DNA of 45,044 bases from Candidatus Methanovirga basalitermitum (GTDB lineage: Archaea; Methanobacteriota; Methanobacteria; Methanobacteriales; Methanobacteriaceae): NCBI GenBank assembly GCA_031284445.1, contig JAISZW010000091.1:1-45044 (forward strand). The letters run 5' to 3'. Each line of letters opens with the position of its first letter. Positions within the stretch are counted from its first letter, which is position 1. Of the stretch, positions 1-45,044 are shown piece after piece. Under the pieces are notes generated by a model, which ran no database searches, was not told where the DNA came from, and saw only the letters and a list, made by a program, of their open reading frames with translations. The position numbers and the translations under genes were made by a program.

Positions 1-1
1 T

Positions 2-571
2 ATGTCTACTGAAGTAATAATCACATTCGACACAGGATACCCAGAAAACCTCATACAACTAAAAGAATGGAACCTAACCAGCACAAGCATTACAGGGGAT
101 GGTTGGTGGGATACATTAAAAGAAACCCACATGTACCTTGATAAATCACGGGAACAATATAGTTTGATTGTTAGTAATGAGACACTCAGCATCTATCACA
201 CATTATTCCCAGCAGATAATGCAACCTATTACCTGAACCAACCACAAGGACAATTAGATTACCAAGACAGTCTTTATCGTTTGACTTATACTGGGCAATT
301 ATTATTCATACTTGTAGGTGATGAGGATGGTAACCTATTACCATCTGAGACCACACATATAACTTTTGATGACCCGTTTACAGTCCCTGATATTATAATC
401 CCTGATACTCCTATTCATAGATTAAATATTACGGATACGGGTATTGTTCCTGATCATGATATAGTAATAACTGTATCGGGTGATGATTATGAGGATAAGA
501 CTGTGCTTTACACTACACCAAGTAGTGAGGATTTTTATGTTTGTGATTTAGTAAAACTAACAAAAAAATAG
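2..571 (+). CDS. Provirus virion-module protein, function unknown
   Basis: A 189-aa ORF, co-oriented and tightly packed with the downstream structural genes. No motif recognised. Confidence 0.45.
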   Translation: MSTEVIITFDTGYPENLIQLKEWNLTSTSITGDGWWDTLKETHMYLDKSREQYSLIVSNETLSIYHTLFPADNATYYLNQPQGQLDYQDSLYRLTYTGQLLFILVGDEDGNLLPSETTHITFDDPFTVPDIIIPDTPIHRLNITDTGIVPDHDIVITVSGDDYEDKTVLYTTPSSEDFYVCDLVKLTKK

Positions 572-594
572 TAGTAGTGGAGGATTGATACATA

Positions 595-1803
595 ATGGTT
601 AACCCATACTTAACACGTTGTAGTAACGTGCCAGACTTAACAGAATTCTACATAAATAAAGATACAGGAGAAGATGATCCTACTTATGGTACGAGTATAG
701 ATACTCCATGGAGGACATTACAATATGCTCTGGAACAATTGAATACTTATGGTGAAGGATTAGGGATGGAATCCATATACATTCGCATAGCACCTCAGAC
801 TGACCCAGAACTCAACACTCAAATCATAGATAATTTCCGAACATCACACACAACCATATTCGGAAACGGATGCCAATTAAACTACACACCAACATCTGAG
901 GCAACTAACCGTGGTAGTTTACTCATGGACACCGTATTGCGAAACTGCGTACTCTGCGATGATTTCAACTTCCAAGGTGGTCGTATTGTGCTAATTGACT
1001 GCGATATAAGAGTAACACAAAGCTTCGATGACTTATTATTAACATTATACGGAGGGAATGAACTTATAGGACCTAATAAATTCAACATATCATCTGGACA
1101 AGCCATACACGCACATAACAGCATCATAACTGACGGTGATAACACAGAATATAATTTCCTGCCAAATGATGCTCCTCGCCCAACATATAAACCAATCGAC
1201 AACAATAACACAACCTACACTAAAGCTGGAAACCAATCAGGTAACTGGGATGAGCCTAATGGTGAGTATTGGGGTGTTACAGATCCAGGGATGGCATTAG
1301 GAAAATATAGGATGGGGGTATATGAACAAGGGACTGCAGGTCAGGTACTCGGATATATACAAAATGGTACAACTGCAGTTGCTAAAGATGTTTTCGAAGC
1401 ATTGAAAAACGAGACATACAATTTAAATAATAATCGAATTGAGTTTGTAGGGCCTGATACTAATAGAGGTTCCTTAGCAGTCACCATTTATTTAACTCGT
1501 TTAGGTGATCGTATTGTGACTGCGAATTTCGGTGATGATTGGCATTTCTGGGGTGGTACAGGTGACTGGTTCACGAGTCATATTACTTTCACCAGTACTT
1601 CTGCGATAATTCCTAGTGGTTGGAGACCATCACGTAAATGTATGGCATTGATACATGGTGGGGATGCTGGTCTGACGAGTGTTGGTGCGCATTGCACAAT
1701 AAATACTAATGGTACAATAAGTATCCATACTATGGATAAGTTTAGTAATCAGGATGCTATCTGGATTCCTAATATGAGCTGGCTCACCTCCATAATTGAA
1801 TAG
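595..1803 (+). CDS. Putative receptor-binding / tail-spike-like protein (beta-helix type)
   Basis: GGAGG at 579-583 lies upstream of the ATG. The N-terminal 'YINKDTGEDDPTYGTSIDTPWRTLQYAL' resembles the N-terminal signature of pectin-lyase-fold (DUF1565-like) beta-helix proteins, recalled from memory. It sits beside other large fibre-like genes. Confidence 0.4.
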   Translation: MVNPYLTRCSNVPDLTEFYINKDTGEDDPTYGTSIDTPWRTLQYALEQLNTYGEGLGMESIYIRIAPQTDPELNTQIIDNFRTSHTTIFGNGCQLNYTPTSEATNRGSLLMDTVLRNCVLCDDFNFQGGRIVLIDCDIRVTQSFDDLLLTLYGGNELIGPNKFNISSGQAIHAHNSIITDGDNTEYNFLPNDAPRPTYKPIDNNNTTYTKAGNQSGNWDEPNGEYWGVTDPGMALGKYRMGVYEQGTAGQVLGYIQNGTTAVAKDVFEALKNETYNLNNNRIEFVGPDTNRGSLAVTIYLTRLGDRIVTANFGDDWHFWGGTGDWFTSHITFTSTSAIIPSGWRPSRKCMALIHGGDAGLTSVGAHCTINTNGTISIHTMDKFSNQDAIWIPNMSWLTSIIE

Positions 1804-1873
1804 CTTTTTGTGTGATGTTGGGGTGTATGGTATTTTCTAATACTGCCTATAATAATCTTTGATTTTTAGGTAG

Positions 1874-4600
1874 ATGAATTTTTTAACAAAAAAAAGGTTA
1901 TATTTTACTAAGGGTTTATTTTTTATGGTTCAGTTTAAAGTTTTAATCACATGCACTTGTCCAATAAGTGACTTCATCCAAATTAGTGATATTGACACCA
2001 CTCTCTCTTTTGATGGAGTAGAGAATGGTAGTATTACTTGTAGTATTTATAGTAGTACGATTGAGTTAACCCCAGGTGAATATAGTTTAACTGACAGTCA
2101 AGGAATCATCAGATCCACCCAAATAATAGTTACAAGTGATACAGAATTAATACGTGTTGGATTAAAACAACAAACACTACCCTTAAACATCCAATTCAAG
2201 GGCACTACTGTTTTTGATCCTGATTATGAAAACTCCACTATCTGCGCAAAGGTGACATGTCCAAGTACTGGGAAAGTAATAACTAATGAGATAATTTTAT
2301 TAACATTAACACAAGCCACCTATAAACCCTATATATCACTTCCTAATTTAGATTCAGGGATCTATGAATTATATGCACATCATCCAGACAGCACCATCAT
2401 TGATAATGTGACGATCACTGATAATCCTTTACTCCTTGACTTCAGCAATCCTCCCTCACCAGTATTTGATTTTGGAGTGGAACCAGTCACACGAACAATA
2501 CATAAAACTATCACAACTAACATCACACTACTAAACCTCCAGTTAACAGCAGGCAAATGCCCAATCAGCAAAACCATCCCCACCACAGATATTGAATATG
2601 ATGCCTATAACGGTACAACTAAAATCATACCAGACCCCAACCAACATGAATTCAACTGTACTGAAAACCTCGTATATCTTTTATTCAAAGAATCATACAT
2701 CACTACTGATTTCAACACCACAGGGACAAGTGGAAGCAACCTCCAAAACTACAGTAAAGGAGACACCATAGCTTTTGTTGAAGCACCAGACATAGATAAT
2801 CATATCCTCATCACCTTAAATATCTTAATCAATGAAACCACAGTTTGGGATCCTGAAATAGAGAGTATCGAGATAATAAAAGATTACAGTTGCAGAATGA
2901 ATGGTCCAACTAAACCAGAAACACAAATCATCACACAAAAGAATTATAAAGGAATAATAAAACTCAACGACCTATATGGAGGATTATATAAAGGATACTA
3001 CAACATACAAGTCTACATTAACACAAACACTAGAAGAATATTCATCGATGCAATCAATAATAACAGTATTTACCTGGAAGACAGGGAACATATCACCCAT
3101 GATTATAACCAACTCATGTATATTGAGACCAGTAACTTCACAGGCAATATGATTAATTGTGAATTATCCCTACCATACAATAGTTTCAATCGTCGTCTTA
3201 TCGGTGAATACAGTAAGGATAACCCATCTTATAACCTACTATTGAACTCTCCAAATGAGAGTTCAGGAGTGAATGTTTTTGATTCTCATCGTTACATGAT
3301 GCAACTAAGTGATAATAAAGATGACAAATACGAAGATGAGAACATAATCTTCATTTTATACCCTCCACAACTAAGCAAACCATTATGTGATGAAGGCAAA
3401 ACACTAATCACAGATTTATTGGATATTTTTGATTTGAAACCAGATACCAGTTATAATCTGCAGATGAAAGTGGATAGCAGTTCACATAACAGCTATTACC
3501 AATTAGTTATACGATTCTACACGAAAAATAGTGATGATGGTTTTGATGAGTATTTTACTAGTAGTAGTAGGTATTTTAATAGTGATCATGACACTATAGT
3601 GAATCTCCTATTTAAAACACCAAGTAAGGTATTACAGGACACTCATTATACGATTTATCTCATGAGGATACAAAGTAGTGATGGTAAACCCTCACGTAGA
3701 GGTGAAGTATGGGAGATACGTAATATTGACTTAAGAGAAGGTGTGATACCAGAATACACCCACAACTGCAATCGTCCTGATAACTGCCCCTTCTTCACAC
3801 TCGACGGAATAGACTCAAACCAAATCACCAACGACAATAGTTTCAAATTAGACCGACCAACTGGTGAGCTGATAAGTAATCTGAACAGCATAGAGTTCAA
3901 ATCCAATAGTGTGGATGGACGGGTGATAACAAACAACACCTATGAACCAGTCCAGATCACATTACCAGTAATATTAACACCAGGTAAAAATAATCGTTGT
4001 CTACAGGAACAATTCACCTTACTTGATAATATTATCAGTTACTTCCTACTAAACCCACGTTTAAATGGTAAGATCCGTGAAAGACAACTAAAACTCAACT
4101 ACAATGAAAATTACTATGATGTGGTTCTAACTGGAGATATCACACCACAAATAGATGATAAAGATAACCGCACATTAACCATGGATTTAGAGTTCACAGT
4201 TAACAGTGGACGAGGATACAAATCATACAAAACACTAAAATACGGAGAAGTGGATAATTTAACACCAGGTTATGCTGTGAATCCTGTACTGCAATTCCAT
4301 ACTAATATGTTCATGAAGAAGGGTGATGTCTTAAACATAGTCATTACTGATCGTATGAGTAATACTCAATGCCTCATCTACGGGTATTTGCTAACTAAGG
4401 ACATAAAAACAGATAATAGTAGTATGATTGTTGATATGGAGAAAAGAACCGTCTACTTTAACTGTGAAAATATCACAAAGGATATTCCTATTAAATTGGG
4501 TTGGTTGCGATTAGAAGGAAGTTACGACCTCCATATGAATCTCGTGGATGATAAAGTGAGTGATATGAATGTTTATGGACGGGAGGTGTTTAATTTATGA
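1874..4600 (+). CDS. Large virion protein, fibre/adhesin-like (function unknown)
   Basis: A 908-aa uninterrupted ORF, Thr/Asn/Ile/Asp-rich, with no NTPase motif. Its stop overlaps the next start (ATGA at 4597-4600). The real start may be the internal ATG at 1926 (MVQFKV...). Confidence 0.5.
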   Translation: MNFLTKKRLYFTKGLFFMVQFKVLITCTCPISDFIQISDIDTTLSFDGVENGSITCSIYSSTIELTPGEYSLTDSQGIIRSTQIIVTSDTELIRVGLKQQTLPLNIQFKGTTVFDPDYENSTICAKVTCPSTGKVITNEIILLTLTQATYKPYISLPNLDSGIYELYAHHPDSTIIDNVTITDNPLLLDFSNPPSPVFDFGVEPVTRTIHKTITTNITLLNLQLTAGKCPISKTIPTTDIEYDAYNGTTKIIPDPNQHEFNCTENLVYLLFKESYITTDFNTTGTSGSNLQNYSKGDTIAFVEAPDIDNHILITLNILINETTVWDPEIESIEIIKDYSCRMNGPTKPETQIITQKNYKGIIKLNDLYGGLYKGYYNIQVYINTNTRRIFIDAINNNSIYLEDREHITHDYNQLMYIETSNFTGNMINCELSLPYNSFNRRLIGEYSKDNPSYNLLLNSPNESSGVNVFDSHRYMMQLSDNKDDKYEDENIIFILYPPQLSKPLCDEGKTLITDLLDIFDLKPDTSYNLQMKVDSSSHNSYYQLVIRFYTKNSDDGFDEYFTSSSRYFNSDHDTIVNLLFKTPSKVLQDTHYTIYLMRIQSSDGKPSRRGEVWEIRNIDLREGVIPEYTHNCNRPDNCPFFTLDGIDSNQITNDNSFKLDRPTGELISNLNSIEFKSNSVDGRVITNNTYEPVQITLPVILTPGKNNRCLQEQFTLLDNIISYFLLNPRLNGKIRERQLKLNYNENYYDVVLTGDITPQIDDKDNRTLTMDLEFTVNSGRGYKSYKTLKYGEVDNLTPGYAVNPVLQFHTNMFMKKGDVLNIVITDRMSNTQCLIYGYLLTKDIKTDNSSMIVDMEKRTVYFNCENITKDIPIKLGWLRLEGSYDLHMNLVDDKVSDMNVYGREVFNL

Positions 4601-6735
4601 TTAGCATGTTCCTATTAAAATTATTACTACGTAACACTTATCTAGGTAATGAAGAAGACAGCCGATACCAGTATAAGTCACCTATAGTGGAGAACTGGGC
4701 AAACCACCAACTACCACTATTACAAACCCTCGATGATAACCCACCTCATTACCAGCATGATTACCAGTCTGGTAATACAAGTGATGCTCAAAAGTACAGA
4801 CTAGAGGAAGCGAAGGATCATTGGAACCAATACCTCTTTATCAAGGATTATATGAACCTGGAGGGAGAACAATTAATAGGAGTTGATTACTTCAACCTCC
4901 TATTAAATGCATACACTACATACTATCATGCCATTGACTCCTATATGCCTGAGAACCTCTTTAGTGATACTGACCCACTCGTAGTTAAATATAAGGGGAT
5001 GCTTAAGGATTTAACACTCCAAAAACTCTACTCTGGTCTGATAAAACAAAGCACCATAATAAACACCGATTACCAGCATGAAATACTAACTGATTGGAAT
5101 ACCGATACAACAGGAAGTATTGGTTTCAATGTATTCAACATCACAGATGCGAGTAAAACCCGTTTATATGATTGGTTAAGAGACATAGTGGATAATAATA
5201 GTAAAAGTAGTTTCGATAGATATACCGCATACTTACTACGTGTTATGAAACAATTCATCAAAGGAGAGAACCTATTCAATTATGTTAACCAAGAAACACC
5301 AATCCAGACTCCAGGCGGAGGATACAGTTACCGTACAAGTTACAAAGAGTTCCCAGATATTGATCAGTATATTACTGATAAGAAAGGCACAATAATCCTC
5401 TATAATCAATATATGAGACTAATAGGAGTACTCAACAACAAAGACGACCTCTACACACTTACTGAACATAACAGCTTAAAAGACCGCTACATAGAAATAC
5501 GAATCAAAAAAAACGAAACCATCAACAACGGACTAATACAAACAGGAAACTACATCATACAAACAGAATCAGCCGAAGGCACACCCGAACGATACCTAAT
5601 AATAAAAACAGAAAACACCGAAACAACAGACGATAGTGACACAATCCACATAACAGCAGTCCATACCCAACAAGAAATATACAAACAAAACACAGGTGAA
5701 ATCGTATGGAACCAAAATCAGGCTACAGTATCCTTGGCCGATTCTTTTAATCATATTGCAGAATTCATACCACCACACTCACAGACATTACCAACACCAC
5801 CCACAAATGACACAACAGGCTGGTACTACACATTAAAAAAATACATTGACTGGATAGCTGAAAACCGTGGATGGGAATACCAATACCGTTTAATCAACCC
5901 ATTCAATGGTGATAGGCGAGAACAACTCGTATTTAATAAGCGTAATGGTAAACGAATACCCTACATCTTCACAACCCGTGATATACGTAACATGAAAATA
6001 ATAGAAAACATTGAAGATAAAAGAACCAAAGACCGACGGAACACGTCATCTCGTAACCAAACAATATGGTTAGAGACAGGAATAAATCGAGGTGACCGAT
6101 TCCCCAAAGCATCCAAGGATGACAGTCCAGAAACCAGTCAAGTCTGGAAAAGAGGAACCTCATGGTATGGTGGGTCACGTTACGGGGTAAATACCTATGG
6201 GATAGGTGATGTAACCAGCTTTAAACCATTAGGAAGACCGAAGATGCAGGGTTTACCAGACTACAACTACGCATACAACACCACAGTAGTGCAACGACAA
6301 GATCCCGAATACGTGACAGGACAAGAAGACATCTACAAACGAGATAATGAATCCAATGAAGATTACAACTATAGAGTTGGTAGTTTCCAAGCAAACAGCC
6401 TGAAAGCTGGTCAAGATTACCTACTAGATAAAATAAATAATGCTGATGACATACTACAAATAGAACTAAGTTTAGATGGCTACTACACAGACTATGATAA
6501 CCTATCAGTGAACGTATTTGACTCAATCATCATGGAGTACCTACCAGGCAGATATATTATAGCTCGTGTCACAGAAACAGTTAAATCCTATGATGATATA
6601 TCCAATTGCAGTATACGTATTGGTACAAGTCCAGCCAGCATGCTAGCAGATCGGGATGTGCGTAACCAGTACATGGAAAACATAGAAGTCATCGACGTAT
6701 CAGAACTAATACACTACGTGGACGTGGGAACATGA
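4597..6735 (+). CDS. Large virion protein; possible portal (assigned by position only)
   Basis: A 712-aa ORF translationally coupled at both ends (ATGA overlaps). It sits immediately upstream of the MuF/gp7-like gene, the usual portal position. No portal motif recognised by eye. Confidence 0.3.
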   Translation: MISMFLLKLLLRNTYLGNEEDSRYQYKSPIVENWANHQLPLLQTLDDNPPHYQHDYQSGNTSDAQKYRLEEAKDHWNQYLFIKDYMNLEGEQLIGVDYFNLLLNAYTTYYHAIDSYMPENLFSDTDPLVVKYKGMLKDLTLQKLYSGLIKQSTIINTDYQHEILTDWNTDTTGSIGFNVFNITDASKTRLYDWLRDIVDNNSKSSFDRYTAYLLRVMKQFIKGENLFNYVNQETPIQTPGGGYSYRTSYKEFPDIDQYITDKKGTIILYNQYMRLIGVLNNKDDLYTLTEHNSLKDRYIEIRIKKNETINNGLIQTGNYIIQTESAEGTPERYLIIKTENTETTDDSDTIHITAVHTQQEIYKQNTGEIVWNQNQATVSLADSFNHIAEFIPPHSQTLPTPPTNDTTGWYYTLKKYIDWIAENRGWEYQYRLINPFNGDRREQLVFNKRNGKRIPYIFTTRDIRNMKIIENIEDKRTKDRRNTSSRNQTIWLETGINRGDRFPKASKDDSPETSQVWKRGTSWYGGSRYGVNTYGIGDVTSFKPLGRPKMQGLPDYNYAYNTTVVQRQDPEYVTGQEDIYKRDNESNEDYNYRVGSFQANSLKAGQDYLLDKINNADDILQIELSLDGYYTDYDNLSVNVFDSIIMEYLPGRYIIARVTETVKSYDDISNCSIRIGTSPASMLADRDVRNQYMENIEVIDVSELIHYVDVGT

Positions 6736-7421
6736 ACAATTTTAATACTGAACTAAGAAGCATCACAGAAGATATCATCCGCGAAACATTAACCTACGGA
6801 TACATCAACAAGACCAGTATCCATTACCAACTAGTCACCATCTACAATAAATACTATGGGACAAATCCTGGAGTGATAAACTTACTAAACCTATATGAGG
6901 AAAACCTACTAATAAACCTGGAAGTATTATTAGATTTAAATGAAGAAATAAATGATTATACAGGAGAAGACCAAGATCACTTAGTCGCATTATCGTGGGA
7001 TGACTTACAGAAAATACTAACAACCGCAGGCATGATTGGCTTATTAGATGATTATAATGGAGTGACTGATTATCGAGACTTAACAAATAACATCCTTAAC
7101 ATTGGTAGAAGTTTGGAAATTAGTGAAGATTATGATGAAATCGCCACATTCATAACCATGAATTATCCTGATGAGGAGGTTTATAAGAGTTGGCAGGCTA
7201 ACCCACCAGACCCAAACACAAGCAGACATTTAGATACTATGGATGGTATCAGTATACCATTCGATGACATTTTTGAAGTTGTTAACTCACAGACTGGTGA
7301 ATCCAGTATGATGAGATTTCCGAAAGATCCTGATAGTGATGATATAGGTAATATAGCTAATTGTTACTGCTCATTAAATGTGCATTATCCTGACGGCACC
7401 GACACCAACACAGGATTGTGA
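6732..7421 (+). CDS. Phage head morphogenesis protein, Mu F / SPP1 gp7-like
   Basis: The C-terminal 'SRHLDTMDGISIPFDDIF...FPKDPDSDDIGNIANCYCSL' matches the MuF-family pattern R..H..ldG......F....P.dP......NCRC. Confidence 0.6.
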   Translation: MNNFNTELRSITEDIIRETLTYGYINKTSIHYQLVTIYNKYYGTNPGVINLLNLYEENLLINLEVLLDLNEEINDYTGEDQDHLVALSWDDLQKILTTAGMIGLLDDYNGVTDYRDLTNNILNIGRSLEISEDYDEIATFITMNYPDEEVYKSWQANPPDPNTSRHLDTMDGISIPFDDIFEVVNSQTGESSMMRFPKDPDSDDIGNIANCYCSLNVHYPDGTDTNTGL

Positions 7422-7427
7422 ACCATT

Positions 7428-7805
7428 ATGGTTATTAGTGTAAATATAACTGGATTAGATGAAATAACGCAAAAATTGGAAGAAGCAAAAAATAATATCC
7501 GTGACACCACACCAGTCATGCAAAACATATTGGATGAATCAGAATCTATACTTAAAAGTAAAGCACCAGTACGTACAGGGGCGTTAAGAGACAGTATCAG
7601 TAGTATTAATATGGGTACGAGTGGTGTTGTTGGCGATATCACACATAGCATTGAATACTTCCCATATGTGATTTATGGTACACGTCCTCATCCTATTAAT
7701 CATCCAGGGACAAAACCCAACCCATTCATAGAGGATTCAATACCTATTATTGAGGCTGAAGCAGATACGTTAATGAGTAAATGGTTAACACAAATATTTG
7801 GTTAA
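7428..7805 (+). CDS. HK97 gp10-family head-tail connector / tail-completion protein
   Basis: 'KSKAPVRTGALRDSI...IEYFPYVIYGTRPH' matches the gp10-family core (aPvdTGaLrdSi ... YapyVEyGT). The 125-aa size is typical. Confidence 0.7.
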   Translation: MVISVNITGLDEITQKLEEAKNNIRDTTPVMQNILDESESILKSKAPVRTGALRDSISSINMGTSGVVGDITHSIEYFPYVIYGTRPHPINHPGTKPNPFIEDSIPIIEAEADTLMSKWLTQIFG

Positions 7806-7854
7806 CACAAAGTATTTTTCAACAATTGACTACTAAAAGAAAAGGGGTATTCAC

Positions 7855-8352
7855 ATGAAAACAGCAACTAAAACATTATCACCACCAAAACGAATACATG
7901 AAGCACTTATAGAATTATTAAAAAGTATCGACCCTACTATTCAAGTTATCGGGGGTTACGACCCTAAAACAGTAATGAGTGTAAGGCGATTGGGTGTGAA
8001 TGTGACCATACTCAACCCATATTATAATAATAAAAAGAATAGGACACCAACTGATGCTAGTATTGATTTAACTGGTATCTGTGATAATCGTATAACTGGT
8101 TATGATGCTAGTATTGCGTATATCGTACGAGGACTATCATCAGAGACTAATTTATTGGTGGAGGAGTTAAGATACCAAGTACTACAAAGATTCCAAGAGG
8201 ATCCTTATTGGAATACATTAGCAGGTAATGCTAGTAGTGTATTAATATTGGATAATGATAAAACCCCTATATTATCTGAGACTAATAGTTTCGCATTAGC
8301 CACCACCACCATACACATCAAAATACCACCAAAAAACAAAAGAGAATGTTAA
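7855..8352 (+). CDS. Putative tail-terminator / neck protein (DUF3168-like)
   Basis: A 165-aa ORF between the gp10-like gene and the tape measure. The N-terminal 'IHEALIELLKSIDPTIQVIGGY' is reminiscent of SPP1 gp17-type proteins. The call is mainly positional. Confidence 0.3.
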   Translation: MKTATKTLSPPKRIHEALIELLKSIDPTIQVIGGYDPKTVMSVRRLGVNVTILNPYYNNKKNRTPTDASIDLTGICDNRITGYDASIAYIVRGLSSETNLLVEELRYQVLQRFQEDPYWNTLAGNASSVLILDNDKTPILSETNSFALATTTIHIKIPPKNKREC

Positions 8353-8355
8353 ATT

Positions 8356-11300
8356 ATGGCAGGAACGGATATAAGCATAGGATTCACAGGCGAAGACCAA
8401 GTAACAAGCATCATAGAGAGTGTCACATCTGCATTAGAGAAATTAAGTGATGTAGCAAGCAGTATTGGGTCTAATATGTCCAGTTTAGAGGATTCTTTAA
8501 CAGAGTCTGCTAATGGATTCAATAAAATAAACGATGATGTGGAAGAAACCAGTAAATCCTTTACTGATATGGAAAGTAGTATAGATTCTTTAACTGATGA
8601 TTTAGAGAGTGTAGAAAGTGTTGCAAGTGAATTAGGTGATAGTTTCAATAGTCTTGATAGTGATATGTCAAATGTATCAAATTCCTTTGAAGATGTTAAT
8701 ACAAGCATGGAATCTTTAGTAGATAGTGCAGAACATGTAACTATCAACTTAGATGAATTAAATAATTATACTAATAATATTAGTAATGATATGAATAATA
8801 TATCTGATTCAGCAGCCTCTGCAGGTTCAGCCCTTGGAGATATGGCTTCAGAGATAGGATTAAACACAGGACAATTTGGAAGCATGTCCAATGCAGCAGG
8901 AGGATTATTCGATAGTTTATCAAACCTAGCAAATGGAGGAACTATAACCACTACTGCACTTGCTGCAGTAGGTGTGAGTTTAGCAGGATTAATAAACTAT
9001 ACTGGGGAAGTTAACGATTCATGGAGCAGATTAGAAGGCATAACAACCAGCACAGGAGGTAGCTTCGATTCCTTGAAAAACAGTATAAGTAGTGTGAGTC
9101 AAGAAACAGCAACCAGTGTAGGCAGTCTACGTTCAGCTGCTACCAGTATGGAGTTATATGGTGCAAGTACCGAGCAGGTGGAGAAGATATTACCAAACCT
9201 AGGTGTGGGTGCTTTTTATGCTCATAAGTCAGTTGACCAATTAGGACAAACCATGTCTGTACTTGCAAGCCGACCCACAGCTATGGCAAGGTCATTCACA
9301 CAACTCGGAACAAGCCTTAAACAAGTAGCAGAAGCTAATGGGATGACCGAGAAAGAATTCCAGGATGCATGGAAGACCATGACAGTTGACCAGCGTTTAG
9401 CAGCCATCAGCAAAGGATTACATACAAGTGAAGCAGAAATAAAAAACTGGAAGAACAGCTGGTCATACAGTCTCGGAGAAGCACAGAACGCAATAAACAA
9501 AGGCATGGGAGCTATTAAAGATGTTATCAACCTATCAGGAATAATACCAGCACTAAAAAGTGCAGGTGAAACAATCTACAACATCATCAACAACTACCTA
9601 ATCAAACCATTCGCATCATTAACAAGCAAAGACCCTGGACTAGCAAAAATAGCAGCACAACTAGCAGTAGGATTAGCAGCCATCGCAGGATTAGCAGGCA
9701 TAGCACTAACAGCAAAGAAAGTTATAAGTACAATTAAAAATGTATTTGGTGGTTTAGGCAGCCTAGGAAGTAGTGGTGGTGGTAATGTTGGTTTACCAAC
9801 ACCACCAACAGTCGATACAAAAATCGTGGATAAATGGAAGACATTAGGAGCTGATTTACGGAATATGGCAGCACAATTCATCAAAGCAAGTGTAGGGATA
9901 GCCATGGCCATGGCATTAATAACAGAAGCCATACTATTATTAGCAGCACCAATGGCAGCATTCGCAGCGGTTGGTGCAGTATCAAGTGCTTTGGGTGATA
10001 AGGTAGAGAAGGGTTACCAGGCAGTCTGGGACTTACAGATTGCCTTAGCTAAGATAGCACCATTACTCGCCGTGATAATTGGATTGGGTGCTATAATAGG
10101 TGGTGTCACTAGTCTAAGTGGTGGACTAGGATTAGTTGGTATAGGAGCAGCAATGATAGGAATAGCTGCTTTCATGACTATGGTATCAGAGGCACTCTTA
10201 TTAATGATACTACCACTCACAGCATTAGCAAGTGTGGGTGTGATGATAAGTGGACAATTACCTAACCTGGAGACAGCGAGTGTAGCCATTACTAAGTTAA
10301 GTGAAACATTACCTAAAGTACTAACCAGTTTAGCCATGTTAACAGTGATCAACATAGGAATCGATCTACTTGCTATAAGTAGTGTGATTGGTTGGATTAT
10401 CACTGGTTTCGGATCACTCGTAGTGGCAGGCCTAGACATAGCACTAAAAAACATACAGAAACTAGCAGACGCAATAAACAACAGCAACATACCAATCTTA
10501 GACACCAGTAAAGTGGAAAGCATCAAACAATGCGTTGAAGTCATAAGCAACCTGAAAACAATACAAGACAAAATAACAGGCGGCACAATAGGGTCAATAA
10601 TACAGGGAATCCTACAATTCCTACAAATAGGAGAAGACCCAAGCACAACACTAAAACCACAATTAGATAATCTGCGTAAGATAGCAACGGTTATCAACAC
10701 AGCTGAAATACCATTAGTAACGGATACTATTAGTGGTAGTATAAGTGCTATTGGTACTGTCTTGAATAATGTTAGTAGTGCTTATACAAGTTATAGTAGT
10801 GCTGCGGCTAGTTTTAGTGCTGCTATAGCGGGTAGTAATGTTGCGGGTGCGAGTTGGGGTAGCTTCAAATCAGGTGAAGCATTCAACCAGACTGGTGGTA
10901 TAGGTGAACAATTAACAAGCATGCTAACAGAATTATCAACCATAGCAGCAATATTGCAAATGAAAGAGGGTTATGATGATTTAAAGAACTTCAGCAGTGA
11001 TAACATACCAATCAGCCAAATAAACAGTATAGGAAGTGCATTAACCAGTATAAGTAGTGCTATTAACAGCATACCAACAATCGAAGTATCAGACAAATTA
11101 ACGAGTACAGCTGGTGCTATCAGATACACCCTCTCGGCATTAGATGGTGTAGCAGGGGAATTAGTTAAAGGAACAGCAACATACGCCCAATTACTATTAG
11201 GTTATGTTGCAGCATTAGTGGTGGCGGCAGGTGTGAATAGTGTTAGTAGTGGTTTAAGAGCAGCTCAAAACGCTATTAACAACATACCAACAGTAGACTC

Positions 11301-11985
11301 CAGCAGCATACCAGGTAAAACAGCAGCAGTACGAACAGCATGGACACGTATACGAGAATTAGCAGATGCGATCACAGGAGGAGGGCTCAGCTGGGTTATA
11401 AGCTCATTAACAGGAGCATCATCACTATCACTAGCAGCAAACACCGCAGCTATAGGAGTACGAGGAGTGCAAACAGCAGTTAACATCGCGAGCTCAGCAG
11501 GAGACATAGCCATCAACCGACTAAACCAAATAGCAGACTTCCTACAAAGCGTTAAAGACGCAGAAGACGCAGCCAAAAAAATAGTAGGAGGATTCATAGA
11601 CTGGTTTAAAAAACCATGGGAAATAATCACCAACGACGAAAATAAAGAAAAAATGACATCACTTCCAAGTGGTATGATGAACGTTGGTGTCACACCATAC
11701 CTAACAGGCGGACTATCAGATATTTTATCTGATTTAAACCAACCCATAAAAAACAGTAGACGGAATGAAAACATTCTAAGTAATATTTTATCAGCTGTTA
11801 GCGGTAAACGAAAAATAGATTTAAATCATAATGTATCATTCCAATTAGATATTACTGCTGATGGTAATACTAGTAGTTATATTGATGGTAAAGAAGATTT
11901 CAAGAAGATACTACGAGAAGCATTAGATACAAGGGATATTCAGCAAGGACTAACCGAAGCAATCACACGAAACATGAAAATCTAA
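8356..11985 (+). CDS. Tail tape measure protein
   Basis: A 1209-aa ORF. The N-terminus is an acidic Ser/Asp/Glu coiled coil, followed by a TP901-type core-like segment (LRSAATSMELYGASTEQVEKILPNLG). The middle holds long Gly/Ala/Ile/Leu hydrophobic stretches and the C-terminal half is Ala/Ser-rich. Confidence 0.8.
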   Translation: MAGTDISIGFTGEDQVTSIIESVTSALEKLSDVASSIGSNMSSLEDSLTESANGFNKINDDVEETSKSFTDMESSIDSLTDDLESVESVASELGDSFNSLDSDMSNVSNSFEDVNTSMESLVDSAEHVTINLDELNNYTNNISNDMNNISDSAASAGSALGDMASEIGLNTGQFGSMSNAAGGLFDSLSNLANGGTITTTALAAVGVSLAGLINYTGEVNDSWSRLEGITTSTGGSFDSLKNSISSVSQETATSVGSLRSAATSMELYGASTEQVEKILPNLGVGAFYAHKSVDQLGQTMSVLASRPTAMARSFTQLGTSLKQVAEANGMTEKEFQDAWKTMTVDQRLAAISKGLHTSEAEIKNWKNSWSYSLGEAQNAINKGMGAIKDVINLSGIIPALKSAGETIYNIINNYLIKPFASLTSKDPGLAKIAAQLAVGLAAIAGLAGIALTAKKVISTIKNVFGGLGSLGSSGGGNVGLPTPPTVDTKIVDKWKTLGADLRNMAAQFIKASVGIAMAMALITEAILLLAAPMAAFAAVGAVSSALGDKVEKGYQAVWDLQIALAKIAPLLAVIIGLGAIIGGVTSLSGGLGLVGIGAAMIGIAAFMTMVSEALLLMILPLTALASVGVMISGQLPNLETASVAITKLSETLPKVLTSLAMLTVINIGIDLLAISSVIGWIITGFGSLVVAGLDIALKNIQKLADAINNSNIPILDTSKVESIKQCVEVISNLKTIQDKITGGTIGSIIQGILQFLQIGEDPSTTLKPQLDNLRKIATVINTAEIPLVTDTISGSISAIGTVLNNVSSAYTSYSSAAASFSAAIAGSNVAGASWGSFKSGEAFNQTGGIGEQLTSMLTELSTIAAILQMKEGYDDLKNFSSDNIPISQINSIGSALTSISSAINSIPTIEVSDKLTSTAGAIRYTLSALDGVAGELVKGTATYAQLLLGYVAALVVAAGVNSVSSGLRAAQNAINNIPTVDSSSIPGKTAAVRTAWTRIRELADAITGGGLSWVISSLTGASSLSLAANTAAIGVRGVQTAVNIASSAGDIAINRLNQIADFLQSVKDAEDAAKKIVGGFIDWFKKPWEIITNDENKEKMTSLPSGMMNVGVTPYLTGGLSDILSDLNQPIKNSRRNENILSNILSAVSGKRKIDLNHNVSFQLDITADGNTSSYIDGKEDFKKILREALDTRDIQQGLTEAITRNMKI

Positions 11986-11995
11986 AAAAAGCAAA

Positions 11996-12019
11996 TATAT
12001 TTATATTTATATTTATATT
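11996..12019. repeat. Perfect (TATATT)x4 microsatellite between convergent genes
   Basis: Read directly: four exact hexamers ending at the stop of the minus-strand gene. Confidence 0.9.
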
Positions 12020-12352
12020 TCATGGGAAGAATATTTGTTTGAATAATAATCCTATTAAAATAACTAAAAATAATTCAATCCATTTATGATCCCTTTCAAT
12101 CTTAGACAATCTCACATCAATACTATGCAAATGATTCTCCTTAATATCCCGCATCTCATCTTCCAATTCATCAGTTTTCTTCTCAAAACTATCTTTAAGC
12201 ACTTTATTATCTTCATCTAATTTATCTATTTTCTTCTCAAACTCATTTTCAAAATGATCTATTTTATGATTTAGATCGTTTTTCATTTCTCTTTGATCTT
12301 CTTTAATATCATTTAACTTCTCAATGACTAATTCTTCATAAGTTAAAGTCAT
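12020..12352 (-). CDS. Tail-anchored coiled-coil membrane protein, XhlA-like (lysis-associated family?)
   Basis: Start chosen at the second ATG (12352) because GGGGGAG lies 9 nt upstream. A heptad-like acidic/basic coiled coil is followed by 'RLSKIERDHKWIELFLVILIGLL' and one C-terminal TM. This resembles the small XhlA-type proteins of Firmicutes prophage lysis cassettes, recalled from memory. Confidence 0.45.
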   Translation of the reverse strand: MTLTYEELVIEKLNDIKEDQREMKNDLNHKIDHFENEFEKKIDKLDEDNKVLKDSFEKKTDELEDEMRDIKENHLHSIDVRLSKIERDHKWIELFLVILIGLLFKQIFFP

Positions 12353-12378
12353 CTTTTTTTCTCCCCCCTCTCTCTTCA

Positions 12379-12449
12379 TTTATTTAGTTAATTATAAAAA
12401 ATGAATATATTATTAGTTTTGAATTGCTCTTTATTTAGTTAATTATAAA
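12379..12449. repeat. Two exact 20-bp direct repeats (TTTATTTAGTTAATTATAAA) at 12379-12398 and 12430-12449
   Basis: Read directly. They lie in the upstream region of the XhlA-like gene and contain TATA-like sequence. Confidence 0.85.
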
Positions 12450-12812
12450 TATTATTAAAATAAAAAATAAAAAACGGTAATCGTGAAAACTTAAATATAA
12501 ATTTTCCAGATGGGGAAGGGTCATAGGTACGGCAATACCTCGCCTTTTTCTCATTTGGACGGTTACCAAAAAAAGCCTACTCAGGAGAGAATAGTATCCC
12601 TTGTAACCATTATTTATTTATCTTGCTTTTCATATATAAAGCTTACCTTTTACCCTATTTTATGTTTAGGGTTAGCTTGGGCTATGAAAAGATTACCTAC
12701 TCCTTTTATTACTCTATTTTAAAACTATTTTTACACGATTTAAAAAATCCTTGATAGTTTGCTGTAAAACCTAAGGAGTAATACTAAAAATAAAAAAAAT
12801 AATAATAAGGAA

Positions 12813-13047
12813 ATGTTGAAAAATATGGATATAAAAAAAATAGCAAGAAAAATATACGAGAAAATATGATTTCAATGAAGAGGATGCTATGAAAATAGCT
12901 GATGCAATCTATAGTAGACTTGAATTAGTACAGAATGTATTAATCATAGAAGAATTAGGAAGTCGTTGTGGAAGAGATTCAGTTGAAGATATAGTTGATC
13001 GGATAACGTATCTTGATTTCACCAACATGCCCGAATTCAACAACTAA
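12813..13047 (+). pseudogene. Small phage gene broken by a +1 frameshift at the A4 run 12861-12864
   Basis: Frame 0 reads MLKNMDIKKIARKIYEK then TGA. Frame +1 continues YDFNEEDAMKIADAIYSRLELVQNVLIIEELGSRCGRDSVEDIVDRITYLDFTNMPEFNN*. The joined sequence resembles the domain at 13746-13889 (EIAKKIIEGLLYFGCDEEEIYDIL). Confidence 0.45.
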
Positions 13048-13250
13048 ATGGAGGATTTTAGAGAATGGTTTTCAGTAATCAGAGTATAAAACAACCCATT
13101 AAAAAGACTCTAAAAATGAAATATTGAAATTATTTAGAGAAAGTATTGCATGAACTCACAACCACACATAGATTATATGCTACTGACCTAAAAGAACCAA
13201 AACGAGAGCTAATGTTCATTGGACTTCACAGAAGTGATACATTGAATTAG
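13048..13250 (+). pseudogene. Heavily degraded small gene(s)
   Basis: Protein-like stretches occur in different frames: MEDFREWFSVIRV*, NEILKLFRESIA*, and MKY[TGA]NYLEKVLHELTTTHRLYATDLKEPKRELMFIGLHRSDTLN*. They are separated by stops. Confidence 0.3.
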
Positions 13251-13293
13251 AAGAAACCATTGGAAAAAAAATAAGATAAATGATATAGGAGAA

Positions 13294-13505
13294 ATGATGA
13301 ATATGACAAAAAAATAATGAAGAAGAAGAAGAGAAATACCCTCAAATAGCATTAAGAAGCGATAACACCTACAGTATCTACATAGAAAAAAGGTGTTGAA
13401 TTACGATTCGACTCTAAAGGGGCTATTGAGGAATACACTAAAAACAAAAATTTTAAAGTGACAGGCGAAAACAGGAACAATCCAGAGTATGTTAATCTAT
13501 CTTAA
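13294..13505 (+). pseudogene. Small phage gene broken by two +1 frameshifts, at A7 (13308-13314) and A6 (13386-13391)
   Basis: Removing one A from each run gives [69 protein letters not shown]. Confidence 0.45.
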
Positions 13506-13601
13506 TTTGGTTTTATGATCCCACTATTCACACAATGATCTATAAATTGGATCATTGTCACAAATAATGAAGAAAAGTAATAAGGATCAGGAGGAGATAG
13601 G

Positions 13602-13892
13602 ATGAGAAGTCAAACAGTAGAATTAATTGAAGCTTTAAATCACTATGGGGTTCCCTTAGACGATATAATGAGAATATTAAATGTTGAATGTGATTTGTTT
13701 CCTCATAGAGATGATGTTAAAGAACATATTTCGAGGATAGGATGAAAAGAAAATGATGAAATAGCAAAAAAGATAATAGAAGGTTTATTATACTTTGGAT
13801 GTGATGAAGAAGAAATATATGATATATTAGTAGTGTATTGTGATTATCATCAATCAGATAAGCTATTAAACGATATAATTCAAAAATCATGA
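13602..13892 (+). pseudogene. Two-domain small gene interrupted by an in-frame TGA (13743-13745)
   Basis: A strong SD (GGAGGAG, 13590-13596) precedes 47 codons, then TGA, then 48 more in-frame codons with no start codon of their own. The two halves are mutually similar (VELIEALNHYGVPLDDIMRILNVECD versus EIAKKIIEGLLYFGCDEEEIYDILVVYCD). Confidence 0.45.
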
Positions 13893-13964
13893 AAAATAAT
13901 GGGAAAAAAAAGGGGGGGATAGAAGAATTGAGAAAAGAAAAAAATCTTAAATTAGAGTTATTCT

Positions 13965-14396
13965 ATGAACAAGCAAAAAAAAGAATATGACAAAATAAAC
14001 GATGGCGATGATAGTATAAGTAGAAGATGCTCAAGCTTAATAGCTGTAAATGCAGGAATACTACCTATACTTGCTTTAACGATTAATACAAAAATACCAA
14101 CAGTATTATTATTAATCCCATTTAGCATTATACTTATTTCATTAGGATTGATTTTATATGTGTACAGAAAAGTTAAAATTGAAAATATAAACTCATATCA
14201 ACTCATCAAAAAATATTATGAAAAGGACTATAACGATGTACTTTTACAAGTTATAGGGAATATGACTGATGATATTAAAAACAACCGATTAATGGTAATG
14301 GAAAGAGAGGATAAACTAGATAAAGGATTATGGGTATTGTTCATGGGGATAATTTCTTTTATATTAAAATTTATTCTTAGTTATGTTTGGATTTAA
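13965..14396 (+). CDS. Small membrane protein with 3 predicted TM segments; candidate moron / superinfection-exclusion or abortive-infection effector
   Basis: A 143-aa ORF with two adjacent N-proximal hydrophobic helices, a polar ~55-aa segment and a C-terminal TM. The topology is reminiscent of stand-alone TM effector families (DUF5706/Pycsar-effector-like), a weak match from memory. There is no SD before the 13965 ATG (see findings). Confidence 0.5.
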   Translation: MNKQKKEYDKINDGDDSISRRCSSLIAVNAGILPILALTINTKIPTVLLLIPFSIILISLGLILYVYRKVKIENINSYQLIKKYYEKDYNDVLLQVIGNMTDDIKNNRLMVMEREDKLDKGLWVLFMGIISFILKFILSYVWI

Positions 14397-14545
14397 ATGT
14401 TATTTTCTTTTAAATCCATGTCTGGGTCTGGAGGAATTTTATGTGGTTTTTTCTTGCGGGGTTTAATCTTAGCATGTTTATACTCCTTATTATTATTATT
14501 AGTTGTCATAAATATACCACACCAAAGGAGTAAAAGTAGTATGAT

Positions 14546-14740
14546 TCATTCATCAACAGCCTTCTCAACCACCACCACAGGAACATTATCACGAAGAACA
14601 ACCTTCCACTTTATATAATCCCCAGCTTCTAATTTTAAAGAAGCTACAACCTCACGAGGCATATTAGCCCTGAGTGCCCGTCCTCCTGGACTTGTATTAT
14701 ATGTTTTATTCTTTATTTCAATAAAAATATTATCCTTCAT
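14546..14740 (-). CDS. AbrB/SpoVT/MazE-type DNA-binding protein; candidate lysogeny repressor
   Basis: 'RANMPREVVASLKLEAGDYIKWKV' fits the swapped-hairpin AbrB motif (v.iPkevreklgl.eGD.v...v). Start set at ATG 14740, which has GGGGAG 7 nt upstream; the ORF-track start at 14755 is a TTG. The gene is divergent from the early operon. Confidence 0.6.
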   Translation of the reverse strand: MKDNIFIEIKNKTYNTSPGGRALRANMPREVVASLKLEAGDYIKWKVVLRDNVPVVVVEKAVDE

Positions 14741-14755
14741 ATTGTATCTCCCCAA

Positions 14756-14939
14756 AAAAAAACTAATAAATGTTTTTGTTGTGATTTTTATTATTTATAA
14801 TATAAATACTTAAGTATTTTTTCAGTACAAAAATAAGGAACCTTTATATAGTAGAAAGTTCAAGTAGTAGTATAAGAGAAAAAATTGAGAACGGCAATTC
14901 TCAAAAATTTTCCTTAAAAAATCTTAGGAGAGAATAGAA
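14756..14939. promoter_or_regulatory. Divergent switch region between the repressor and the early operon
   Basis: It contains a perfect 16-bp palindrome AAATACTTAAGTATTT (14804-14819), a TATA-like TTTATATA (14843-14850) and the inverted repeat TTGAGAA-n6-TTCTCAA (14885-14904). Confidence 0.45.
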
Positions 14940-15230
14940 ATGAAGAAATTAAATAATAAAAGAAATTTAAATTCTGATTTTAAAATTGATGATCATAATG
15001 ATCTTCAAAAAGAAAAAGAAATAATCATCAACGATAAAATATATACTGTTGTTGATGTGCATAGACTCCTCCAAATCGAGGACAAATATAAAAAACTTAT
15101 CCTTAAAATTTATGATATATTCCATTTAGGGGAATTAGAAGACCCAGTAATGGAGAATATTATAAACGAGATCCAACCTGATCGTCCTATTCCTGCAAGC
15201 CAAATCTTCAACTTCGAAGAGGTGATCTAA
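14940..15230 (+). CDS. Early-operon protein, unknown function
   Basis: A 96-aa ORF with AGGAG 9 nt upstream, first gene after the switch region. Confidence 0.5.
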   Translation: MKKLNNKRNLNSDFKIDDHNDLQKEKEIIINDKIYTVVDVHRLLQIEDKYKKLILKIYDIFHLGELEDPVMENIINEIQPDRPIPASQIFNFEEVI

Positions 15231-15231
15231 A

Positions 15232-15423
15232 ATGATAGATCACATAGATTCTTTTCTTCGTTCTGATATATATATTTTAGCATCCGATGGTGAAATCCGT
15301 GATTCCAGTTATCTCCTTGATTATGAGTTAGCTGAGATTCTTGAATCATTATTCCCAGATGATTCTGCTGTTTTACGCAGAGATGAAAGTATAGCAGCAG
15401 CTGTAACGGAGGATGCTTTATGA
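15232..15423 (+). CDS. Small acidic early protein, unknown function
   Basis: A 63-aa ORF starting 1 nt after the previous stop. Its stop overlaps the next start (ATGA at 15420). Confidence 0.4.
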   Translation: MIDHIDSFLRSDIYILASDGEIRDSSYLLDYELAEILESLFPDDSAVLRRDESIAAAVTEDAL

Positions 15424-16130
15424 ACACCTCCACTAATCCTAATGTTCCTTTAATTGAACTACTTGAAGATCCCCAATCAGACAGAGATACTCATACAATA
15501 CCAAGAGTAATCCATATAAACAAAGAAGATTGGGAGAAAATCCTGAATCAAGAAAAAATTGTCAATTACAATACCATTTATGTTTGCGTTGAAGCTAGAG
15601 ATTGGGTAATGAGTCCAATTTCATTAGCATATTTGTTTAACTTACAGAGTAAGACCGTATATAATAAAATAAGTAAGTATTATGACAATATGGATAAATG
15701 GATGATAGAAAAGCGGAGTCTAAATATTAGACTTCGTAATTTAAGAGACGAAGTGAGAGTCTCTCGTGGAGTGAACCGTGAACTAACCTTCTTCATAGCT
15801 TACAACACCGATTCAAAAGTTTCAATGAATATACAAGAGTTTGCAAATCACATTATAGAAAATTACATCTACAAAAAAACAGATGAACTATCAGGCAAGC
15901 AAACAATCCTTAACTTACCACAAATGAAGTTAAAAGCACCCAACCTTAAAAAAGAAACATTACAACAAATACAAAATGAAGTTTTAAATTATAAGAAGGA
16001 TCTATATCCTAAAACAGGTAAGGCATGGACAACTAAAGAAGAATGGGAAGTTGTTACCATGCTGAAAGAAGATGTGGTCTTGGATGAGATAGCTAATTAT
16101 CTTGATCGGTCTGTAAAAAGCAGTAGTTGA
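15420..16130 (+). CDS. DNA-binding early protein with two HTH-like segments; the C-terminus appears frameshifted
   Basis: 'ISLAYLFNLQSKTVYNKISKY' and 'WTTKEEWEVVTMLKEDVVLDEIANYLDRSVK' look like HTH regions. Removing one A from the A5 run 16115-16119 continues the second as ...RSVKAVVERINKHKLKSLAEEQYTLFNYPKKEK* (stop at 16207-16209). Confidence 0.55.
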   Translation: MNTSTNPNVPLIELLEDPQSDRDTHTIPRVIHINKEDWEKILNQEKIVNYNTIYVCVEARDWVMSPISLAYLFNLQSKTVYNKISKYYDNMDKWMIEKRSLNIRLRNLRDEVRVSRGVNRELTFFIAYNTDSKVSMNIQEFANHIIENYIYKKTDELSGKQTILNLPQMKLKAPNLKKETLQQIQNEVLNYKKDLYPKTGKAWTTKEEWEVVTMLKEDVVLDEIANYLDRSVKSSS

Positions 16131-16239
16131 ACGAATTAACAAACATAAACTGAAAAGTTTAGCAGAAGAACAGTACACATTATTCAATTATCCTAAAAAA
16201 GAAAAATAATTTACATATATTTGAGAAAGGTGATACTTT

Positions 16240-16410
16240 ATGAGCACTCAATTCGAGATAAAATCACTCCAACACCAAAACAAGGAACTTCTAAAAGAGA
16301 ACATGAAGCAGAAAAGAAGAATCATGCACCTCGAAGAAGACATTGACATATTACAAGAAGAATTATACGAAGCAGAAATCCGTATAGGAGAATTAGAAGC
16401 GGAGGATTAG
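16240..16410 (+). CDS. Small coiled-coil protein (56 aa), below the ORF-track cutoff
   Basis: SD-like AGGTGA lies 6 nt upstream. MSTQFEIKSLQHQNKELLKENMKQKRRIMHLEEDIDILQEELYEAEIRIGELEAED has clear heptad character. Confidence 0.4.
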   Translation: MSTQFEIKSLQHQNKELLKENMKQKRRIMHLEEDIDILQEELYEAEIRIGELEAED

Positions 16411-16416
16411 TTTAGC

Positions 16417-16539
16417 ATGTTAAAACAATTACTAAAACCATTAATAGACTTTGAAAGAAGACAGAAGAATAATAAGAACCTAAAGAAAGGAGAACAATCT
16501 CCACTCTTCTTGTTCTTCCGAAACGAAAGGAGGCAATGA
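16417..16539 (+). CDS. Small basic protein (39 aa), translationally coupled to the next gene
   Basis: Its stop overlaps the ATG of the 16536 gene (ATGA). No function recognised. Confidence 0.3.
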   Translation: MLKQLLKPLIDFERRQKNNKNLKKGEQSPLFLFFRNERRQ

Positions 16540-17414
16540 AAAAAATGAATGAAATAATAACCCAAACTGAAAATAATACAATAACAACCACTAACGAGGA
16601 AAATACAATAGATAAGGGGAGAGTGGATGTAGAATACGCTATCCAACAATGGAAAGCATACCAAACACTCACACAACGTTTACTTGATGAATCTGACTAC
16701 CAAGACATAAAAGGTAAACGATTCAAGAAGAAATCGGCTTGGAGGAAACTCTGCAAAGCATTCAACCTCTCCACCACAATAATTGATCGTGAAATCATGA
16801 AAGATGATAAAGGAAGAGTGAATGAGGCAACATTCATCGTACGGGCTACTGAACCTAGTGGTCGTTATGTGGAAGCGTATGGTTCATGTAGTCGTCGTGA
16901 GCATCAATGGGGTAGACCGAATCATGATGTGCCATCAACAGCACAAACCAGAGCAACTAATCGTGCTATAAGTGACTTGATTGGTGCAGGGGAGGTTACA
17001 GCTGAAGAAATGAAGAGTAATAATGATTCATCTTCTTCTTCTTCTTCTTATACAACTTACACGACAAAAAGTAAAAACCCTAAACCAGTTGAAAATACAG
17101 AGAATGATATACCATCAAGCAGGGCAAATGATGATGAAAAGAAAGATGATACAAATACTACAAAGGCTGATCAAGGAAATATGAAACATGTTGATACTGA
17201 CCCTGATCCAATAGGTTTTGATGAGAATAGCATGAAGCTAATCCTCCAGGATAAAGTGTTGACTGAAGCATTAAACCGCCTTGAATCCAGATCAGATACT
17301 GTTGATAAGCGGAATATGGTGGAAGAAATAGTAGCATTACTTGGCGAAGAAGCAGTCACACCTGAAGAATGTGCTGAATCCAAAAAGATCATATTAGGGT
17401 TAAATTATGAATGA
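16536..17414 (+). CDS. Putative Rad52/Sak-like single-strand annealing protein
   Basis: 'NEATFIVRATEPSGRYVEAYGSCS' and 'AQTRATNRAISDLIGAGE' resemble the Rad52-fold beta-hairpin and A.TdA.KRA...fGnalG motifs. A poly-Ser linker and acidic C-terminal tail follow. It lies upstream of the ori and replicase genes. Confidence 0.4.
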   Translation: MKKMNEIITQTENNTITTTNEENTIDKGRVDVEYAIQQWKAYQTLTQRLLDESDYQDIKGKRFKKKSAWRKLCKAFNLSTTIIDREIMKDDKGRVNEATFIVRATEPSGRYVEAYGSCSRREHQWGRPNHDVPSTAQTRATNRAISDLIGAGEVTAEEMKSNNDSSSSSSSYTTYTTKSKNPKPVENTENDIPSSRANDDEKKDDTNTTKADQGNMKHVDTDPDPIGFDENSMKLILQDKVLTEALNRLESRSDTVDKRNMVEEIVALLGEEAVTPEECAESKKIILGLNYE

Positions 17415-17439
17415 CTGAAATCACGGGAAAAAAAATAAG

Positions 17440-17690
17440 TGATGAAAAAAACTTGGAAGTTTTTAGACACTTTTTACCCAAGGTCTTAAAAAACTATGAA
17501 GTTTTTAGACACTTTTTTTTAGATTTTTTTTTATGATGGAGATGAGAGGAAATTAGAATCTAAGAACTGTTTAGAGTTTTTCACATGAAGGTCTTAAAAA
17601 ACTTGGAAGTTTTTAGACACTTTTAACCCAAGGTCTTAAAAAACTTCCAAGTTTTTAGACACTTTTTTTTTTATGATGGAGGAATGAAAA
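17440..17690. repeat. Iteron array / putative provirus replication origin
   Basis: Four 24-nt units ACTTGGAAGTTTTTAGACACTTTT (with variants) sit at 17451-17474, 17493-17516, 17601-17624 and 17643-17666. Three are preceded by AAGGTCTTAAAAA. The whole ~100-bp block is duplicated, including TTTTTTTTATGATGGAG. Confidence 0.65.
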
Positions 17691-17693
17691 AAT

Positions 17694-18848
17694 ATGTTCT
17701 ACAAAAACACAAAAATGATAGAAATAAGCACAAAAATAGCTGACAGTTGGATAAAAAAAGACAACAGATATAAAACACTATACAACAAAATCATCAACAA
17801 CCAAAACTACATAACTAAGATAGGAATCACCACACAACAAATACGAGAAATACTCGGATCTCAATGGCAACAAAAACTATTAAAAACAGAATACAATGTA
17901 TGTGAAGATTTACTACTATCACTAAACCCAGAAAATACATATCTAATAGGAATAAGAGAACCCAAAAATGATAAATACTCAAAATTATTCAACACAAAAC
18001 TCTACCATGACAACTTAGAAAACAAAATAAGGAAAAACCCAGAACTATTAACAATAAACAGTTTATACTGGGTACCGCAAACACGAATAAAAAAAATATA
18101 CACGCCTAATATTGATATTGAGGATAATGCAATCACCAGGTTCCATGACCACGATAATTTCGTATCCTACTTAAGCTACGATTTTGACCAAGAATACAAA
18201 ACCTGCGTAAACCATGAAGGATTAATAGTAGGATTACGAACCAACAGCATCGGATTCAAGGAAGACGGATACAACAGAGCAAAATTCAAGAAAATAATAA
18301 TGGATGAAATGAAAAACATCCCCTACATCCTACTATATAGTAATAGTGGTATACATCTACTCATACCCTTCTTCAAAAATAGAGATGAATATGGTTTAAA
18401 AGACACTAAGCTATTCGCAAACTACAAACTACATCTCATACCCCCAGAATTAAGACGCTATGCTGATAAATCACAACTCAAAACAAACACCTTACGAGTA
18501 CCAGGACTCCCAGGATTCAATGGTAAAAAACCAAGCAGGATAATGCACATCAACTATGGAGACCATGAAAAATATAATCAACATATACATGAATTAGAGG
18601 AACTATTATTTAAAATTCAACACCAGGATTTGAAAATTGATAAAAAAGAAAACCTCATAGACCATGTTACCATAGCATACGATTATGGGGACCGTGTCAC
18701 ATGCAAATGCCCTGTACATCAACCAGACACTAAACCTTCAGCTTATATCTTCAAAAATAAATCCTGGCTATTGCATTGCAGCACATGCAACACATCATAC
18801 ACCATAAACAATGATGGTGAATGGATAGAAAAAAAAGGATGGAGGTAA
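17694..18848 (+). CDS. Archaeo-eukaryotic primase superfamily prim-pol with a C-terminal CHC2-like zinc finger
   Basis: AEP motif I is LSYDFD, motif II is SNSGIHLLI, and motif III region is ADKS...LRVPGLPGFNGKK. The C-terminus has CKCPVHQPDTKPSAY...HCSTC. Confidence 0.65.
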   Translation: MFYKNTKMIEISTKIADSWIKKDNRYKTLYNKIINNQNYITKIGITTQQIREILGSQWQQKLLKTEYNVCEDLLLSLNPENTYLIGIREPKNDKYSKLFNTKLYHDNLENKIRKNPELLTINSLYWVPQTRIKKIYTPNIDIEDNAITRFHDHDNFVSYLSYDFDQEYKTCVNHEGLIVGLRTNSIGFKEDGYNRAKFKKIIMDEMKNIPYILLYSNSGIHLLIPFFKNRDEYGLKDTKLFANYKLHLIPPELRRYADKSQLKTNTLRVPGLPGFNGKKPSRIMHINYGDHEKYNQHIHELEELLFKIQHQDLKIDKKENLIDHVTIAYDYGDRVTCKCPVHQPDTKPSAYIFKNKSWLLHCSTCNTSYTINNDGEWIEKKGWR

Positions 18849-18857
18849 TATTATAAA

Positions 18858-20558
18858 ATGTACGAATTCACCACCACCACTACTAAAGAACAGGACACCA
18901 TAAAACATAAACATGATGAAAAGTATGATGATAATAAGAATGATCTTGTTGGAGAATATAGTGACACCACCCTCCAACAACACCAAACAAGAAAAAAGGG
19001 GTTTTATCATCATCCGAAACTCGAAATAAAGAAAAACGGGTACCACTTCACCCAAAAAATAATAATATACGAAAATAGGGAAGATAAAACAAAAAACCTG
19101 AACCTAAATGCGATAAAAAGAGAAATAATAAAAGTATTAAAACATAATAATATAGTCACACTAAACCAAAAAATTTACAAGAAACAAGAAACCCCAAATC
19201 CTAAAATAGAAGGCTTACACTTACTCCAATTAGATGAACTATCACGAGCACTAATAAACTACTGTGAAACAATAGAAGAAGCCTGGGATGTAGATGAAGA
19301 AAAAGTAAAAGCATGGATAATAGGATCAACAACCAAAATCTATAAAAGATGGGAAGACATAGGCTTCAACAACGGAATACTAAAATACAGAAACCGAGAA
19401 TGGGGATTTAAAAAAATAAGTGAAATAAATAAAAACAAATTAATCCCACGACAACACTACAACCAAACATACGAGTACATGGATTTATCTGATTATGATT
19501 TTATAAACTCAAACCTTGAATTATTTAAATTAATCATTACAAGTACAGATACAGAAGAAAAAGGACTGCAAAACTGCAAAAATTTAGCATATGCTATAGG
19601 CTATTTGCTAATAGGTAATAATACGCAAGAAGAAATAATAATAGTCCTACAAGGAGCACCAGGCAGCGGTAAAACAACAATAACCAATATCATAGGAGAT
19701 TTAGTCAATGGAGACATTGGAGAATACGCTGATAGTAATAGTGACAGTAAATACAACAGCATAATCGGGAACGAAATAGCATTATTCCAGGAACTAGATA
19801 ATAACGTACTCAGTAAGATAAACAGCACACTAAAAAAAATTAGTGGAGGTGAAAACTTAACATACAACCTTCTATACCAAAATACGAAGCCTGTTTTAGT
19901 GAAACAAGAAACACCGAAGATATTAATCGTAACTAACCACAATTTAAGCTTTGATGAAGCAATGCTAAGCAGAACAATCCCCATCACATTCACCATAAAC
20001 CATCGATCCAGTGAAAACAGTCCTAAAATCCCTTTCTATGAAAAGATCATCTTAGAACAGAAAACAGACATAATCAACCTATGCATAAACTACTACCTCC
20101 AAAACAAGACAATAGACCATCTACACAAAAAAACACAACCGTTCAACAAACCAGACTGGGTAAACGAAAACTACACTATAACATACAATATAAATGAAGA
20201 AGGAGAATCACTCGAAGCATTCAAAGACAGAATAAAAAGAGTATGGGACACATACACGCACAATCCAATAAAACAAAACGAATACGAGAAGTTAGAACCA
20301 TTATCCTTCCCCAGCTTCTTCCAACGCCTACTCAAGGATATGAGTTACGATGATGCGAGTTTAACATATTTAAACGAACATGCACGTCGGTATTGTTTAG
20401 AAAACGATTATCCATATGATCGAGATCTCACACTCAGAACTTTAAAAGGCAAACATTACTTCAACAACCACAAACTCAACATAATAAGATTAGATTTCTA
20501 TATAAAAACCAAACATTACCATTTAACCTTCATACCTGGTTTATGTTTAACTTTGTAA
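18858..20558 (+). CDS. Superfamily 3 replicative helicase (D5 / P4-alpha C-terminal type)
   Basis: Walker A is LQGAPGSGKTT, Walker B is IALFQELD and motif C is ILIVTNHN. It lies directly after the prim-pol. Confidence 0.75.
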   Translation: MYEFTTTTTKEQDTIKHKHDEKYDDNKNDLVGEYSDTTLQQHQTRKKGFYHHPKLEIKKNGYHFTQKIIIYENREDKTKNLNLNAIKREIIKVLKHNNIVTLNQKIYKKQETPNPKIEGLHLLQLDELSRALINYCETIEEAWDVDEEKVKAWIIGSTTKIYKRWEDIGFNNGILKYRNREWGFKKISEINKNKLIPRQHYNQTYEYMDLSDYDFINSNLELFKLIITSTDTEEKGLQNCKNLAYAIGYLLIGNNTQEEIIIVLQGAPGSGKTTITNIIGDLVNGDIGEYADSNSDSKYNSIIGNEIALFQELDNNVLSKINSTLKKISGGENLTYNLLYQNTKPVLVKQETPKILIVTNHNLSFDEAMLSRTIPITFTINHRSSENSPKIPFYEKIILEQKTDIINLCINYYLQNKTIDHLHKKTQPFNKPDWVNENYTITYNINEEGESLEAFKDRIKRVWDTYTHNPIKQNEYEKLEPLSFPSFFQRLLKDMSYDDASLTYLNEHARRYCLENDYPYDRDLTLRTLKGKHYFNNHKLNIIRLDFYIKTKHYHLTFIPGLCLTL

Positions 20559-20907
20559 AATCCACCCAAGTTTGAAAAACCACTTTTTTTTATTTATTTT
20601 TTAATGAAAAGCAAACAAGTATATACTTAAACATTTAAGTACAATGAAAGCTTATTGAAAAATCCACCCAAGTTTGCGATTATTGCTCTCCAGAACTTTT
20701 ATATCATTTTTTGGTTTGTTTTTTTATCCACTTATCATATATCTACATTCATCAATATCTCCTTCTTTTCCTTATCCAAGGACGCTAAGGCATTCCCATG
20801 TACTCCTACATACAAGGTAAAAAGTGTAAAAAAACTATGAAGTTTTTTGACACTTTAGTGTATATGAGACTTTCCAAATGATGATTTTCCCAAACTTGGG
20901 TGGATTT
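20557..20907. repeat. Three copies of the 17-nt AAATCCACCCAAGTTTG (two direct, one inverted) plus a fifth iteron-like copy
   Basis: The 17-mers are at 20558-20574, 20660-20676 and, inverted, 20891-20907. The iteron-like ACTATGAAGTTTTTTGACACTTT is at 20833-20855. All lie between the helicase stop and the integrase stop. Confidence 0.7.
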
Positions 20908-20990
20908 CGATGAGTGTCTATATATCGATGAAAAAACATGATGCTGGAAAAGTAAATACTAATGAAAAAAGATCAGAACCTCCAAAAAAT

Positions 20991-22166
20991 TTATTTTTCC
21001 TTCAAACCTAAATTAACCAACTCTTCCTTCAACAAATCCTTTAAATCCTGTCTTAAACTATACATTCCATCCTCTAAGTCTTTAATCTTCTTATCCTTCA
21101 AACTTAACGCATCATGAAATTCATCTTTCAATTTCTTAACTTCCGCACTATCCAAATTAGTAACAACAGTCTTATAAATCGTTAACCGTGGTAAATACTC
21201 TAAATACTTCTCTTTTATACGTATCGGATTGTTTTTAAAATAAGTCTCCGTTATAGTATCAGCTTTACGACCCTGAATAGTATTAGCAAAACTTATATCC
21301 TCTATAGTGGTTGCGTTGAATTTACGGAGGTTGTGAGGACGGAAGAAACTATATTTATTAACTTTACCCCAACCCAACTTATCGTTAAGTCTTGCGAACA
21401 ATTTATTCATCCCAACATTCTTTATATTGAATAAAAAGTCAGATGGTTTAAGTTTTTCCCTTGTTCGTAAATATTTAACAATCATCGTTGTTGCTTCATA
21501 ACTGCAACAAGTGTAATATGGATAATCTGTTTTAATTCTCACTAATTCGAATAATGGTACAACATCATCTTGCTTACCTATCTCATTTAAACAATCATCT
21601 ATGTTATTTGTTTTATGATATTCATTAGTTGCAGTTATGAAGTCACTAACATGTATATGTAATGTCTCATTTACAGCTGTTCCACTACTGCTCATGAATA
21701 AAATTAAAGATTTCAGTAATAAATTGTTTGTTGCTTCTAAAGCCTGTTGTATATGTTCAATTGTGGGTATGTCATGGTATCGTTCATGATGATCTTCTCT
21801 TAATTGGACTGGTGGCATGTAAGGGATTTCAATCTCAAAATGACGGTAAAAACTTTTGATCTTTGTGAAATATTCTTTTATAGTGCTTGTACCATAATTC
21901 TTATCTTGTATGAGGTGTTGTCTGTAATGTTTCAGTCTTTTGTTTATTTGTCTGTTCTTTGCTCTTATTCTTTCTTCTTCTTCACAGTCCGCTTCACTTA
22001 TTAAAGCTGATAAACTTTTATTATTTATTTTAACATAAATTTTCAATGCATCAACATAAGTTTTGATTGTTTTCTGTGCGAGATTTCTCTCAGCAATGAA
22101 TTCTTGAAATTTATGATCGTTCATTATTTTTTTTCTTTCATTATTTTTTATAGTTTTTTTTGTCAT
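20991..22166 (-). CDS. int: Tyrosine recombinase / phage integrase
   Basis: The N-terminus is SAM-like (FQEFIAERNLAQKTIKTYVDAL). Box II is RPHNLRKFNATT...QGRKADTITETY (H-x-x-R and catalytic Y). It holds the terminal position in the provirus. Confidence 0.8.
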   Translation of the reverse strand: MTKKTIKNNERKKIMNDHKFQEFIAERNLAQKTIKTYVDALKIYVKINNKSLSALISEADCEEEERIRAKNRQINKRLKHYRQHLIQDKNYGTSTIKEYFTKIKSFYRHFEIEIPYMPPVQLREDHHERYHDIPTIEHIQQALEATNNLLLKSLILFMSSSGTAVNETLHIHVSDFITATNEYHKTNNIDDCLNEIGKQDDVVPLFELVRIKTDYPYYTCCSYEATTMIVKYLRTREKLKPSDFLFNIKNVGMNKLFARLNDKLGWGKVNKYSFFRPHNLRKFNATTIEDISFANTIQGRKADTITETYFKNNPIRIKEKYLEYLPRLTIYKTVVTNLDSAEVKKLKDEFHDALSLKDKKIKDLEDGMYSLRQDLKDLLKEELVNLGLKEK

Positions 22167-22488
22167 GTTTAATTATTTTTTTTAATATTATATATACTAA
22201 CTTATACTAAGTTATATAACCTTCAGTAAAAAAGCAAATAAAACAAGAAAAGCCAGGAAGACAAACCTAAAAATACAAGACCGAGTAATACACAAACTAC
22301 TAAAGATTAATAAAAAAATAGAAAAAATCAAGTTAGCAGAAATCTTCATCAATTTTTTCATCTATAGAAATCGAAAAGTTTAAGTATGAATTAGAACAAA
22401 TATTATTAATAATAGCTAACCTTGCTTATTTTTTTATCATGAAATAATTTATAAATAAATTATCATATGTTTGATAGAGATGTAAAAT

Positions 22489-22938
22489 ATGGAGAATTTA
22501 GACACCAAAAATGAGATCATTGTTTTTTCAACCAAAAATGAGTTGGGAAGTGTTTTAAATTTTGTTCATGATGGTTTAAGAGAACATGACCCATCAAAAG
22601 ATTTTAAATTTAAATTAAATTTGGTTATAGAAGAGATATTTCTAAACATTATTAAACATGCATATAAAGGTGTTGAAGATAATTATGTGAAAGTTTTTTA
22701 TATGATTGAGGAGGATCCTTTGGCAATAAAAGTTGGATTTATTGACAAAGGAATATTATTCAATCCTGTAGAGTATATGAATAATTTAGAGATTTATATG
22801 GATATCATATCTTCAACTTATGAAGAAGTTGGATACGGGATTGTTATTATAAAAAATAATGTGGATGATATCCAATACAAAACTGAAAATAATCATAACA
22901 TATTAATATTTAAAAAATACCTGAAAAAGGATGTCTAA
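22489..22938 (+). CDS. HATPase_c-type anti-sigma-factor-like protein (RsbW/SpoIIAB-like Ser kinase fold)
   Basis: 'LNLVIEEIFLNIIKHAY' (N-box-like) and 'VGFIDKGILFNP' (G1-like DxG) are present in a ~150-aa protein. Confidence 0.5.
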   Translation: MENLDTKNEIIVFSTKNELGSVLNFVHDGLREHDPSKDFKFKLNLVIEEIFLNIIKHAYKGVEDNYVKVFYMIEEDPLAIKVGFIDKGILFNPVEYMNNLEIYMDIISSTYEEVGYGIVIIKNNVDDIQYKTENNHNILIFKKYLKKDV

Positions 22939-23738
22939 TGTTTTTCGCTCAGTTTTTTAAAATGATCTAATGTAATTATTTTATCTTTTTTTAGCTCTTT
23001 TGGAGGTTCTATAGATTTAAATTCAATGCCTTCTTCTTCAATTAATTCTTTGGCTGTTTCATCTATTGAAGGAGCCACTAAGATACCTCGAACTTTTTTT
23101 CTCTCAATTCCACTATTTTTTAAATAGCTATCCTGATTATTCTCAAAATCTGTCAAATATCTTTTTAATTGTTTTACTCCATTAATTCCAGCTTTCCTGG
23201 ATTTTAATTCAAGAACCATTAAGTTGTTATCTTTATCCTTCCCAAGAATGTCTATGAAGCCATGTTCAGTTGCATATTCCCTATTAACAGGCTTAAATCC
23301 TTCTTCTATCATGCTTGGATGTTTCATTATCATATCTCCCATATCTTTTTCATATCCAGCTAACTGCAGTTCTTGATAGTCTTCAAGAAGTGAATAGTTT
23401 CCAAAATGAATTTTCTTTATTTCAACTTTTAGTCTTTCTTTAGGAGATCGGCGGGAACTTTCGATAGATAGCTTATTGTTTTTAATGAAAACTCGAGATC
23501 TTGATTTAGGTGGTTGCCAATTGACAGGTTCAACCTTTTTTTCTTGATGAATTAAAAAAGAACCATCTGGTTTAATTAAAATGATTCTTTCTCCAAAATC
23601 GAGCTGACTTATTGCTCTTCCTTCATAAATAACTTTACAACATGCAAATATAATGATAGTTGCTTTTTTTCTCAAACCATCATTTATTAAATCAAATGAT
23701 TCATCGATAGATGGGGTTTCTAATAATTTGTACTTCAA
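22935..23738 (-). CDS. nucS: Endonuclease NucS / EndoMS
   Basis: The length and sequence are typical. The N-terminal half includes 'KVIYEGRAISQLDFGERIILIKPDGSFLIH...VNWQPP'. The C-terminal RecB-like half includes 'GFIDILGKDKDNNLMVLELK' (D...E.K). Confidence 0.85.
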   Translation of the reverse strand: MKYKLLETPSIDESFDLINDGLRKKATIIIFACCKVIYEGRAISQLDFGERIILIKPDGSFLIHQEKKVEPVNWQPPKSRSRVFIKNNKLSIESSRRSPKERLKVEIKKIHFGNYSLLEDYQELQLAGYEKDMGDMIMKHPSMIEEGFKPVNREYATEHGFIDILGKDKDNNLMVLELKSRKAGINGVKQLKRYLTDFENNQDSYLKNSGIERKKVRGILVAPSIDETAKELIEEEGIEFKSIEPPKELKKDKIITLDHFKKLSEKH

Positions 23739-23976
23739 TATAACACCATTTATTTCATTTTTAACTATTAATTTAAACTATTAATTAAATATAATAATTA
23801 TATATCTTAAATTGTATAATTATTTTCATTGAATAAATGTACTGTTAATAGATGGGGAAATATCTAAATTTAAGGTGAGAATGCAATTTTAGAGAAAATC
23901 AGAAAGTTTTAACTTATCATTCATGATTTTGACAGAATCATTAAAATATTTATTGTTTATCCTTCAATAGCTTTTA

Positions 23977-26646
23977 TTATCCTTCAATAGCTTTTATTAA
24001 AATTCTACAATTATCAATCACTTCTTTATGGTTAAACGATTCAGCTATTCTTTTTATTCCATCTAACAATCTAACAAGACTGTCTAACCATGAAAAGATG
24101 TCTCCAGGATATGTTTGTATTTGATATTGATTAAATAAGTTTTTTGAAATTTCTGATGGATCTTTATTTTTTAATCTATTTTTTAAAATGAATTTAGAGA
24201 CATTGATTTGAAGGCACTGGCAAAATGGCTTTTCCTTACAAAGACAATCTGAAAAATCAAGTTGAATCTTTAAAAGAGCATCACAAAACTTTTGATCTAA
24301 TGTATTAATAGTTTCACCAGAAGATATGATATCTAAAGTTGATTCTGCGAATAACCTTGATGATAAATTAATTTTAAGTTTTGAACTAATATGTTTGCCC
24401 AAATTAGTAGAAAGATAAGCATTTTTAAATAACTCTAAATCAACAGTTAACCTTAAAATATCATGCATTACACATTTTTGGATCTTAGAAAATCTTTTAT
24501 TGTTAAAAAATAGGTTATTTTTCTCATTACTTAATTTTTGAGAATCTTTTTTAATATCAAGATTATAATTATTTCTTATATTAACATTAATTCTGTCTAA
24601 TGATTTTTTAATTAGATTTACAGTTTGTAAATCTAAAAATGAAATAGAAACAGCCTTACCGTATTTAGTCGGGAAAATATCTTCAGTATTATATTTATTC
24701 GCATGTCCATCAGAATTTTTGATGGAACTTTCTTTTAAAGTTCTCTTAACTCTTACCAATTCATAATGTTTAAGTTCATCTATCGCCATATCAATATTTA
24801 AATCAACATCTTTATACAATTCATATATTTCGTTTATATTTTTAACTACTTTAGAGGTGATATCTGCCAAGATTTCAGTTGGAAAATCCTTTTCATTAAA
24901 TTTAACATTTATATTATCCACATCACTTTCAAGAAGGGAAATAGCCACAGCATCCTCACTTTCCCCATCAAACTCATTAGCTATTTCTGGTAATAAATAA
25001 ACAATCCCTCTATCATGATATGTTGGTCGTCCTGCTCTTCCAAGCATTTGAAAGAATTCATTAGGAGAAATCCATTTATTTCCCATTAACAAGGATTCAA
25101 AAATAACTTGTGAAGCTGGAAAATCCACACCTGCTGATAATGCTGAAGTTGTGACAACAGCAGATATTTTACCCTCTGCAAAATTCTTTTCAATTCTTTC
25201 TTTTTTGTAATATGAAAGTCCTGCATGATAGGCAGCAGCATTAATTCTTTTTTTAGATAAAAAATCAGCTATTTGATGTGTTTTTCGTCGTGAATTAGTG
25301 AAAATTATTGTTTGACCTGAATATTCTAATGATGATTTAATATTGGCTTCTTTTAGAATTAAATCTTTGATTAAATATCTTTTATCTATTTCATTTCTAA
25401 GAAAAACAAGATGTCTTTCTAATGGAACAGGTCTATTTTTAAATTCAACAAGTTTTAAATTAAAGTCTTTAGCTAACTGTTTTTGATTTTTAATGGTAGC
25501 AGATAACCCAATAATTTGTGTTTTGGGAAAAAGTTTCATCAATCTTCTTATCAAACCATTCAATCTAAGTCCTCTATCATCATCATCTAATGTATGTATT
25601 TCATCGATAAGAATAGTTCCAAGCTTATTTAACTTCATATATTTTCCAGATCTAATCAAGAAATCAATTCCTTCGTATGTACCAACCACAATATCTGAAC
25701 TTGAAACATTAGAGTCTCTAAATTTTAATTCATTTTTAACCTTGATTCTATTCATCCCTACCTTTATAGATACTTTAAGTCCTAAAGGTTCATATTTCTC
25801 CTTAAAGTCCCTATATTTTTGATTTGATAAAGCCACCAATGGAGTTAAGAAAAGGAATTTTTCACCTTCTAATGCTTTAGGAATACCTCCTAACTCTCCA
25901 ACTAAAGTTTTCCCGCTTCCTGTTCCAGAAACCACAAGCAGATTTTCACCTTTAAGTAACCCTTTTTTAATTGATAGATATTGGATAGGAAGTAGATATT
26001 TATCTTTATCCAAAACATTCTTAAAATCTTCAGGAATTTTCAATCGATTAATAGCTATTTTAGGTGTTTTCATCTGTTTATCAACAGTAATCTTATCAAA
26101 TAAGGTTAAATCAGGATTTGAGACTGGATTGAAATCATTATTTAAAATAGAGAGAACCTTATCTAAATCCCTATACTTTTCAAGTAATCTTTTAAAATTT
26201 TGAAACACTTTCCCTGAAAATCCTCGTGATCTTAATTCTGAATATATATATTCTTCAGCACATATTTTACAAATTTTTAGTTTATGATGTGAATAAGTGA
26301 ATTTAGAGTTAAGTATTGTGATGAAACCTTCAGTTGTGCAGTACCTACAAATATTAGTATGATAAAATTTGATATCTTGAGATGTTAAGAATTTTTCCAT
26401 CTCATTATCTTTATTGTTGAGTAAGACTATTTGTTTTTTAAGAATTTTAAGGGCTGTTGAAGGGGCTTGAAGTTTTTCTTCATTATCTTTAACAACTATA
26501 AACTTGTTAATTTCTAATTTAGAATCTTTCATTTTAAATTTTAGATAAGCAATGAATTTAGGGATTATTCTACTATTAAGAGCATTTTTTACTTTTCCAA
26601 TAAAGTATACTTCCCATAATTTCTTTTTTTTAACTAAAACAATCAT
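23977..26646 (-). CDS. Ski2-like DEAD/DEAH-box helicase with an N-terminal CxxC...CxxC zinc-finger region (ASH-Ski2-like)
   Basis: Motif I is SGTGSGKT, motif II is IDEIH, motif III is SAT and motif VI is QMLGRAGR. The N-terminus has ICRYC...CKIC and the C-terminus has a Cys cluster. Confidence 0.8.
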   Translation of the reverse strand: MIVLVKKKKLWEVYFIGKVKNALNSRIIPKFIAYLKFKMKDSKLEINKFIVVKDNEEKLQAPSTALKILKKQIVLLNNKDNEMEKFLTSQDIKFYHTNICRYCTTEGFITILNSKFTYSHHKLKICKICAEEYIYSELRSRGFSGKVFQNFKRLLEKYRDLDKVLSILNNDFNPVSNPDLTLFDKITVDKQMKTPKIAINRLKIPEDFKNVLDKDKYLLPIQYLSIKKGLLKGENLLVVSGTGSGKTLVGELGGIPKALEGEKFLFLTPLVALSNQKYRDFKEKYEPLGLKVSIKVGMNRIKVKNELKFRDSNVSSSDIVVGTYEGIDFLIRSGKYMKLNKLGTILIDEIHTLDDDDRGLRLNGLIRRLMKLFPKTQIIGLSATIKNQKQLAKDFNLKLVEFKNRPVPLERHLVFLRNEIDKRYLIKDLILKEANIKSSLEYSGQTIIFTNSRRKTHQIADFLSKKRINAAAYHAGLSYYKKERIEKNFAEGKISAVVTTSALSAGVDFPASQVIFESLLMGNKWISPNEFFQMLGRAGRPTYHDRGIVYLLPEIANEFDGESEDAVAISLLESDVDNINVKFNEKDFPTEILADITSKVVKNINEIYELYKDVDLNIDMAIDELKHYELVRVKRTLKESSIKNSDGHANKYNTEDIFPTKYGKAVSISFLDLQTVNLIKKSLDRINVNIRNNYNLDIKKDSQKLSNEKNNLFFNNKRFSKIQKCVMHDILRLTVDLELFKNAYLSTNLGKHISSKLKINLSSRLFAESTLDIISSGETINTLDQKFCDALLKIQLDFSDCLCKEKPFCQCLQINVSKFILKNRLKNKDPSEISKNLFNQYQIQTYPGDIFSWLDSLVRLLDGIKRIAESFNHKEVIDNCRILIKAIEG

Positions 26647-26959
26647 GAAAACTATTCCTTGAATCTACCAATAATCTCATTTATTTATATAATCAAGTTC
26701 GCTCATGCACTTGATATAGTTCTTTTTTATTATTATTTGAAGTATTTATCATCTTCGTCTTCTTTTAGTTAATAAAGTACTGGTAAATAATAAACATAAA
26801 ACTATTTAAATATCTATTAAATTAAGTGTTTATATTTTATTTTTTTTAATATTAATTAATTTAATACAATCAAAGATTCTTCTAAGTTCACTTCATGAAC
26901 AAGTTTGAAAAAGGTTAAATGAATAAGATTTGTATCAAAACTTAAATGCTTAATGTTAG

Positions 26960-27095
26960 AAAATTTTGATTATTAAAAGTCGAAGACTTTTAATTTAGGA
27001 GAATTTATTTTCCGATTGCTATAGAATATAAACTTAGGAAAACTTGTTTTCCGTGTTATCGAATGTGTGGACGGAATAACTTAGAGAAGTTTACT
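26960..27095. repeat. Interspersed ~140-nt intergenic element, copy 1
   Basis: It is about 85% identical by eye to 35358-35497. It contains the hairpin ATTAAAAGTC-GAA-GACTTTTAAT (26972-26994) and GGAAAA-CTTG-TTTTCC. Confidence 0.8.
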
Positions 27096-27670
27096 TCTTG
27101 TTTTTTAAACTTTTTTAGGTTTTAAGTTATTCACTATTCAATACCTGCCCAATTTCCACTTCCTTACTTAATATTTTCTTAAGAAGTGGATAATGACTTT
27201 TTAGATCTTAATCTAACAAAAATTAACTTAAATATATGATCTTAGTATTCTTTTTCTCTTTATTCATTTAAAACTCTTTTATTCAATTATAATATTTTTT
27301 ATATGCTTAATATTATGCCACTTTGCTTAATTTATTTTGTAAAATAACTTAATTAGATTGTTTAAAGTTTTTTAATGGAATTTATAAAGTTGCATTTGAA
27401 AGATTGTGAACCTTCATTTAATATGTTAATTTCATTCATAATGAAGATTTTTCATTTTAGCATAGAAATTAATTTTTTTATAAGTTTTTTTTATATGTGG
27501 GATATTATAAACAGGTATTTGTAGTAATAAATGGTATTATGTTGACTGATCAAGAAACAATTGTTTCGTTAAAGTTATCTAAGTAAGAATCCGCGACTTC
27601 CAAAAAGTCGTAGTGGTTATGCATAATTACTAAAATATTACTACATAATTTACTAAAATGGAGGAAAGAA

Positions 27671-28504
27671 ATGATAAGCATTTCTTCAATAAGAGAATAT
27701 ATGTTCTGTCCACATAAATTTTATTTGAGATATAATATGGATGAACATGATGAAGAAAATGTCTTTTTAAATAAAACCGTGAAACAGATGAGAATTGATG
27801 TATATGATTTAATTCAAAGGAATATAAGAGGATTAAAAGCTGAAATGGATCTTATGGATATTAAAAACCATTTAAAGAGAACCATCAAAGATGCTTTAAA
27901 GTCTTCTTTAAGTATTTTAAAAGAGCAACATCAAAGTTCAGATGAAGAAATTGATAGAATCAAAAGAGAAATACTGAACGAGGTATGCTTTATAATCGAT
28001 ATTTTAAGTTTAAAATCTCTAAGAGCAATGCAAGCACTTGAGATTGATGGTCAAAAAATAGCTAAAATGTTTTTCCCAACTTCAATGTATAGTTATTTAA
28101 TAAGAGACGTAAACTTAGAAATTATTGGATCGTGCGATAAGATAGAGATCGTTGATGGTCGTTATTATCCAATAAATATTAAAAATTCTAACCCCCCTAT
28201 CGTAGGAATTTGGGATTCTGATGCTATTGAATTAGTGGCGAATGCTATGTTAATAGAACAAGAATTTGATAGTGAAGTATTTGTGGGTTTCATTGACTAT
28301 GTTAAAATCGGTGAGAAACGACCTGTTATAATGGATTCAAAATTAAGAAAAGGTCTTTTTAAGGTTCTCCATGAAATTAAAGAAGTCATGGAAGAGGATG
28401 TCGTTCCAGAACCCAGATTTGATCTGAAAAAATGTGGAATCTGTTTTTATAAAGAAGTATGTCATAGAAATGAAGAAGATTACCCTGAAGATACCATCTA
28501 TTAG
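27671..28504 (+). CDS. Cas4/RecB-like PD-(D/E)xK nuclease with a 4-Cys cluster (orphan; no CRISPR array or other cas genes in the window)
   Basis: GGAGG SD is present. The N-terminus has 'IREYMFCPHKFYLRY', the middle has 'IGSCDKIEIV...YPINIK' and the C-terminus has 'CGICFYKEVC'. Confidence 0.6.
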   Translation: MISISSIREYMFCPHKFYLRYNMDEHDEENVFLNKTVKQMRIDVYDLIQRNIRGLKAEMDLMDIKNHLKRTIKDALKSSLSILKEQHQSSDEEIDRIKREILNEVCFIIDILSLKSLRAMQALEIDGQKIAKMFFPTSMYSYLIRDVNLEIIGSCDKIEIVDGRYYPINIKNSNPPIVGIWDSDAIELVANAMLIEQEFDSEVFVGFIDYVKIGEKRPVIMDSKLRKGLFKVLHEIKEVMEEDVVPEPRFDLKKCGICFYKEVCHRNEEDYPEDTIY

Positions 28505-28605
28505 TTTTGATTAAATACCTAAATTTTGAACTTTTTATCGATGATTTCTAAAAATATATGCATATCTTGAGTTTTATGAGCATAATATCAAATGGAGGTG
28601 AAATA

Positions 28606-28734
28606 ATGAATCCAGTAACTGAAATCGTTAAAAATGGTTGCGATGCTTGTATAGGTTGTGTAGGTTGTGTTGCTTGCACTCCAGAAAGTGATGCTTTATT
28701 TGCATTATTACTAACTGGTACTATTGGATACTAA
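28606..28734 (+). CDS. Cys-ladder RiPP precursor peptide candidate (42 aa), not in the ORF track
   Basis: SD GGAGGTG (28594-28600) lies 5 nt before the ATG. The sequence is MNPVTEIVKNGCDACIGCVGCVACTPESDALFALLLTGTIGY. It sits directly upstream of a radical SAM/SPASM enzyme. Confidence 0.6.
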   Translation: MNPVTEIVKNGCDACIGCVGCVACTPESDALFALLLTGTIGY

Positions 28735-28909
28735 AATACAGTAAATAGTATATCATATTTGTTAACAAATGATACTGTGATATATTGTGAATGTACTGTT
28801 TATTGTAGATAAATAGATGATTTAAATATTGTTGGGATTTTACATAAATCCCCTTAAATTTTAATTTAAAATGTTAAAGATTAAAACTATGAATATTCTT
28901 AAAAGAATT

Positions 28910-28939
28910 ATAAAATCCTAACCTATAAAATCCTAACCT
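28910..28939. repeat. Exact 15-bp tandem duplication (ATAAAATCCTAACCT x2) just upstream of the maturase gene
   Basis: Read directly; it ends 30 nt before the 28970 ATG. Confidence 0.9.
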
Positions 28940-28969
28940 TAGATGTAAAATTTAGAAGGAAGTGGCTCA

Positions 28970-30319
28970 ATGCAAGATATTTACCCATATATTAAAGAAA
29001 ATTTTTATTTTCGTCCAGGTCCTATATCCTATATTTACTCAAAAAATGAAAATAAATATTTTCACTTAAATAAAGATGGCTCTGATATTGTAATAAGATG
29101 TAATGGAAAAGAAAGTATTGATAAAATATCTAATGACCTTGCATCTATTTATAATGAAGATGTCTATGAGATTAACAAAATAATATTAGACTATATAAAT
29201 TCCCAAGAGTTCATTGGAACATCTGATAAGAGAAGACCTGTAGATGATAAGTATTGGATAAATCCAGATATACAAACACCTGTTCATTTAAGTCTTGAAT
29301 TAACAGATTATTGTAATTACACTTGTAGACATTGCTATAGGGATAGTAATGCTAAAAAGGATAATTATGCAAAAACTGAGGAATTATTAGATATTTTACT
29401 TGAATTTAGAAAAAATGGTGTTGCAATAATTGAATTAAGTGGTGGTGAACCCCTATCTCATCCTGATTTTGAGAAAATCCTAAAATTCTCTTTAGAAACA
29501 TTTGATGTTGTTGCTGTTATTACTAACGGCTCATTAATCACTGAAAAACTTTTAGATAGTCTACAAAAATATAAAAGCAAGATAGTTTTTCAAGTTGGTT
29601 TACATAGTGCTGATGAAAAATATATGGACTGGTTCTGTGGATACAAGAATGCATTTAAGAGAAGTAAAAAAGTTATTAAACAAATAACTGATAGAAAATT
29701 TCATTTAAGAGTTGTTATGATGGTGACTCCTTTTAATATGAATAATATTTTTGAAACCGTTGAATTAGCAAGTTCATTAGGTATTCCATTTAAACCATTA
29801 GAACACAATTATAACTTAGGAATGTATACCATTGGTATTAGTCCTGTTACTCCCATGGGTAGAGGTGAAAAATTCCCAGAACTGATCTTTAAACAAGAAG
29901 ATATGAATATCTTCTTAAAAGAAATGGAAAAAGTAAGAGTTGAGTTTGCTGATTTTATCTTTAAGATGCCAGAACACCATCCTATCTACAACTTATCTGA
30001 AAGAGGCAATTGTGGTGTTGGCTCAAGGTCATTAACAATTACTCCTCAAGGAGATATGAAGTTATGTGGTATGGGTGATGAAAAAATACTTAGTTGGGGT
30101 AATATTTATAAAGAAAACCTATCTGATATTTTTGCTAAGAATTTTGGAGCTATTGTAGGTGAGATTAAAACTCCAGAAAAGAATATTTGTGGGGATTGTG
30201 AACACTTGATTTTTTGTATGCCATGCTTAGCAAGAGCATTTTTAAAGTTTAGTGAAATAGGAGAATCATGCACTTGGGGAGTTAATCTAAATTTAAATGA
30301 TGTTTTAAATAAATTCTGA
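28970..30319 (+). CDS. Radical SAM / SPASM-domain peptide maturase with an N-terminal PqqD-like (RRE) region
   Basis: The CxxxCxxC box is in LELTDYCNYTCRHCY, with GGEPL nearby. The C-terminal auxiliary-cluster cysteines are NCGVGSRS...LCGM and CGDCEHLIFCMPC. The first ~95 aa (YFRPGP...FHLNKDGSDIVIRCNGKESIDKISNDLASIY...) read like a PqqD-type recognition element. Confidence 0.85.
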   Translation: MQDIYPYIKENFYFRPGPISYIYSKNENKYFHLNKDGSDIVIRCNGKESIDKISNDLASIYNEDVYEINKIILDYINSQEFIGTSDKRRPVDDKYWINPDIQTPVHLSLELTDYCNYTCRHCYRDSNAKKDNYAKTEELLDILLEFRKNGVAIIELSGGEPLSHPDFEKILKFSLETFDVVAVITNGSLITEKLLDSLQKYKSKIVFQVGLHSADEKYMDWFCGYKNAFKRSKKVIKQITDRKFHLRVVMMVTPFNMNNIFETVELASSLGIPFKPLEHNYNLGMYTIGISPVTPMGRGEKFPELIFKQEDMNIFLKEMEKVRVEFADFIFKMPEHHPIYNLSERGNCGVGSRSLTITPQGDMKLCGMGDEKILSWGNIYKENLSDIFAKNFGAIVGEIKTPEKNICGDCEHLIFCMPCLARAFLKFSEIGESCTWGVNLNLNDVLNKF

Positions 30320-30446
30320 AGAATGTCTTTCTTGATTACAAAAATTTTCGATTTTTGGTGATCTCTGATTTTCTCATGCTTAAGGAAATATTTGATTTCC
30401 TGTTTTCATTTATCATTTTTAAAAAGTTTAGAGGAGTTTTTATAAA

Positions 30447-31376
30447 ATGGAGGATAAAAATAGTTTTTTTGTAGGTGAAGATGTAGCTATTCATCTTAAC
30501 AATGTAGATAAGTCCTATCAGGATTTTCAAGCTTTAAAAAATGTTTCTTTTGAAGTGAAAAAAGGTCAAATTTTTGGTTTTTTAGGTAGCAATGGTTCAG
30601 GTAAAACAAGTACAATTAAGTTGATTTTAGGTTTAATTACCCCATCTTCAGGTGAAGTAAAGTTATGTGGCAAAAGTCCACTTAATAAAGAATTAAAATC
30701 AAAAGTAGGGTCTTTGTTAGAATTCAATGGTTTAATAGCTAATTTAACTGGTATGGAGAATTTAACATTTTGGGGAGGTTTATATGACATTAACAAAAAG
30801 GAAGCCATTCCAAAATCATGGGAATTACTAAAACTCTTCAAATTAAGTGAATGGGCTGATGTTAAAGTTTCAAATTATTCCTACGGAATGCAAAAAAGAT
30901 TAGGGCTTGCACGATCGTTAATTCAAAATCCTGAATTAATAGTATTAGATGAACCAACTTTAGGTGTTGACCCAGAAACAAGACAATTAATTAGAAAAAT
31001 AATTAAAAAACTTGCAAACGAGGGTAAAACTATTTTTTTCTCATCCCATGAATTAGATGAGGTTCAAAAGGTTTGTTCTCATTTAGCAATAGTTAAAAAT
31101 GGAGAAATAATTTATAAAGGCAGTTTAAATAAATTTATTGGGGATTACAGCAAATCTGAACTTTGCATTAACCTTAACACTATTGAAGAAGCTAAAAAGT
31201 TGTTATCATCAATAGAAAAAAAATTCAATGCTAAAAGAAATGGAACTCTAATAAGAATTGAAGATATAGGTGATTTTAATCTTGAAGATTATTCTGATTA
31301 TAATATTTCAAATATCTACAGTAATAAGTCAACATTAGAGGAAAGCTATTTTAACATAAATACGGAGGAAGTGTGA
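30447..31376 (+). CDS. ABC transporter ATP-binding protein
   Basis: Walker A is GSNGSGKTS, the signature-like motif is YSYGMQKRLGLARSL, Walker B is LIVLDEPT and the H-loop is SSHEL. Confidence 0.85.
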   Translation: MEDKNSFFVGEDVAIHLNNVDKSYQDFQALKNVSFEVKKGQIFGFLGSNGSGKTSTIKLILGLITPSSGEVKLCGKSPLNKELKSKVGSLLEFNGLIANLTGMENLTFWGGLYDINKKEAIPKSWELLKLFKLSEWADVKVSNYSYGMQKRLGLARSLIQNPELIVLDEPTLGVDPETRQLIRKIIKKLANEGKTIFFSSHELDEVQKVCSHLAIVKNGEIIYKGSLNKFIGDYSKSELCINLNTIEEAKKLLSSIEKKFNAKRNGTLIRIEDIGDFNLEDYSDYNISNIYSNKSTLEESYFNINTEEV

Positions 31377-32102
31377 ATGAGTACAGCTATTAAAACTATG
31401 ATTATGAAAGAATTAAAATCTTCACTATCAAATAATAAATATATCCTATCTCTATTACTAAACATATTTATAGTTGTTATTTTAGCATTTGAGTTAACAA
31501 ATAGGATTAACAAAATAGATCCTTTAACCACTTCAATGTTGGAACTTTTATTTATAGGATTACCTCTATTTAACATTCTTATATTAAATATATCCTTATT
31601 AAATGAGATATTTGTTAATGAAAAATTAGTCAAAACCTTTGAAGCAATTTTAACAACTCCATTATCACTTTTTGAAATAACTATCTCCAAATTAATATCT
31701 ATAGCTATTTTAACTTATATTCTTGTTATAAGTTCAGTTATGTCATTGTATTTAATATGGGGATTAAGATTAAATAGTTTCATTTCATTTCCAATTGAGA
31801 TTTGGGTAATGATATTTATTATAGTTCCTTTATTTGGAATTTTATATGGTGCATTATCATCTTATCTCATTTTAAGATTTAATTACACAAGATTAACTGA
31901 GATATTAAATATTCCAATTATATTTGGATTTATTTTCTTATTTAGAGATCCTTCTAAATTATTAGAGGTTTTTAGTTCTGGAAAAATAGTTAGTTATCAT
32001 ACTATAATTAGTCTATCCATTCTATTGATAGTATTCTACAGTATTATACTACTGTTAATAAAAAAAATCAATGTAGAGAATGTTACCTTATCTAATTCCT
32101 GA
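31377..32102 (+). CDS. ABC-2-type transporter permease
   Basis: The ATG directly abuts the ATPase stop. The 241-aa protein has ~6 hydrophobic segments. Confidence 0.65.
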   Translation: MSTAIKTMIMKELKSSLSNNKYILSLLLNIFIVVILAFELTNRINKIDPLTTSMLELLFIGLPLFNILILNISLLNEIFVNEKLVKTFEAILTTPLSLFEITISKLISIAILTYILVISSVMSLYLIWGLRLNSFISFPIEIWVMIFIIVPLFGILYGALSSYLILRFNYTRLTEILNIPIIFGFIFLFRDPSKLLEVFSSGKIVSYHTIISLSILLIVFYSIILLLIKKINVENVTLSNS

Positions 32103-32180
32103 CTTATATTATATAATATTTTATTTTAGGAATTAAAAAATTGTACACAACCATTTTAAATAAATTTTAGGAGTTAAAAT

Positions 32181-32279
32181 ATGTCAGAATTTTTAAATCA
32201 ATATCTACCTATTGTATTAATATTTGTTTTTTGTGTTTTTATATCTAAATATCTTAATAAATTAAAAAAAGATAGATGA
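32181..32279 (+). CDS. 32-aa single-TM micro-protein (candidate)
   Basis: AGGAG lies 9 nt upstream. The sequence is MSEFLNQYLPIVLIFVFCVFISKYLNKLKKDR. It follows the ABC permease. Confidence 0.3.
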   Translation: MSEFLNQYLPIVLIFVFCVFISKYLNKLKKDR

Positions 32280-32374
32280 TTTTTAAAATAAATAATTATA
32301 TAAATATATATCTAATAAGATTAAGATTATATAAAAATAATAAATATTAAAAATTATATATGAGGTAGATTATT

Positions 32375-32665
32375 ATGGAAGATAAAGATTTAATAAAAAA
32401 ATGTGAAGTTGGAAATTTTAATTTAGACAATGATTTAATACAAGGCTGTAAAGATGTTCTTGAAAATTCTAAAAAACATGGAAAAAAATTAGATATTAGC
32501 GATGATGAAGTTCAAACTTATCTTGAAATGGCTGAAAATCTAAAACCTAAAGATGTTACAAAAGCTCTTGAACTCGCTCTTAAAATACAAAGTAGTGAAA
32601 CCATTAAAGATACTGAACTTAGAAATCAAGCATCAAGATTAATCAGAGCAATAAATATGAGTTAA
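32375..32665 (+). CDS. Hypothetical protein (96 aa, helical, charged)
   Basis: The ORF has GAGGTAG upstream. No motif recognised. Confidence 0.45.
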   Translation: MEDKDLIKKCEVGNFNLDNDLIQGCKDVLENSKKHGKKLDISDDEVQTYLEMAENLKPKDVTKALELALKIQSSETIKDTELRNQASRLIRAINMS

Positions 32666-32831
32666 ACTTATGAATTCTATTTCTTTTTTTATGTATTCAA
32701 AGATGATTAAAAAGATTGTTAGTGTTTTATTAAGCTCCATAACGGAGTTTTTAGAGAATATTAATAGCTGACAGGTATTCACCCATCCAAAAGCAATATT
32801 CTACATGAGGTATGAAAGAGGAGGATGAGTT

Positions 32832-33137
32832 TTGAATTTTGAGGATTTAATCATTGAGAAACTGAATGACATTAAAGAAGATCAAAAAAACCTTCGTGAT
32901 GATTTTAAAGAGTTAAAACATGATTTAAACCATAGAATGGATAATTTAGAAGACAGTACTAAAGAGTTAAAGGATGATTTAAACCATAGAATTGGTCATG
33001 TTGAAGATGATTTAGCTAATATTAAAGATAATCATTTAACTCATATTCATAAGGATTTAAGTTTTGTTAAAGGTTGTTTGTATTTTGTGACCCCAGCTGT
33101 TGTTGGAATACTACTAAAAATCATATTTTGGGGATGA
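32832..33137 (+). CDS. XhlA-like tail-anchored coiled-coil protein; chromosomal paralog of the provirus gene 12020-12352
   Basis: A TTG start lies 7 nt after GAGGAGG. It shares E(D/E)L(I/V)IEKLNDIKEDQ, DLNH(R/K), IK(D/E)NHL and a C-terminal TM with the provirus copy. Confidence 0.5.
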   Translation: MNFEDLIIEKLNDIKEDQKNLRDDFKELKHDLNHRMDNLEDSTKELKDDLNHRIGHVEDDLANIKDNHLTHIHKDLSFVKGCLYFVTPAVVGILLKIIFWG

Positions 33138-33183
33138 AAAAATAATTCTTCCTTTTTTTAGCTATTTTCTACCACTACTCATT

Positions 33184-33795
33184 TTAAACAAGACGATCTG
33201 GATTTAAATATTCTTCTCTTAGAAATTTAACATCCAAAGAATCTCCTAACTTACTTTTCAAACCTTCAAAATTTTGATTATCATTTTTAATAGCTACTTG
33301 AAAATGAACACCTTCATCAAAATCTTTTTTTAAAACCTTAAGATCATTTCTTCTAATCTCATTTGTAACAAATTTCAAATTAGAATAATCAAAAGATAAT
33401 TCACAGATTTGATAGAGATATAAATTAACAGTATTAGAAATATCTATTGTTTCTTGGACAGATTTACTATATGCTCTTACTAAACCACCTGCACCTAATT
33501 TAATCCCTCCAAAATATCTACTTACAATAACTAAGACATTTTTCAGACCATTTTGCCTTAAAACATTTAACATAGGCTTTCCAGCTGTTCCACCAGGTTC
33601 ATCATCATCATCAAAACTCTCAGCTTCATTAACAATAAAGGCAGTACAATTATGAGTTGCATCATTATATCTTGTAGAAATGGTTTTAATAATCTCTTTA
33701 GCTTTTGTTCTACTTTTCACAGGAAACAATCTGCAAACAAATAAAGATTTCTTTACTTCAATTCTATTTTCTATGTTTTCAGCAATTGTTTTCAC
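33184..33795 (-). CDS. IMPACT/YigZ (UPF0029) family protein
   Basis: 'ATHNCTAFIV...DDDEPGGTAGKPML' and 'VIVSRYFGGIKLGAGGLVRAY' are the family hallmarks. Confidence 0.7.
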   Translation of the reverse strand: MKTIAENIENRIEVKKSLFVCRLFPVKSRTKAKEIIKTISTRYNDATHNCTAFIVNEAESFDDDDEPGGTAGKPMLNVLRQNGLKNVLVIVSRYFGGIKLGAGGLVRAYSKSVQETIDISNTVNLYLYQICELSFDYSNLKFVTNEIRRNDLKVLKKDFDEGVHFQVAIKNDNQNFEGLKSKLGDSLDVKFLREEYLNPDRLV

Positions 33796-33831
33796 GGCAA
33801 TCTTTTTATAATATTTTAACTATATACTACT

Positions 33832-34617
33832 TTAAGTTATTTCTACCTTAGCATTAGGATCAAATGGGTTAGTACGAATAGCTAAAGAGTACATATAAGG
33901 AAAATTATTTTTCAAATAGTACAAGTGGTTTAACCATTCATAGATTAAATTAAAGTAAACTCTATCTATATCACCAGTTAGATGTTGTAAATCAGCTTCA
34001 CCTATATTTTCAAGGGTACCTCTTTTCTCCAATTCTTCATCAAGATGAAAAATACCTAAAAGTAAATTTGATAAATTCTCCTTTTCTAGCAAAACAGGAT
34101 TTTCAATCATCCTAAGCAAAAAAGATCTCTTACTGATTAAAAACTCTTGTAAATTCCCTAAAAAAATATGTTTTTTCTCATTTGAAATTTTCAACTCAAA
34201 AGGATAATCACTTCTTCTGAGATTCTTCATGAAACCACGAAGCTCATTAGATTCTAAACATTCAAGACTATCAAGAAAATTAAGAAGTTCTTCTCTTTTT
34301 TGATTAATCTCAGAAAAATTCGAGAGCAAATGATTACCAATTTCTGAAAAAAATATATTCATTAACATTTCAAGCTTATCTAATACAGCCTCTTTTTCTT
34401 TACGATCAATAACACTTTCAATCACTAAAACAACAATTAAAATATCAATTGGAACAAATGCTAAATCAATAACCATGTAGAATATAACATGCTCAGGATC
34501 ATGAAACTGTATAAATGCTATTGAATAAAATATAATGGAGATAACAATCAATATAATAGCTAAACAAATTTTCCAGCCTTTTAAGTTCATATTAAACACT
34601 CCTCCTACAGTTGCCAT
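33832..34617 (-). CDS. Membrane protein, unknown function
   Basis: Two N-terminal TM helices are followed by a ~180-aa soluble helical domain. The true start is possibly the internal MNLKGWK. Confidence 0.5.
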   Translation of the reverse strand: MATVGGVFNMNLKGWKICLAIILIVISIIFYSIAFIQFHDPEHVIFYMVIDLAFVPIDILIVVLVIESVIDRKEKEAVLDKLEMLMNIFFSEIGNHLLSNFSEINQKREELLNFLDSLECLESNELRGFMKNLRRSDYPFELKISNEKKHIFLGNLQEFLISKRSFLLRMIENPVLLEKENLSNLLLGIFHLDEELEKRGTLENIGEADLQHLTGDIDRVYFNLIYEWLNHLYYLKNNFPYMYSLAIRTNPFDPNAKVEIT

Positions 34618-34643
34618 GGAAAATCAATATAAATTAGAAATGG

Positions 34644-35201
34644 CTATTTCTTATTATCCCATGGTCTTAATTGTTTATTTTCTATTTTTAAAATATTCAA
34701 TATCTTACCAACAATAAAATCCATCATATCATAAATGTCTTTTGGATTATTATAAAATCCAGGCATTGCAGGTAAAATCACTCCACCTTCCTCACTAATT
34801 TTTAACATGTTATGAATATGAACTGTTCTAAGTGGTGTTTCCCGTGGAACAACAATTAACATCCTTTTTTCTTTCAATGCGACATCAGCAACTCTTGTAA
34901 TTGAATTATTCCCATAACCATTTGCAATAGCAGATAACGTCTTCATAGAACAAGGAACGACAATTAAAGAATCAAATTTAAATGAACCACTATTTATAGA
35001 ACTTGTTAAATCACTAGATTCATAGTACATATCTGATAAATTCTTAATATCATCTAACTCTTCATCTAACTCATATCCTATTATAGTTTCCGCAGATTTA
35101 GTTATTAAAAGCCCAGTTTCAATTCCTATTTCTTTTAGAGCCCTCAACAATCTAACACCATAAGAAACCCCACTTGCTCCAGTAATAGCTATTACAATCA
35201 T
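34644..35201 (-). CDS. ubiX: Flavin prenyltransferase UbiX/Pad1 family
   Basis: 'IVIAITGASGVSYGVRLL', 'VVPCSMKTLSAIANGYGNNSITRVADVALKEKRMLIVVPRETPL' and 'LPAMPGFY' are present. Confidence 0.85.
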   Translation of the reverse strand: MIVIAITGASGVSYGVRLLRALKEIGIETGLLITKSAETIIGYELDEELDDIKNLSDMYYESSDLTSSINSGSFKFDSLIVVPCSMKTLSAIANGYGNNSITRVADVALKEKRMLIVVPRETPLRTVHIHNMLKISEEGGVILPAMPGFYNNPKDIYDMMDFIVGKILNILKIENKQLRPWDNKK

Positions 35202-35357
35202 ATATACTCCATTCTCCTAGTGGAATGAATTAAATTTACAAAAAATATTATGGTATATGAGATAAGTAATTTCAATGAATTGATGAGAAAATTTTTGTTT
35301 AAATGTTATTTCTTATTTTAAAAATTTTTCATTGTTGAAAATTTATTTTCAACTTAT

Positions 35358-35497
35358 AAAATCTTGATTATTAAAAATCGAAGACTTTTAATTTAGGAGA
35401 TATTTATTTCCCGATTGTTATAGGATATAACTTATGAAAACTTATTTTCCGTTCTCTTGAAGGTGTGGATGGAATAACTTAGGAAACGAAGTTTACA
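35358..35497. repeat. Interspersed ~140-nt intergenic element, copy 2
   Basis: It aligns along its length with 26960-27095. The hairpin at 35370-35392 has one mismatch. Confidence 0.8.
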
Positions 35498-35577
35498 TTT
35501 TTTCTGAAAGAAATTTAAGAGAATCTTGATTCGCCGTTTTTAAAAGTTTCTTCTAAATAGAAAAATAAAGTATTGAA

Positions 35578-36459
35578 TCACCAACCTCTATCTTGCATTC
35601 TTTCATTGTCACTAATTTCAGATATTTCAAGTCCCTTCATTGCTTCCCCTAAGCCTTTAGAAACTTGAGCTAAAATGTTTGGTTTATCATAATTCGCTGT
35701 TGCTTCAACTATCGCTTTTGCAAACTCAACAGGATTATTTGACTTAAATATGCCTGAACCAACGAATATTCCATCAGAACCAAGTTGCATCATTAAAGAT
35801 GCATCTGCTGGAGTTGCGATTCCACCAGCAGCAAAATTAACGACAGGTAGTTTACCAACTTCAGCCGTTTTTTTAACAAGTAGATATGGTGCTTCTATGA
35901 ATCCTGCAAAGTTTCTAAGTTCTTCTTCATTTTTTCCTTTAATTTCACGAATTTCACTCATAACTCTTCTCATATGACGAACTGCCTCAACAATATTTCC
36001 AGTTCCAGGTTCACCTTTAGTTCTAATCATAGTGGCACCTTCATCAATTCTACGTAAAGCTTCCCCTAAATCTCTTGCACCACAGACGAAAGGTATGGTA
36101 AATTCTTTTTTATTAATGTGATATTCTTCATCGGCAGGTGTAAGTACTTCACTTTCATCAATCATATCTACCCCTAATGTTTCTAAAATTTGTGCTTCAG
36201 CAACATGTCCAATTCTTGACTTTGCCATAACAGGTATTGAAACAGCATCAAGAATTTCTTGAACTTTATTAGGATCAGCCATACGAGCAACTCCACCTGA
36301 GGCTCTAATATCAGCGGGTACTTTTTCTAATGCCATTACAGCCACAGCACCAGCATCTTCAGCTATTATAGCTTGTTCAGCATTAACAACATCCATAACA
36401 ACTCCACCTTTTGTCATTTTTGCAAATCCTTCTTTTAAAACATCAGTCCCTTTAACCAT
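35578..36459 (-). CDS. pdxS: Pyridoxal 5'-phosphate synthase lyase subunit PdxS
   Basis: It is near-canonical throughout (GGVVMDV..AEQA.IAE.AGA.AVMALE..PADIR...GVARM...). Confidence 0.9.
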
Positions 36460-36560
36460 GTTAATTCCTCCATATTAAATTATAATAATAAACATTATTT
36501 ACAAAGCAATTAGATATTATATCTTACTCTTGATAATATATAATATTATACATTAGTAGA

Positions 36561-36657
36561 GGATGTAAATTTTTGTGGAGTTTTTCTAAAATTTTCAAGT
36601 TTATTTATAAATAAAAGTCAATTTTTCCAAATAACTCCACACTTTTTTACACCCTCC
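36561..36657. repeat. Imperfect inverted repeat built from TGTAAA-n4-TGTGGAGTT blocks
   Basis: The left arm is 36561-36582 and the right arm 36633-36657. A third, direct copy lies at 44919-44942. Confidence 0.65.
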
Positions 36658-36709
36658 ATTAGTAACTATTCTAAATATAACTATTGTTATAATAATACAA
36701 AACTTTTAT

Positions 36710-38176
36710 ATGTTAGTTTACGAAGATGCTATATTCATGTCAAAACTATTTAGAAGGAAAATATTCACAGAAAACTATTCCTTTAGTAAATTTTCTAAAG
36801 AACTCTCCACTTTTAGCTTAATTATAGCAGGTTTAGGAGCCATATTGGGGACTGGAATTTTTGTTCTTCCAGGTGTTGTTGCCGCCCGTTATACTGGACC
36901 TGCTTTAACAATTTCTTTTATTTCAGCTGGATTCTCTGCTTTTTGTGTTGCTCTTTCTTACTCAGAACTTGCTTCAATATATCCTAAATCAGAAGGGGGT
37001 GCTTATGCATATACCTATTTCACTTTAGGTGAAATTGTAGCATGGATTACTGGTTGGGCTTTAATTTTAGAATACTTTGTTGTAGTAGCAATAATTTCTG
37101 TTTCATGGTCTGGATACTTCGCAAATTTCATAGGTTATATTGGAATAAATTTACCTGATGCTATAATGTCACCACCAATCATCTTCACTTCTTCAAATCA
37201 ACTTGCATTTTCTGGTAGCCTGATTAATCTACCTTCTATTTTCATTTTTGGTATTGTTTCCATTATTATTTTTAGAGGTATTAGATGGGCAAATTTTGTG
37301 AATACATTTGTGGTTATTTTAAAACTATTGGTTATCTTTTTATTTATTTGTTTTGGATTATCGCATATTGATCTTTCTAACTATATCCCTTATATTCCTT
37401 CCAATACTGGAGTTTACGGTCAATTTGGATTATCTGGTATTTTAAGAGGTATGGCTACAGCATTCCCTGCTTTCATAGGTTTTGATGTTTTAACTACTTT
37501 GACTCAAGAATGTAAGAATCCTCAGAAGGCTGTTCCTCGAGGAATTACTCTATCTTTACTATCAGCTGTAGTTCTCTACATTTCAGTATCCATTGTTCTA
37601 ACAGGAATTGTTAATTATACTACTTTAGATGTTCCACAACCATTGAGTTATGCTGTTAATCAAATATCATCTCTAAGATGGCTAATTCCAATACTTGATC
37701 TTGGAGCTATTTTAGGTTTAGTCTCTGGAATCATAGTTTATAGTCTTGGACTTACTCGTACTTTTTATTCTATCTCTAATGATGGGATGTTACCAAAAAA
37801 CCTCTGCTCTATTCATCCAAAATTCAAAACACCTTACAAAGCAACTATTATTTTAGCTGTTATGGGCATGGTGGTTGTAGGTTTGTTTCCTATTGGTTTT
37901 CTTGCGAATCTCATTTCAATTGGAGCTTTAACGGTATTTATAATAATATGCTGTGCTGTTATTGTTTTTAGAAAAAGACAACCAGATATAAAGCGACTTT
38001 TTAAAGCACCTTTGGTTCCATTCTTACCAATACTTGGAATCATAACCTGTGCAGTACAAATGCTATCTCTACCTTTTTTGATATGGATGATTTTCATTGC
38101 CTGGATGGGATTTGGTTTGTTGATATACTTCATATACTCAAGAGAAAAAAGCCTTTTAAACATAAAATTGCCTTGA
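36710..38176 (+). CDS. APC-superfamily amino acid permease
   Basis: A 488-aa protein with ~12-13 TM segments. 'LGAILGTGIFVLPG' is the typical TM1 motif. Confidence 0.8.
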   Translation: MLVYEDAIFMSKLFRRKIFTENYSFSKFSKELSTFSLIIAGLGAILGTGIFVLPGVVAARYTGPALTISFISAGFSAFCVALSYSELASIYPKSEGGAYAYTYFTLGEIVAWITGWALILEYFVVVAIISVSWSGYFANFIGYIGINLPDAIMSPPIIFTSSNQLAFSGSLINLPSIFIFGIVSIIIFRGIRWANFVNTFVVILKLLVIFLFICFGLSHIDLSNYIPYIPSNTGVYGQFGLSGILRGMATAFPAFIGFDVLTTLTQECKNPQKAVPRGITLSLLSAVVLYISVSIVLTGIVNYTTLDVPQPLSYAVNQISSLRWLIPILDLGAILGLVSGIIVYSLGLTRTFYSISNDGMLPKNLCSIHPKFKTPYKATIILAVMGMVVVGLFPIGFLANLISIGALTVFIIICCAVIVFRKRQPDIKRLFKAPLVPFLPILGIITCAVQMLSLPFLIWMIFIAWMGFGLLIYFIYSREKSLLNIKLP

Positions 38177-38487
38177 AAAGATAATTTAAAGTTAAATATA
38201 CATCTTTTTAACTTCTTCTAACAGTAAAAACATAAATTTACTAAATTTGACACCATTGATGAAATATAGAAAACTATATTATACCCTATGAAAACAAAAT
38301 ATATAGATACAAAGGAAATATTAGAAAAATAAGTTGATAAATCTCAAGAATTTAGACTCTATTCAAACAAAATAGATAAGAAAGCTTTTTTTAATAATAT
38401 TCAATACTTATAAATTTATTTTTAATAAAAATGAAGGCATATTGATATTAGATTACTTTTTAACTTAAAATTCAGGTTCAAGGAAAA

Positions 38488-39261
38488 GTGAAATCAATGG
38501 ATTTTTTAACATCGATTATATACATAGTTATTTTTATTATAACAATGGTTTTTATTTTCTCTGCAGGGCTATTAACTCCAATGATTGGTAAAAAAAACAT
38601 TGCCATTGTTGGAGTTGCAGGGTTTATAATTGGAATTATTGGAGGAGGCTTCCTTATAATTCCAATATATCAAGATTTACCCTATCTTATTGGAGATATT
38701 CATTCGGTTATAGATCCAAATCATGAAGTTTTAAAGGTATCAGTTTCATCTAAAAGTAACTTAAATCAATCGATTGAAGCAATTAAAAAGATGAAAGGAT
38801 TCAAATCTTTAAAAGAAACAGGTTTTAAAATACTCACCACATCTTTTTCAGCAGATAGAAAGAAGTTCATTGAGAATCATCTATCACAACAATATATGTC
38901 TTATGAAGTCAATCCTTCTGGGGTGGTAAAAGTTTTCACAAACAAAGGCTTTGAGTTAAATGAAGTTAATAATTTTTCCCAATGGTTACATTATACTGGA
39001 GCAATTACAACCTTATCTTCTTTCATATATTTTGATGTTGATGTTAATGCATTTAATGTTGTTGAAAATATTAACAACTTCAATAAAGGGGATATTATTA
39101 TTGAATCAGCTACAGGACCTGTTCAAGACACTATTAACTTTGTTAAAAGTAAATCTGATGATAAATATGTTTTATTGGTTACAGGTATAATAGGCTTATT
39201 CATTGCTATGCTTGGTTCATTTTGGGATACTGTTCATGGATTTATAAAAAGCAATAATTAG
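38488..39261 (+). CDS. Membrane protein, unknown function
   Basis: N-terminal TM helices, a soluble middle and a C-terminal TM. The start is GTG or the ATG at 38497. Confidence 0.5.
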   Translation: MKSMDFLTSIIYIVIFIITMVFIFSAGLLTPMIGKKNIAIVGVAGFIIGIIGGGFLIIPIYQDLPYLIGDIHSVIDPNHEVLKVSVSSKSNLNQSIEAIKKMKGFKSLKETGFKILTTSFSADRKKFIENHLSQQYMSYEVNPSGVVKVFTNKGFELNEVNNFSQWLHYTGAITTLSSFIYFDVDVNAFNVVENINNFNKGDIIIESATGPVQDTINFVKSKSDDKYVLLVTGIIGLFIAMLGSFWDTVHGFIKSNN

Positions 39262-39299
39262 AGGAAGAAGACTATAAATTATAAGGCAGGAAAATCTAA

Positions 39300-39983
39300 A
39301 TGAACTCAACAATACTTTCTTCAGGTGGTAAAGATAGTACTATGGCTATTTACTCTTCGATTTTAAATGGAGATAATGTTAAATATCTGTTTTCAATGAA
39401 GTCATTAAATGATGAATCCTACATGTTCCATGTCCCTAATATAGATTTAAGTAGTTTAATAGCTAAAGCATTAGATATTCCCATATTAACAGCTACAACA
39501 ACTGGAAAAAAAGAAGAGGAATTAAATGATTTGGAGAAAGGATTAATTGAGCTTAAAAACAGAGGTGTGGATTCTGTTTATAGTGGAGCTCTTTTTTCAA
39601 CTTATCAAAAAACGAGAATTGATAGGATCTGTGAAAAAATAGGCTTAAAATCCATTGCTCCATTATGGAATATAGATCCTGAAGAATACATGAGAAACAT
39701 CATTGATTTAGGATTTAAAGTTATTATTACTGGAGTTTCTGCAGAAGGACTTGGGCGGTCATGGTTAGGAAGAGAAATTACTCATGATACAGTTAATGAG
39801 TTAATATCTATTAAAAAAAATGTATGTGATATTAATCTATGTTTTGAAGGTGGAGAAGCAGAAACTTTAGTTCTTGATGGACCAATTTTCAAGAAAAGAA
39901 TAAAAATTATTGAAGCTGAAACAATATGGAAAAATGATAATGGTGTTTACCATGTTAAAAAAGCGATTTTAGAAGATAAATAG
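39300..39983 (+). CDS. PP-loop ATP pyrophosphatase, diphthine-ammonia ligase-like (MJ0570 family)
   Basis: It has the N-terminal SGGKDS PP-loop and a 'CFEGGEAETLVLDGPIF' C-terminal motif. Confidence 0.7.
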   Translation: MNSTILSSGGKDSTMAIYSSILNGDNVKYLFSMKSLNDESYMFHVPNIDLSSLIAKALDIPILTATTTGKKEEELNDLEKGLIELKNRGVDSVYSGALFSTYQKTRIDRICEKIGLKSIAPLWNIDPEEYMRNIIDLGFKVIITGVSAEGLGRSWLGREITHDTVNELISIKKNVCDINLCFEGGEAETLVLDGPIFKKRIKIIEAETIWKNDNGVYHVKKAILEDK

Positions 39984-41056
39984 GGTCTGTAGTAATCGAC
40001 CAAAGTTTTAAAAATAATACTTGCATCAAAACTCATCAAATTATAAAAATCCAATTTGAAAGGTTTCATAAGTGTTAGGAATTATGATGATATGTTATAA
40101 AAGTTGAGTAAAGTACTATAATAGTGAAAATATACAGCAAGTGAAGATGGAAAATGAGATAAAAGAATTACATAATCATTATTTTGGATTTATAAAAATA
40201 GACTACAGACAAATGAACTATACAAGATAAGTCATACAAACACCTGCTAATATATCATGACTCTAAAAATAGACTTATCTAAAGAATACATTAGCTATTT
40301 GAGTTAACAGAAATCCTCTATTAAATTTGGATGGTGACCCTTTAACTACTGGTGTTTTTGTGTGTATGGAATGGGAATGTTAATAGTTATTTTAAAGACC
40401 ATAATTGATCAGTTCCTTACAGACATCATTGGTGTCACTTTATCATATTTTCTCCAGACCTTGCTTTTCACGATTAAAATTAAGTTTTTTAAGAAGATGT
40501 GGTAAGTGAGATTATGTGTCACTATTTGGGAAGTTAGATGATACTGTAACCATTCGCCTTCATTTAGAGAAAGATATTGTTTGCCTTGTTTTTTCTTGTC
40601 TTAAGTTTAAGTTTTCTCGCTCGTTATGAGCTGAAGATTTGAGAACTGTTAATGTCATATGGATTTCCATATTATTATCTTTTTTGAAATATTGGCTAAT
40701 TTTTGACCTAATCTTTCTTTTATTACTATGCACATATTTTAATTCTTTCATTGGGTAATTGAGATGTGTTTTAGGTCTTCTTCTTTGCTTGTTTTAGGAA
40801 ACTCAACAGTATAAATATGTATCTAATCAAATAAATGACTTTTGTAAATACATTCTAAATCGTTGGCAAATAAAGGCAAATTTATTATCTGGGTTCTACT
40901 GTATGTTTGCTTTACAAATTTCAGATTTCTAAGTCATATTTTCCCTTAAAAATTCCATATTTTTTGATATTATGGAAATTACAGAAAATTTGAATATATT
41001 TTTCTCCAATTAGCTTTATTCGGTGATTTTTTTTTATTTTAAAAAATAAATTTTTT

Positions 41057-41092
41057 AAAATTAAGAACATTAATAAAATTAAGAACATTAAT
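41057..41092. repeat. Exact 18-bp tandem duplication (AAAATTAAGAACATTAAT x2)
   Basis: Read directly, ~145 nt upstream of the pilin-like genes. Confidence 0.9.
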
Positions 41093-41236
41093 GATTAAAA
41101 TTTATTTAAAAAATTAAAAACTTTTCAATAATTACTATAAACTATTCAATGAAAATAATATTTTTAAAGAAATAGTTAATATTATATACTACTTAACAAC
41201 ATAATTAGTAATATAAAACTAAAGGAGGTAAAAAAA

Positions 41237-41443
41237 ATGATGGAAAACCTTAATTTTAGCATCCAAAAATTGGAGAAAGATGAAAAAGGTCAAGGTGCCG
41301 CAGAATACATTCTGCTTTTTGGTGGGGTAATCATAATAGCTATTGTTGCATTAATCATCTATAAATCATATTTTGGTAATGGAACTACAGATTTAAATGC
41401 TAGTAAAGATGTTAATGAAGTTAGGAATATGATAAAATCATGA
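41237..41443 (+). CDS. Class III signal peptide (type IV pilin-like, DUF361-type) protein
   Basis: AGGAGG SD is present. '[24 protein letters not shown]' shows a prepilin-type G/Q cleavage motif followed by a hydrophobic helix. Confidence 0.6.
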
Positions 41444-41461
41444 AAATATGATGAAGATAAA

Positions 41462-41653
41462 ATGAGAAAGGAATTTAATATTTTAAATGAAGAATCAGGA
41501 CAATCAAGTGCTGAACTAATGCTTTTAGTAGGAACTATTATTGTTATAGTTCTTTTAGTAGGAGTTTATGTTACCAATATTTTACATTCAATAGATAATG
41601 GATTAAAAAACCTTGTTGAAAATGGGCGAGACTCACTAATAAATAGATTATAA
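41462..41653 (+). CDS. Class III signal peptide (type IV pilin-like) protein
   Basis: 'EESGQSSAELMLLVGTIIVIVLLVG' is present. It is a tandem paralog of the previous gene. Confidence 0.6.
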   Translation: MRKEFNILNEESGQSSAELMLLVGTIIVIVLLVGVYVTNILHSIDNGLKNLVENGRDSLINRL

Positions 41654-41787
41654 CGATCATTATCATATGCAATCTATGAGATAGATATTTAATGTATCTT
41701 TCCAAGCTAAGAACAAGAATACAGCTAAAGATTTCTATAGTTAGTAGATTAAGAATCCCCACCCTATATTATGGTGAAGAGGTTTAA

Positions 41788-42252
41788 TCACTTGATTATA
41801 CGACCTTTAATATCTATTTCTCCTTTACGAATACGAGTGGATGAAATTGGAATACCATCATCAGCTACAACATAACTTATAACAAAAATCGCTAATTGAT
41901 CCATATTTTTTTGTTCACGTATTTCATTAATTTTAACGGCTGTTGGTTCAGTTTCTTCACTAACGACAATAGCATCAAAATCTTCATCAAAAATCGTTGA
42001 ACCAAAAGAGTCATCTAATTTGAAAATAGAGAAGTTAACATTATTACATTTACTTAAAAATTCATTTAAATTAAACATTCTAATAGAACATGGTTCTACA
42101 TTACCTTTAACTTGTGCAAACTCTGTAGAAGTAACACCAATAACAACATTATTGCCTATTTCAAAAGCAGTTTCTAAAAGTTTCCTATGACCATGATGGA
42201 ATCTATCAAATGTTCCTCCAACAGCCACTTTATAATATTTTTTTTCAAACAT
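41788..42252 (-). CDS. coaD: Archaeal-type phosphopantetheine adenylyltransferase (cytidylyltransferase fold)
   Basis: It has 'VAVGGTFDRFHHGHRKLL' (HxGH) and a C-terminal 'ISSTRIR'. Confidence 0.7.
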   Translation of the reverse strand: MFEKKYYKVAVGGTFDRFHHGHRKLLETAFEIGNNVVIGVTSTEFAQVKGNVEPCSIRMFNLNEFLSKCNNVNFSIFKLDDSFGSTIFDEDFDAIVVSEETEPTAVKINEIREQKNMDQLAIFVISYVVADDGIPISSTRIRKGEIDIKGRIIK

Positions 42253-42361
42253 TTTAAATCAGTTATGCTGTAAATTAAAATGATTTGTTCATCATTTTGG
42301 GTTTAATTATATTTTTCAGCATTGTTATTTTACCTCTCTTCAGCTTTTTTTATTTATAAAT

Positions 42362-42928
42362 TCAATATTTTCTACATATGTCATGAAAATTTTCAAATAT
42401 CTTTTCTCCATTTTGAGTGTGATGTACCTCTGGATGAAACTGAATACCATATAATGGTCTGTTTTTGTGTTTAATAGTCTCAAACCTACAGATTTTTGAG
42501 CTTGCTAAAACCTTGAAATCATCTGAAATAGATGTTATTTCGTCTTTATGAGATGCCCAAACATCCATTTCACTTCCAATTCCTCTGAAAATATCATCTT
42601 CTTCAAGAATATCTATTTTAATCTTAGCATAACTTTCAGATTCTGCTGATGCAATACTTCCACCAAAAACTTTTCCTATTAACTGATGACCTAAGCATAT
42701 CCCTAAAATTGGAATATTGATCTCTCTAATGTACTTATCACTATTTCCAGATTCTTTGATAGAAGGTCCTCCACCCAATATTAATCCAATAGGTTTTTTA
42801 CTTAATATTTCATCCACAGAATACTTGTTTGAAACCAATTCAGATGAAATATTTAAATATTTTAAGTTTCTATTAATTCTATGATTGTACTGTCCTTTAT
42901 TGTTGATTACTAAAATTGTCATAGTCAT
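42362..42928 (-). CDS. guaA: GMP synthase (glutamine-hydrolysing) subunit A, class I amidotransferase
   Basis: It has '[12 protein letters not shown]' (nucleophile Cys) and 'YGIQFHPEV'. The 188-aa stand-alone GATase is typical of archaea. Confidence 0.8.
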
Positions 42929-43125
42929 TCCTAATTTTATTTCATCTTTAATTGATTTTTATCTATTAATTTAATCAAATCTTTTCATAGATTATAAATC
43001 AACTATATCTTTATTTTATAGACTCTCTTATTTTTTTTAAAAATAAAATCATATATGAGTACAAATATCTTATAAATTAAAAAATTGGATAAAGTTTATA
43101 TATAAAATAATATAAATGTATATTT

Positions 43126-43269
43126 ATGGAATTTAAAGATTTAATATACATTATAGTAGCTATTCTTATAGCAGTTATACTAATCAAGTTTATTGTTTGG
43201 ATTATACCTGTTATAGCAGTCATCATAATAGCATTTGTTATCTACAAATACTTAAAAGAAAGACATTAG
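43126..43269 (+). CDS. 47-aa two-TM micro-protein (candidate)
   Basis: The sequence is MEFKDLIYIIVAILIAVILIKFIVWIIPVIAVIIIAFVIYKYLKERH. No clear SD. Confidence 0.25.
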   Translation: MEFKDLIYIIVAILIAVILIKFIVWIIPVIAVIIIAFVIYKYLKERH

Positions 43270-43434
43270 AATAGATATTTTAATATTAGACATTTTAATA
43301 GAGAACTCACTTTTCATAAGGATAATGGATATTTCACTTACTAATATTTGTATTAGTGCCATTATACTTACTTTTTTGTTATAAAATAGGATATTTACTT
43401 TTCTTTATATATTTATATAATAAATCATCATATA

Positions 43435-44349
43435 TTATTTTATATTTTCTAAATCATTGTATGCTGATGTTGCAGCTATTGCACCTTCACCACAAGCAAC
43501 AACTAACTGCTGTAATCCTCCTGTAATATCTCCAGCAGAGTAAACAAAAAGCATGCTGGTTTCCTGTTTTTTATCAGTAACTATCTGATTAGCATCATCA
43601 AGTTTTATATTAAGATTTTTAGTCAATTCAATTGATGATGGTAGTGAGCCAATAGCTACAAAAACTCCATCGGTTTTTATTTCTCTCTGATTACCTTTTT
43701 TATCCTCTAAAATAACAGATTTTACAAATTTATCTCCTTTAATTTCTTTAATATTTGAACTGGGAATAATTTTAATATTTTTATTCTTGATTTTTTCTTG
43801 TAAATAATGTTCTGCTCTAAATTCTTCTCTTCTATGGACTATTGTAACATCCACTCCAAGATTATCTAAGAAAATAGCTTCTTGTAAACTACTATTCCCT
43901 CCACCAATCACTATGGTTTTTTTATCCTTATAAAATATTCCATCACAAGTTGCACAATAGCTAACACCAAGACCTAAAAACTTTTCTTCACCAGTAACCC
44001 CTATTTTTCTATGTTTTCTTCCCATAGTTAATATAATAGCTTTAGCAAAATATTTAGTCTTAGTTGTAGTTATTTCAAATCCATTTTCAACTTTAATAAT
44101 ATTTTCTGCACTCTCATTTTCTTTTATTTCTAAGAACTTCTGTGCTTGCTGTTTCATTTTTGACATTAATATCATCCCTGAAATTAATTCAAAACCAGGA
44201 TAATTTCCCATCGAAGGAATTTCTAATCCAAGCCCACCAGCTATTGTTTTTTCAAGAATTAATGATTTGGAACCTTGCCTTCCAGTATATATTCCAGCTG
44301 TTAATCCTGCGGGACCCGCACCCACAATAATAATGTCGTAGCTTTCCAT
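43435..44349 (-). CDS. trxB: Thioredoxin-disulfide reductase
   Basis: FAD motif is IIIVGAGPAGLTAG, the redox CATCDG is present and the second dinucleotide motif is VIGGGNSSLQEA. Confidence 0.85.
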   Translation of the reverse strand: MESYDIIIVGAGPAGLTAGIYTGRQGSKSLILEKTIAGGLGLEIPSMGNYPGFELISGMILMSKMKQQAQKFLEIKENESAENIIKVENGFEITTTKTKYFAKAIILTMGRKHRKIGVTGEEKFLGLGVSYCATCDGIFYKDKKTIVIGGGNSSLQEAIFLDNLGVDVTIVHRREEFRAEHYLQEKIKNKNIKIIPSSNIKEIKGDKFVKSVILEDKKGNQREIKTDGVFVAIGSLPSSIELTKNLNIKLDDANQIVTDKKQETSMLFVYSAGDITGGLQQLVVACGEGAIAATSAYNDLENIK

Positions 44350-44393
44350 ATAATCGCCTTAAATAGTTCTGAATTTTAAAATAATAGGATTAA

Positions 44394-44810
44394 TCATTTC
44401 TCATTGTTTAATGATTTATTAATTAATGAACTGAAACAACCACAATTTTCTTTCTTACTATCATCATACTTTGGTTTTTTTAGTTCTTGGGCTGTAACAG
44501 ATAAGAAACAGTATGGATAACCAGTTTCATCTGTTTTTCTTAATATTGATGATATACCTTTAAAATAACAGTTAATATCACCAGTATTGCCAATATCCAT
44601 AGTAAAGGGATTTGAACCTTTAAGACTTCCAAAGAACTCACTAATTTTATTCAGGTCTTCTTCATTGCATCGAAAGTTTATACTCATTATTCCATCATTT
44701 CTAATTTTAAGCCCAACGAATCTTTCATTAAGTTCTAATTTCTCATTAGAAATAGTTTTAAATATTACATTTTCACTAATTTCTGACATTTCTACACCAA
44801 ATTGATTCAA
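44394..44810 (-). CDS. Hypothetical protein (138 aa)
   Basis: An ORF with no motif recognised. Confidence 0.4.
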   Translation of the reverse strand: MNQFGVEMSEISENVIFKTISNEKLELNERFVGLKIRNDGIMSINFRCNEEDLNKISEFFGSLKGSNPFTMDIGNTGDINCYFKGISSILRKTDETGYPYCFLSVTAQELKKPKYDDSKKENCGCFSSLINKSLNNEK

Positions 44811-44918
44811 TGACAGTTCAATATACTTAATAATTTAGTGTTTAATTTATCACTAAATTCTTGTGTTAATAATTTGTTTTATATTTTTATAATATAAAAA
44901 CCTTGTTTTTATAGAGTC

Positions 44919-45030
44919 TGTAAAAAATTGTGGAGTTTTTCTTTACATTGCTTCATTTCTCAAAGAGAGCTAAAATATTCCAATAACCCATCAATTACTA
45001 AAAATCTTCGATTTTTAGTAATTGATCAAT
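44919..45030. repeat. Copy of the TGTAAA-n4-TGTGGAGTT block (44919-44942) followed by an inverted, diverged copy 3 of the interspersed element
   Basis: A 16-bp perfect-stem hairpin, TCAATTACTAAAAATC-TTC-GATTTTTAGTAATTGA, spans 44991-45025. The reverse complement aligns with copies 1 and 2. Confidence 0.65.
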
Positions 45031-45044
45031 TTACGAATAATCCT

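Follow-up and report, generated by a model that had tools for sequence, protein, structure and literature searches.

Positions 1 to 22,232 of the window, the 45,044 nt of one whole contig (C90), form the right arm of a tailed, siphovirus-like provirus that is integrated in a Candidatus Methanovirga MAG. The whole element measures at least 36.8 kb (roughly 37 kb), running from position 9528 to position 1 of contig C81, through a repeat, R, of at least 5.07 kb and then through window 1–22232. Taken together, the account given here is in our judgement very probable: one integrated virus, laid out as C81, R and the window, inserted by att-mediated recombination, and belonging to the temperate head-tailed viruses (Caudoviricetes) with a long non-contractile tail, with the termite-gut methanogen Candidatus Methanovirga sp. 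as host. An earlier note, made on the window sequence, had proposed a provirus with siphovirus-like hallmarks, and a gp10/Neck1 protein, a tape-measure-like protein, an SF3 helicase, an integrase and a Rad52 fold do lie in one block. Of the extent it gave, 1–22300, the right end stands (22232); on the left the provirus runs off the contig start, so that its left border is outside the window, and the 22 kb seen here are only about 60% of the element. The left arm on C81 carries TerS, TerL (phrog_2, 1.1e-37), a Mu-type portal (Portal_Mu, 3.6e-26), a protease/scaffold-like gene, a capsid candidate (AF2 model with a pLDDT of only 34) and a tube candidate. The large genes are all open (1209, 908, 712, 581, 566, 445, 437 and 391 aa), the best TerL identity across 300 family genomes is at most 39%, and most proteins looked up were singletons in a collection of 15 billion proteins.

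The two arms meet in the repeat, the end of which opens the window:

1..119 (no strand): end of collapsed repeat R, missing from the MAG bin, joining the window to the left arm on C81

C81 ends in R and the window starts in it, and a Logan contig of 5311 nt covers window 1–119 and extends leftwards at a depth of 23.2, as against 12.4 for the provirus. C81 and C280, the latter a second element in the same MAG, have identical 119-nt ends, which are the overlap of an assembler at k=119; the virus–host junctions are read through in the k=119 contigs of both arms, C81 and the window. A second assembler gives 1860–12266 and 12284–20000 without any difference (in a comparison over window 1–20000). 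As R is unseen, it is the att motifs and synteny, not a spanning read, that support the join of C81, R and the window; in the 2.06-Mb MAG, the 14/17-mer and 20-mer motifs described below occur only at about 9.46–9.51 kb of C81 and at 22.14–22.21 kb of the window.

The late genes fill the first 12 kb of the window. Several could be read against a sister provirus, G001:C178, in the MAG of the congener Ca. Methanovirga aequatorialis (G001, a MAG whose contig L032 matches JAITEE010000186.1):

2..571 (+): p189, late protein whose start lies within the repeat overlap; no family match in profile searches
595..1803 (+): p402, probable tail fibre or receptor-binding protein; homologue in the same position at G001:C178 8387–9628
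1839..1895 (no strand): short intergenic element with copies at four intergenic sites of the host; may be a promoter or leader before p908
1874..4600 (+): p908, large tail protein, possibly distal-tail or baseplate; 28% identity to a 795-aa ORF of G001:C178 (1.6e-11)
4597..6735 (+): p712, large tail protein; homologue at G001:C178 12066–14042 (24% identical across 653 aa, 1.3e-16)
6732..7421 (+): p229, with a candidate MuF-like (head morphogenesis) C-terminal domain; phrog_2468, 2.8e-4
7428..7805 (+): HK97-gp10-like tail-completion/Neck1 protein; PF04883 22.3 bits (cut-off 21.4), phrog_5 3.8e-21
7855..8352 (+): p165, neck or tail-terminator-like by position; 34% identity to the ORF after the gp10-like gene of provirus G027
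8356..11985 (+): tape-measure-like protein, 1209 aa, last gene of the late operon; phrog_167 4.1e-14, phrog_1272 6.3e-10

Its position suggests the fibre role of p402, whose only profile match is phrog_9468, of unknown function, at 1.3e-4. Copies of the short intergenic element, 89–98% identical, lie on C173, C110, C141 and C131, and Logan contigs branch at 1851 and 1884. The true start of p908 is probably the ATG at 1925, giving 891 aa, a form present in NCBI/Logan; the protein has no Pfam, PHROG or PDB match. The start of p712 overlaps the p908 stop by 4 nt, and apart from its G001:C178 homologue p712 found only itself among 5.8 billion clusters. The MuF-like call for p229 is a tentative one: the gene is located away from the usual place after the portal, and it has 36% identity to the MuF-like ORF that does follow the portal in G001:C178, which itself matches phrog_2468 at 2.4e-8. 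Against Pfam TMP_3 the tape-measure-like protein scores 34.6 bits, below the cut-off of 41; its homologue at G001:C178 14043–16844 matches phrog_58 (TMP) at 2.5e-14 and comes directly after the p712 homologue. Since the tape-measure-last order thus recurs in the sister provirus, it is not decay.

Between the late genes and the replication genes lies a control region with small genes on both strands:

12020..12379 (−): p119, coiled-coil protein anchored in the membrane at its C terminus; paralogues in the host by tblastn
12530..12810 (no strand): conserved non-coding block, likely regulatory, common to C280 (71% identity over 268 nt)
12780..13960 (+): run of small frames with frame changes and stops in three-frame translation, probable pseudogenes
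13965..14396 (+): p143, small multi-pass membrane protein by ORF and sequence, with only a weak DUF3278 match
14546..14755 (−): AbrB/MazE-like candidate repressor, 69 aa, in the divergent early control region; MazE_antitoxin E 0.074
14940..16130 (+): early genes p96, p63 and p236, called as ORFs; a C280 ORF matches p63 at 50% identity

The relatives of p119 found by tblastn lie at window 32829–33131 (35%), on C82 (53%) and on C111 (46%), with a counterpart in C280. Similarity of the non-coding block to C280 is alike in all frames, and the block matches no Rfam family. The broken frames at 12780–13960 are not assembly errors of this contig, because an independent Logan contig is identical there. 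A score of 13.5 bits against the MazE_antitoxin cut-off of 24.7 gives only a hint of an AbrB protein; a 33% identical counterpart occupies the same position in C280.

The replication module and the integrase complete the right arm:

16536..17414 (+): Rad52-like single-strand annealing protein, by AF2 model and Foldseek; N-terminal domain at about residues 30–150
17445..17674 (no strand): four iteron-like repeats of about 24–38 nt (families D1 and D2), directly upstream of the primase gene; candidate origin
17694..18848 (+): primase-like protein with a zinc finger of CHC2 type at the C terminus, by ESM-atlas feature score and phrog_47
18858..20558 (+): SF3 (D5/E1-type) replicative helicase; phrog_1829 4.1e-14, phrog_1156 7.2e-12
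20828..20865 (no strand): fifth iteron copy (families D2 and I3)
20991..22166 (−): tyrosine integrase, 391 aa; Phage_int_SAM_4 31.9 bits (cut-off 27), 1.8e-7

The predicted Rad52 fold is confirmed at the level of the model (pLDDT 73.3), for which the top Foldseek matches were human RAD52 (probability 1.00, E 1.8e-4, TM about 0.45) and Mgm101. The primase-like protein, without a Pfam or PDB sequence match, scores 0.96 in the ESM atlas to clusters of CHC2-zinc-finger primases (Zn_ribbon_DnaG) and 0.94 to AEP-TOTE/RepB_primase clusters; its residues 332–371 match phrog_47 (DNA primase) at 8.4e-4, and an AEP-type catalytic domain is likely, with YDFD, SGIH and RVPG as motifs visible in the sequence. 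The helicase reaches 25.8 bits against PPV_E1_C (cut-off 26.5). The integrase is 53–59% identical to those of congeners, and its K212, H278, R281 and Y309 do not vary among 32 homologues. Among the genes named earlier, then, gp10, tape measure, SF3, Rad52 and integrase are borne out, whereas MuF, AbrB and AEP are weakly supported, the last two being leads.

The right border of the provirus lies near the integrase gene, where the earlier note had placed a junction within 22167–22488:

22144..22163 (no strand): 20-nt motif TTTTTTATAGTTTTTTTTGT, candidate arm-type site; direct copy at C81 9469–9488
22194..22221 (no strand): left arm of an imperfect inverted repeat of 28 nt that may bind the integrase as a core-type site; partner at C81 9490–9517
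22222..22232 (no strand): attR core and right provirus end, an 11-bp direct repeat TTCAGTAAAAA; attL copy at C81 9518–9528
22489..23738 (both strands): host flank with HATPase_c_2 (anti-sigma-like, +; PF13581 9e-14) and nucS (−; NucS_C 3.3e-44, NucS_N 3.2e-36)

The right border, at 22222–22232, falls inside that range, and the direct repeat that had been expected beyond the window is the copy on C81. In the MAG, TTTTTTATAGTTTTTTTTGT is present at these two border places only, and the 17-mer TACTAACTTATACTAAG is likewise unique to the two borders. The inverted alignment of the 28-nt arms scores 40, a value reached by none of 300 shuffles; aligned directly, too, the two border regions outscore all 300. 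Both arms abut the 11-bp core exactly, and the rebuilt attP has the 28-nt inverted repeat on both sides of it. The core itself is not unique: the MAG contains 15 copies, and chance would give the border regions about 1.6 11-mers in common. What marks it out is its place between the inverted-repeat arms, together with a contig end. That end belongs to a Logan contig from the provirus interior, which starts at 12284 and, by extrapolation over its 9949 nt, would end at 22232, the last core base. A stop there hints at an excised form, because attR and attP would diverge at this point in a k=31 graph.

The insertion site is the AT-rich purC/HATPase_c_2 intergenic region, between two housekeeping genes, of which purC is on C81 and the HATPase_c_2 gene in the window. 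As had been proposed, the junction is intergenic beside the anti-sigma-like gene and nucS, 256 nt upstream of HATPase_c_2, which is convergent with nucS; the NucS protein is 87–91% identical to those of Ca. Methanovirga species. The absence of a tRNA at this junction was also upheld, ARAGORN and Rfam finding none in the window or C81. An att in AT-rich intergenic DNA is known from psiM100 and one of 11 bp from Msmi-Pro1 (PMC8371274). For the comparison with a relative lacking the element, the congener G002 has purC and the HATPase homologue directly adjacent and co-oriented; this empty-site synteny is from one congener only, whose HATPase gene, at 55% identity, could be a paralogue. An old fixed remnant, with the same block in relatives, host-like composition and no repeat borders, had been named as the contrary case, and none of its three parts holds.

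In the mechanism that we propose, the integrase would have recombined attP, made up of the 11-bp core, the 28-nt inverted core sites and the 20-nt direct motifs on both arms, with attB in the purC/HATPase_c_2 intergenic region, leaving the core duplicated at both provirus ends. The modules run from head and packaging (C81) to a tail ending in the tape-measure-like gene, a divergent control region with the AbrB-like gene, the Rad52-like protein, iterons, primase, SF3 helicase and, at the right end, the tyrosine integrase. Replication would start at the iterons with the element's own primase and helicase. The element can probably still excise.

It might instead be a defective, grounded provirus, integrated as described and unable to complete its cycle, a cryptic remnant whose lysin was lost or never present, whose accessory genes have eroded and whose integrase is crippled at the Arg-I-equivalent position; we hold this possible but rather unlikely. 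The broken frames, seen in both assemblies, speak for it, as does the failure to find a pseudomurein endoisopeptidase (Pei-type endolysin) or other lysin in the MAG, a search of little weight because its Pfam control also matched nothing anywhere; the lysin could be novel or lie inside R. At integrase position 165 a Val stands in place of the K or R seen in 28 homologue rows out of 32, but three natural homologues have neither residue there (M, M and N; one further Val row is an alignment-register artefact). That no relative appeared in phage, IMG/VR and JGI metagenome contig collections, queried with the tape-measure protein or DNA, would fit a virus that no longer circulates. Against this stand the open large genes, the intact att core and arm motifs, a GC3 that is not ameliorated and the contig break at the core edge, with its hint of attP.

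Two further readings concern how the parts belong together. The block 6732–11985 (MuF-like, gp10-like, p165 and tape measure) could be the deleted remnant of a second, canonical siphovirus, recombined or in tandem with a virus of head, tube and large tail proteins whose true tape-measure gene is in R. The canonical G027 and vir075 do place MuF after the portal and gp10/p165 between capsid and tube, with the TMP following the tube and chaperones, whereas here these genes sit behind the tail-tip genes; R is located exactly where a canonical TMP would be, and its sharing with the related C280 shows recombination between elements. We nonetheless regard such a composite as distinctly improbable: G001:C178 has the same TMP placement with the capsid beside the tube, the tight packing of the block (a 4-nt overlap at 6732–6735, gaps of 3–49 nt) is unlikely after several independent deletions, and with no other neck genes on C81 the block supplies functions that the virus needs. 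There is very little chance that the window provirus continues left into C280 and that C81 is a different element. C81 and C280 do enter R at the same nucleotide, with no R-spanning read seen; yet C280 has its own integrase (59% identical) and early region, so that the join would give two integrases and two early modules, and the unique 14/17-mer and 20-mer, like the purC/HATPase synteny, tie C81 rather than C280 to the window.

The preferred reading, a single integrated virus, can be set beside known viruses of methanogens. The Methanobrevibacter gottschalkii virus vir075 (BK068243.1, unclassified Caudoviricetes; 37,066 bp) is of similar size and shares the temperate layout, with a tyrosine integrase (32% identical), TerS, TerL (34.5%) and portal, a Rad52-like protein (49%), a long tape measure and a tail protein of about 900 aa; it was the only methanogen virus among the matches listed in a TerL search of the phage collection. 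It differs in showing no detectable similarity in capsid, tube, tape-measure, large tail and neck proteins, in its canonical order (MuF after the portal, TMP before the distal tail protein, where the provirus has the TMP last), in its integrase at the opposite end of the early genes, and in its PeiR endolysin, where the provirus has no recognisable lysin. Homologues of p402, p908 and p712, of the tape measure and tube p581 and of the MuF domain were detected only in the sister G001:C178; p402, p908, p712 and TMP are contiguous in the same order there, and capsid and tube are adjacent. Its identities are only 24–36%, however, its MuF follows the portal, its TerL is on the other strand, its integrase is 37% identical, its insertion site differs, and no homologue of gp10 or p165 was detected in it. 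Two integrated proviruses of siphovirus type from Methanobacteriales, psiM100 (Methanothermobacter wolfeii) and Msmi-Pro1 (Methanobrevibacter smithii), were compared through phage-database searches, which gave only vir075-level relatives. The provirus has in common with them tyrosine-integrase-mediated insertion outside tRNA genes, though for Msmi-Pro1 the site is inside a coding gene. MSTV1 (Methanobrevibacter smithii tailed virus 1), also temperate and of siphovirus type, has a gut methanogen as host, in which it is integrated and sporadically excised (PMC11375127). It has been isolated and imaged; the phage-collection searches, by megablast of window 1–12000 and with the tape-measure and capsid-candidate proteins, gave no match.

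The compositional contrast with the host is real and also synonymous. In 1-kb steps, GC is 35–43% over 1–12000, 26–38% over 12–22 kb and 20–35% (mostly 23–30%) in the flank; pooled over coding sequence, the late genes have 37.7% and the host genes 29.3%, which makes the 40% versus 27% counted by hand earlier roughly right. GC3 is about 0.28–0.31 in the provirus (late 0.313, early 0.295) and 0.183 in the flank, the host value being 0.176±0.027 over 526 genome ORFs (99th percentile 0.253). It is likewise raised in the second element of the same MAG (0.25–0.36) and in G001:C178, whose mean of 0.30 is above its host (0.15–0.30 in G001 ORFs sampled outside C178, most 0.20–0.27). As related elements are similarly high, this is a virus-lineage trait and no proof of recency. 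Of the earlier description, a recent or compositionally distinct integrant, the second half therefore stands and the first is not shown, and the 1.2 kb of broken small genes make a very fresh arrival less plausible. The provirus is real and very divergent, yet of a kind already known from related methanogens, and its high GC3 and tape-measure-last order look like traits of the Methanovirga virus lineage, marks of neither recency nor decay.

The block is a genuine, well-delimited and very divergent provirus of a known kind, tailed proviruses of Methanobacteriales having already been catalogued in hundreds. Its earlier recognition as a provirus with the hallmarks of head-tailed dsDNA viruses (Caudoviricetes) was confirmed by TerL, a portal, gp10/Neck1, a tape-measure-like protein (TMP) and att borders. 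The window is one whole contig of a MAG of 282 contigs (2.06 Mb, 85% complete, 27.9% GC), and the first 22,232 nt of it are the right arm of the provirus; the left arm was found on a second contig of the same MAG, C81, as follows.

C81, reverse strand: left arm, above 35% GC, with TerS, TerL, a Mu-type portal, a 471-aa protease/scaffold-like gene, a 343-aa capsid candidate and a 581-aa protein (p581)
C81 7520-8857, reverse strand: TerL (Terminase_3 9.2e-10, 38.8 bits vs 23.2; phrog_2 1.1e-37)
C81 6199-7512, reverse strand: portal (Portal_Mu 3.6e-26, 92.8 bits vs 23.9; phrog_113 5.5e-22)
C81 2737-3768, reverse strand: capsid candidate, picked by position

Three lines of evidence led us to treat C81 and the window as one element. 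Beyond the left arm C81 carries host purC and then a DegT-family gene, and in the related genome G002 purC is followed directly by a co-oriented homologue of the window's provirus-flanking HATPase_c_2 gene. Within the MAG, the 14/17-mer TACTAACTTATACTAAG and the 20-mer TTTTTTATAGTTTTTTTTGT are confined to two places, about 9.46-9.51 kb of C81 and 22.14-22.21 kb of the window, and alignments between the two border regions scored above 300 of 300 shuffles in both orientations. Finally, both contigs share a collapsed repeat, R. A 5311-nt contig of the independent Logan assembly, with a depth of 23.2 (12.4 for the provirus), spans window 1-119 and extends further left, and C81 has an identical 119-nt end, the k-mer overlap of the original assembler, in common with C280, a contig that bears a second integrase-carrying element. 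A direct abutment of C81 and the window was rejected, as their ends do not overlap and both run into the double-depth repeat. With the 5.07 kb or more of unique sequence in R, the element comes to at least 36.8 kb; exact-pattern scans with the contig ends, aimed at R, gave no match in JGI metagenome contigs or IMG/VR. At window 90-294 the Logan contigs form a small bubble, with pieces at depths of 7.5 and 19.3 between the 23.2 and 12.4 stretches, a sign that another variant of the sequence branches off just inside p189 (late proteins are named here by their length in amino acids).

The search for a direct repeat beyond the window, proposed in the earlier note, succeeded on the linked contig, and the borders are defined by two features.

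C81 9518-9528 and window 22222-22232: att core, the 11-bp direct repeat TTCAGTAAAAA, at both borders (attL and attR)
Window 22194-22221 and C81 9517-9490: 28-nt imperfect inverted repeat, 25 of 30 aligned positions identical, abutting the 11-mer

TTCAGTAAAAA is the sole sequence common to both border regions in the right order. Taken by itself the 11-mer is at chance level: it occurs 15 times in the MAG, and the border regions are expected to have about 1.6 11-mers in common. It is credible as the core because it is placed between inverted-repeat arms. The rebuilt attP consists of an inverted arm, the 11-bp core and a second inverted arm, with a direct-orientation copy of the 20-mer on each arm, and as reconstructed from the two contigs this predicted layout is that of a classical tyrosine-recombinase attP. 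Two alternative cores, the 14-mer TAACTTATACTAAG and the 20-mer that lies within the start of the integrase gene, were rejected because the 17-mer is inverted at the other border and the copies flank the 11-mer symmetrically. A region upstream of the G002 integrase that resembles attL was likewise set aside as not significant, its score being reached by 20 of 300 shuffles.

The junction lies 256 nt upstream of the HATPase_c_2 gene and the integration is therefore intergenic, in agreement with the earlier placement beside an anti-sigma-like gene. As had also been noted, there is no tRNA at the junction: ARAGORN and Rfam found neither a tRNA nor another RNA family in the window, and the Rfam matches in the window plus four high-GC contigs were only rRNA and tRNA, all outside the window. 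In a comparison with relatives, G002 offers a candidate empty site, purC being adjacent to a HATPase_c_2 homologue; in other congeners the neighbours differ or the contig stops there, and the intergenic DNA is too diverged for alignment. Both traits of the site have precedents in Methanobacteriales, the intergenic position in psiM100, whose att is AT-rich and intergenic, and the 11-bp length in the att of Msmi-Pro1 (both PMC8371274). A 9949-nt Logan contig that begins at 12284 was compared over window positions 1-20000, and its end, extrapolated from its length, falls on the final core base, 22232. This is the point from which an excised attP and attR would follow different paths in a k=31 graph, so the stop at the core edge is a hint of excision, short of proof.

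The integrase has an N-terminal SAM-like domain above the Pfam cut-off, its catalytic domain gave no match to PF00589, and 218 of the 301 Methanobacteriaceae genomes sampled have homologues. K212, H278, R281 and Y309 are invariant in 32 aligned homologues. Where the first catalytic arginine would be expected, this integrase has Val165, and the 32 rows show Lys 19 times, Arg 9, Met 2, Asn 1 and Val 1, the lone Val row being an alignment-register artefact in the most distant homologue. Several copies of this integrase family per genome are common (loci L139-L167). A distant homologue (27% identical) was seen directly downstream of nucS in Methanobrevibacter curvatus DSM 11111 (contig 105, 4151-5278), and integration may recur in the vicinity of nucS.

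Among the gene calls made from the sequence alone, those of the gp10-like protein, the tape measure, the SF3 helicase and the integrase withstood Pfam and PHROG testing, whereas the MuF-like, AbrB and AEP prim-pol calls stand as leads rather than established annotations. The gp10-like protein exceeds the cut-off of PF04883 and matches phrog_5 (3.8e-21); TMP (8356-11985) matches phrog_167 (4.1e-14), with Pfam TMP_3 under its cut-off. The MuF-like protein gave phrog_2468 at 2.8e-4, and this putative assignment gains weight from a homologue, 36% identical, in a sister provirus of Candidatus Methanovirga aequatorialis (contig G001:C178), which matches the same family at 2.4e-8. As a tail tube protein p581 is a lead only, with atlas features 0.81-0.82 to Phage_tube_2 clusters and structural TM values of 0.47/0.61-0.74. 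The capsid candidate matched nothing in Pfam, PHROG or phage databases and has three remote homologues in 1.84 billion representatives; its AF2 model, built from four sequences, had a pLDDT of 34 and is unusable for a check of the HK97 fold. The large late proteins gave no match in Pfam or PHROG even with relaxed scanning, and PDB sequence searches with p908, p712, the integrase, p292 and p384 gave nothing usable. The Pei-family pseudomurein endoisopeptidase PF12386 was not found in the MAG, a weak test given that the control genomes were blank too, and tblastn with PeiR of the Methanobrevibacter gottschalkii virus vir075 (BK068243.1) gave no lysin match; the lysin could be located in R, or be novel.

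Upstream of p908, which probably starts at the ATG at 1925, lies a 45-57-nt intergenic element (1839-1895) that is also present, 89-98% identical, in four host intergenic regions (on C173, C110, C141 and C131); no ORF starts from the ATG of the element at the host copies, so it seems to be a shared promoter or leader. The p185/p128 gene pair also has extra copies outside the provirus, on C218 (300-1433) and C217 (5938-6159), with 34-44% identity, and seems to be a mobile or recurrent cassette.

The order of the late genes departs from the canonical one. In vir075 and in the provirus of the related genome G027 the order is portal, MuF, protease, capsid, neck genes (gp10, p165-like), tube, chaperones, TMP, distal tail proteins and lysin; here, by contrast, the capsid candidate is followed immediately by the tube candidate, and then by p185/p128, R, p189, p402, p908, p712, the MuF-like and gp10-like genes, p165 and, last, TMP. 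A misassembly would not explain this, as a second assembler recovered 1860-12266 with zero differences. The last block, from the MuF-like gene through gp10-like and p165 to TMP, was also considered as the leftover of a second virus, but the sister provirus of Ca. M. aequatorialis likewise places TMP (phrog_58 2.5e-14) directly after its p712 homologue, and its tube homologue directly after the gene in the capsid position. That contig is the only place where homologues of p402, p908, p712, TMP, p581 and the MuF domain were detected. The shared order makes the TMP-last arrangement a trait of the lineage, and the present member still differs in where its MuF-like and neck genes are placed. The sister provirus (loci L060, L180 and L181) was seen at about 7.7-36 kb of its contig, has high GC3 and a tail-fibre-like 518-aa gene, and carries TerL on the opposite strand at one end.

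All of the large genes are open and the att structure is intact, which speaks for integrity; against it stand Val165, the lack of a detected Pei-type lysin and a set of small genes at 12780-13960, in which protein-like frames are broken by frame changes and stops. The Logan assembly of the same run is identical there base for base, so the breaks are present in the reads.

The replication and control genes occupy the part of the right arm nearer the integrase; the iterons there and the second element are placed as follows.

Window 17445-17674: four iteron-like repeats, directly upstream of the primase gene; a fifth at 20828-20865
C280 1-9528 (locus L067): second element, with an integrase 59% identical and AbrB-like, p63-like, p292-like and p185/p128-like genes

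The Rad52-like call had no Pfam match at the sequence level and was upheld by predicted structure. An AF2 model from an 11-sequence alignment (the N-domain plus ten homologues from other Methanobacteriaceae) reached a pLDDT of 73.3, and seven of eight Foldseek matches at E<=1e-3 were human RAD52 (probability 1.00, TM 0.36-0.46), with yeast Mgm101 matched too; the call stands because of this match in fold. The primase-like protein matched no Pfam family and no PDB sequence. In the protein atlas it lies at 0.96 to CHC2-zinc-finger primase clusters and at 0.94 to AEP-TOTE/RepB_primase clusters, and DxD-, SxH- and RxPG-like motifs were read by eye, which leaves AEP prim-pol as a candidate identity. 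The SF3 helicase, of the D5/E1 type, matches phrog_1829 (4.1e-14) and phrog_1156 (7.2e-12, the C-terminal part of D5-like primases), with PPV_E1_C at 25.8 bits against a cut-off of 26.5. The iteron region is plausible as a replication origin at which the primase and SF3 helicase encoded by the element would act.

The AbrB-like protein, which matches MazE_antitoxin at E 0.074 (13.5 bits vs 24.7) and has a conserved counterpart in C280, is a lead of the same putative kind. Its gene on the reverse strand and the rightward early genes on the forward strand form a divergent control region with the same core layout in C280, a contig that joins R at the same nucleotide as C81 and in which the early genes are inverted relative to the integrase when compared with the window provirus. 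A non-coding block of about 270 nt (window 12530-12810, L067 5650-5920) is 71% identical in all frames with several perfect boxes of 10-20 nt; it matched no Rfam family and is probably regulatory. A coiled-coil, tail-anchored protein, p119 (12020-12379, reverse strand), has host paralogues at 32832-33137 (forward strand) and on C82 and C111, and a 124-nt stretch of C82 matches the provirus copy at 95% identity.

The compositional contrast between provirus and host, which the earlier note had taken from hand counts, is real. GC per 1-kb window is 35-43% at 1-12000, 26-38% at 12-22 kb and 20-35%, mostly 23-30%, past 22.3 kb. In the late genes GC3 reaches 0.313, and in the early genes plus integrase 0.295; for the 17 host genes of the flank it is 0.183, and for 526 long ORFs elsewhere in the genome 0.176±0.027 (99th percentile 0.253). 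The contrast thus goes beyond amino-acid composition. Of the two readings offered before, a compositionally distinct integrant stood and a recent one was not supported, since raised GC3 is shared by the ORFs of C280 (0.25-0.36) and by the sister provirus, whose mean of 0.30 compares with 0.15-0.30 (most 0.20-0.27) in ORFs of its host genome sampled from other contigs. The virus-side value is equal in two hosts, which points to a property of the virus lineage rather than a sign of recency. A general rise of proviruses above host GC3 among relatives was rejected, the G027 provirus being host-like and hence an exception. Possible causes are a mutational or selective regime of the virus's own, or circulation in less AT-rich hosts.

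The flanking NucS is 87-91% identical to those of Candidatus Methanovirga australis, procula, meridionalis and aequatorialis, and Methanovirga was confirmed as the host. Methanovirga inhabits lower termites, partly within gut flagellates (PMC13135261). The DNA was found in just one public run, a termite-gut metagenome, and although two further runs of that study, X2 and X3, contain almost none of the sampled words, this does not show that the DNA is absent from them. The literature search found no report of a virus for Methanovirga or for any termite-gut methanogen. A compendium of methanogen tailed viruses by Medvedeva et al. 2023 reportedly covers vir075-like and other families, and vir075 is the best named relative (TerL 34.5%, integrase 32% and Rad52-like 49% identity); in pairwise comparison, these three proteins are the only ones that match. 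TerL has matches in 29 of 301 genomes, with at most 39% identity within 300 family genomes. In a collection of 15 billion proteins, TMP, the capsid candidate, the SF3 helicase and the integrase are the sole members of their 90%-identity clusters, and those of p908, p712 and TerL otherwise hold only alternative gene-start calls or copies from the same contigs. In wider searches p712 and the primase matched only themselves and TMP had two weak matches, which cover 16% of the protein. Against 50,697 phage records neither megablast of 1-12000 nor tblastn with TMP and the capsid candidate gave a match, and no related locus was found for p908 in genome contigs or for TMP in IMG/VR. Most of the structural proteins are without a relative among billions of public proteins.

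Possibly, although we regard the full combination as rather doubtful, the window provirus belongs, together with its sister in Ca. M. aequatorialis, to an undescribed tailed-virus lineage specific to Methanovirga, the methanogens inside termite-gut flagellates. Such a lineage would be marked by a re-ordered tail module (tube, large tail proteins and TMP last and, in this member, MuF-like and neck genes shifted to a place after the tail-tip genes), by a GC3 held about 10 points above that of its hosts and by a non-canonical integrase active site with Lys, even Val, for the first Arg, and its window member would still be excising in the gut. An att system fully delimited in core, inverted core sites and arm motifs is now at hand for an integrase family present in most of the sampled genomes, so that the recombination chemistry with Lys or Val at the first-Arg position is directly testable. 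The steady offset in GC3 between virus and host offers a small, clean case in which to ask why the composition of a virus fails to follow that of an AT-drifting, partly intracellular host.

What the first reader, a model, noticed from the sequence alone, without database searches (positions are those of the whole stretch)
28540..32279. Cys-ladder peptide + RRE-radical SAM/SPASM + ABC exporter: candidate archaeal thioether-type RiPP cluster
Seen:
- An unannotated 42-aa ORF (28606-28734, with a strong SD) is followed 235 nt later by a 449-aa protein.
- That protein has the radical-SAM box CxxxCxxC (LELTDYCNYTCRHCY), a ~95-aa N-terminal extension that reads like a PqqD-type peptide-recognition element, and a Cys-rich SPASM-like tail (NCGVGSRS..LCGM, CGDCEHLIFCMPC).
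- Next comes an ABC ATPase whose stop (31374-31376) abuts the ATG of a ~6-TM ABC-2 permease, then a 32-aa TM micro-ORF.

Established: precursor + RRE-rSAM/SPASM + ABC export/immunity is the canonical layout of sactipeptide/ranthipeptide (SCIFF-like) loci, characterised almost entirely in Firmicutes.

Inference: this is a peptide natural-product locus in an archaeon. I recall only in-silico families for methanogen Cys-rich peptides and no characterised product, so its chemistry (sactionine, ranthionine or another crosslink) and role (antimicrobial, metal-binding, signalling) are open.
Basis: partly seen in the sequence, partly recalled or inferred. Interest (0 to 1): 0.85.

Follow-up and report, generated by a model that had tools for sequence, protein, structure and literature searches.

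The report
Thurincin-H-like peptide cluster in a methanogen
A termite-gut methanogen (Candidatus Methanovirga) carries a small gene cassette that most likely makes and exports a cross-linked, bacteriocin-like peptide. The cassette is related to the Bacillus antibiotic thurincin H, a peptide class predicted in archaea by genome mining but, in the literature I could search, not yet shown experimentally.

Summary

- **The peptide gene is real.** The 42-aa ORF has a GGAGGTGA ribosome-binding site and is conserved upstream of the maturase in all five related Methanovirga loci. Its core is under strong purifying selection.
- **The maturase has the expected parts.** The 449-aa protein has the CxxxCxxC box, seven invariant SPASM cysteines and an N-terminal PqqD/RRE-like domain.
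- **Its relatives are sactipeptide enzymes.** The best family model is the subtilosin maturase AlbA. The closest characterised relative I could retrieve is ThnB, the thurincin H sactisynthase (30% identity, E 1e-65).
- **The peptide aligns with the thurincin H precursor.** The four Cys of ThnA align with the last four of this peptide's five Cys, and the tails end in the same register. This predicts a five-rung nested hairpin, C24/21/18/15/12 to A30/A33/L36/T39/Y42.
- **The transporter belongs to the cassette.** The ABC ATPase (34% identical to ThnD) and the permease follow the maturase in many distant relatives.
- **Peptide and maturase co-occur widely.** 16 of 23 metagenomic relatives with enough upstream sequence have a Cys-ladder ORF upstream.

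Verdict: this is a new, uncharacterised archaeal member of the thurincin H/subtilosin-type sactipeptide family. The chemistry (S-Cα), the number of bridges, leader removal and the biological role remain inferred.

The parts
27671..28504 (+). Cas4-like PD-(D/E)XK nuclease (277 aa). It is an adjacent gene, not shown to belong to the cassette.
   Evidence: It matches TIGR00372 cas4 (E 6e-25) and Pfam Cas_Cas4. It sits directly upstream of the peptide in all six Methanovirga loci, even where the outer flanks differ. It is absent from distant relatives. The window has no CRISPR array.
28594..28601 (+). Ribosome-binding site GGAGGTGA of the precursor gene
   Evidence: Read directly from the sequence. 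GGAGGTGA is kept at the same distance from the start codon in L001-L004, and is GAGGTGAG in L005.
28606..28734 (+). Precursor peptide (42 aa). It has a short leader of about 9-11 aa, a five-Cys ladder (C12, C15, C18, C21, C24), a TPESD turn and a hydrophobic 13-residue tail ending in Y42.
   Evidence: Searches give the ORF. It is conserved in L001-L005 and in P0061. Core pN/pS is 0 to about 0.37. It aligns collinearly with the thurincin H precursor ThnA.
28834..28862 (+). Terminator-like stem-loop GGGATTT-TACAT-AAATCCC followed by a T-rich run, between the precursor and the maturase
   Evidence: This was the only terminator-like site found in 28400-32500, where shuffles give 0.9 by chance. Its sequence is not conserved in the orthologues. 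It is therefore weak evidence.
28909..28938 (+). Perfect 15-nt tandem repeat TATAAAATCCTAACC x2, each copy carrying a TATA-like element, ending 32 nt before the maturase ATG. It may be a promoter element.
   Evidence: Searches find the repeat. It is not clearly conserved in the orthologues. The promoter role is inference only.
28970..30319 (+). RRE-radical SAM-SPASM maturase (449 aa), an AlbA/ThnB-like predicted sactisynthase
   Evidence: Pfam gives Radical_SAM, SPASM and a weak PqqD match. NCBIfam AlbA scores 140 bits over the full length. It is 29.8% identical to ThnB over 429 aa, E 1e-65. Invariant cysteines are C115/C119/C122 plus C348, C366, C407, C410, C416, C419 and C434. The AF2 model has pLDDT 75, and Foldseek's top hits are SkfB, SuiB and CteB.
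30447..31376 (+). ABC transporter ATP-binding subunit (309 aa), DrrA/ThnD-like
   Evidence: It matches TIGR01188 drrA (217 bits) and the lantibiotic-protection ABC model TIGR03740 (175 bits). It is 34% identical to ThnD, E 1.6e-34. A homologue lies directly downstream of the maturase in L006, L010, L015-L019, L021 and others.
31377..32102 (+). Membrane permease partner (241 aa, about 5-6 TM segments), ABC-2-like by position
   Evidence: Its ATG abuts the ATPase stop codon. Hydropathy shows the TM segments. It has no Pfam or NCBIfam match. Its similarity to ThnE is weak (E 0.03). It is conserved after the ATPase in L006, L010, L015-L019 and L021.
32181..32279 (+). Conserved 32-aa single-TM micro-protein with a basic C-terminus. 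It is a candidate immunity or accessory peptide.
   Evidence: It has one hydrophobic segment. An intact ORF is present in L001, L002, L003 and L005: MSEFLNQ[YW]LPI...SKYL.K.KK. It occurs only in the Methanovirga loci. Its role is inferred.

Best explanation
This is a four- to five-gene RiPP cassette of the thurincin H/subtilosin (type I, nested-hairpin sactipeptide) kind, carried on the chromosome of a termite-gut methanogen of the genus Candidatus Methanovirga.

The proposed pathway has four steps:
1. The 42-aa precursor is translated. Its short N-terminal leader (M-N-P-x-T-E...) is bound by the PqqD-like RRE domain of the maturase.
2. The radical SAM cluster (C115/C119/C122) cleaves SAM reductively. 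The resulting 5'-deoxyadenosyl radical abstracts a hydrogen atom from an acceptor residue in the C-terminal half of the peptide.
3. With help from the two SPASM auxiliary Fe-S clusters, the thiol of a ladder cysteine is joined to that carbon as a thioether. Repeating this zips the peptide into a rigid hairpin. In the thurincin H register the bridges would be C24-A30, C21-A33, C18-L36, C15-T39 and C12-Y42.
4. The DrrA/ThnD-like ABC ATPase and its permease export the product and/or protect the producer. The 32-aa membrane peptide may add immunity.

Shown here: gene content, homology, conservation, co-occurrence and collinearity with ThnA.

Inferred: thioether formation itself (probability about 0.7), S-Cα regiochemistry (about 0.55), five bridges in exactly that register (about 0.35), leader removal by a protease encoded elsewhere, and an antimicrobial or competitive role.
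For: - **Maturase domains and cysteines.** Radical_SAM + SPASM + N-terminal PqqD-like. Three radical-SAM cysteines and seven SPASM cysteines are invariant across 12 homologues down to 27% identity.
- **Family placement.** NCBIfam AlbA is the top model for the window protein (140 bits, against 98 for the next model). It is also top for its relatives P0006, P0008, P0011 and P0012 (148-209 bits).
- **Closest characterised relative retrieved.** This is the thurincin H maturase gene on B. thuringiensis HD-1 plasmid pBMB431. It sits in the canonical thn cluster beside four tucA/thuricin17 precursor genes. Pairwise identity is 29.8% over 429 aa, E 1e-65. The ATPase is 34% identical to ThnD.
- **Structure.** The AF2 model (pLDDT 75) has an N-terminal beta-strand/three-helix domain. 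Foldseek's best matches are the RRE-bearing RiPP maturases SkfB, SuiB, CteB and TigE, over 397-485 aligned columns.
- **Peptide register.** MAFFT aligns ThnA's four Cys with Cys 15/18/21/24, and the two tails end in the same register. The +6/+9/+12/+15 rule recovers thurincin H's published acceptors N19, T22, T25 and S28 (PMC8172795). Applied here it ends exactly on the C-terminal Tyr.
- **Tail length.** In all 15 family peptides tabulated, the tail is at least 3n+3 residues long.
- **Periodicity in bacterial relatives.** L012 and P0074 keep polar E/Q, Q, H, Q, H at exactly +6 to +18, while the residues between them vary.
- **The peptide is a real gene.** A conserved SD precedes it and the core has pN/pS of 0-0.37.
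- **Co-occurrence.** 5 of 5 close loci have the peptide, as do L006, L010, L011 and L012 and 16 of 23 metagenomic relatives, against a background of 0.01.
- **Transporter linkage.** The ABC pair lies downstream in many relatives.
Against: - There is no experimental or expression evidence of any kind.
- The AlbA model score (140 bits) is far below its equivalog cut-off (850). Identity to ThnB is only about 30%.
- According to PMC10288494, AlbA and ThnB sit in a paraphyletic clade that also holds enzymes doing C-C, C-O and rearrangement chemistry. Clade membership therefore does not fix the reaction.
- The predicted acceptors here (Ala, Ala, Leu, Thr, Tyr) are mostly hydrophobic. In thurincin H and in L012/P0074 they are polar.
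- In other family members (L006, L010, L015) the +6/+9... positions show no obvious pattern.
- No leader peptidase is encoded in the cassette, unlike thn (ThnP) and alb (AlbE/F).
- The permease matches no family model, and its similarity to ThnE is marginal (E 0.03).
- The PqqD Pfam hit is just below the gathering score.
Confidence: 0.7

Rival explanations
1. This is a thioether RiPP with non-alpha linkages (a ranthipeptide-like product). The same cassette logic applies, but the Cys sulfur is joined to beta or gamma carbons of the acceptor residues.
For: The fold and domain set are shared with CteB (Foldseek E 6e-14). A Cys-rich precursor with a rSAM/SPASM enzyme fits both classes. PMC10288494 stresses that sequence similarity predicts sacti- versus ranthi-chemistry poorly.
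Against: AlbA is the best model by a wide margin. The PapB ranthipeptide-maturase model is absent from the window protein's top 25 and scores only 54-68 bits for relatives that score 170-209 bits on AlbA. ThnB is the closest relative among annotated plasmid records. The precursor is collinear with ThnA rather than with SCIFF-type peptides.
Confidence: 0.13
2. The maturase performs a different radical reaction on the peptide, such as C-C or C-O cross-linking, epimerisation or another rearrangement. The five cysteines would then serve another purpose, such as disulfides or metal/Fe-S binding in the mature product.
For: PMC10288494 reports the AlbA/ThnB neighbourhood of the rSAM-SPASM tree as polyfunctional. 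The predicted acceptor residues here are not the polar type seen in thurincin H.
Against: The CxxC ladder is the only feature invariant across the whole peptide family, from archaea to high-GC bacteria. It is the donor motif of thurincin H. The tail-length rule of at least 3n+3 residues holds in all 15 peptides.
Confidence: 0.1
3. The locus is not a peptide natural-product locus. The rSAM enzyme is a housekeeping or cofactor maturase (anSME, heme or PQQ type), and the small ORF is incidental.
For: The flanking genes are housekeeping: NucS, a Hel308-like helicase, YigZ, UbiX and PdxS. The rSAM also matches NirJ, AhbD, PqqE and MoaA models at lower scores.
Against: Those models score 64-96 bits over the rSAM core only, while AlbA scores 140 bits over the full length including the RRE. 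The peptide is under purifying selection. It co-occurs with the enzyme across domains. The outer flanks are not conserved even within the genus, whereas the cassette is.
Confidence: 0.03

Closest known systems
Thurincin H (= thuricin 17) system of Bacillus thuringiensis: ThnA precursors, ThnB sactisynthase, ThnD/E ABC-2 pair, ThnT, ThnP, ThnR, ThnI
   Same: - The maturase is homologous over almost its full length, including the PqqD/RRE domain (29.8% identity, E 1e-65).
- The ATPase is homologous to ThnD (34% identity).
- The precursor has a similar short leader (9 aa in ThnA, an estimated 9-11 aa here), a CxxC-repeat donor ladder and a roughly 18-residue acceptor tail that ends in the same register.
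- The precursor gene lies just upstream of the maturase.
   Different: - There are five ladder Cys instead of four. The extra one aligns with core residue 1 of thurincin H.
- There is one precursor copy instead of three or four.
- There is no S8 protease (ThnP), no GntR regulator, no ThnT-type exporter and no ThnI homologue. A 32-aa TM peptide is present instead.
- The predicted acceptors are mostly hydrophobic.
- The host is an archaeon, and the cassette is chromosomal rather than on a megaplasmid.
Subtilosin A system of Bacillus subtilis (SboA, AlbA-G)
   Same: AlbA is the best-scoring NCBIfam model, covering profile positions 31-439 of 442. From my own knowledge, subtilosin also has a short leader, Cys donors in the N-terminal half with acceptors in the C-terminal half, and an ABC ATPase plus membrane proteins (AlbC/AlbD, with the small AlbB as immunity protein).
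   Different: - The score of 140 bits is far below the 850-bit equivalog cut-off.
- There are no AlbE/AlbF-type peptidases, so there is no basis for head-to-tail cyclisation.
- The Cys spacing differs (regular CxxC here).
- BLASTP finds no alignment between the two precursors.
SCIFF/ranthipeptides (CteB, PapB and relatives)
   Same: The maturase architecture is RRE + rSAM + SPASM, and the precursor is Cys-rich. CteB is a significant structural match.
   Different: The PapB model scores much lower than AlbA in relatives. The precursor architecture differs: a contiguous CxxC ladder followed by an acceptor tail. In PapA, by contrast (own knowledge), donor and acceptor lie close together within repeated motifs.
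Archaeal lanthipeptides of Haloarchaea, the only experimentally validated archaeal RiPPs according to PMC12144867
   Same: Both are ribosomal peptides from archaea that carry, or are predicted to carry, thioether cross-links.
   Different: The enzymology is entirely different (LanM dehydration and cyclisation versus radical SAM). The host lineage and habitat also differ. rSAM-type archaeal RiPPs are so far only antiSMASH predictions.

Membership tests
Sactipeptide biosynthetic cluster, type I nested hairpin (thurincin H/subtilosin type) | Radical SAM maturase with a CxxxCxxC cluster and a C-terminal SPASM domain able to hold auxiliary Fe-S clusters | tested here: met
   Pfam finds Radical_SAM and SPASM. 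C115/C119/C122 and seven SPASM cysteines (Cx17C...CxxCx5CxxC...C) are invariant in 12 homologues.
Sactipeptide biosynthetic cluster, type I nested hairpin (thurincin H/subtilosin type) | N-terminal PqqD-like RiPP recognition element fused to the maturase | tested here: met
   Pfam PqqD matches residues 26-76 (E 1.5e-4, 22.5 bits, against a cut-off of 23.4). The AlbA model aligns from residue 26. The AF2 model shows a strand/three-helix domain at residues 5-85, and the full-length Foldseek matches are to RRE-bearing maturases. NCBI names the paralogue P0008 and the ThnB orthologues 'PqqD family peptide modification chaperone'.
Sactipeptide biosynthetic cluster, type I nested hairpin (thurincin H/subtilosin type) | Maturase homologous to a biochemically characterised sactisynthase | tested here: met
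   It is 29.8% identical to ThnB over 429 aa, E 1e-65. AlbA is the top NCBIfam model. No phylogeny including enzymes of other chemistries was built.
Sactipeptide biosynthetic cluster, type I nested hairpin (thurincin H/subtilosin type) | Adjacent precursor with Cys donors in the N-terminal half and an acceptor tail long enough for nested bridges | tested here: met
   The peptide is collinear with ThnA. Its tail of 18 residues equals 3n+3 for n=5. It is conserved and under purifying selection.
Sactipeptide biosynthetic cluster, type I nested hairpin (thurincin H/subtilosin type) | Sulfur-to-alpha-carbon thioether bonds in the mature product | not testable with these tools
   This needs MS/MS, chemical desulfurisation or NMR of the modified peptide.
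Sactipeptide biosynthetic cluster, type I nested hairpin (thurincin H/subtilosin type) | Dedicated leader peptidase in the cluster (common but not universal) | tested here: not met
   No protease domain occurs between 27671 and 33137, and there is no ThnP homologue.
Sactipeptide biosynthetic cluster, type I nested hairpin (thurincin H/subtilosin type) | ABC transporter for export or immunity | tested here: met
   A DrrA/ThnD-like ATPase and an abutting permease are present, and the pair recurs downstream of the maturase in relatives.
NCBIfam NF012164 AlbA (subtilosin maturase equivalog) | Whole-protein score at or above the curated cut-off of 850 bits | tested here: not met
   The score is 140.1 bits. 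The protein is a relative of AlbA, not an orthologue.
Ranthipeptide/SCIFF systems | Maturase matching PapB/CteB-type models better than sactisynthase models, and a SCIFF-type precursor | tested here: not met
   PapB is not among the top 25 models for the window protein, and it scores 54-68 bits against 170-209 for AlbA in relatives. The precursor matches no NCBIfam or Pfam family.
Housekeeping rSAM-SPASM enzymes (anSME, NirJ/AhbD, PqqE, MoaA) | Score above the family cut-off and conserved non-peptide neighbours | tested here: not met
   All these models score 64-96 bits, far below their cut-offs of 325-515 bits, and they cover only the rSAM-SPASM part and not the N-terminal RRE. The neighbours conserved across relatives are the peptide and the ABC pair.

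The most novel reading that the evidence does not exclude
The product is the first archaeal sactipeptide and carries five nested S-Cα bridges. To my knowledge that is one more than any characterised sactipeptide. The outermost bridge would tie Cys12 to the C-terminal Tyr42, so almost the whole mature peptide would be one rigid ladder. It would be made by methanogens reported to live inside termite-gut flagellates. They might use it against competing symbionts, or as a signal within that three-way symbiosis. The cassette would belong to a large, unstudied family of 4- and 5-Cys 'NP-leader' ladder peptides spread across bacteria and archaea.
Probability: 0.35. Interest if true: 0.65.

Novelty: new member of a known kind. 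Interest (0 to 1): 0.5.

Why it matters
According to the literature retrieved here (PMC12144867), the only experimentally validated archaeal RiPPs are haloarchaeal lanthipeptides. Radical-SAM RiPPs of archaea are known only as bulk antiSMASH predictions.

This locus is a compact target of about 3.7 kb with a clear bacterial reference system, thurincin H. It comes with a specific, falsifiable structural prediction: five bridges, a mass loss of 10.08 Da, and named acceptor residues. It also has natural sequence variants from at least six species.

If the prediction is confirmed, three things follow:
- Sactionine chemistry would be shown to operate in Archaea.
- A five-bridge scaffold would be added to the class.
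- It would become possible to ask what a protist-endosymbiotic methanogen does with a bacteriocin-like peptide.

The survey also indicates that 4- and 5-Cys ladder peptides with AlbA/ThnB-like maturases are common in metagenomes, and the examples scanned here match no Pfam or NCBIfam model.

Tried and rejected
- **Peptide vs SboA.** BLASTP of the peptide against my remembered SboA sequence gave no alignment. The sequences are too short and dissimilar, so the subtilosin comparison rests on the enzyme only.
- **CRISPR repeat resemblance.** A CRISPR repeat upstream of the paralogous rSAM genes translates to MNPVMTEVQGC, which resembles this peptide's N-terminus. A local-alignment scan showed that 10 of 3000 window segments score as well. 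The 'MNP/NP' motif recurs in many family leaders. I treat the resemblance as chance. The window contains no copy of the repeat.
- **Nearby flavoprotein.** The flavoprotein at 34644-35201 might have been a LanD-type decarboxylase. It is a UbiX flavin prenyltransferase, 257 bits against a cut-off of 109.
- **Unmatched small proteins.** Pfam and NCBIfam found nothing for the precursor, the permease or the 32-aa peptide, nor for the bacterial ladder peptides.
- **Promoter scan.** The sigma-70 scan is at chance level and does not apply to archaea.
- **Intergenic alignment.** The alignment across orthologues showed no conserved regulatory element, and the spacer varies from 235 to about 620 nt.
- **Supplement search.** The supplement of PMC10288494 is not held, so I could not check whether this family is one of its 'six new sactipeptide groups'.
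- **Peptide database search.** The single-sequence search found only six Methanovirga-type entries. The profile search added mostly thuricin17 entries, which are there by construction because ThnA was in the profile.
- **Cas4-like gene.** I considered it as part of the cassette. It co-travels within the genus but is absent from distant relatives, so this stays undecided.

Full report
**1. The observation**

- The small ORF at 28606-28734 encodes MNPVTEIVKNGCDACIGCVGCVACTPESDALFALLLTGTIGY. GGAGGTGA lies 4 nt upstream of its ATG.
- After a 235-nt spacer comes a 449-aa protein (28970-30319) that carries LELTDYCNYTCRHCY.
- Next is a 309-aa ABC ATPase (30447-31376). Its stop codon abuts the ATG of a 241-aa hydrophobic protein (31377-32102).
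- Last is a 32-aa single-TM ORF (32181-32279).
- Pfam finds Radical_SAM, SPASM and an N-terminal PqqD match just below threshold in the 449-aa protein, and ABC_tran in the ATPase. It finds nothing for the peptide, the permease or the micro-ORF.

**2. Is the peptide a real gene, and is the host archaeal?**

A scan of one genome per species returned five loci with a 79-85% identical maturase. All are from MAGs titled Candidatus Methanovirga or Methanobrevibacter sp.. Members of Methanovirga are reported to live in lower termites, intracellularly in gut flagellates (PMC13135261). The window also encodes an archaeal-type diphthine-ammonia ligase, NucS and a Hel308-like helicase.

All five loci have the peptide ORF upstream of the maturase. 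It keeps the same SD and the same 42-aa length. A sixth, more divergent orthologue (P0061, 64% identical) was found next to the 69%-identical maturase.

In codons 12-42, synonymous differences far outnumber non-synonymous ones. The window against L001 shows 10 against 0, and pN/pS ranges from 0 to about 0.37 over all pairs. Residues 4-11 vary freely.

The block Cas4-like / peptide / maturase / ATPase / permease / 32-aa ORF is syntenic in all loci, as far as each contig extends. The outer flanks differ in L003, L004 and L005.

**3. What the maturase is**

- **Family models.** The best NCBIfam model by a clear margin is the subtilosin maturase AlbA. It scores 140 bits (E 7e-41) and aligns residues 26-446 to profile positions 31-439 of 442. 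The next models (ScmF, NirJ2, mycofactocin, PqqE and others) score 98 bits or less and cover only the rSAM-SPASM part, not the N-terminal RRE. The AlbA score is far below the 850-bit equivalog cut-off, so this is a relative and not an orthologue. The same ranking holds for homologues down to 27-33% identity.
- **Closest characterised relative.** A tblastn search of plasmid records gave Bacillus thuringiensis/cereus megaplasmid genes as best hits. The annotated region on pBMB431 of strain HD-1 is the thurincin H (thuricin 17) cluster. It contains an S8 peptidase, an ABC-2 permease, an ABC ATPase, a GntR regulator, four tucA precursor genes, the rSAM/SPASM gene, a large ABC exporter and a small protein.
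- **Direct comparison.** The window maturase is 29.8% identical to ThnB over 429 residues (E 1e-65). The ATPase is 34% identical to ThnD (E 1.6e-34). The permease matches ThnE only marginally (E 0.03).
- **Cysteines.** In an alignment of 12 homologues, C115/C119/C122 and seven C-terminal cysteines are invariant: C348, C366, C407, C410, C416, C419 and C434, arranged Cx17C...CxxCx5CxxC...C. This is a complete SPASM signature.
- **Structure.** An AlphaFold2 model (mean pLDDT 75, pTM 0.73) shows strands and three helices in residues 5-85, ahead of the rSAM barrel. Foldseek against the PDB ranks SkfB, SuiB, CteB and TigE first, with alignments of 397-485 columns. All four are RRE-bearing RiPP maturases.

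**4. What the peptide looks like next to thurincin H**

ThnA, read from the plasmid, is METPVVQPRDWTCWSCLVCAACSVELLNLVTAATGASTAS. The published bridges are Cys4-Ser28, Cys7-Thr25, Cys10-Thr22 and Cys13-Asn19 (PMC8172795). In other words, the donors are spaced CxxC, a five-residue loop follows, and the acceptors fall at every third residue.

MAFFT aligns ThnA's four Cys with Cys15, 18, 21 and 24 of the window peptide, and the two tails end in the same register. The extra Cys12 falls on core residue 1 of thurincin H.

Applying the +6/+9/+12... rule recovers N, T, T, S for ThnA. For the window peptide it gives A30, A33, L36, T39 and Y42. The tail of 18 residues is exactly the minimum (3n+3) needed for five nested rungs. 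This is a structural inference, not a demonstration.

**5. The wider family**

More distant maturase homologues also have ladder peptides immediately upstream.

- L006 is probably Methanobacteriales, because it has a split PolB fragment. Its peptide contains ...ECSACGGCGTCVVC....
- L010 has GGCDSCLYCLACAAC.
- Two bacterial contigs have 85-aa precursors with long leaders and ladders of four (L011) or five (L012) cysteines.

A metagenome scan with the family alignment returned 80 loci. Of the 26 strongest, 23 had at least 350 nt upstream. Sixteen of those carry a same-strand ORF with a CxxCxxC ladder within 900 nt upstream, against a background of about 0.01 such ORFs per 900 nt elsewhere in the same loci. 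Many also have the ATPase and permease directly downstream.

Ladders of four and five Cys both occur. Every tail in the 15 peptides tabulated is at least 3n+3 residues long.

In L012 and its relative P0074, the positions +6, +9, +12, +15 and +18 are E/Q, Q, H, Q, H, while the residues between them vary. This is the best independent hint that five acceptors with a three-residue period are used in this family.

Short-leader members often begin MNP..., or contain NP, and have 11 residues before the first Cys.

**6. Mechanism proposed**

1. The RRE binds the leader.
2. Radical SAM chemistry abstracts a hydrogen atom from an acceptor residue.
3. Cys-S to carbon thioethers form with the help of the SPASM clusters, zipping the peptide into a hairpin.
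4. The ABC pair exports the product and/or gives self-protection.
5. The conserved 32-aa TM peptide is a candidate immunity or accessory factor, by position only.

No peptidase is present in the cassette. Leader removal, if it happens, must use a protease encoded elsewhere.

My probabilities are about 0.7 for a thioether RiPP, about 0.55 for S-Cα bonds, and about 0.35 for the exact five-bridge register. The biological role (antimicrobial, competitive or signalling) is open.

**7. Rivals**

- **A ranthipeptide-type linkage** is not excluded. Sequence similarity predicts regiochemistry poorly (PMC10288494). However, PapB-type models score far below AlbA.
- **A non-thioether reaction** is possible, because the AlbA/ThnB neighbourhood is polyfunctional. 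Yet the Cys ladder is the single invariant feature of the peptide family.
- **A housekeeping role** is effectively refuted by the model ranking, by the peptide's conservation and by its co-occurrence with the enzyme.

**8. Novelty**

In the paper library I found no paper on this locus or on a characterised archaeal sactipeptide. A 2025 survey states that antiSMASH predicts ranthipeptide and sactipeptide clusters in archaea, and that only haloarchaeal lanthipeptides have been validated experimentally (PMC12144867).

The finding is therefore a new, uncharacterised member of a known kind. It has two variant features worth testing: a fifth rung and the lack of a dedicated protease. It is a good experimental target rather than a surprise.

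**9. Context and things noticed in passing**

- Window positions 1-22166 look like an integrated tailed provirus.
- The same Methanovirga genomes carry a paralogous AlbA-like rSAM. It is followed by an A-T-TE NRPS-like gene and preceded by a CRISPR array.
- The translated CRISPR repeat resembles the peptide's N-terminus, but the similarity is at chance level.

Noticed in passing
window 1-22166: This stretch looks like an integrated tailed provirus that runs off the window start. It has an HK97-gp10-like tail component (7428-7805), a 1209-aa tape-measure protein (8356-11985), a P4-family primase (18858-20558) and an integrase (20991-22166, minus strand). Most other large ORFs have no family match. 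No tRNA gene lies at the junction.
   Followed up: partly
L008 1-5251 and L009 4197-8705 (Ca. Methanovirga procula / aequatorialis MAGs): The same genomes carry a paralogous AlbA-like RRE-rSAM-SPASM gene (P0008 and P0009, 32-33% identical to the window enzyme). It is directly followed by an ~800-aa AMP-binding / PP-binding / thioesterase (NRPS-like) protein. It is preceded by a CRISPR array with a ~36-nt repeat (GTATGAATCCTGTAATGACTGAAGTACAAGGTTGTG in L008; a variant in L009), 8 copies each. I saw no Cys-ladder precursor there, so its substrate is unknown.
   Followed up: partly
window 27671-28504: A stand-alone Cas4-like nuclease (277 aa) lies directly upstream of the precursor gene in all six Methanovirga loci, even where the outer flanks differ (L003, L004, L005). 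The window has no other cas genes and no CRISPR array. The gene is absent from distant relatives of the cassette. Whether it is functionally linked is unknown.
   Followed up: partly
L006 4420-4990: In this related locus (maturase about 46% identical, probably Methanobacteriales), the homologous precursor reads ATA where the ATG is expected, after a good SD. The maturase's RRE-coding region also lacks an ATG/GTG/TTG start at the homologous position, and the called gene is N-terminally truncated to 385 aa. This could reflect unusual start codons, a sequencing error or early decay.
   Followed up: no
window 28909-28938: A perfect tandem duplication of the 15-mer TATAAAATCCTAACC, each copy carrying a TATA-like element, ends 32 nt before the maturase start codon. 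It is not clearly conserved in the orthologues.
   Followed up: no
window 32181-32279; L001 5189-5284; L002 ~4560-4660; L003 5816-5911; L005 9169-9264: A 32-aa single-TM micro-protein (MSEFLNQ[YW]LPI...SKYL.K.KK) is conserved after the permease in every Methanovirga locus that extends far enough. It has its own SD and matches no family.
   Followed up: partly
metagenome loci L015-L039 (e.g. L015 3790-3924, L038 3756-3911, L039 541-853): There is a large, apparently unnamed family of short precursors with 4-5 (up to more than 8 in L032) CxxC-spaced cysteines. Many have 'NP'-containing leaders and 11 residues before the first Cys. They sit upstream of AlbA/ThnB-like maturases in contigs with GC from 0.29 to 0.70, and the examples scanned match no Pfam or NCBIfam model.
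   Followed up: partly
window 29783-29821 (maturase residues ~272-284): The Methanovirga maturases share a 13-residue insertion (PFKPLEHNYNLGM) that is absent from all more distant homologues. The model's confidence is low there.
   Followed up: no
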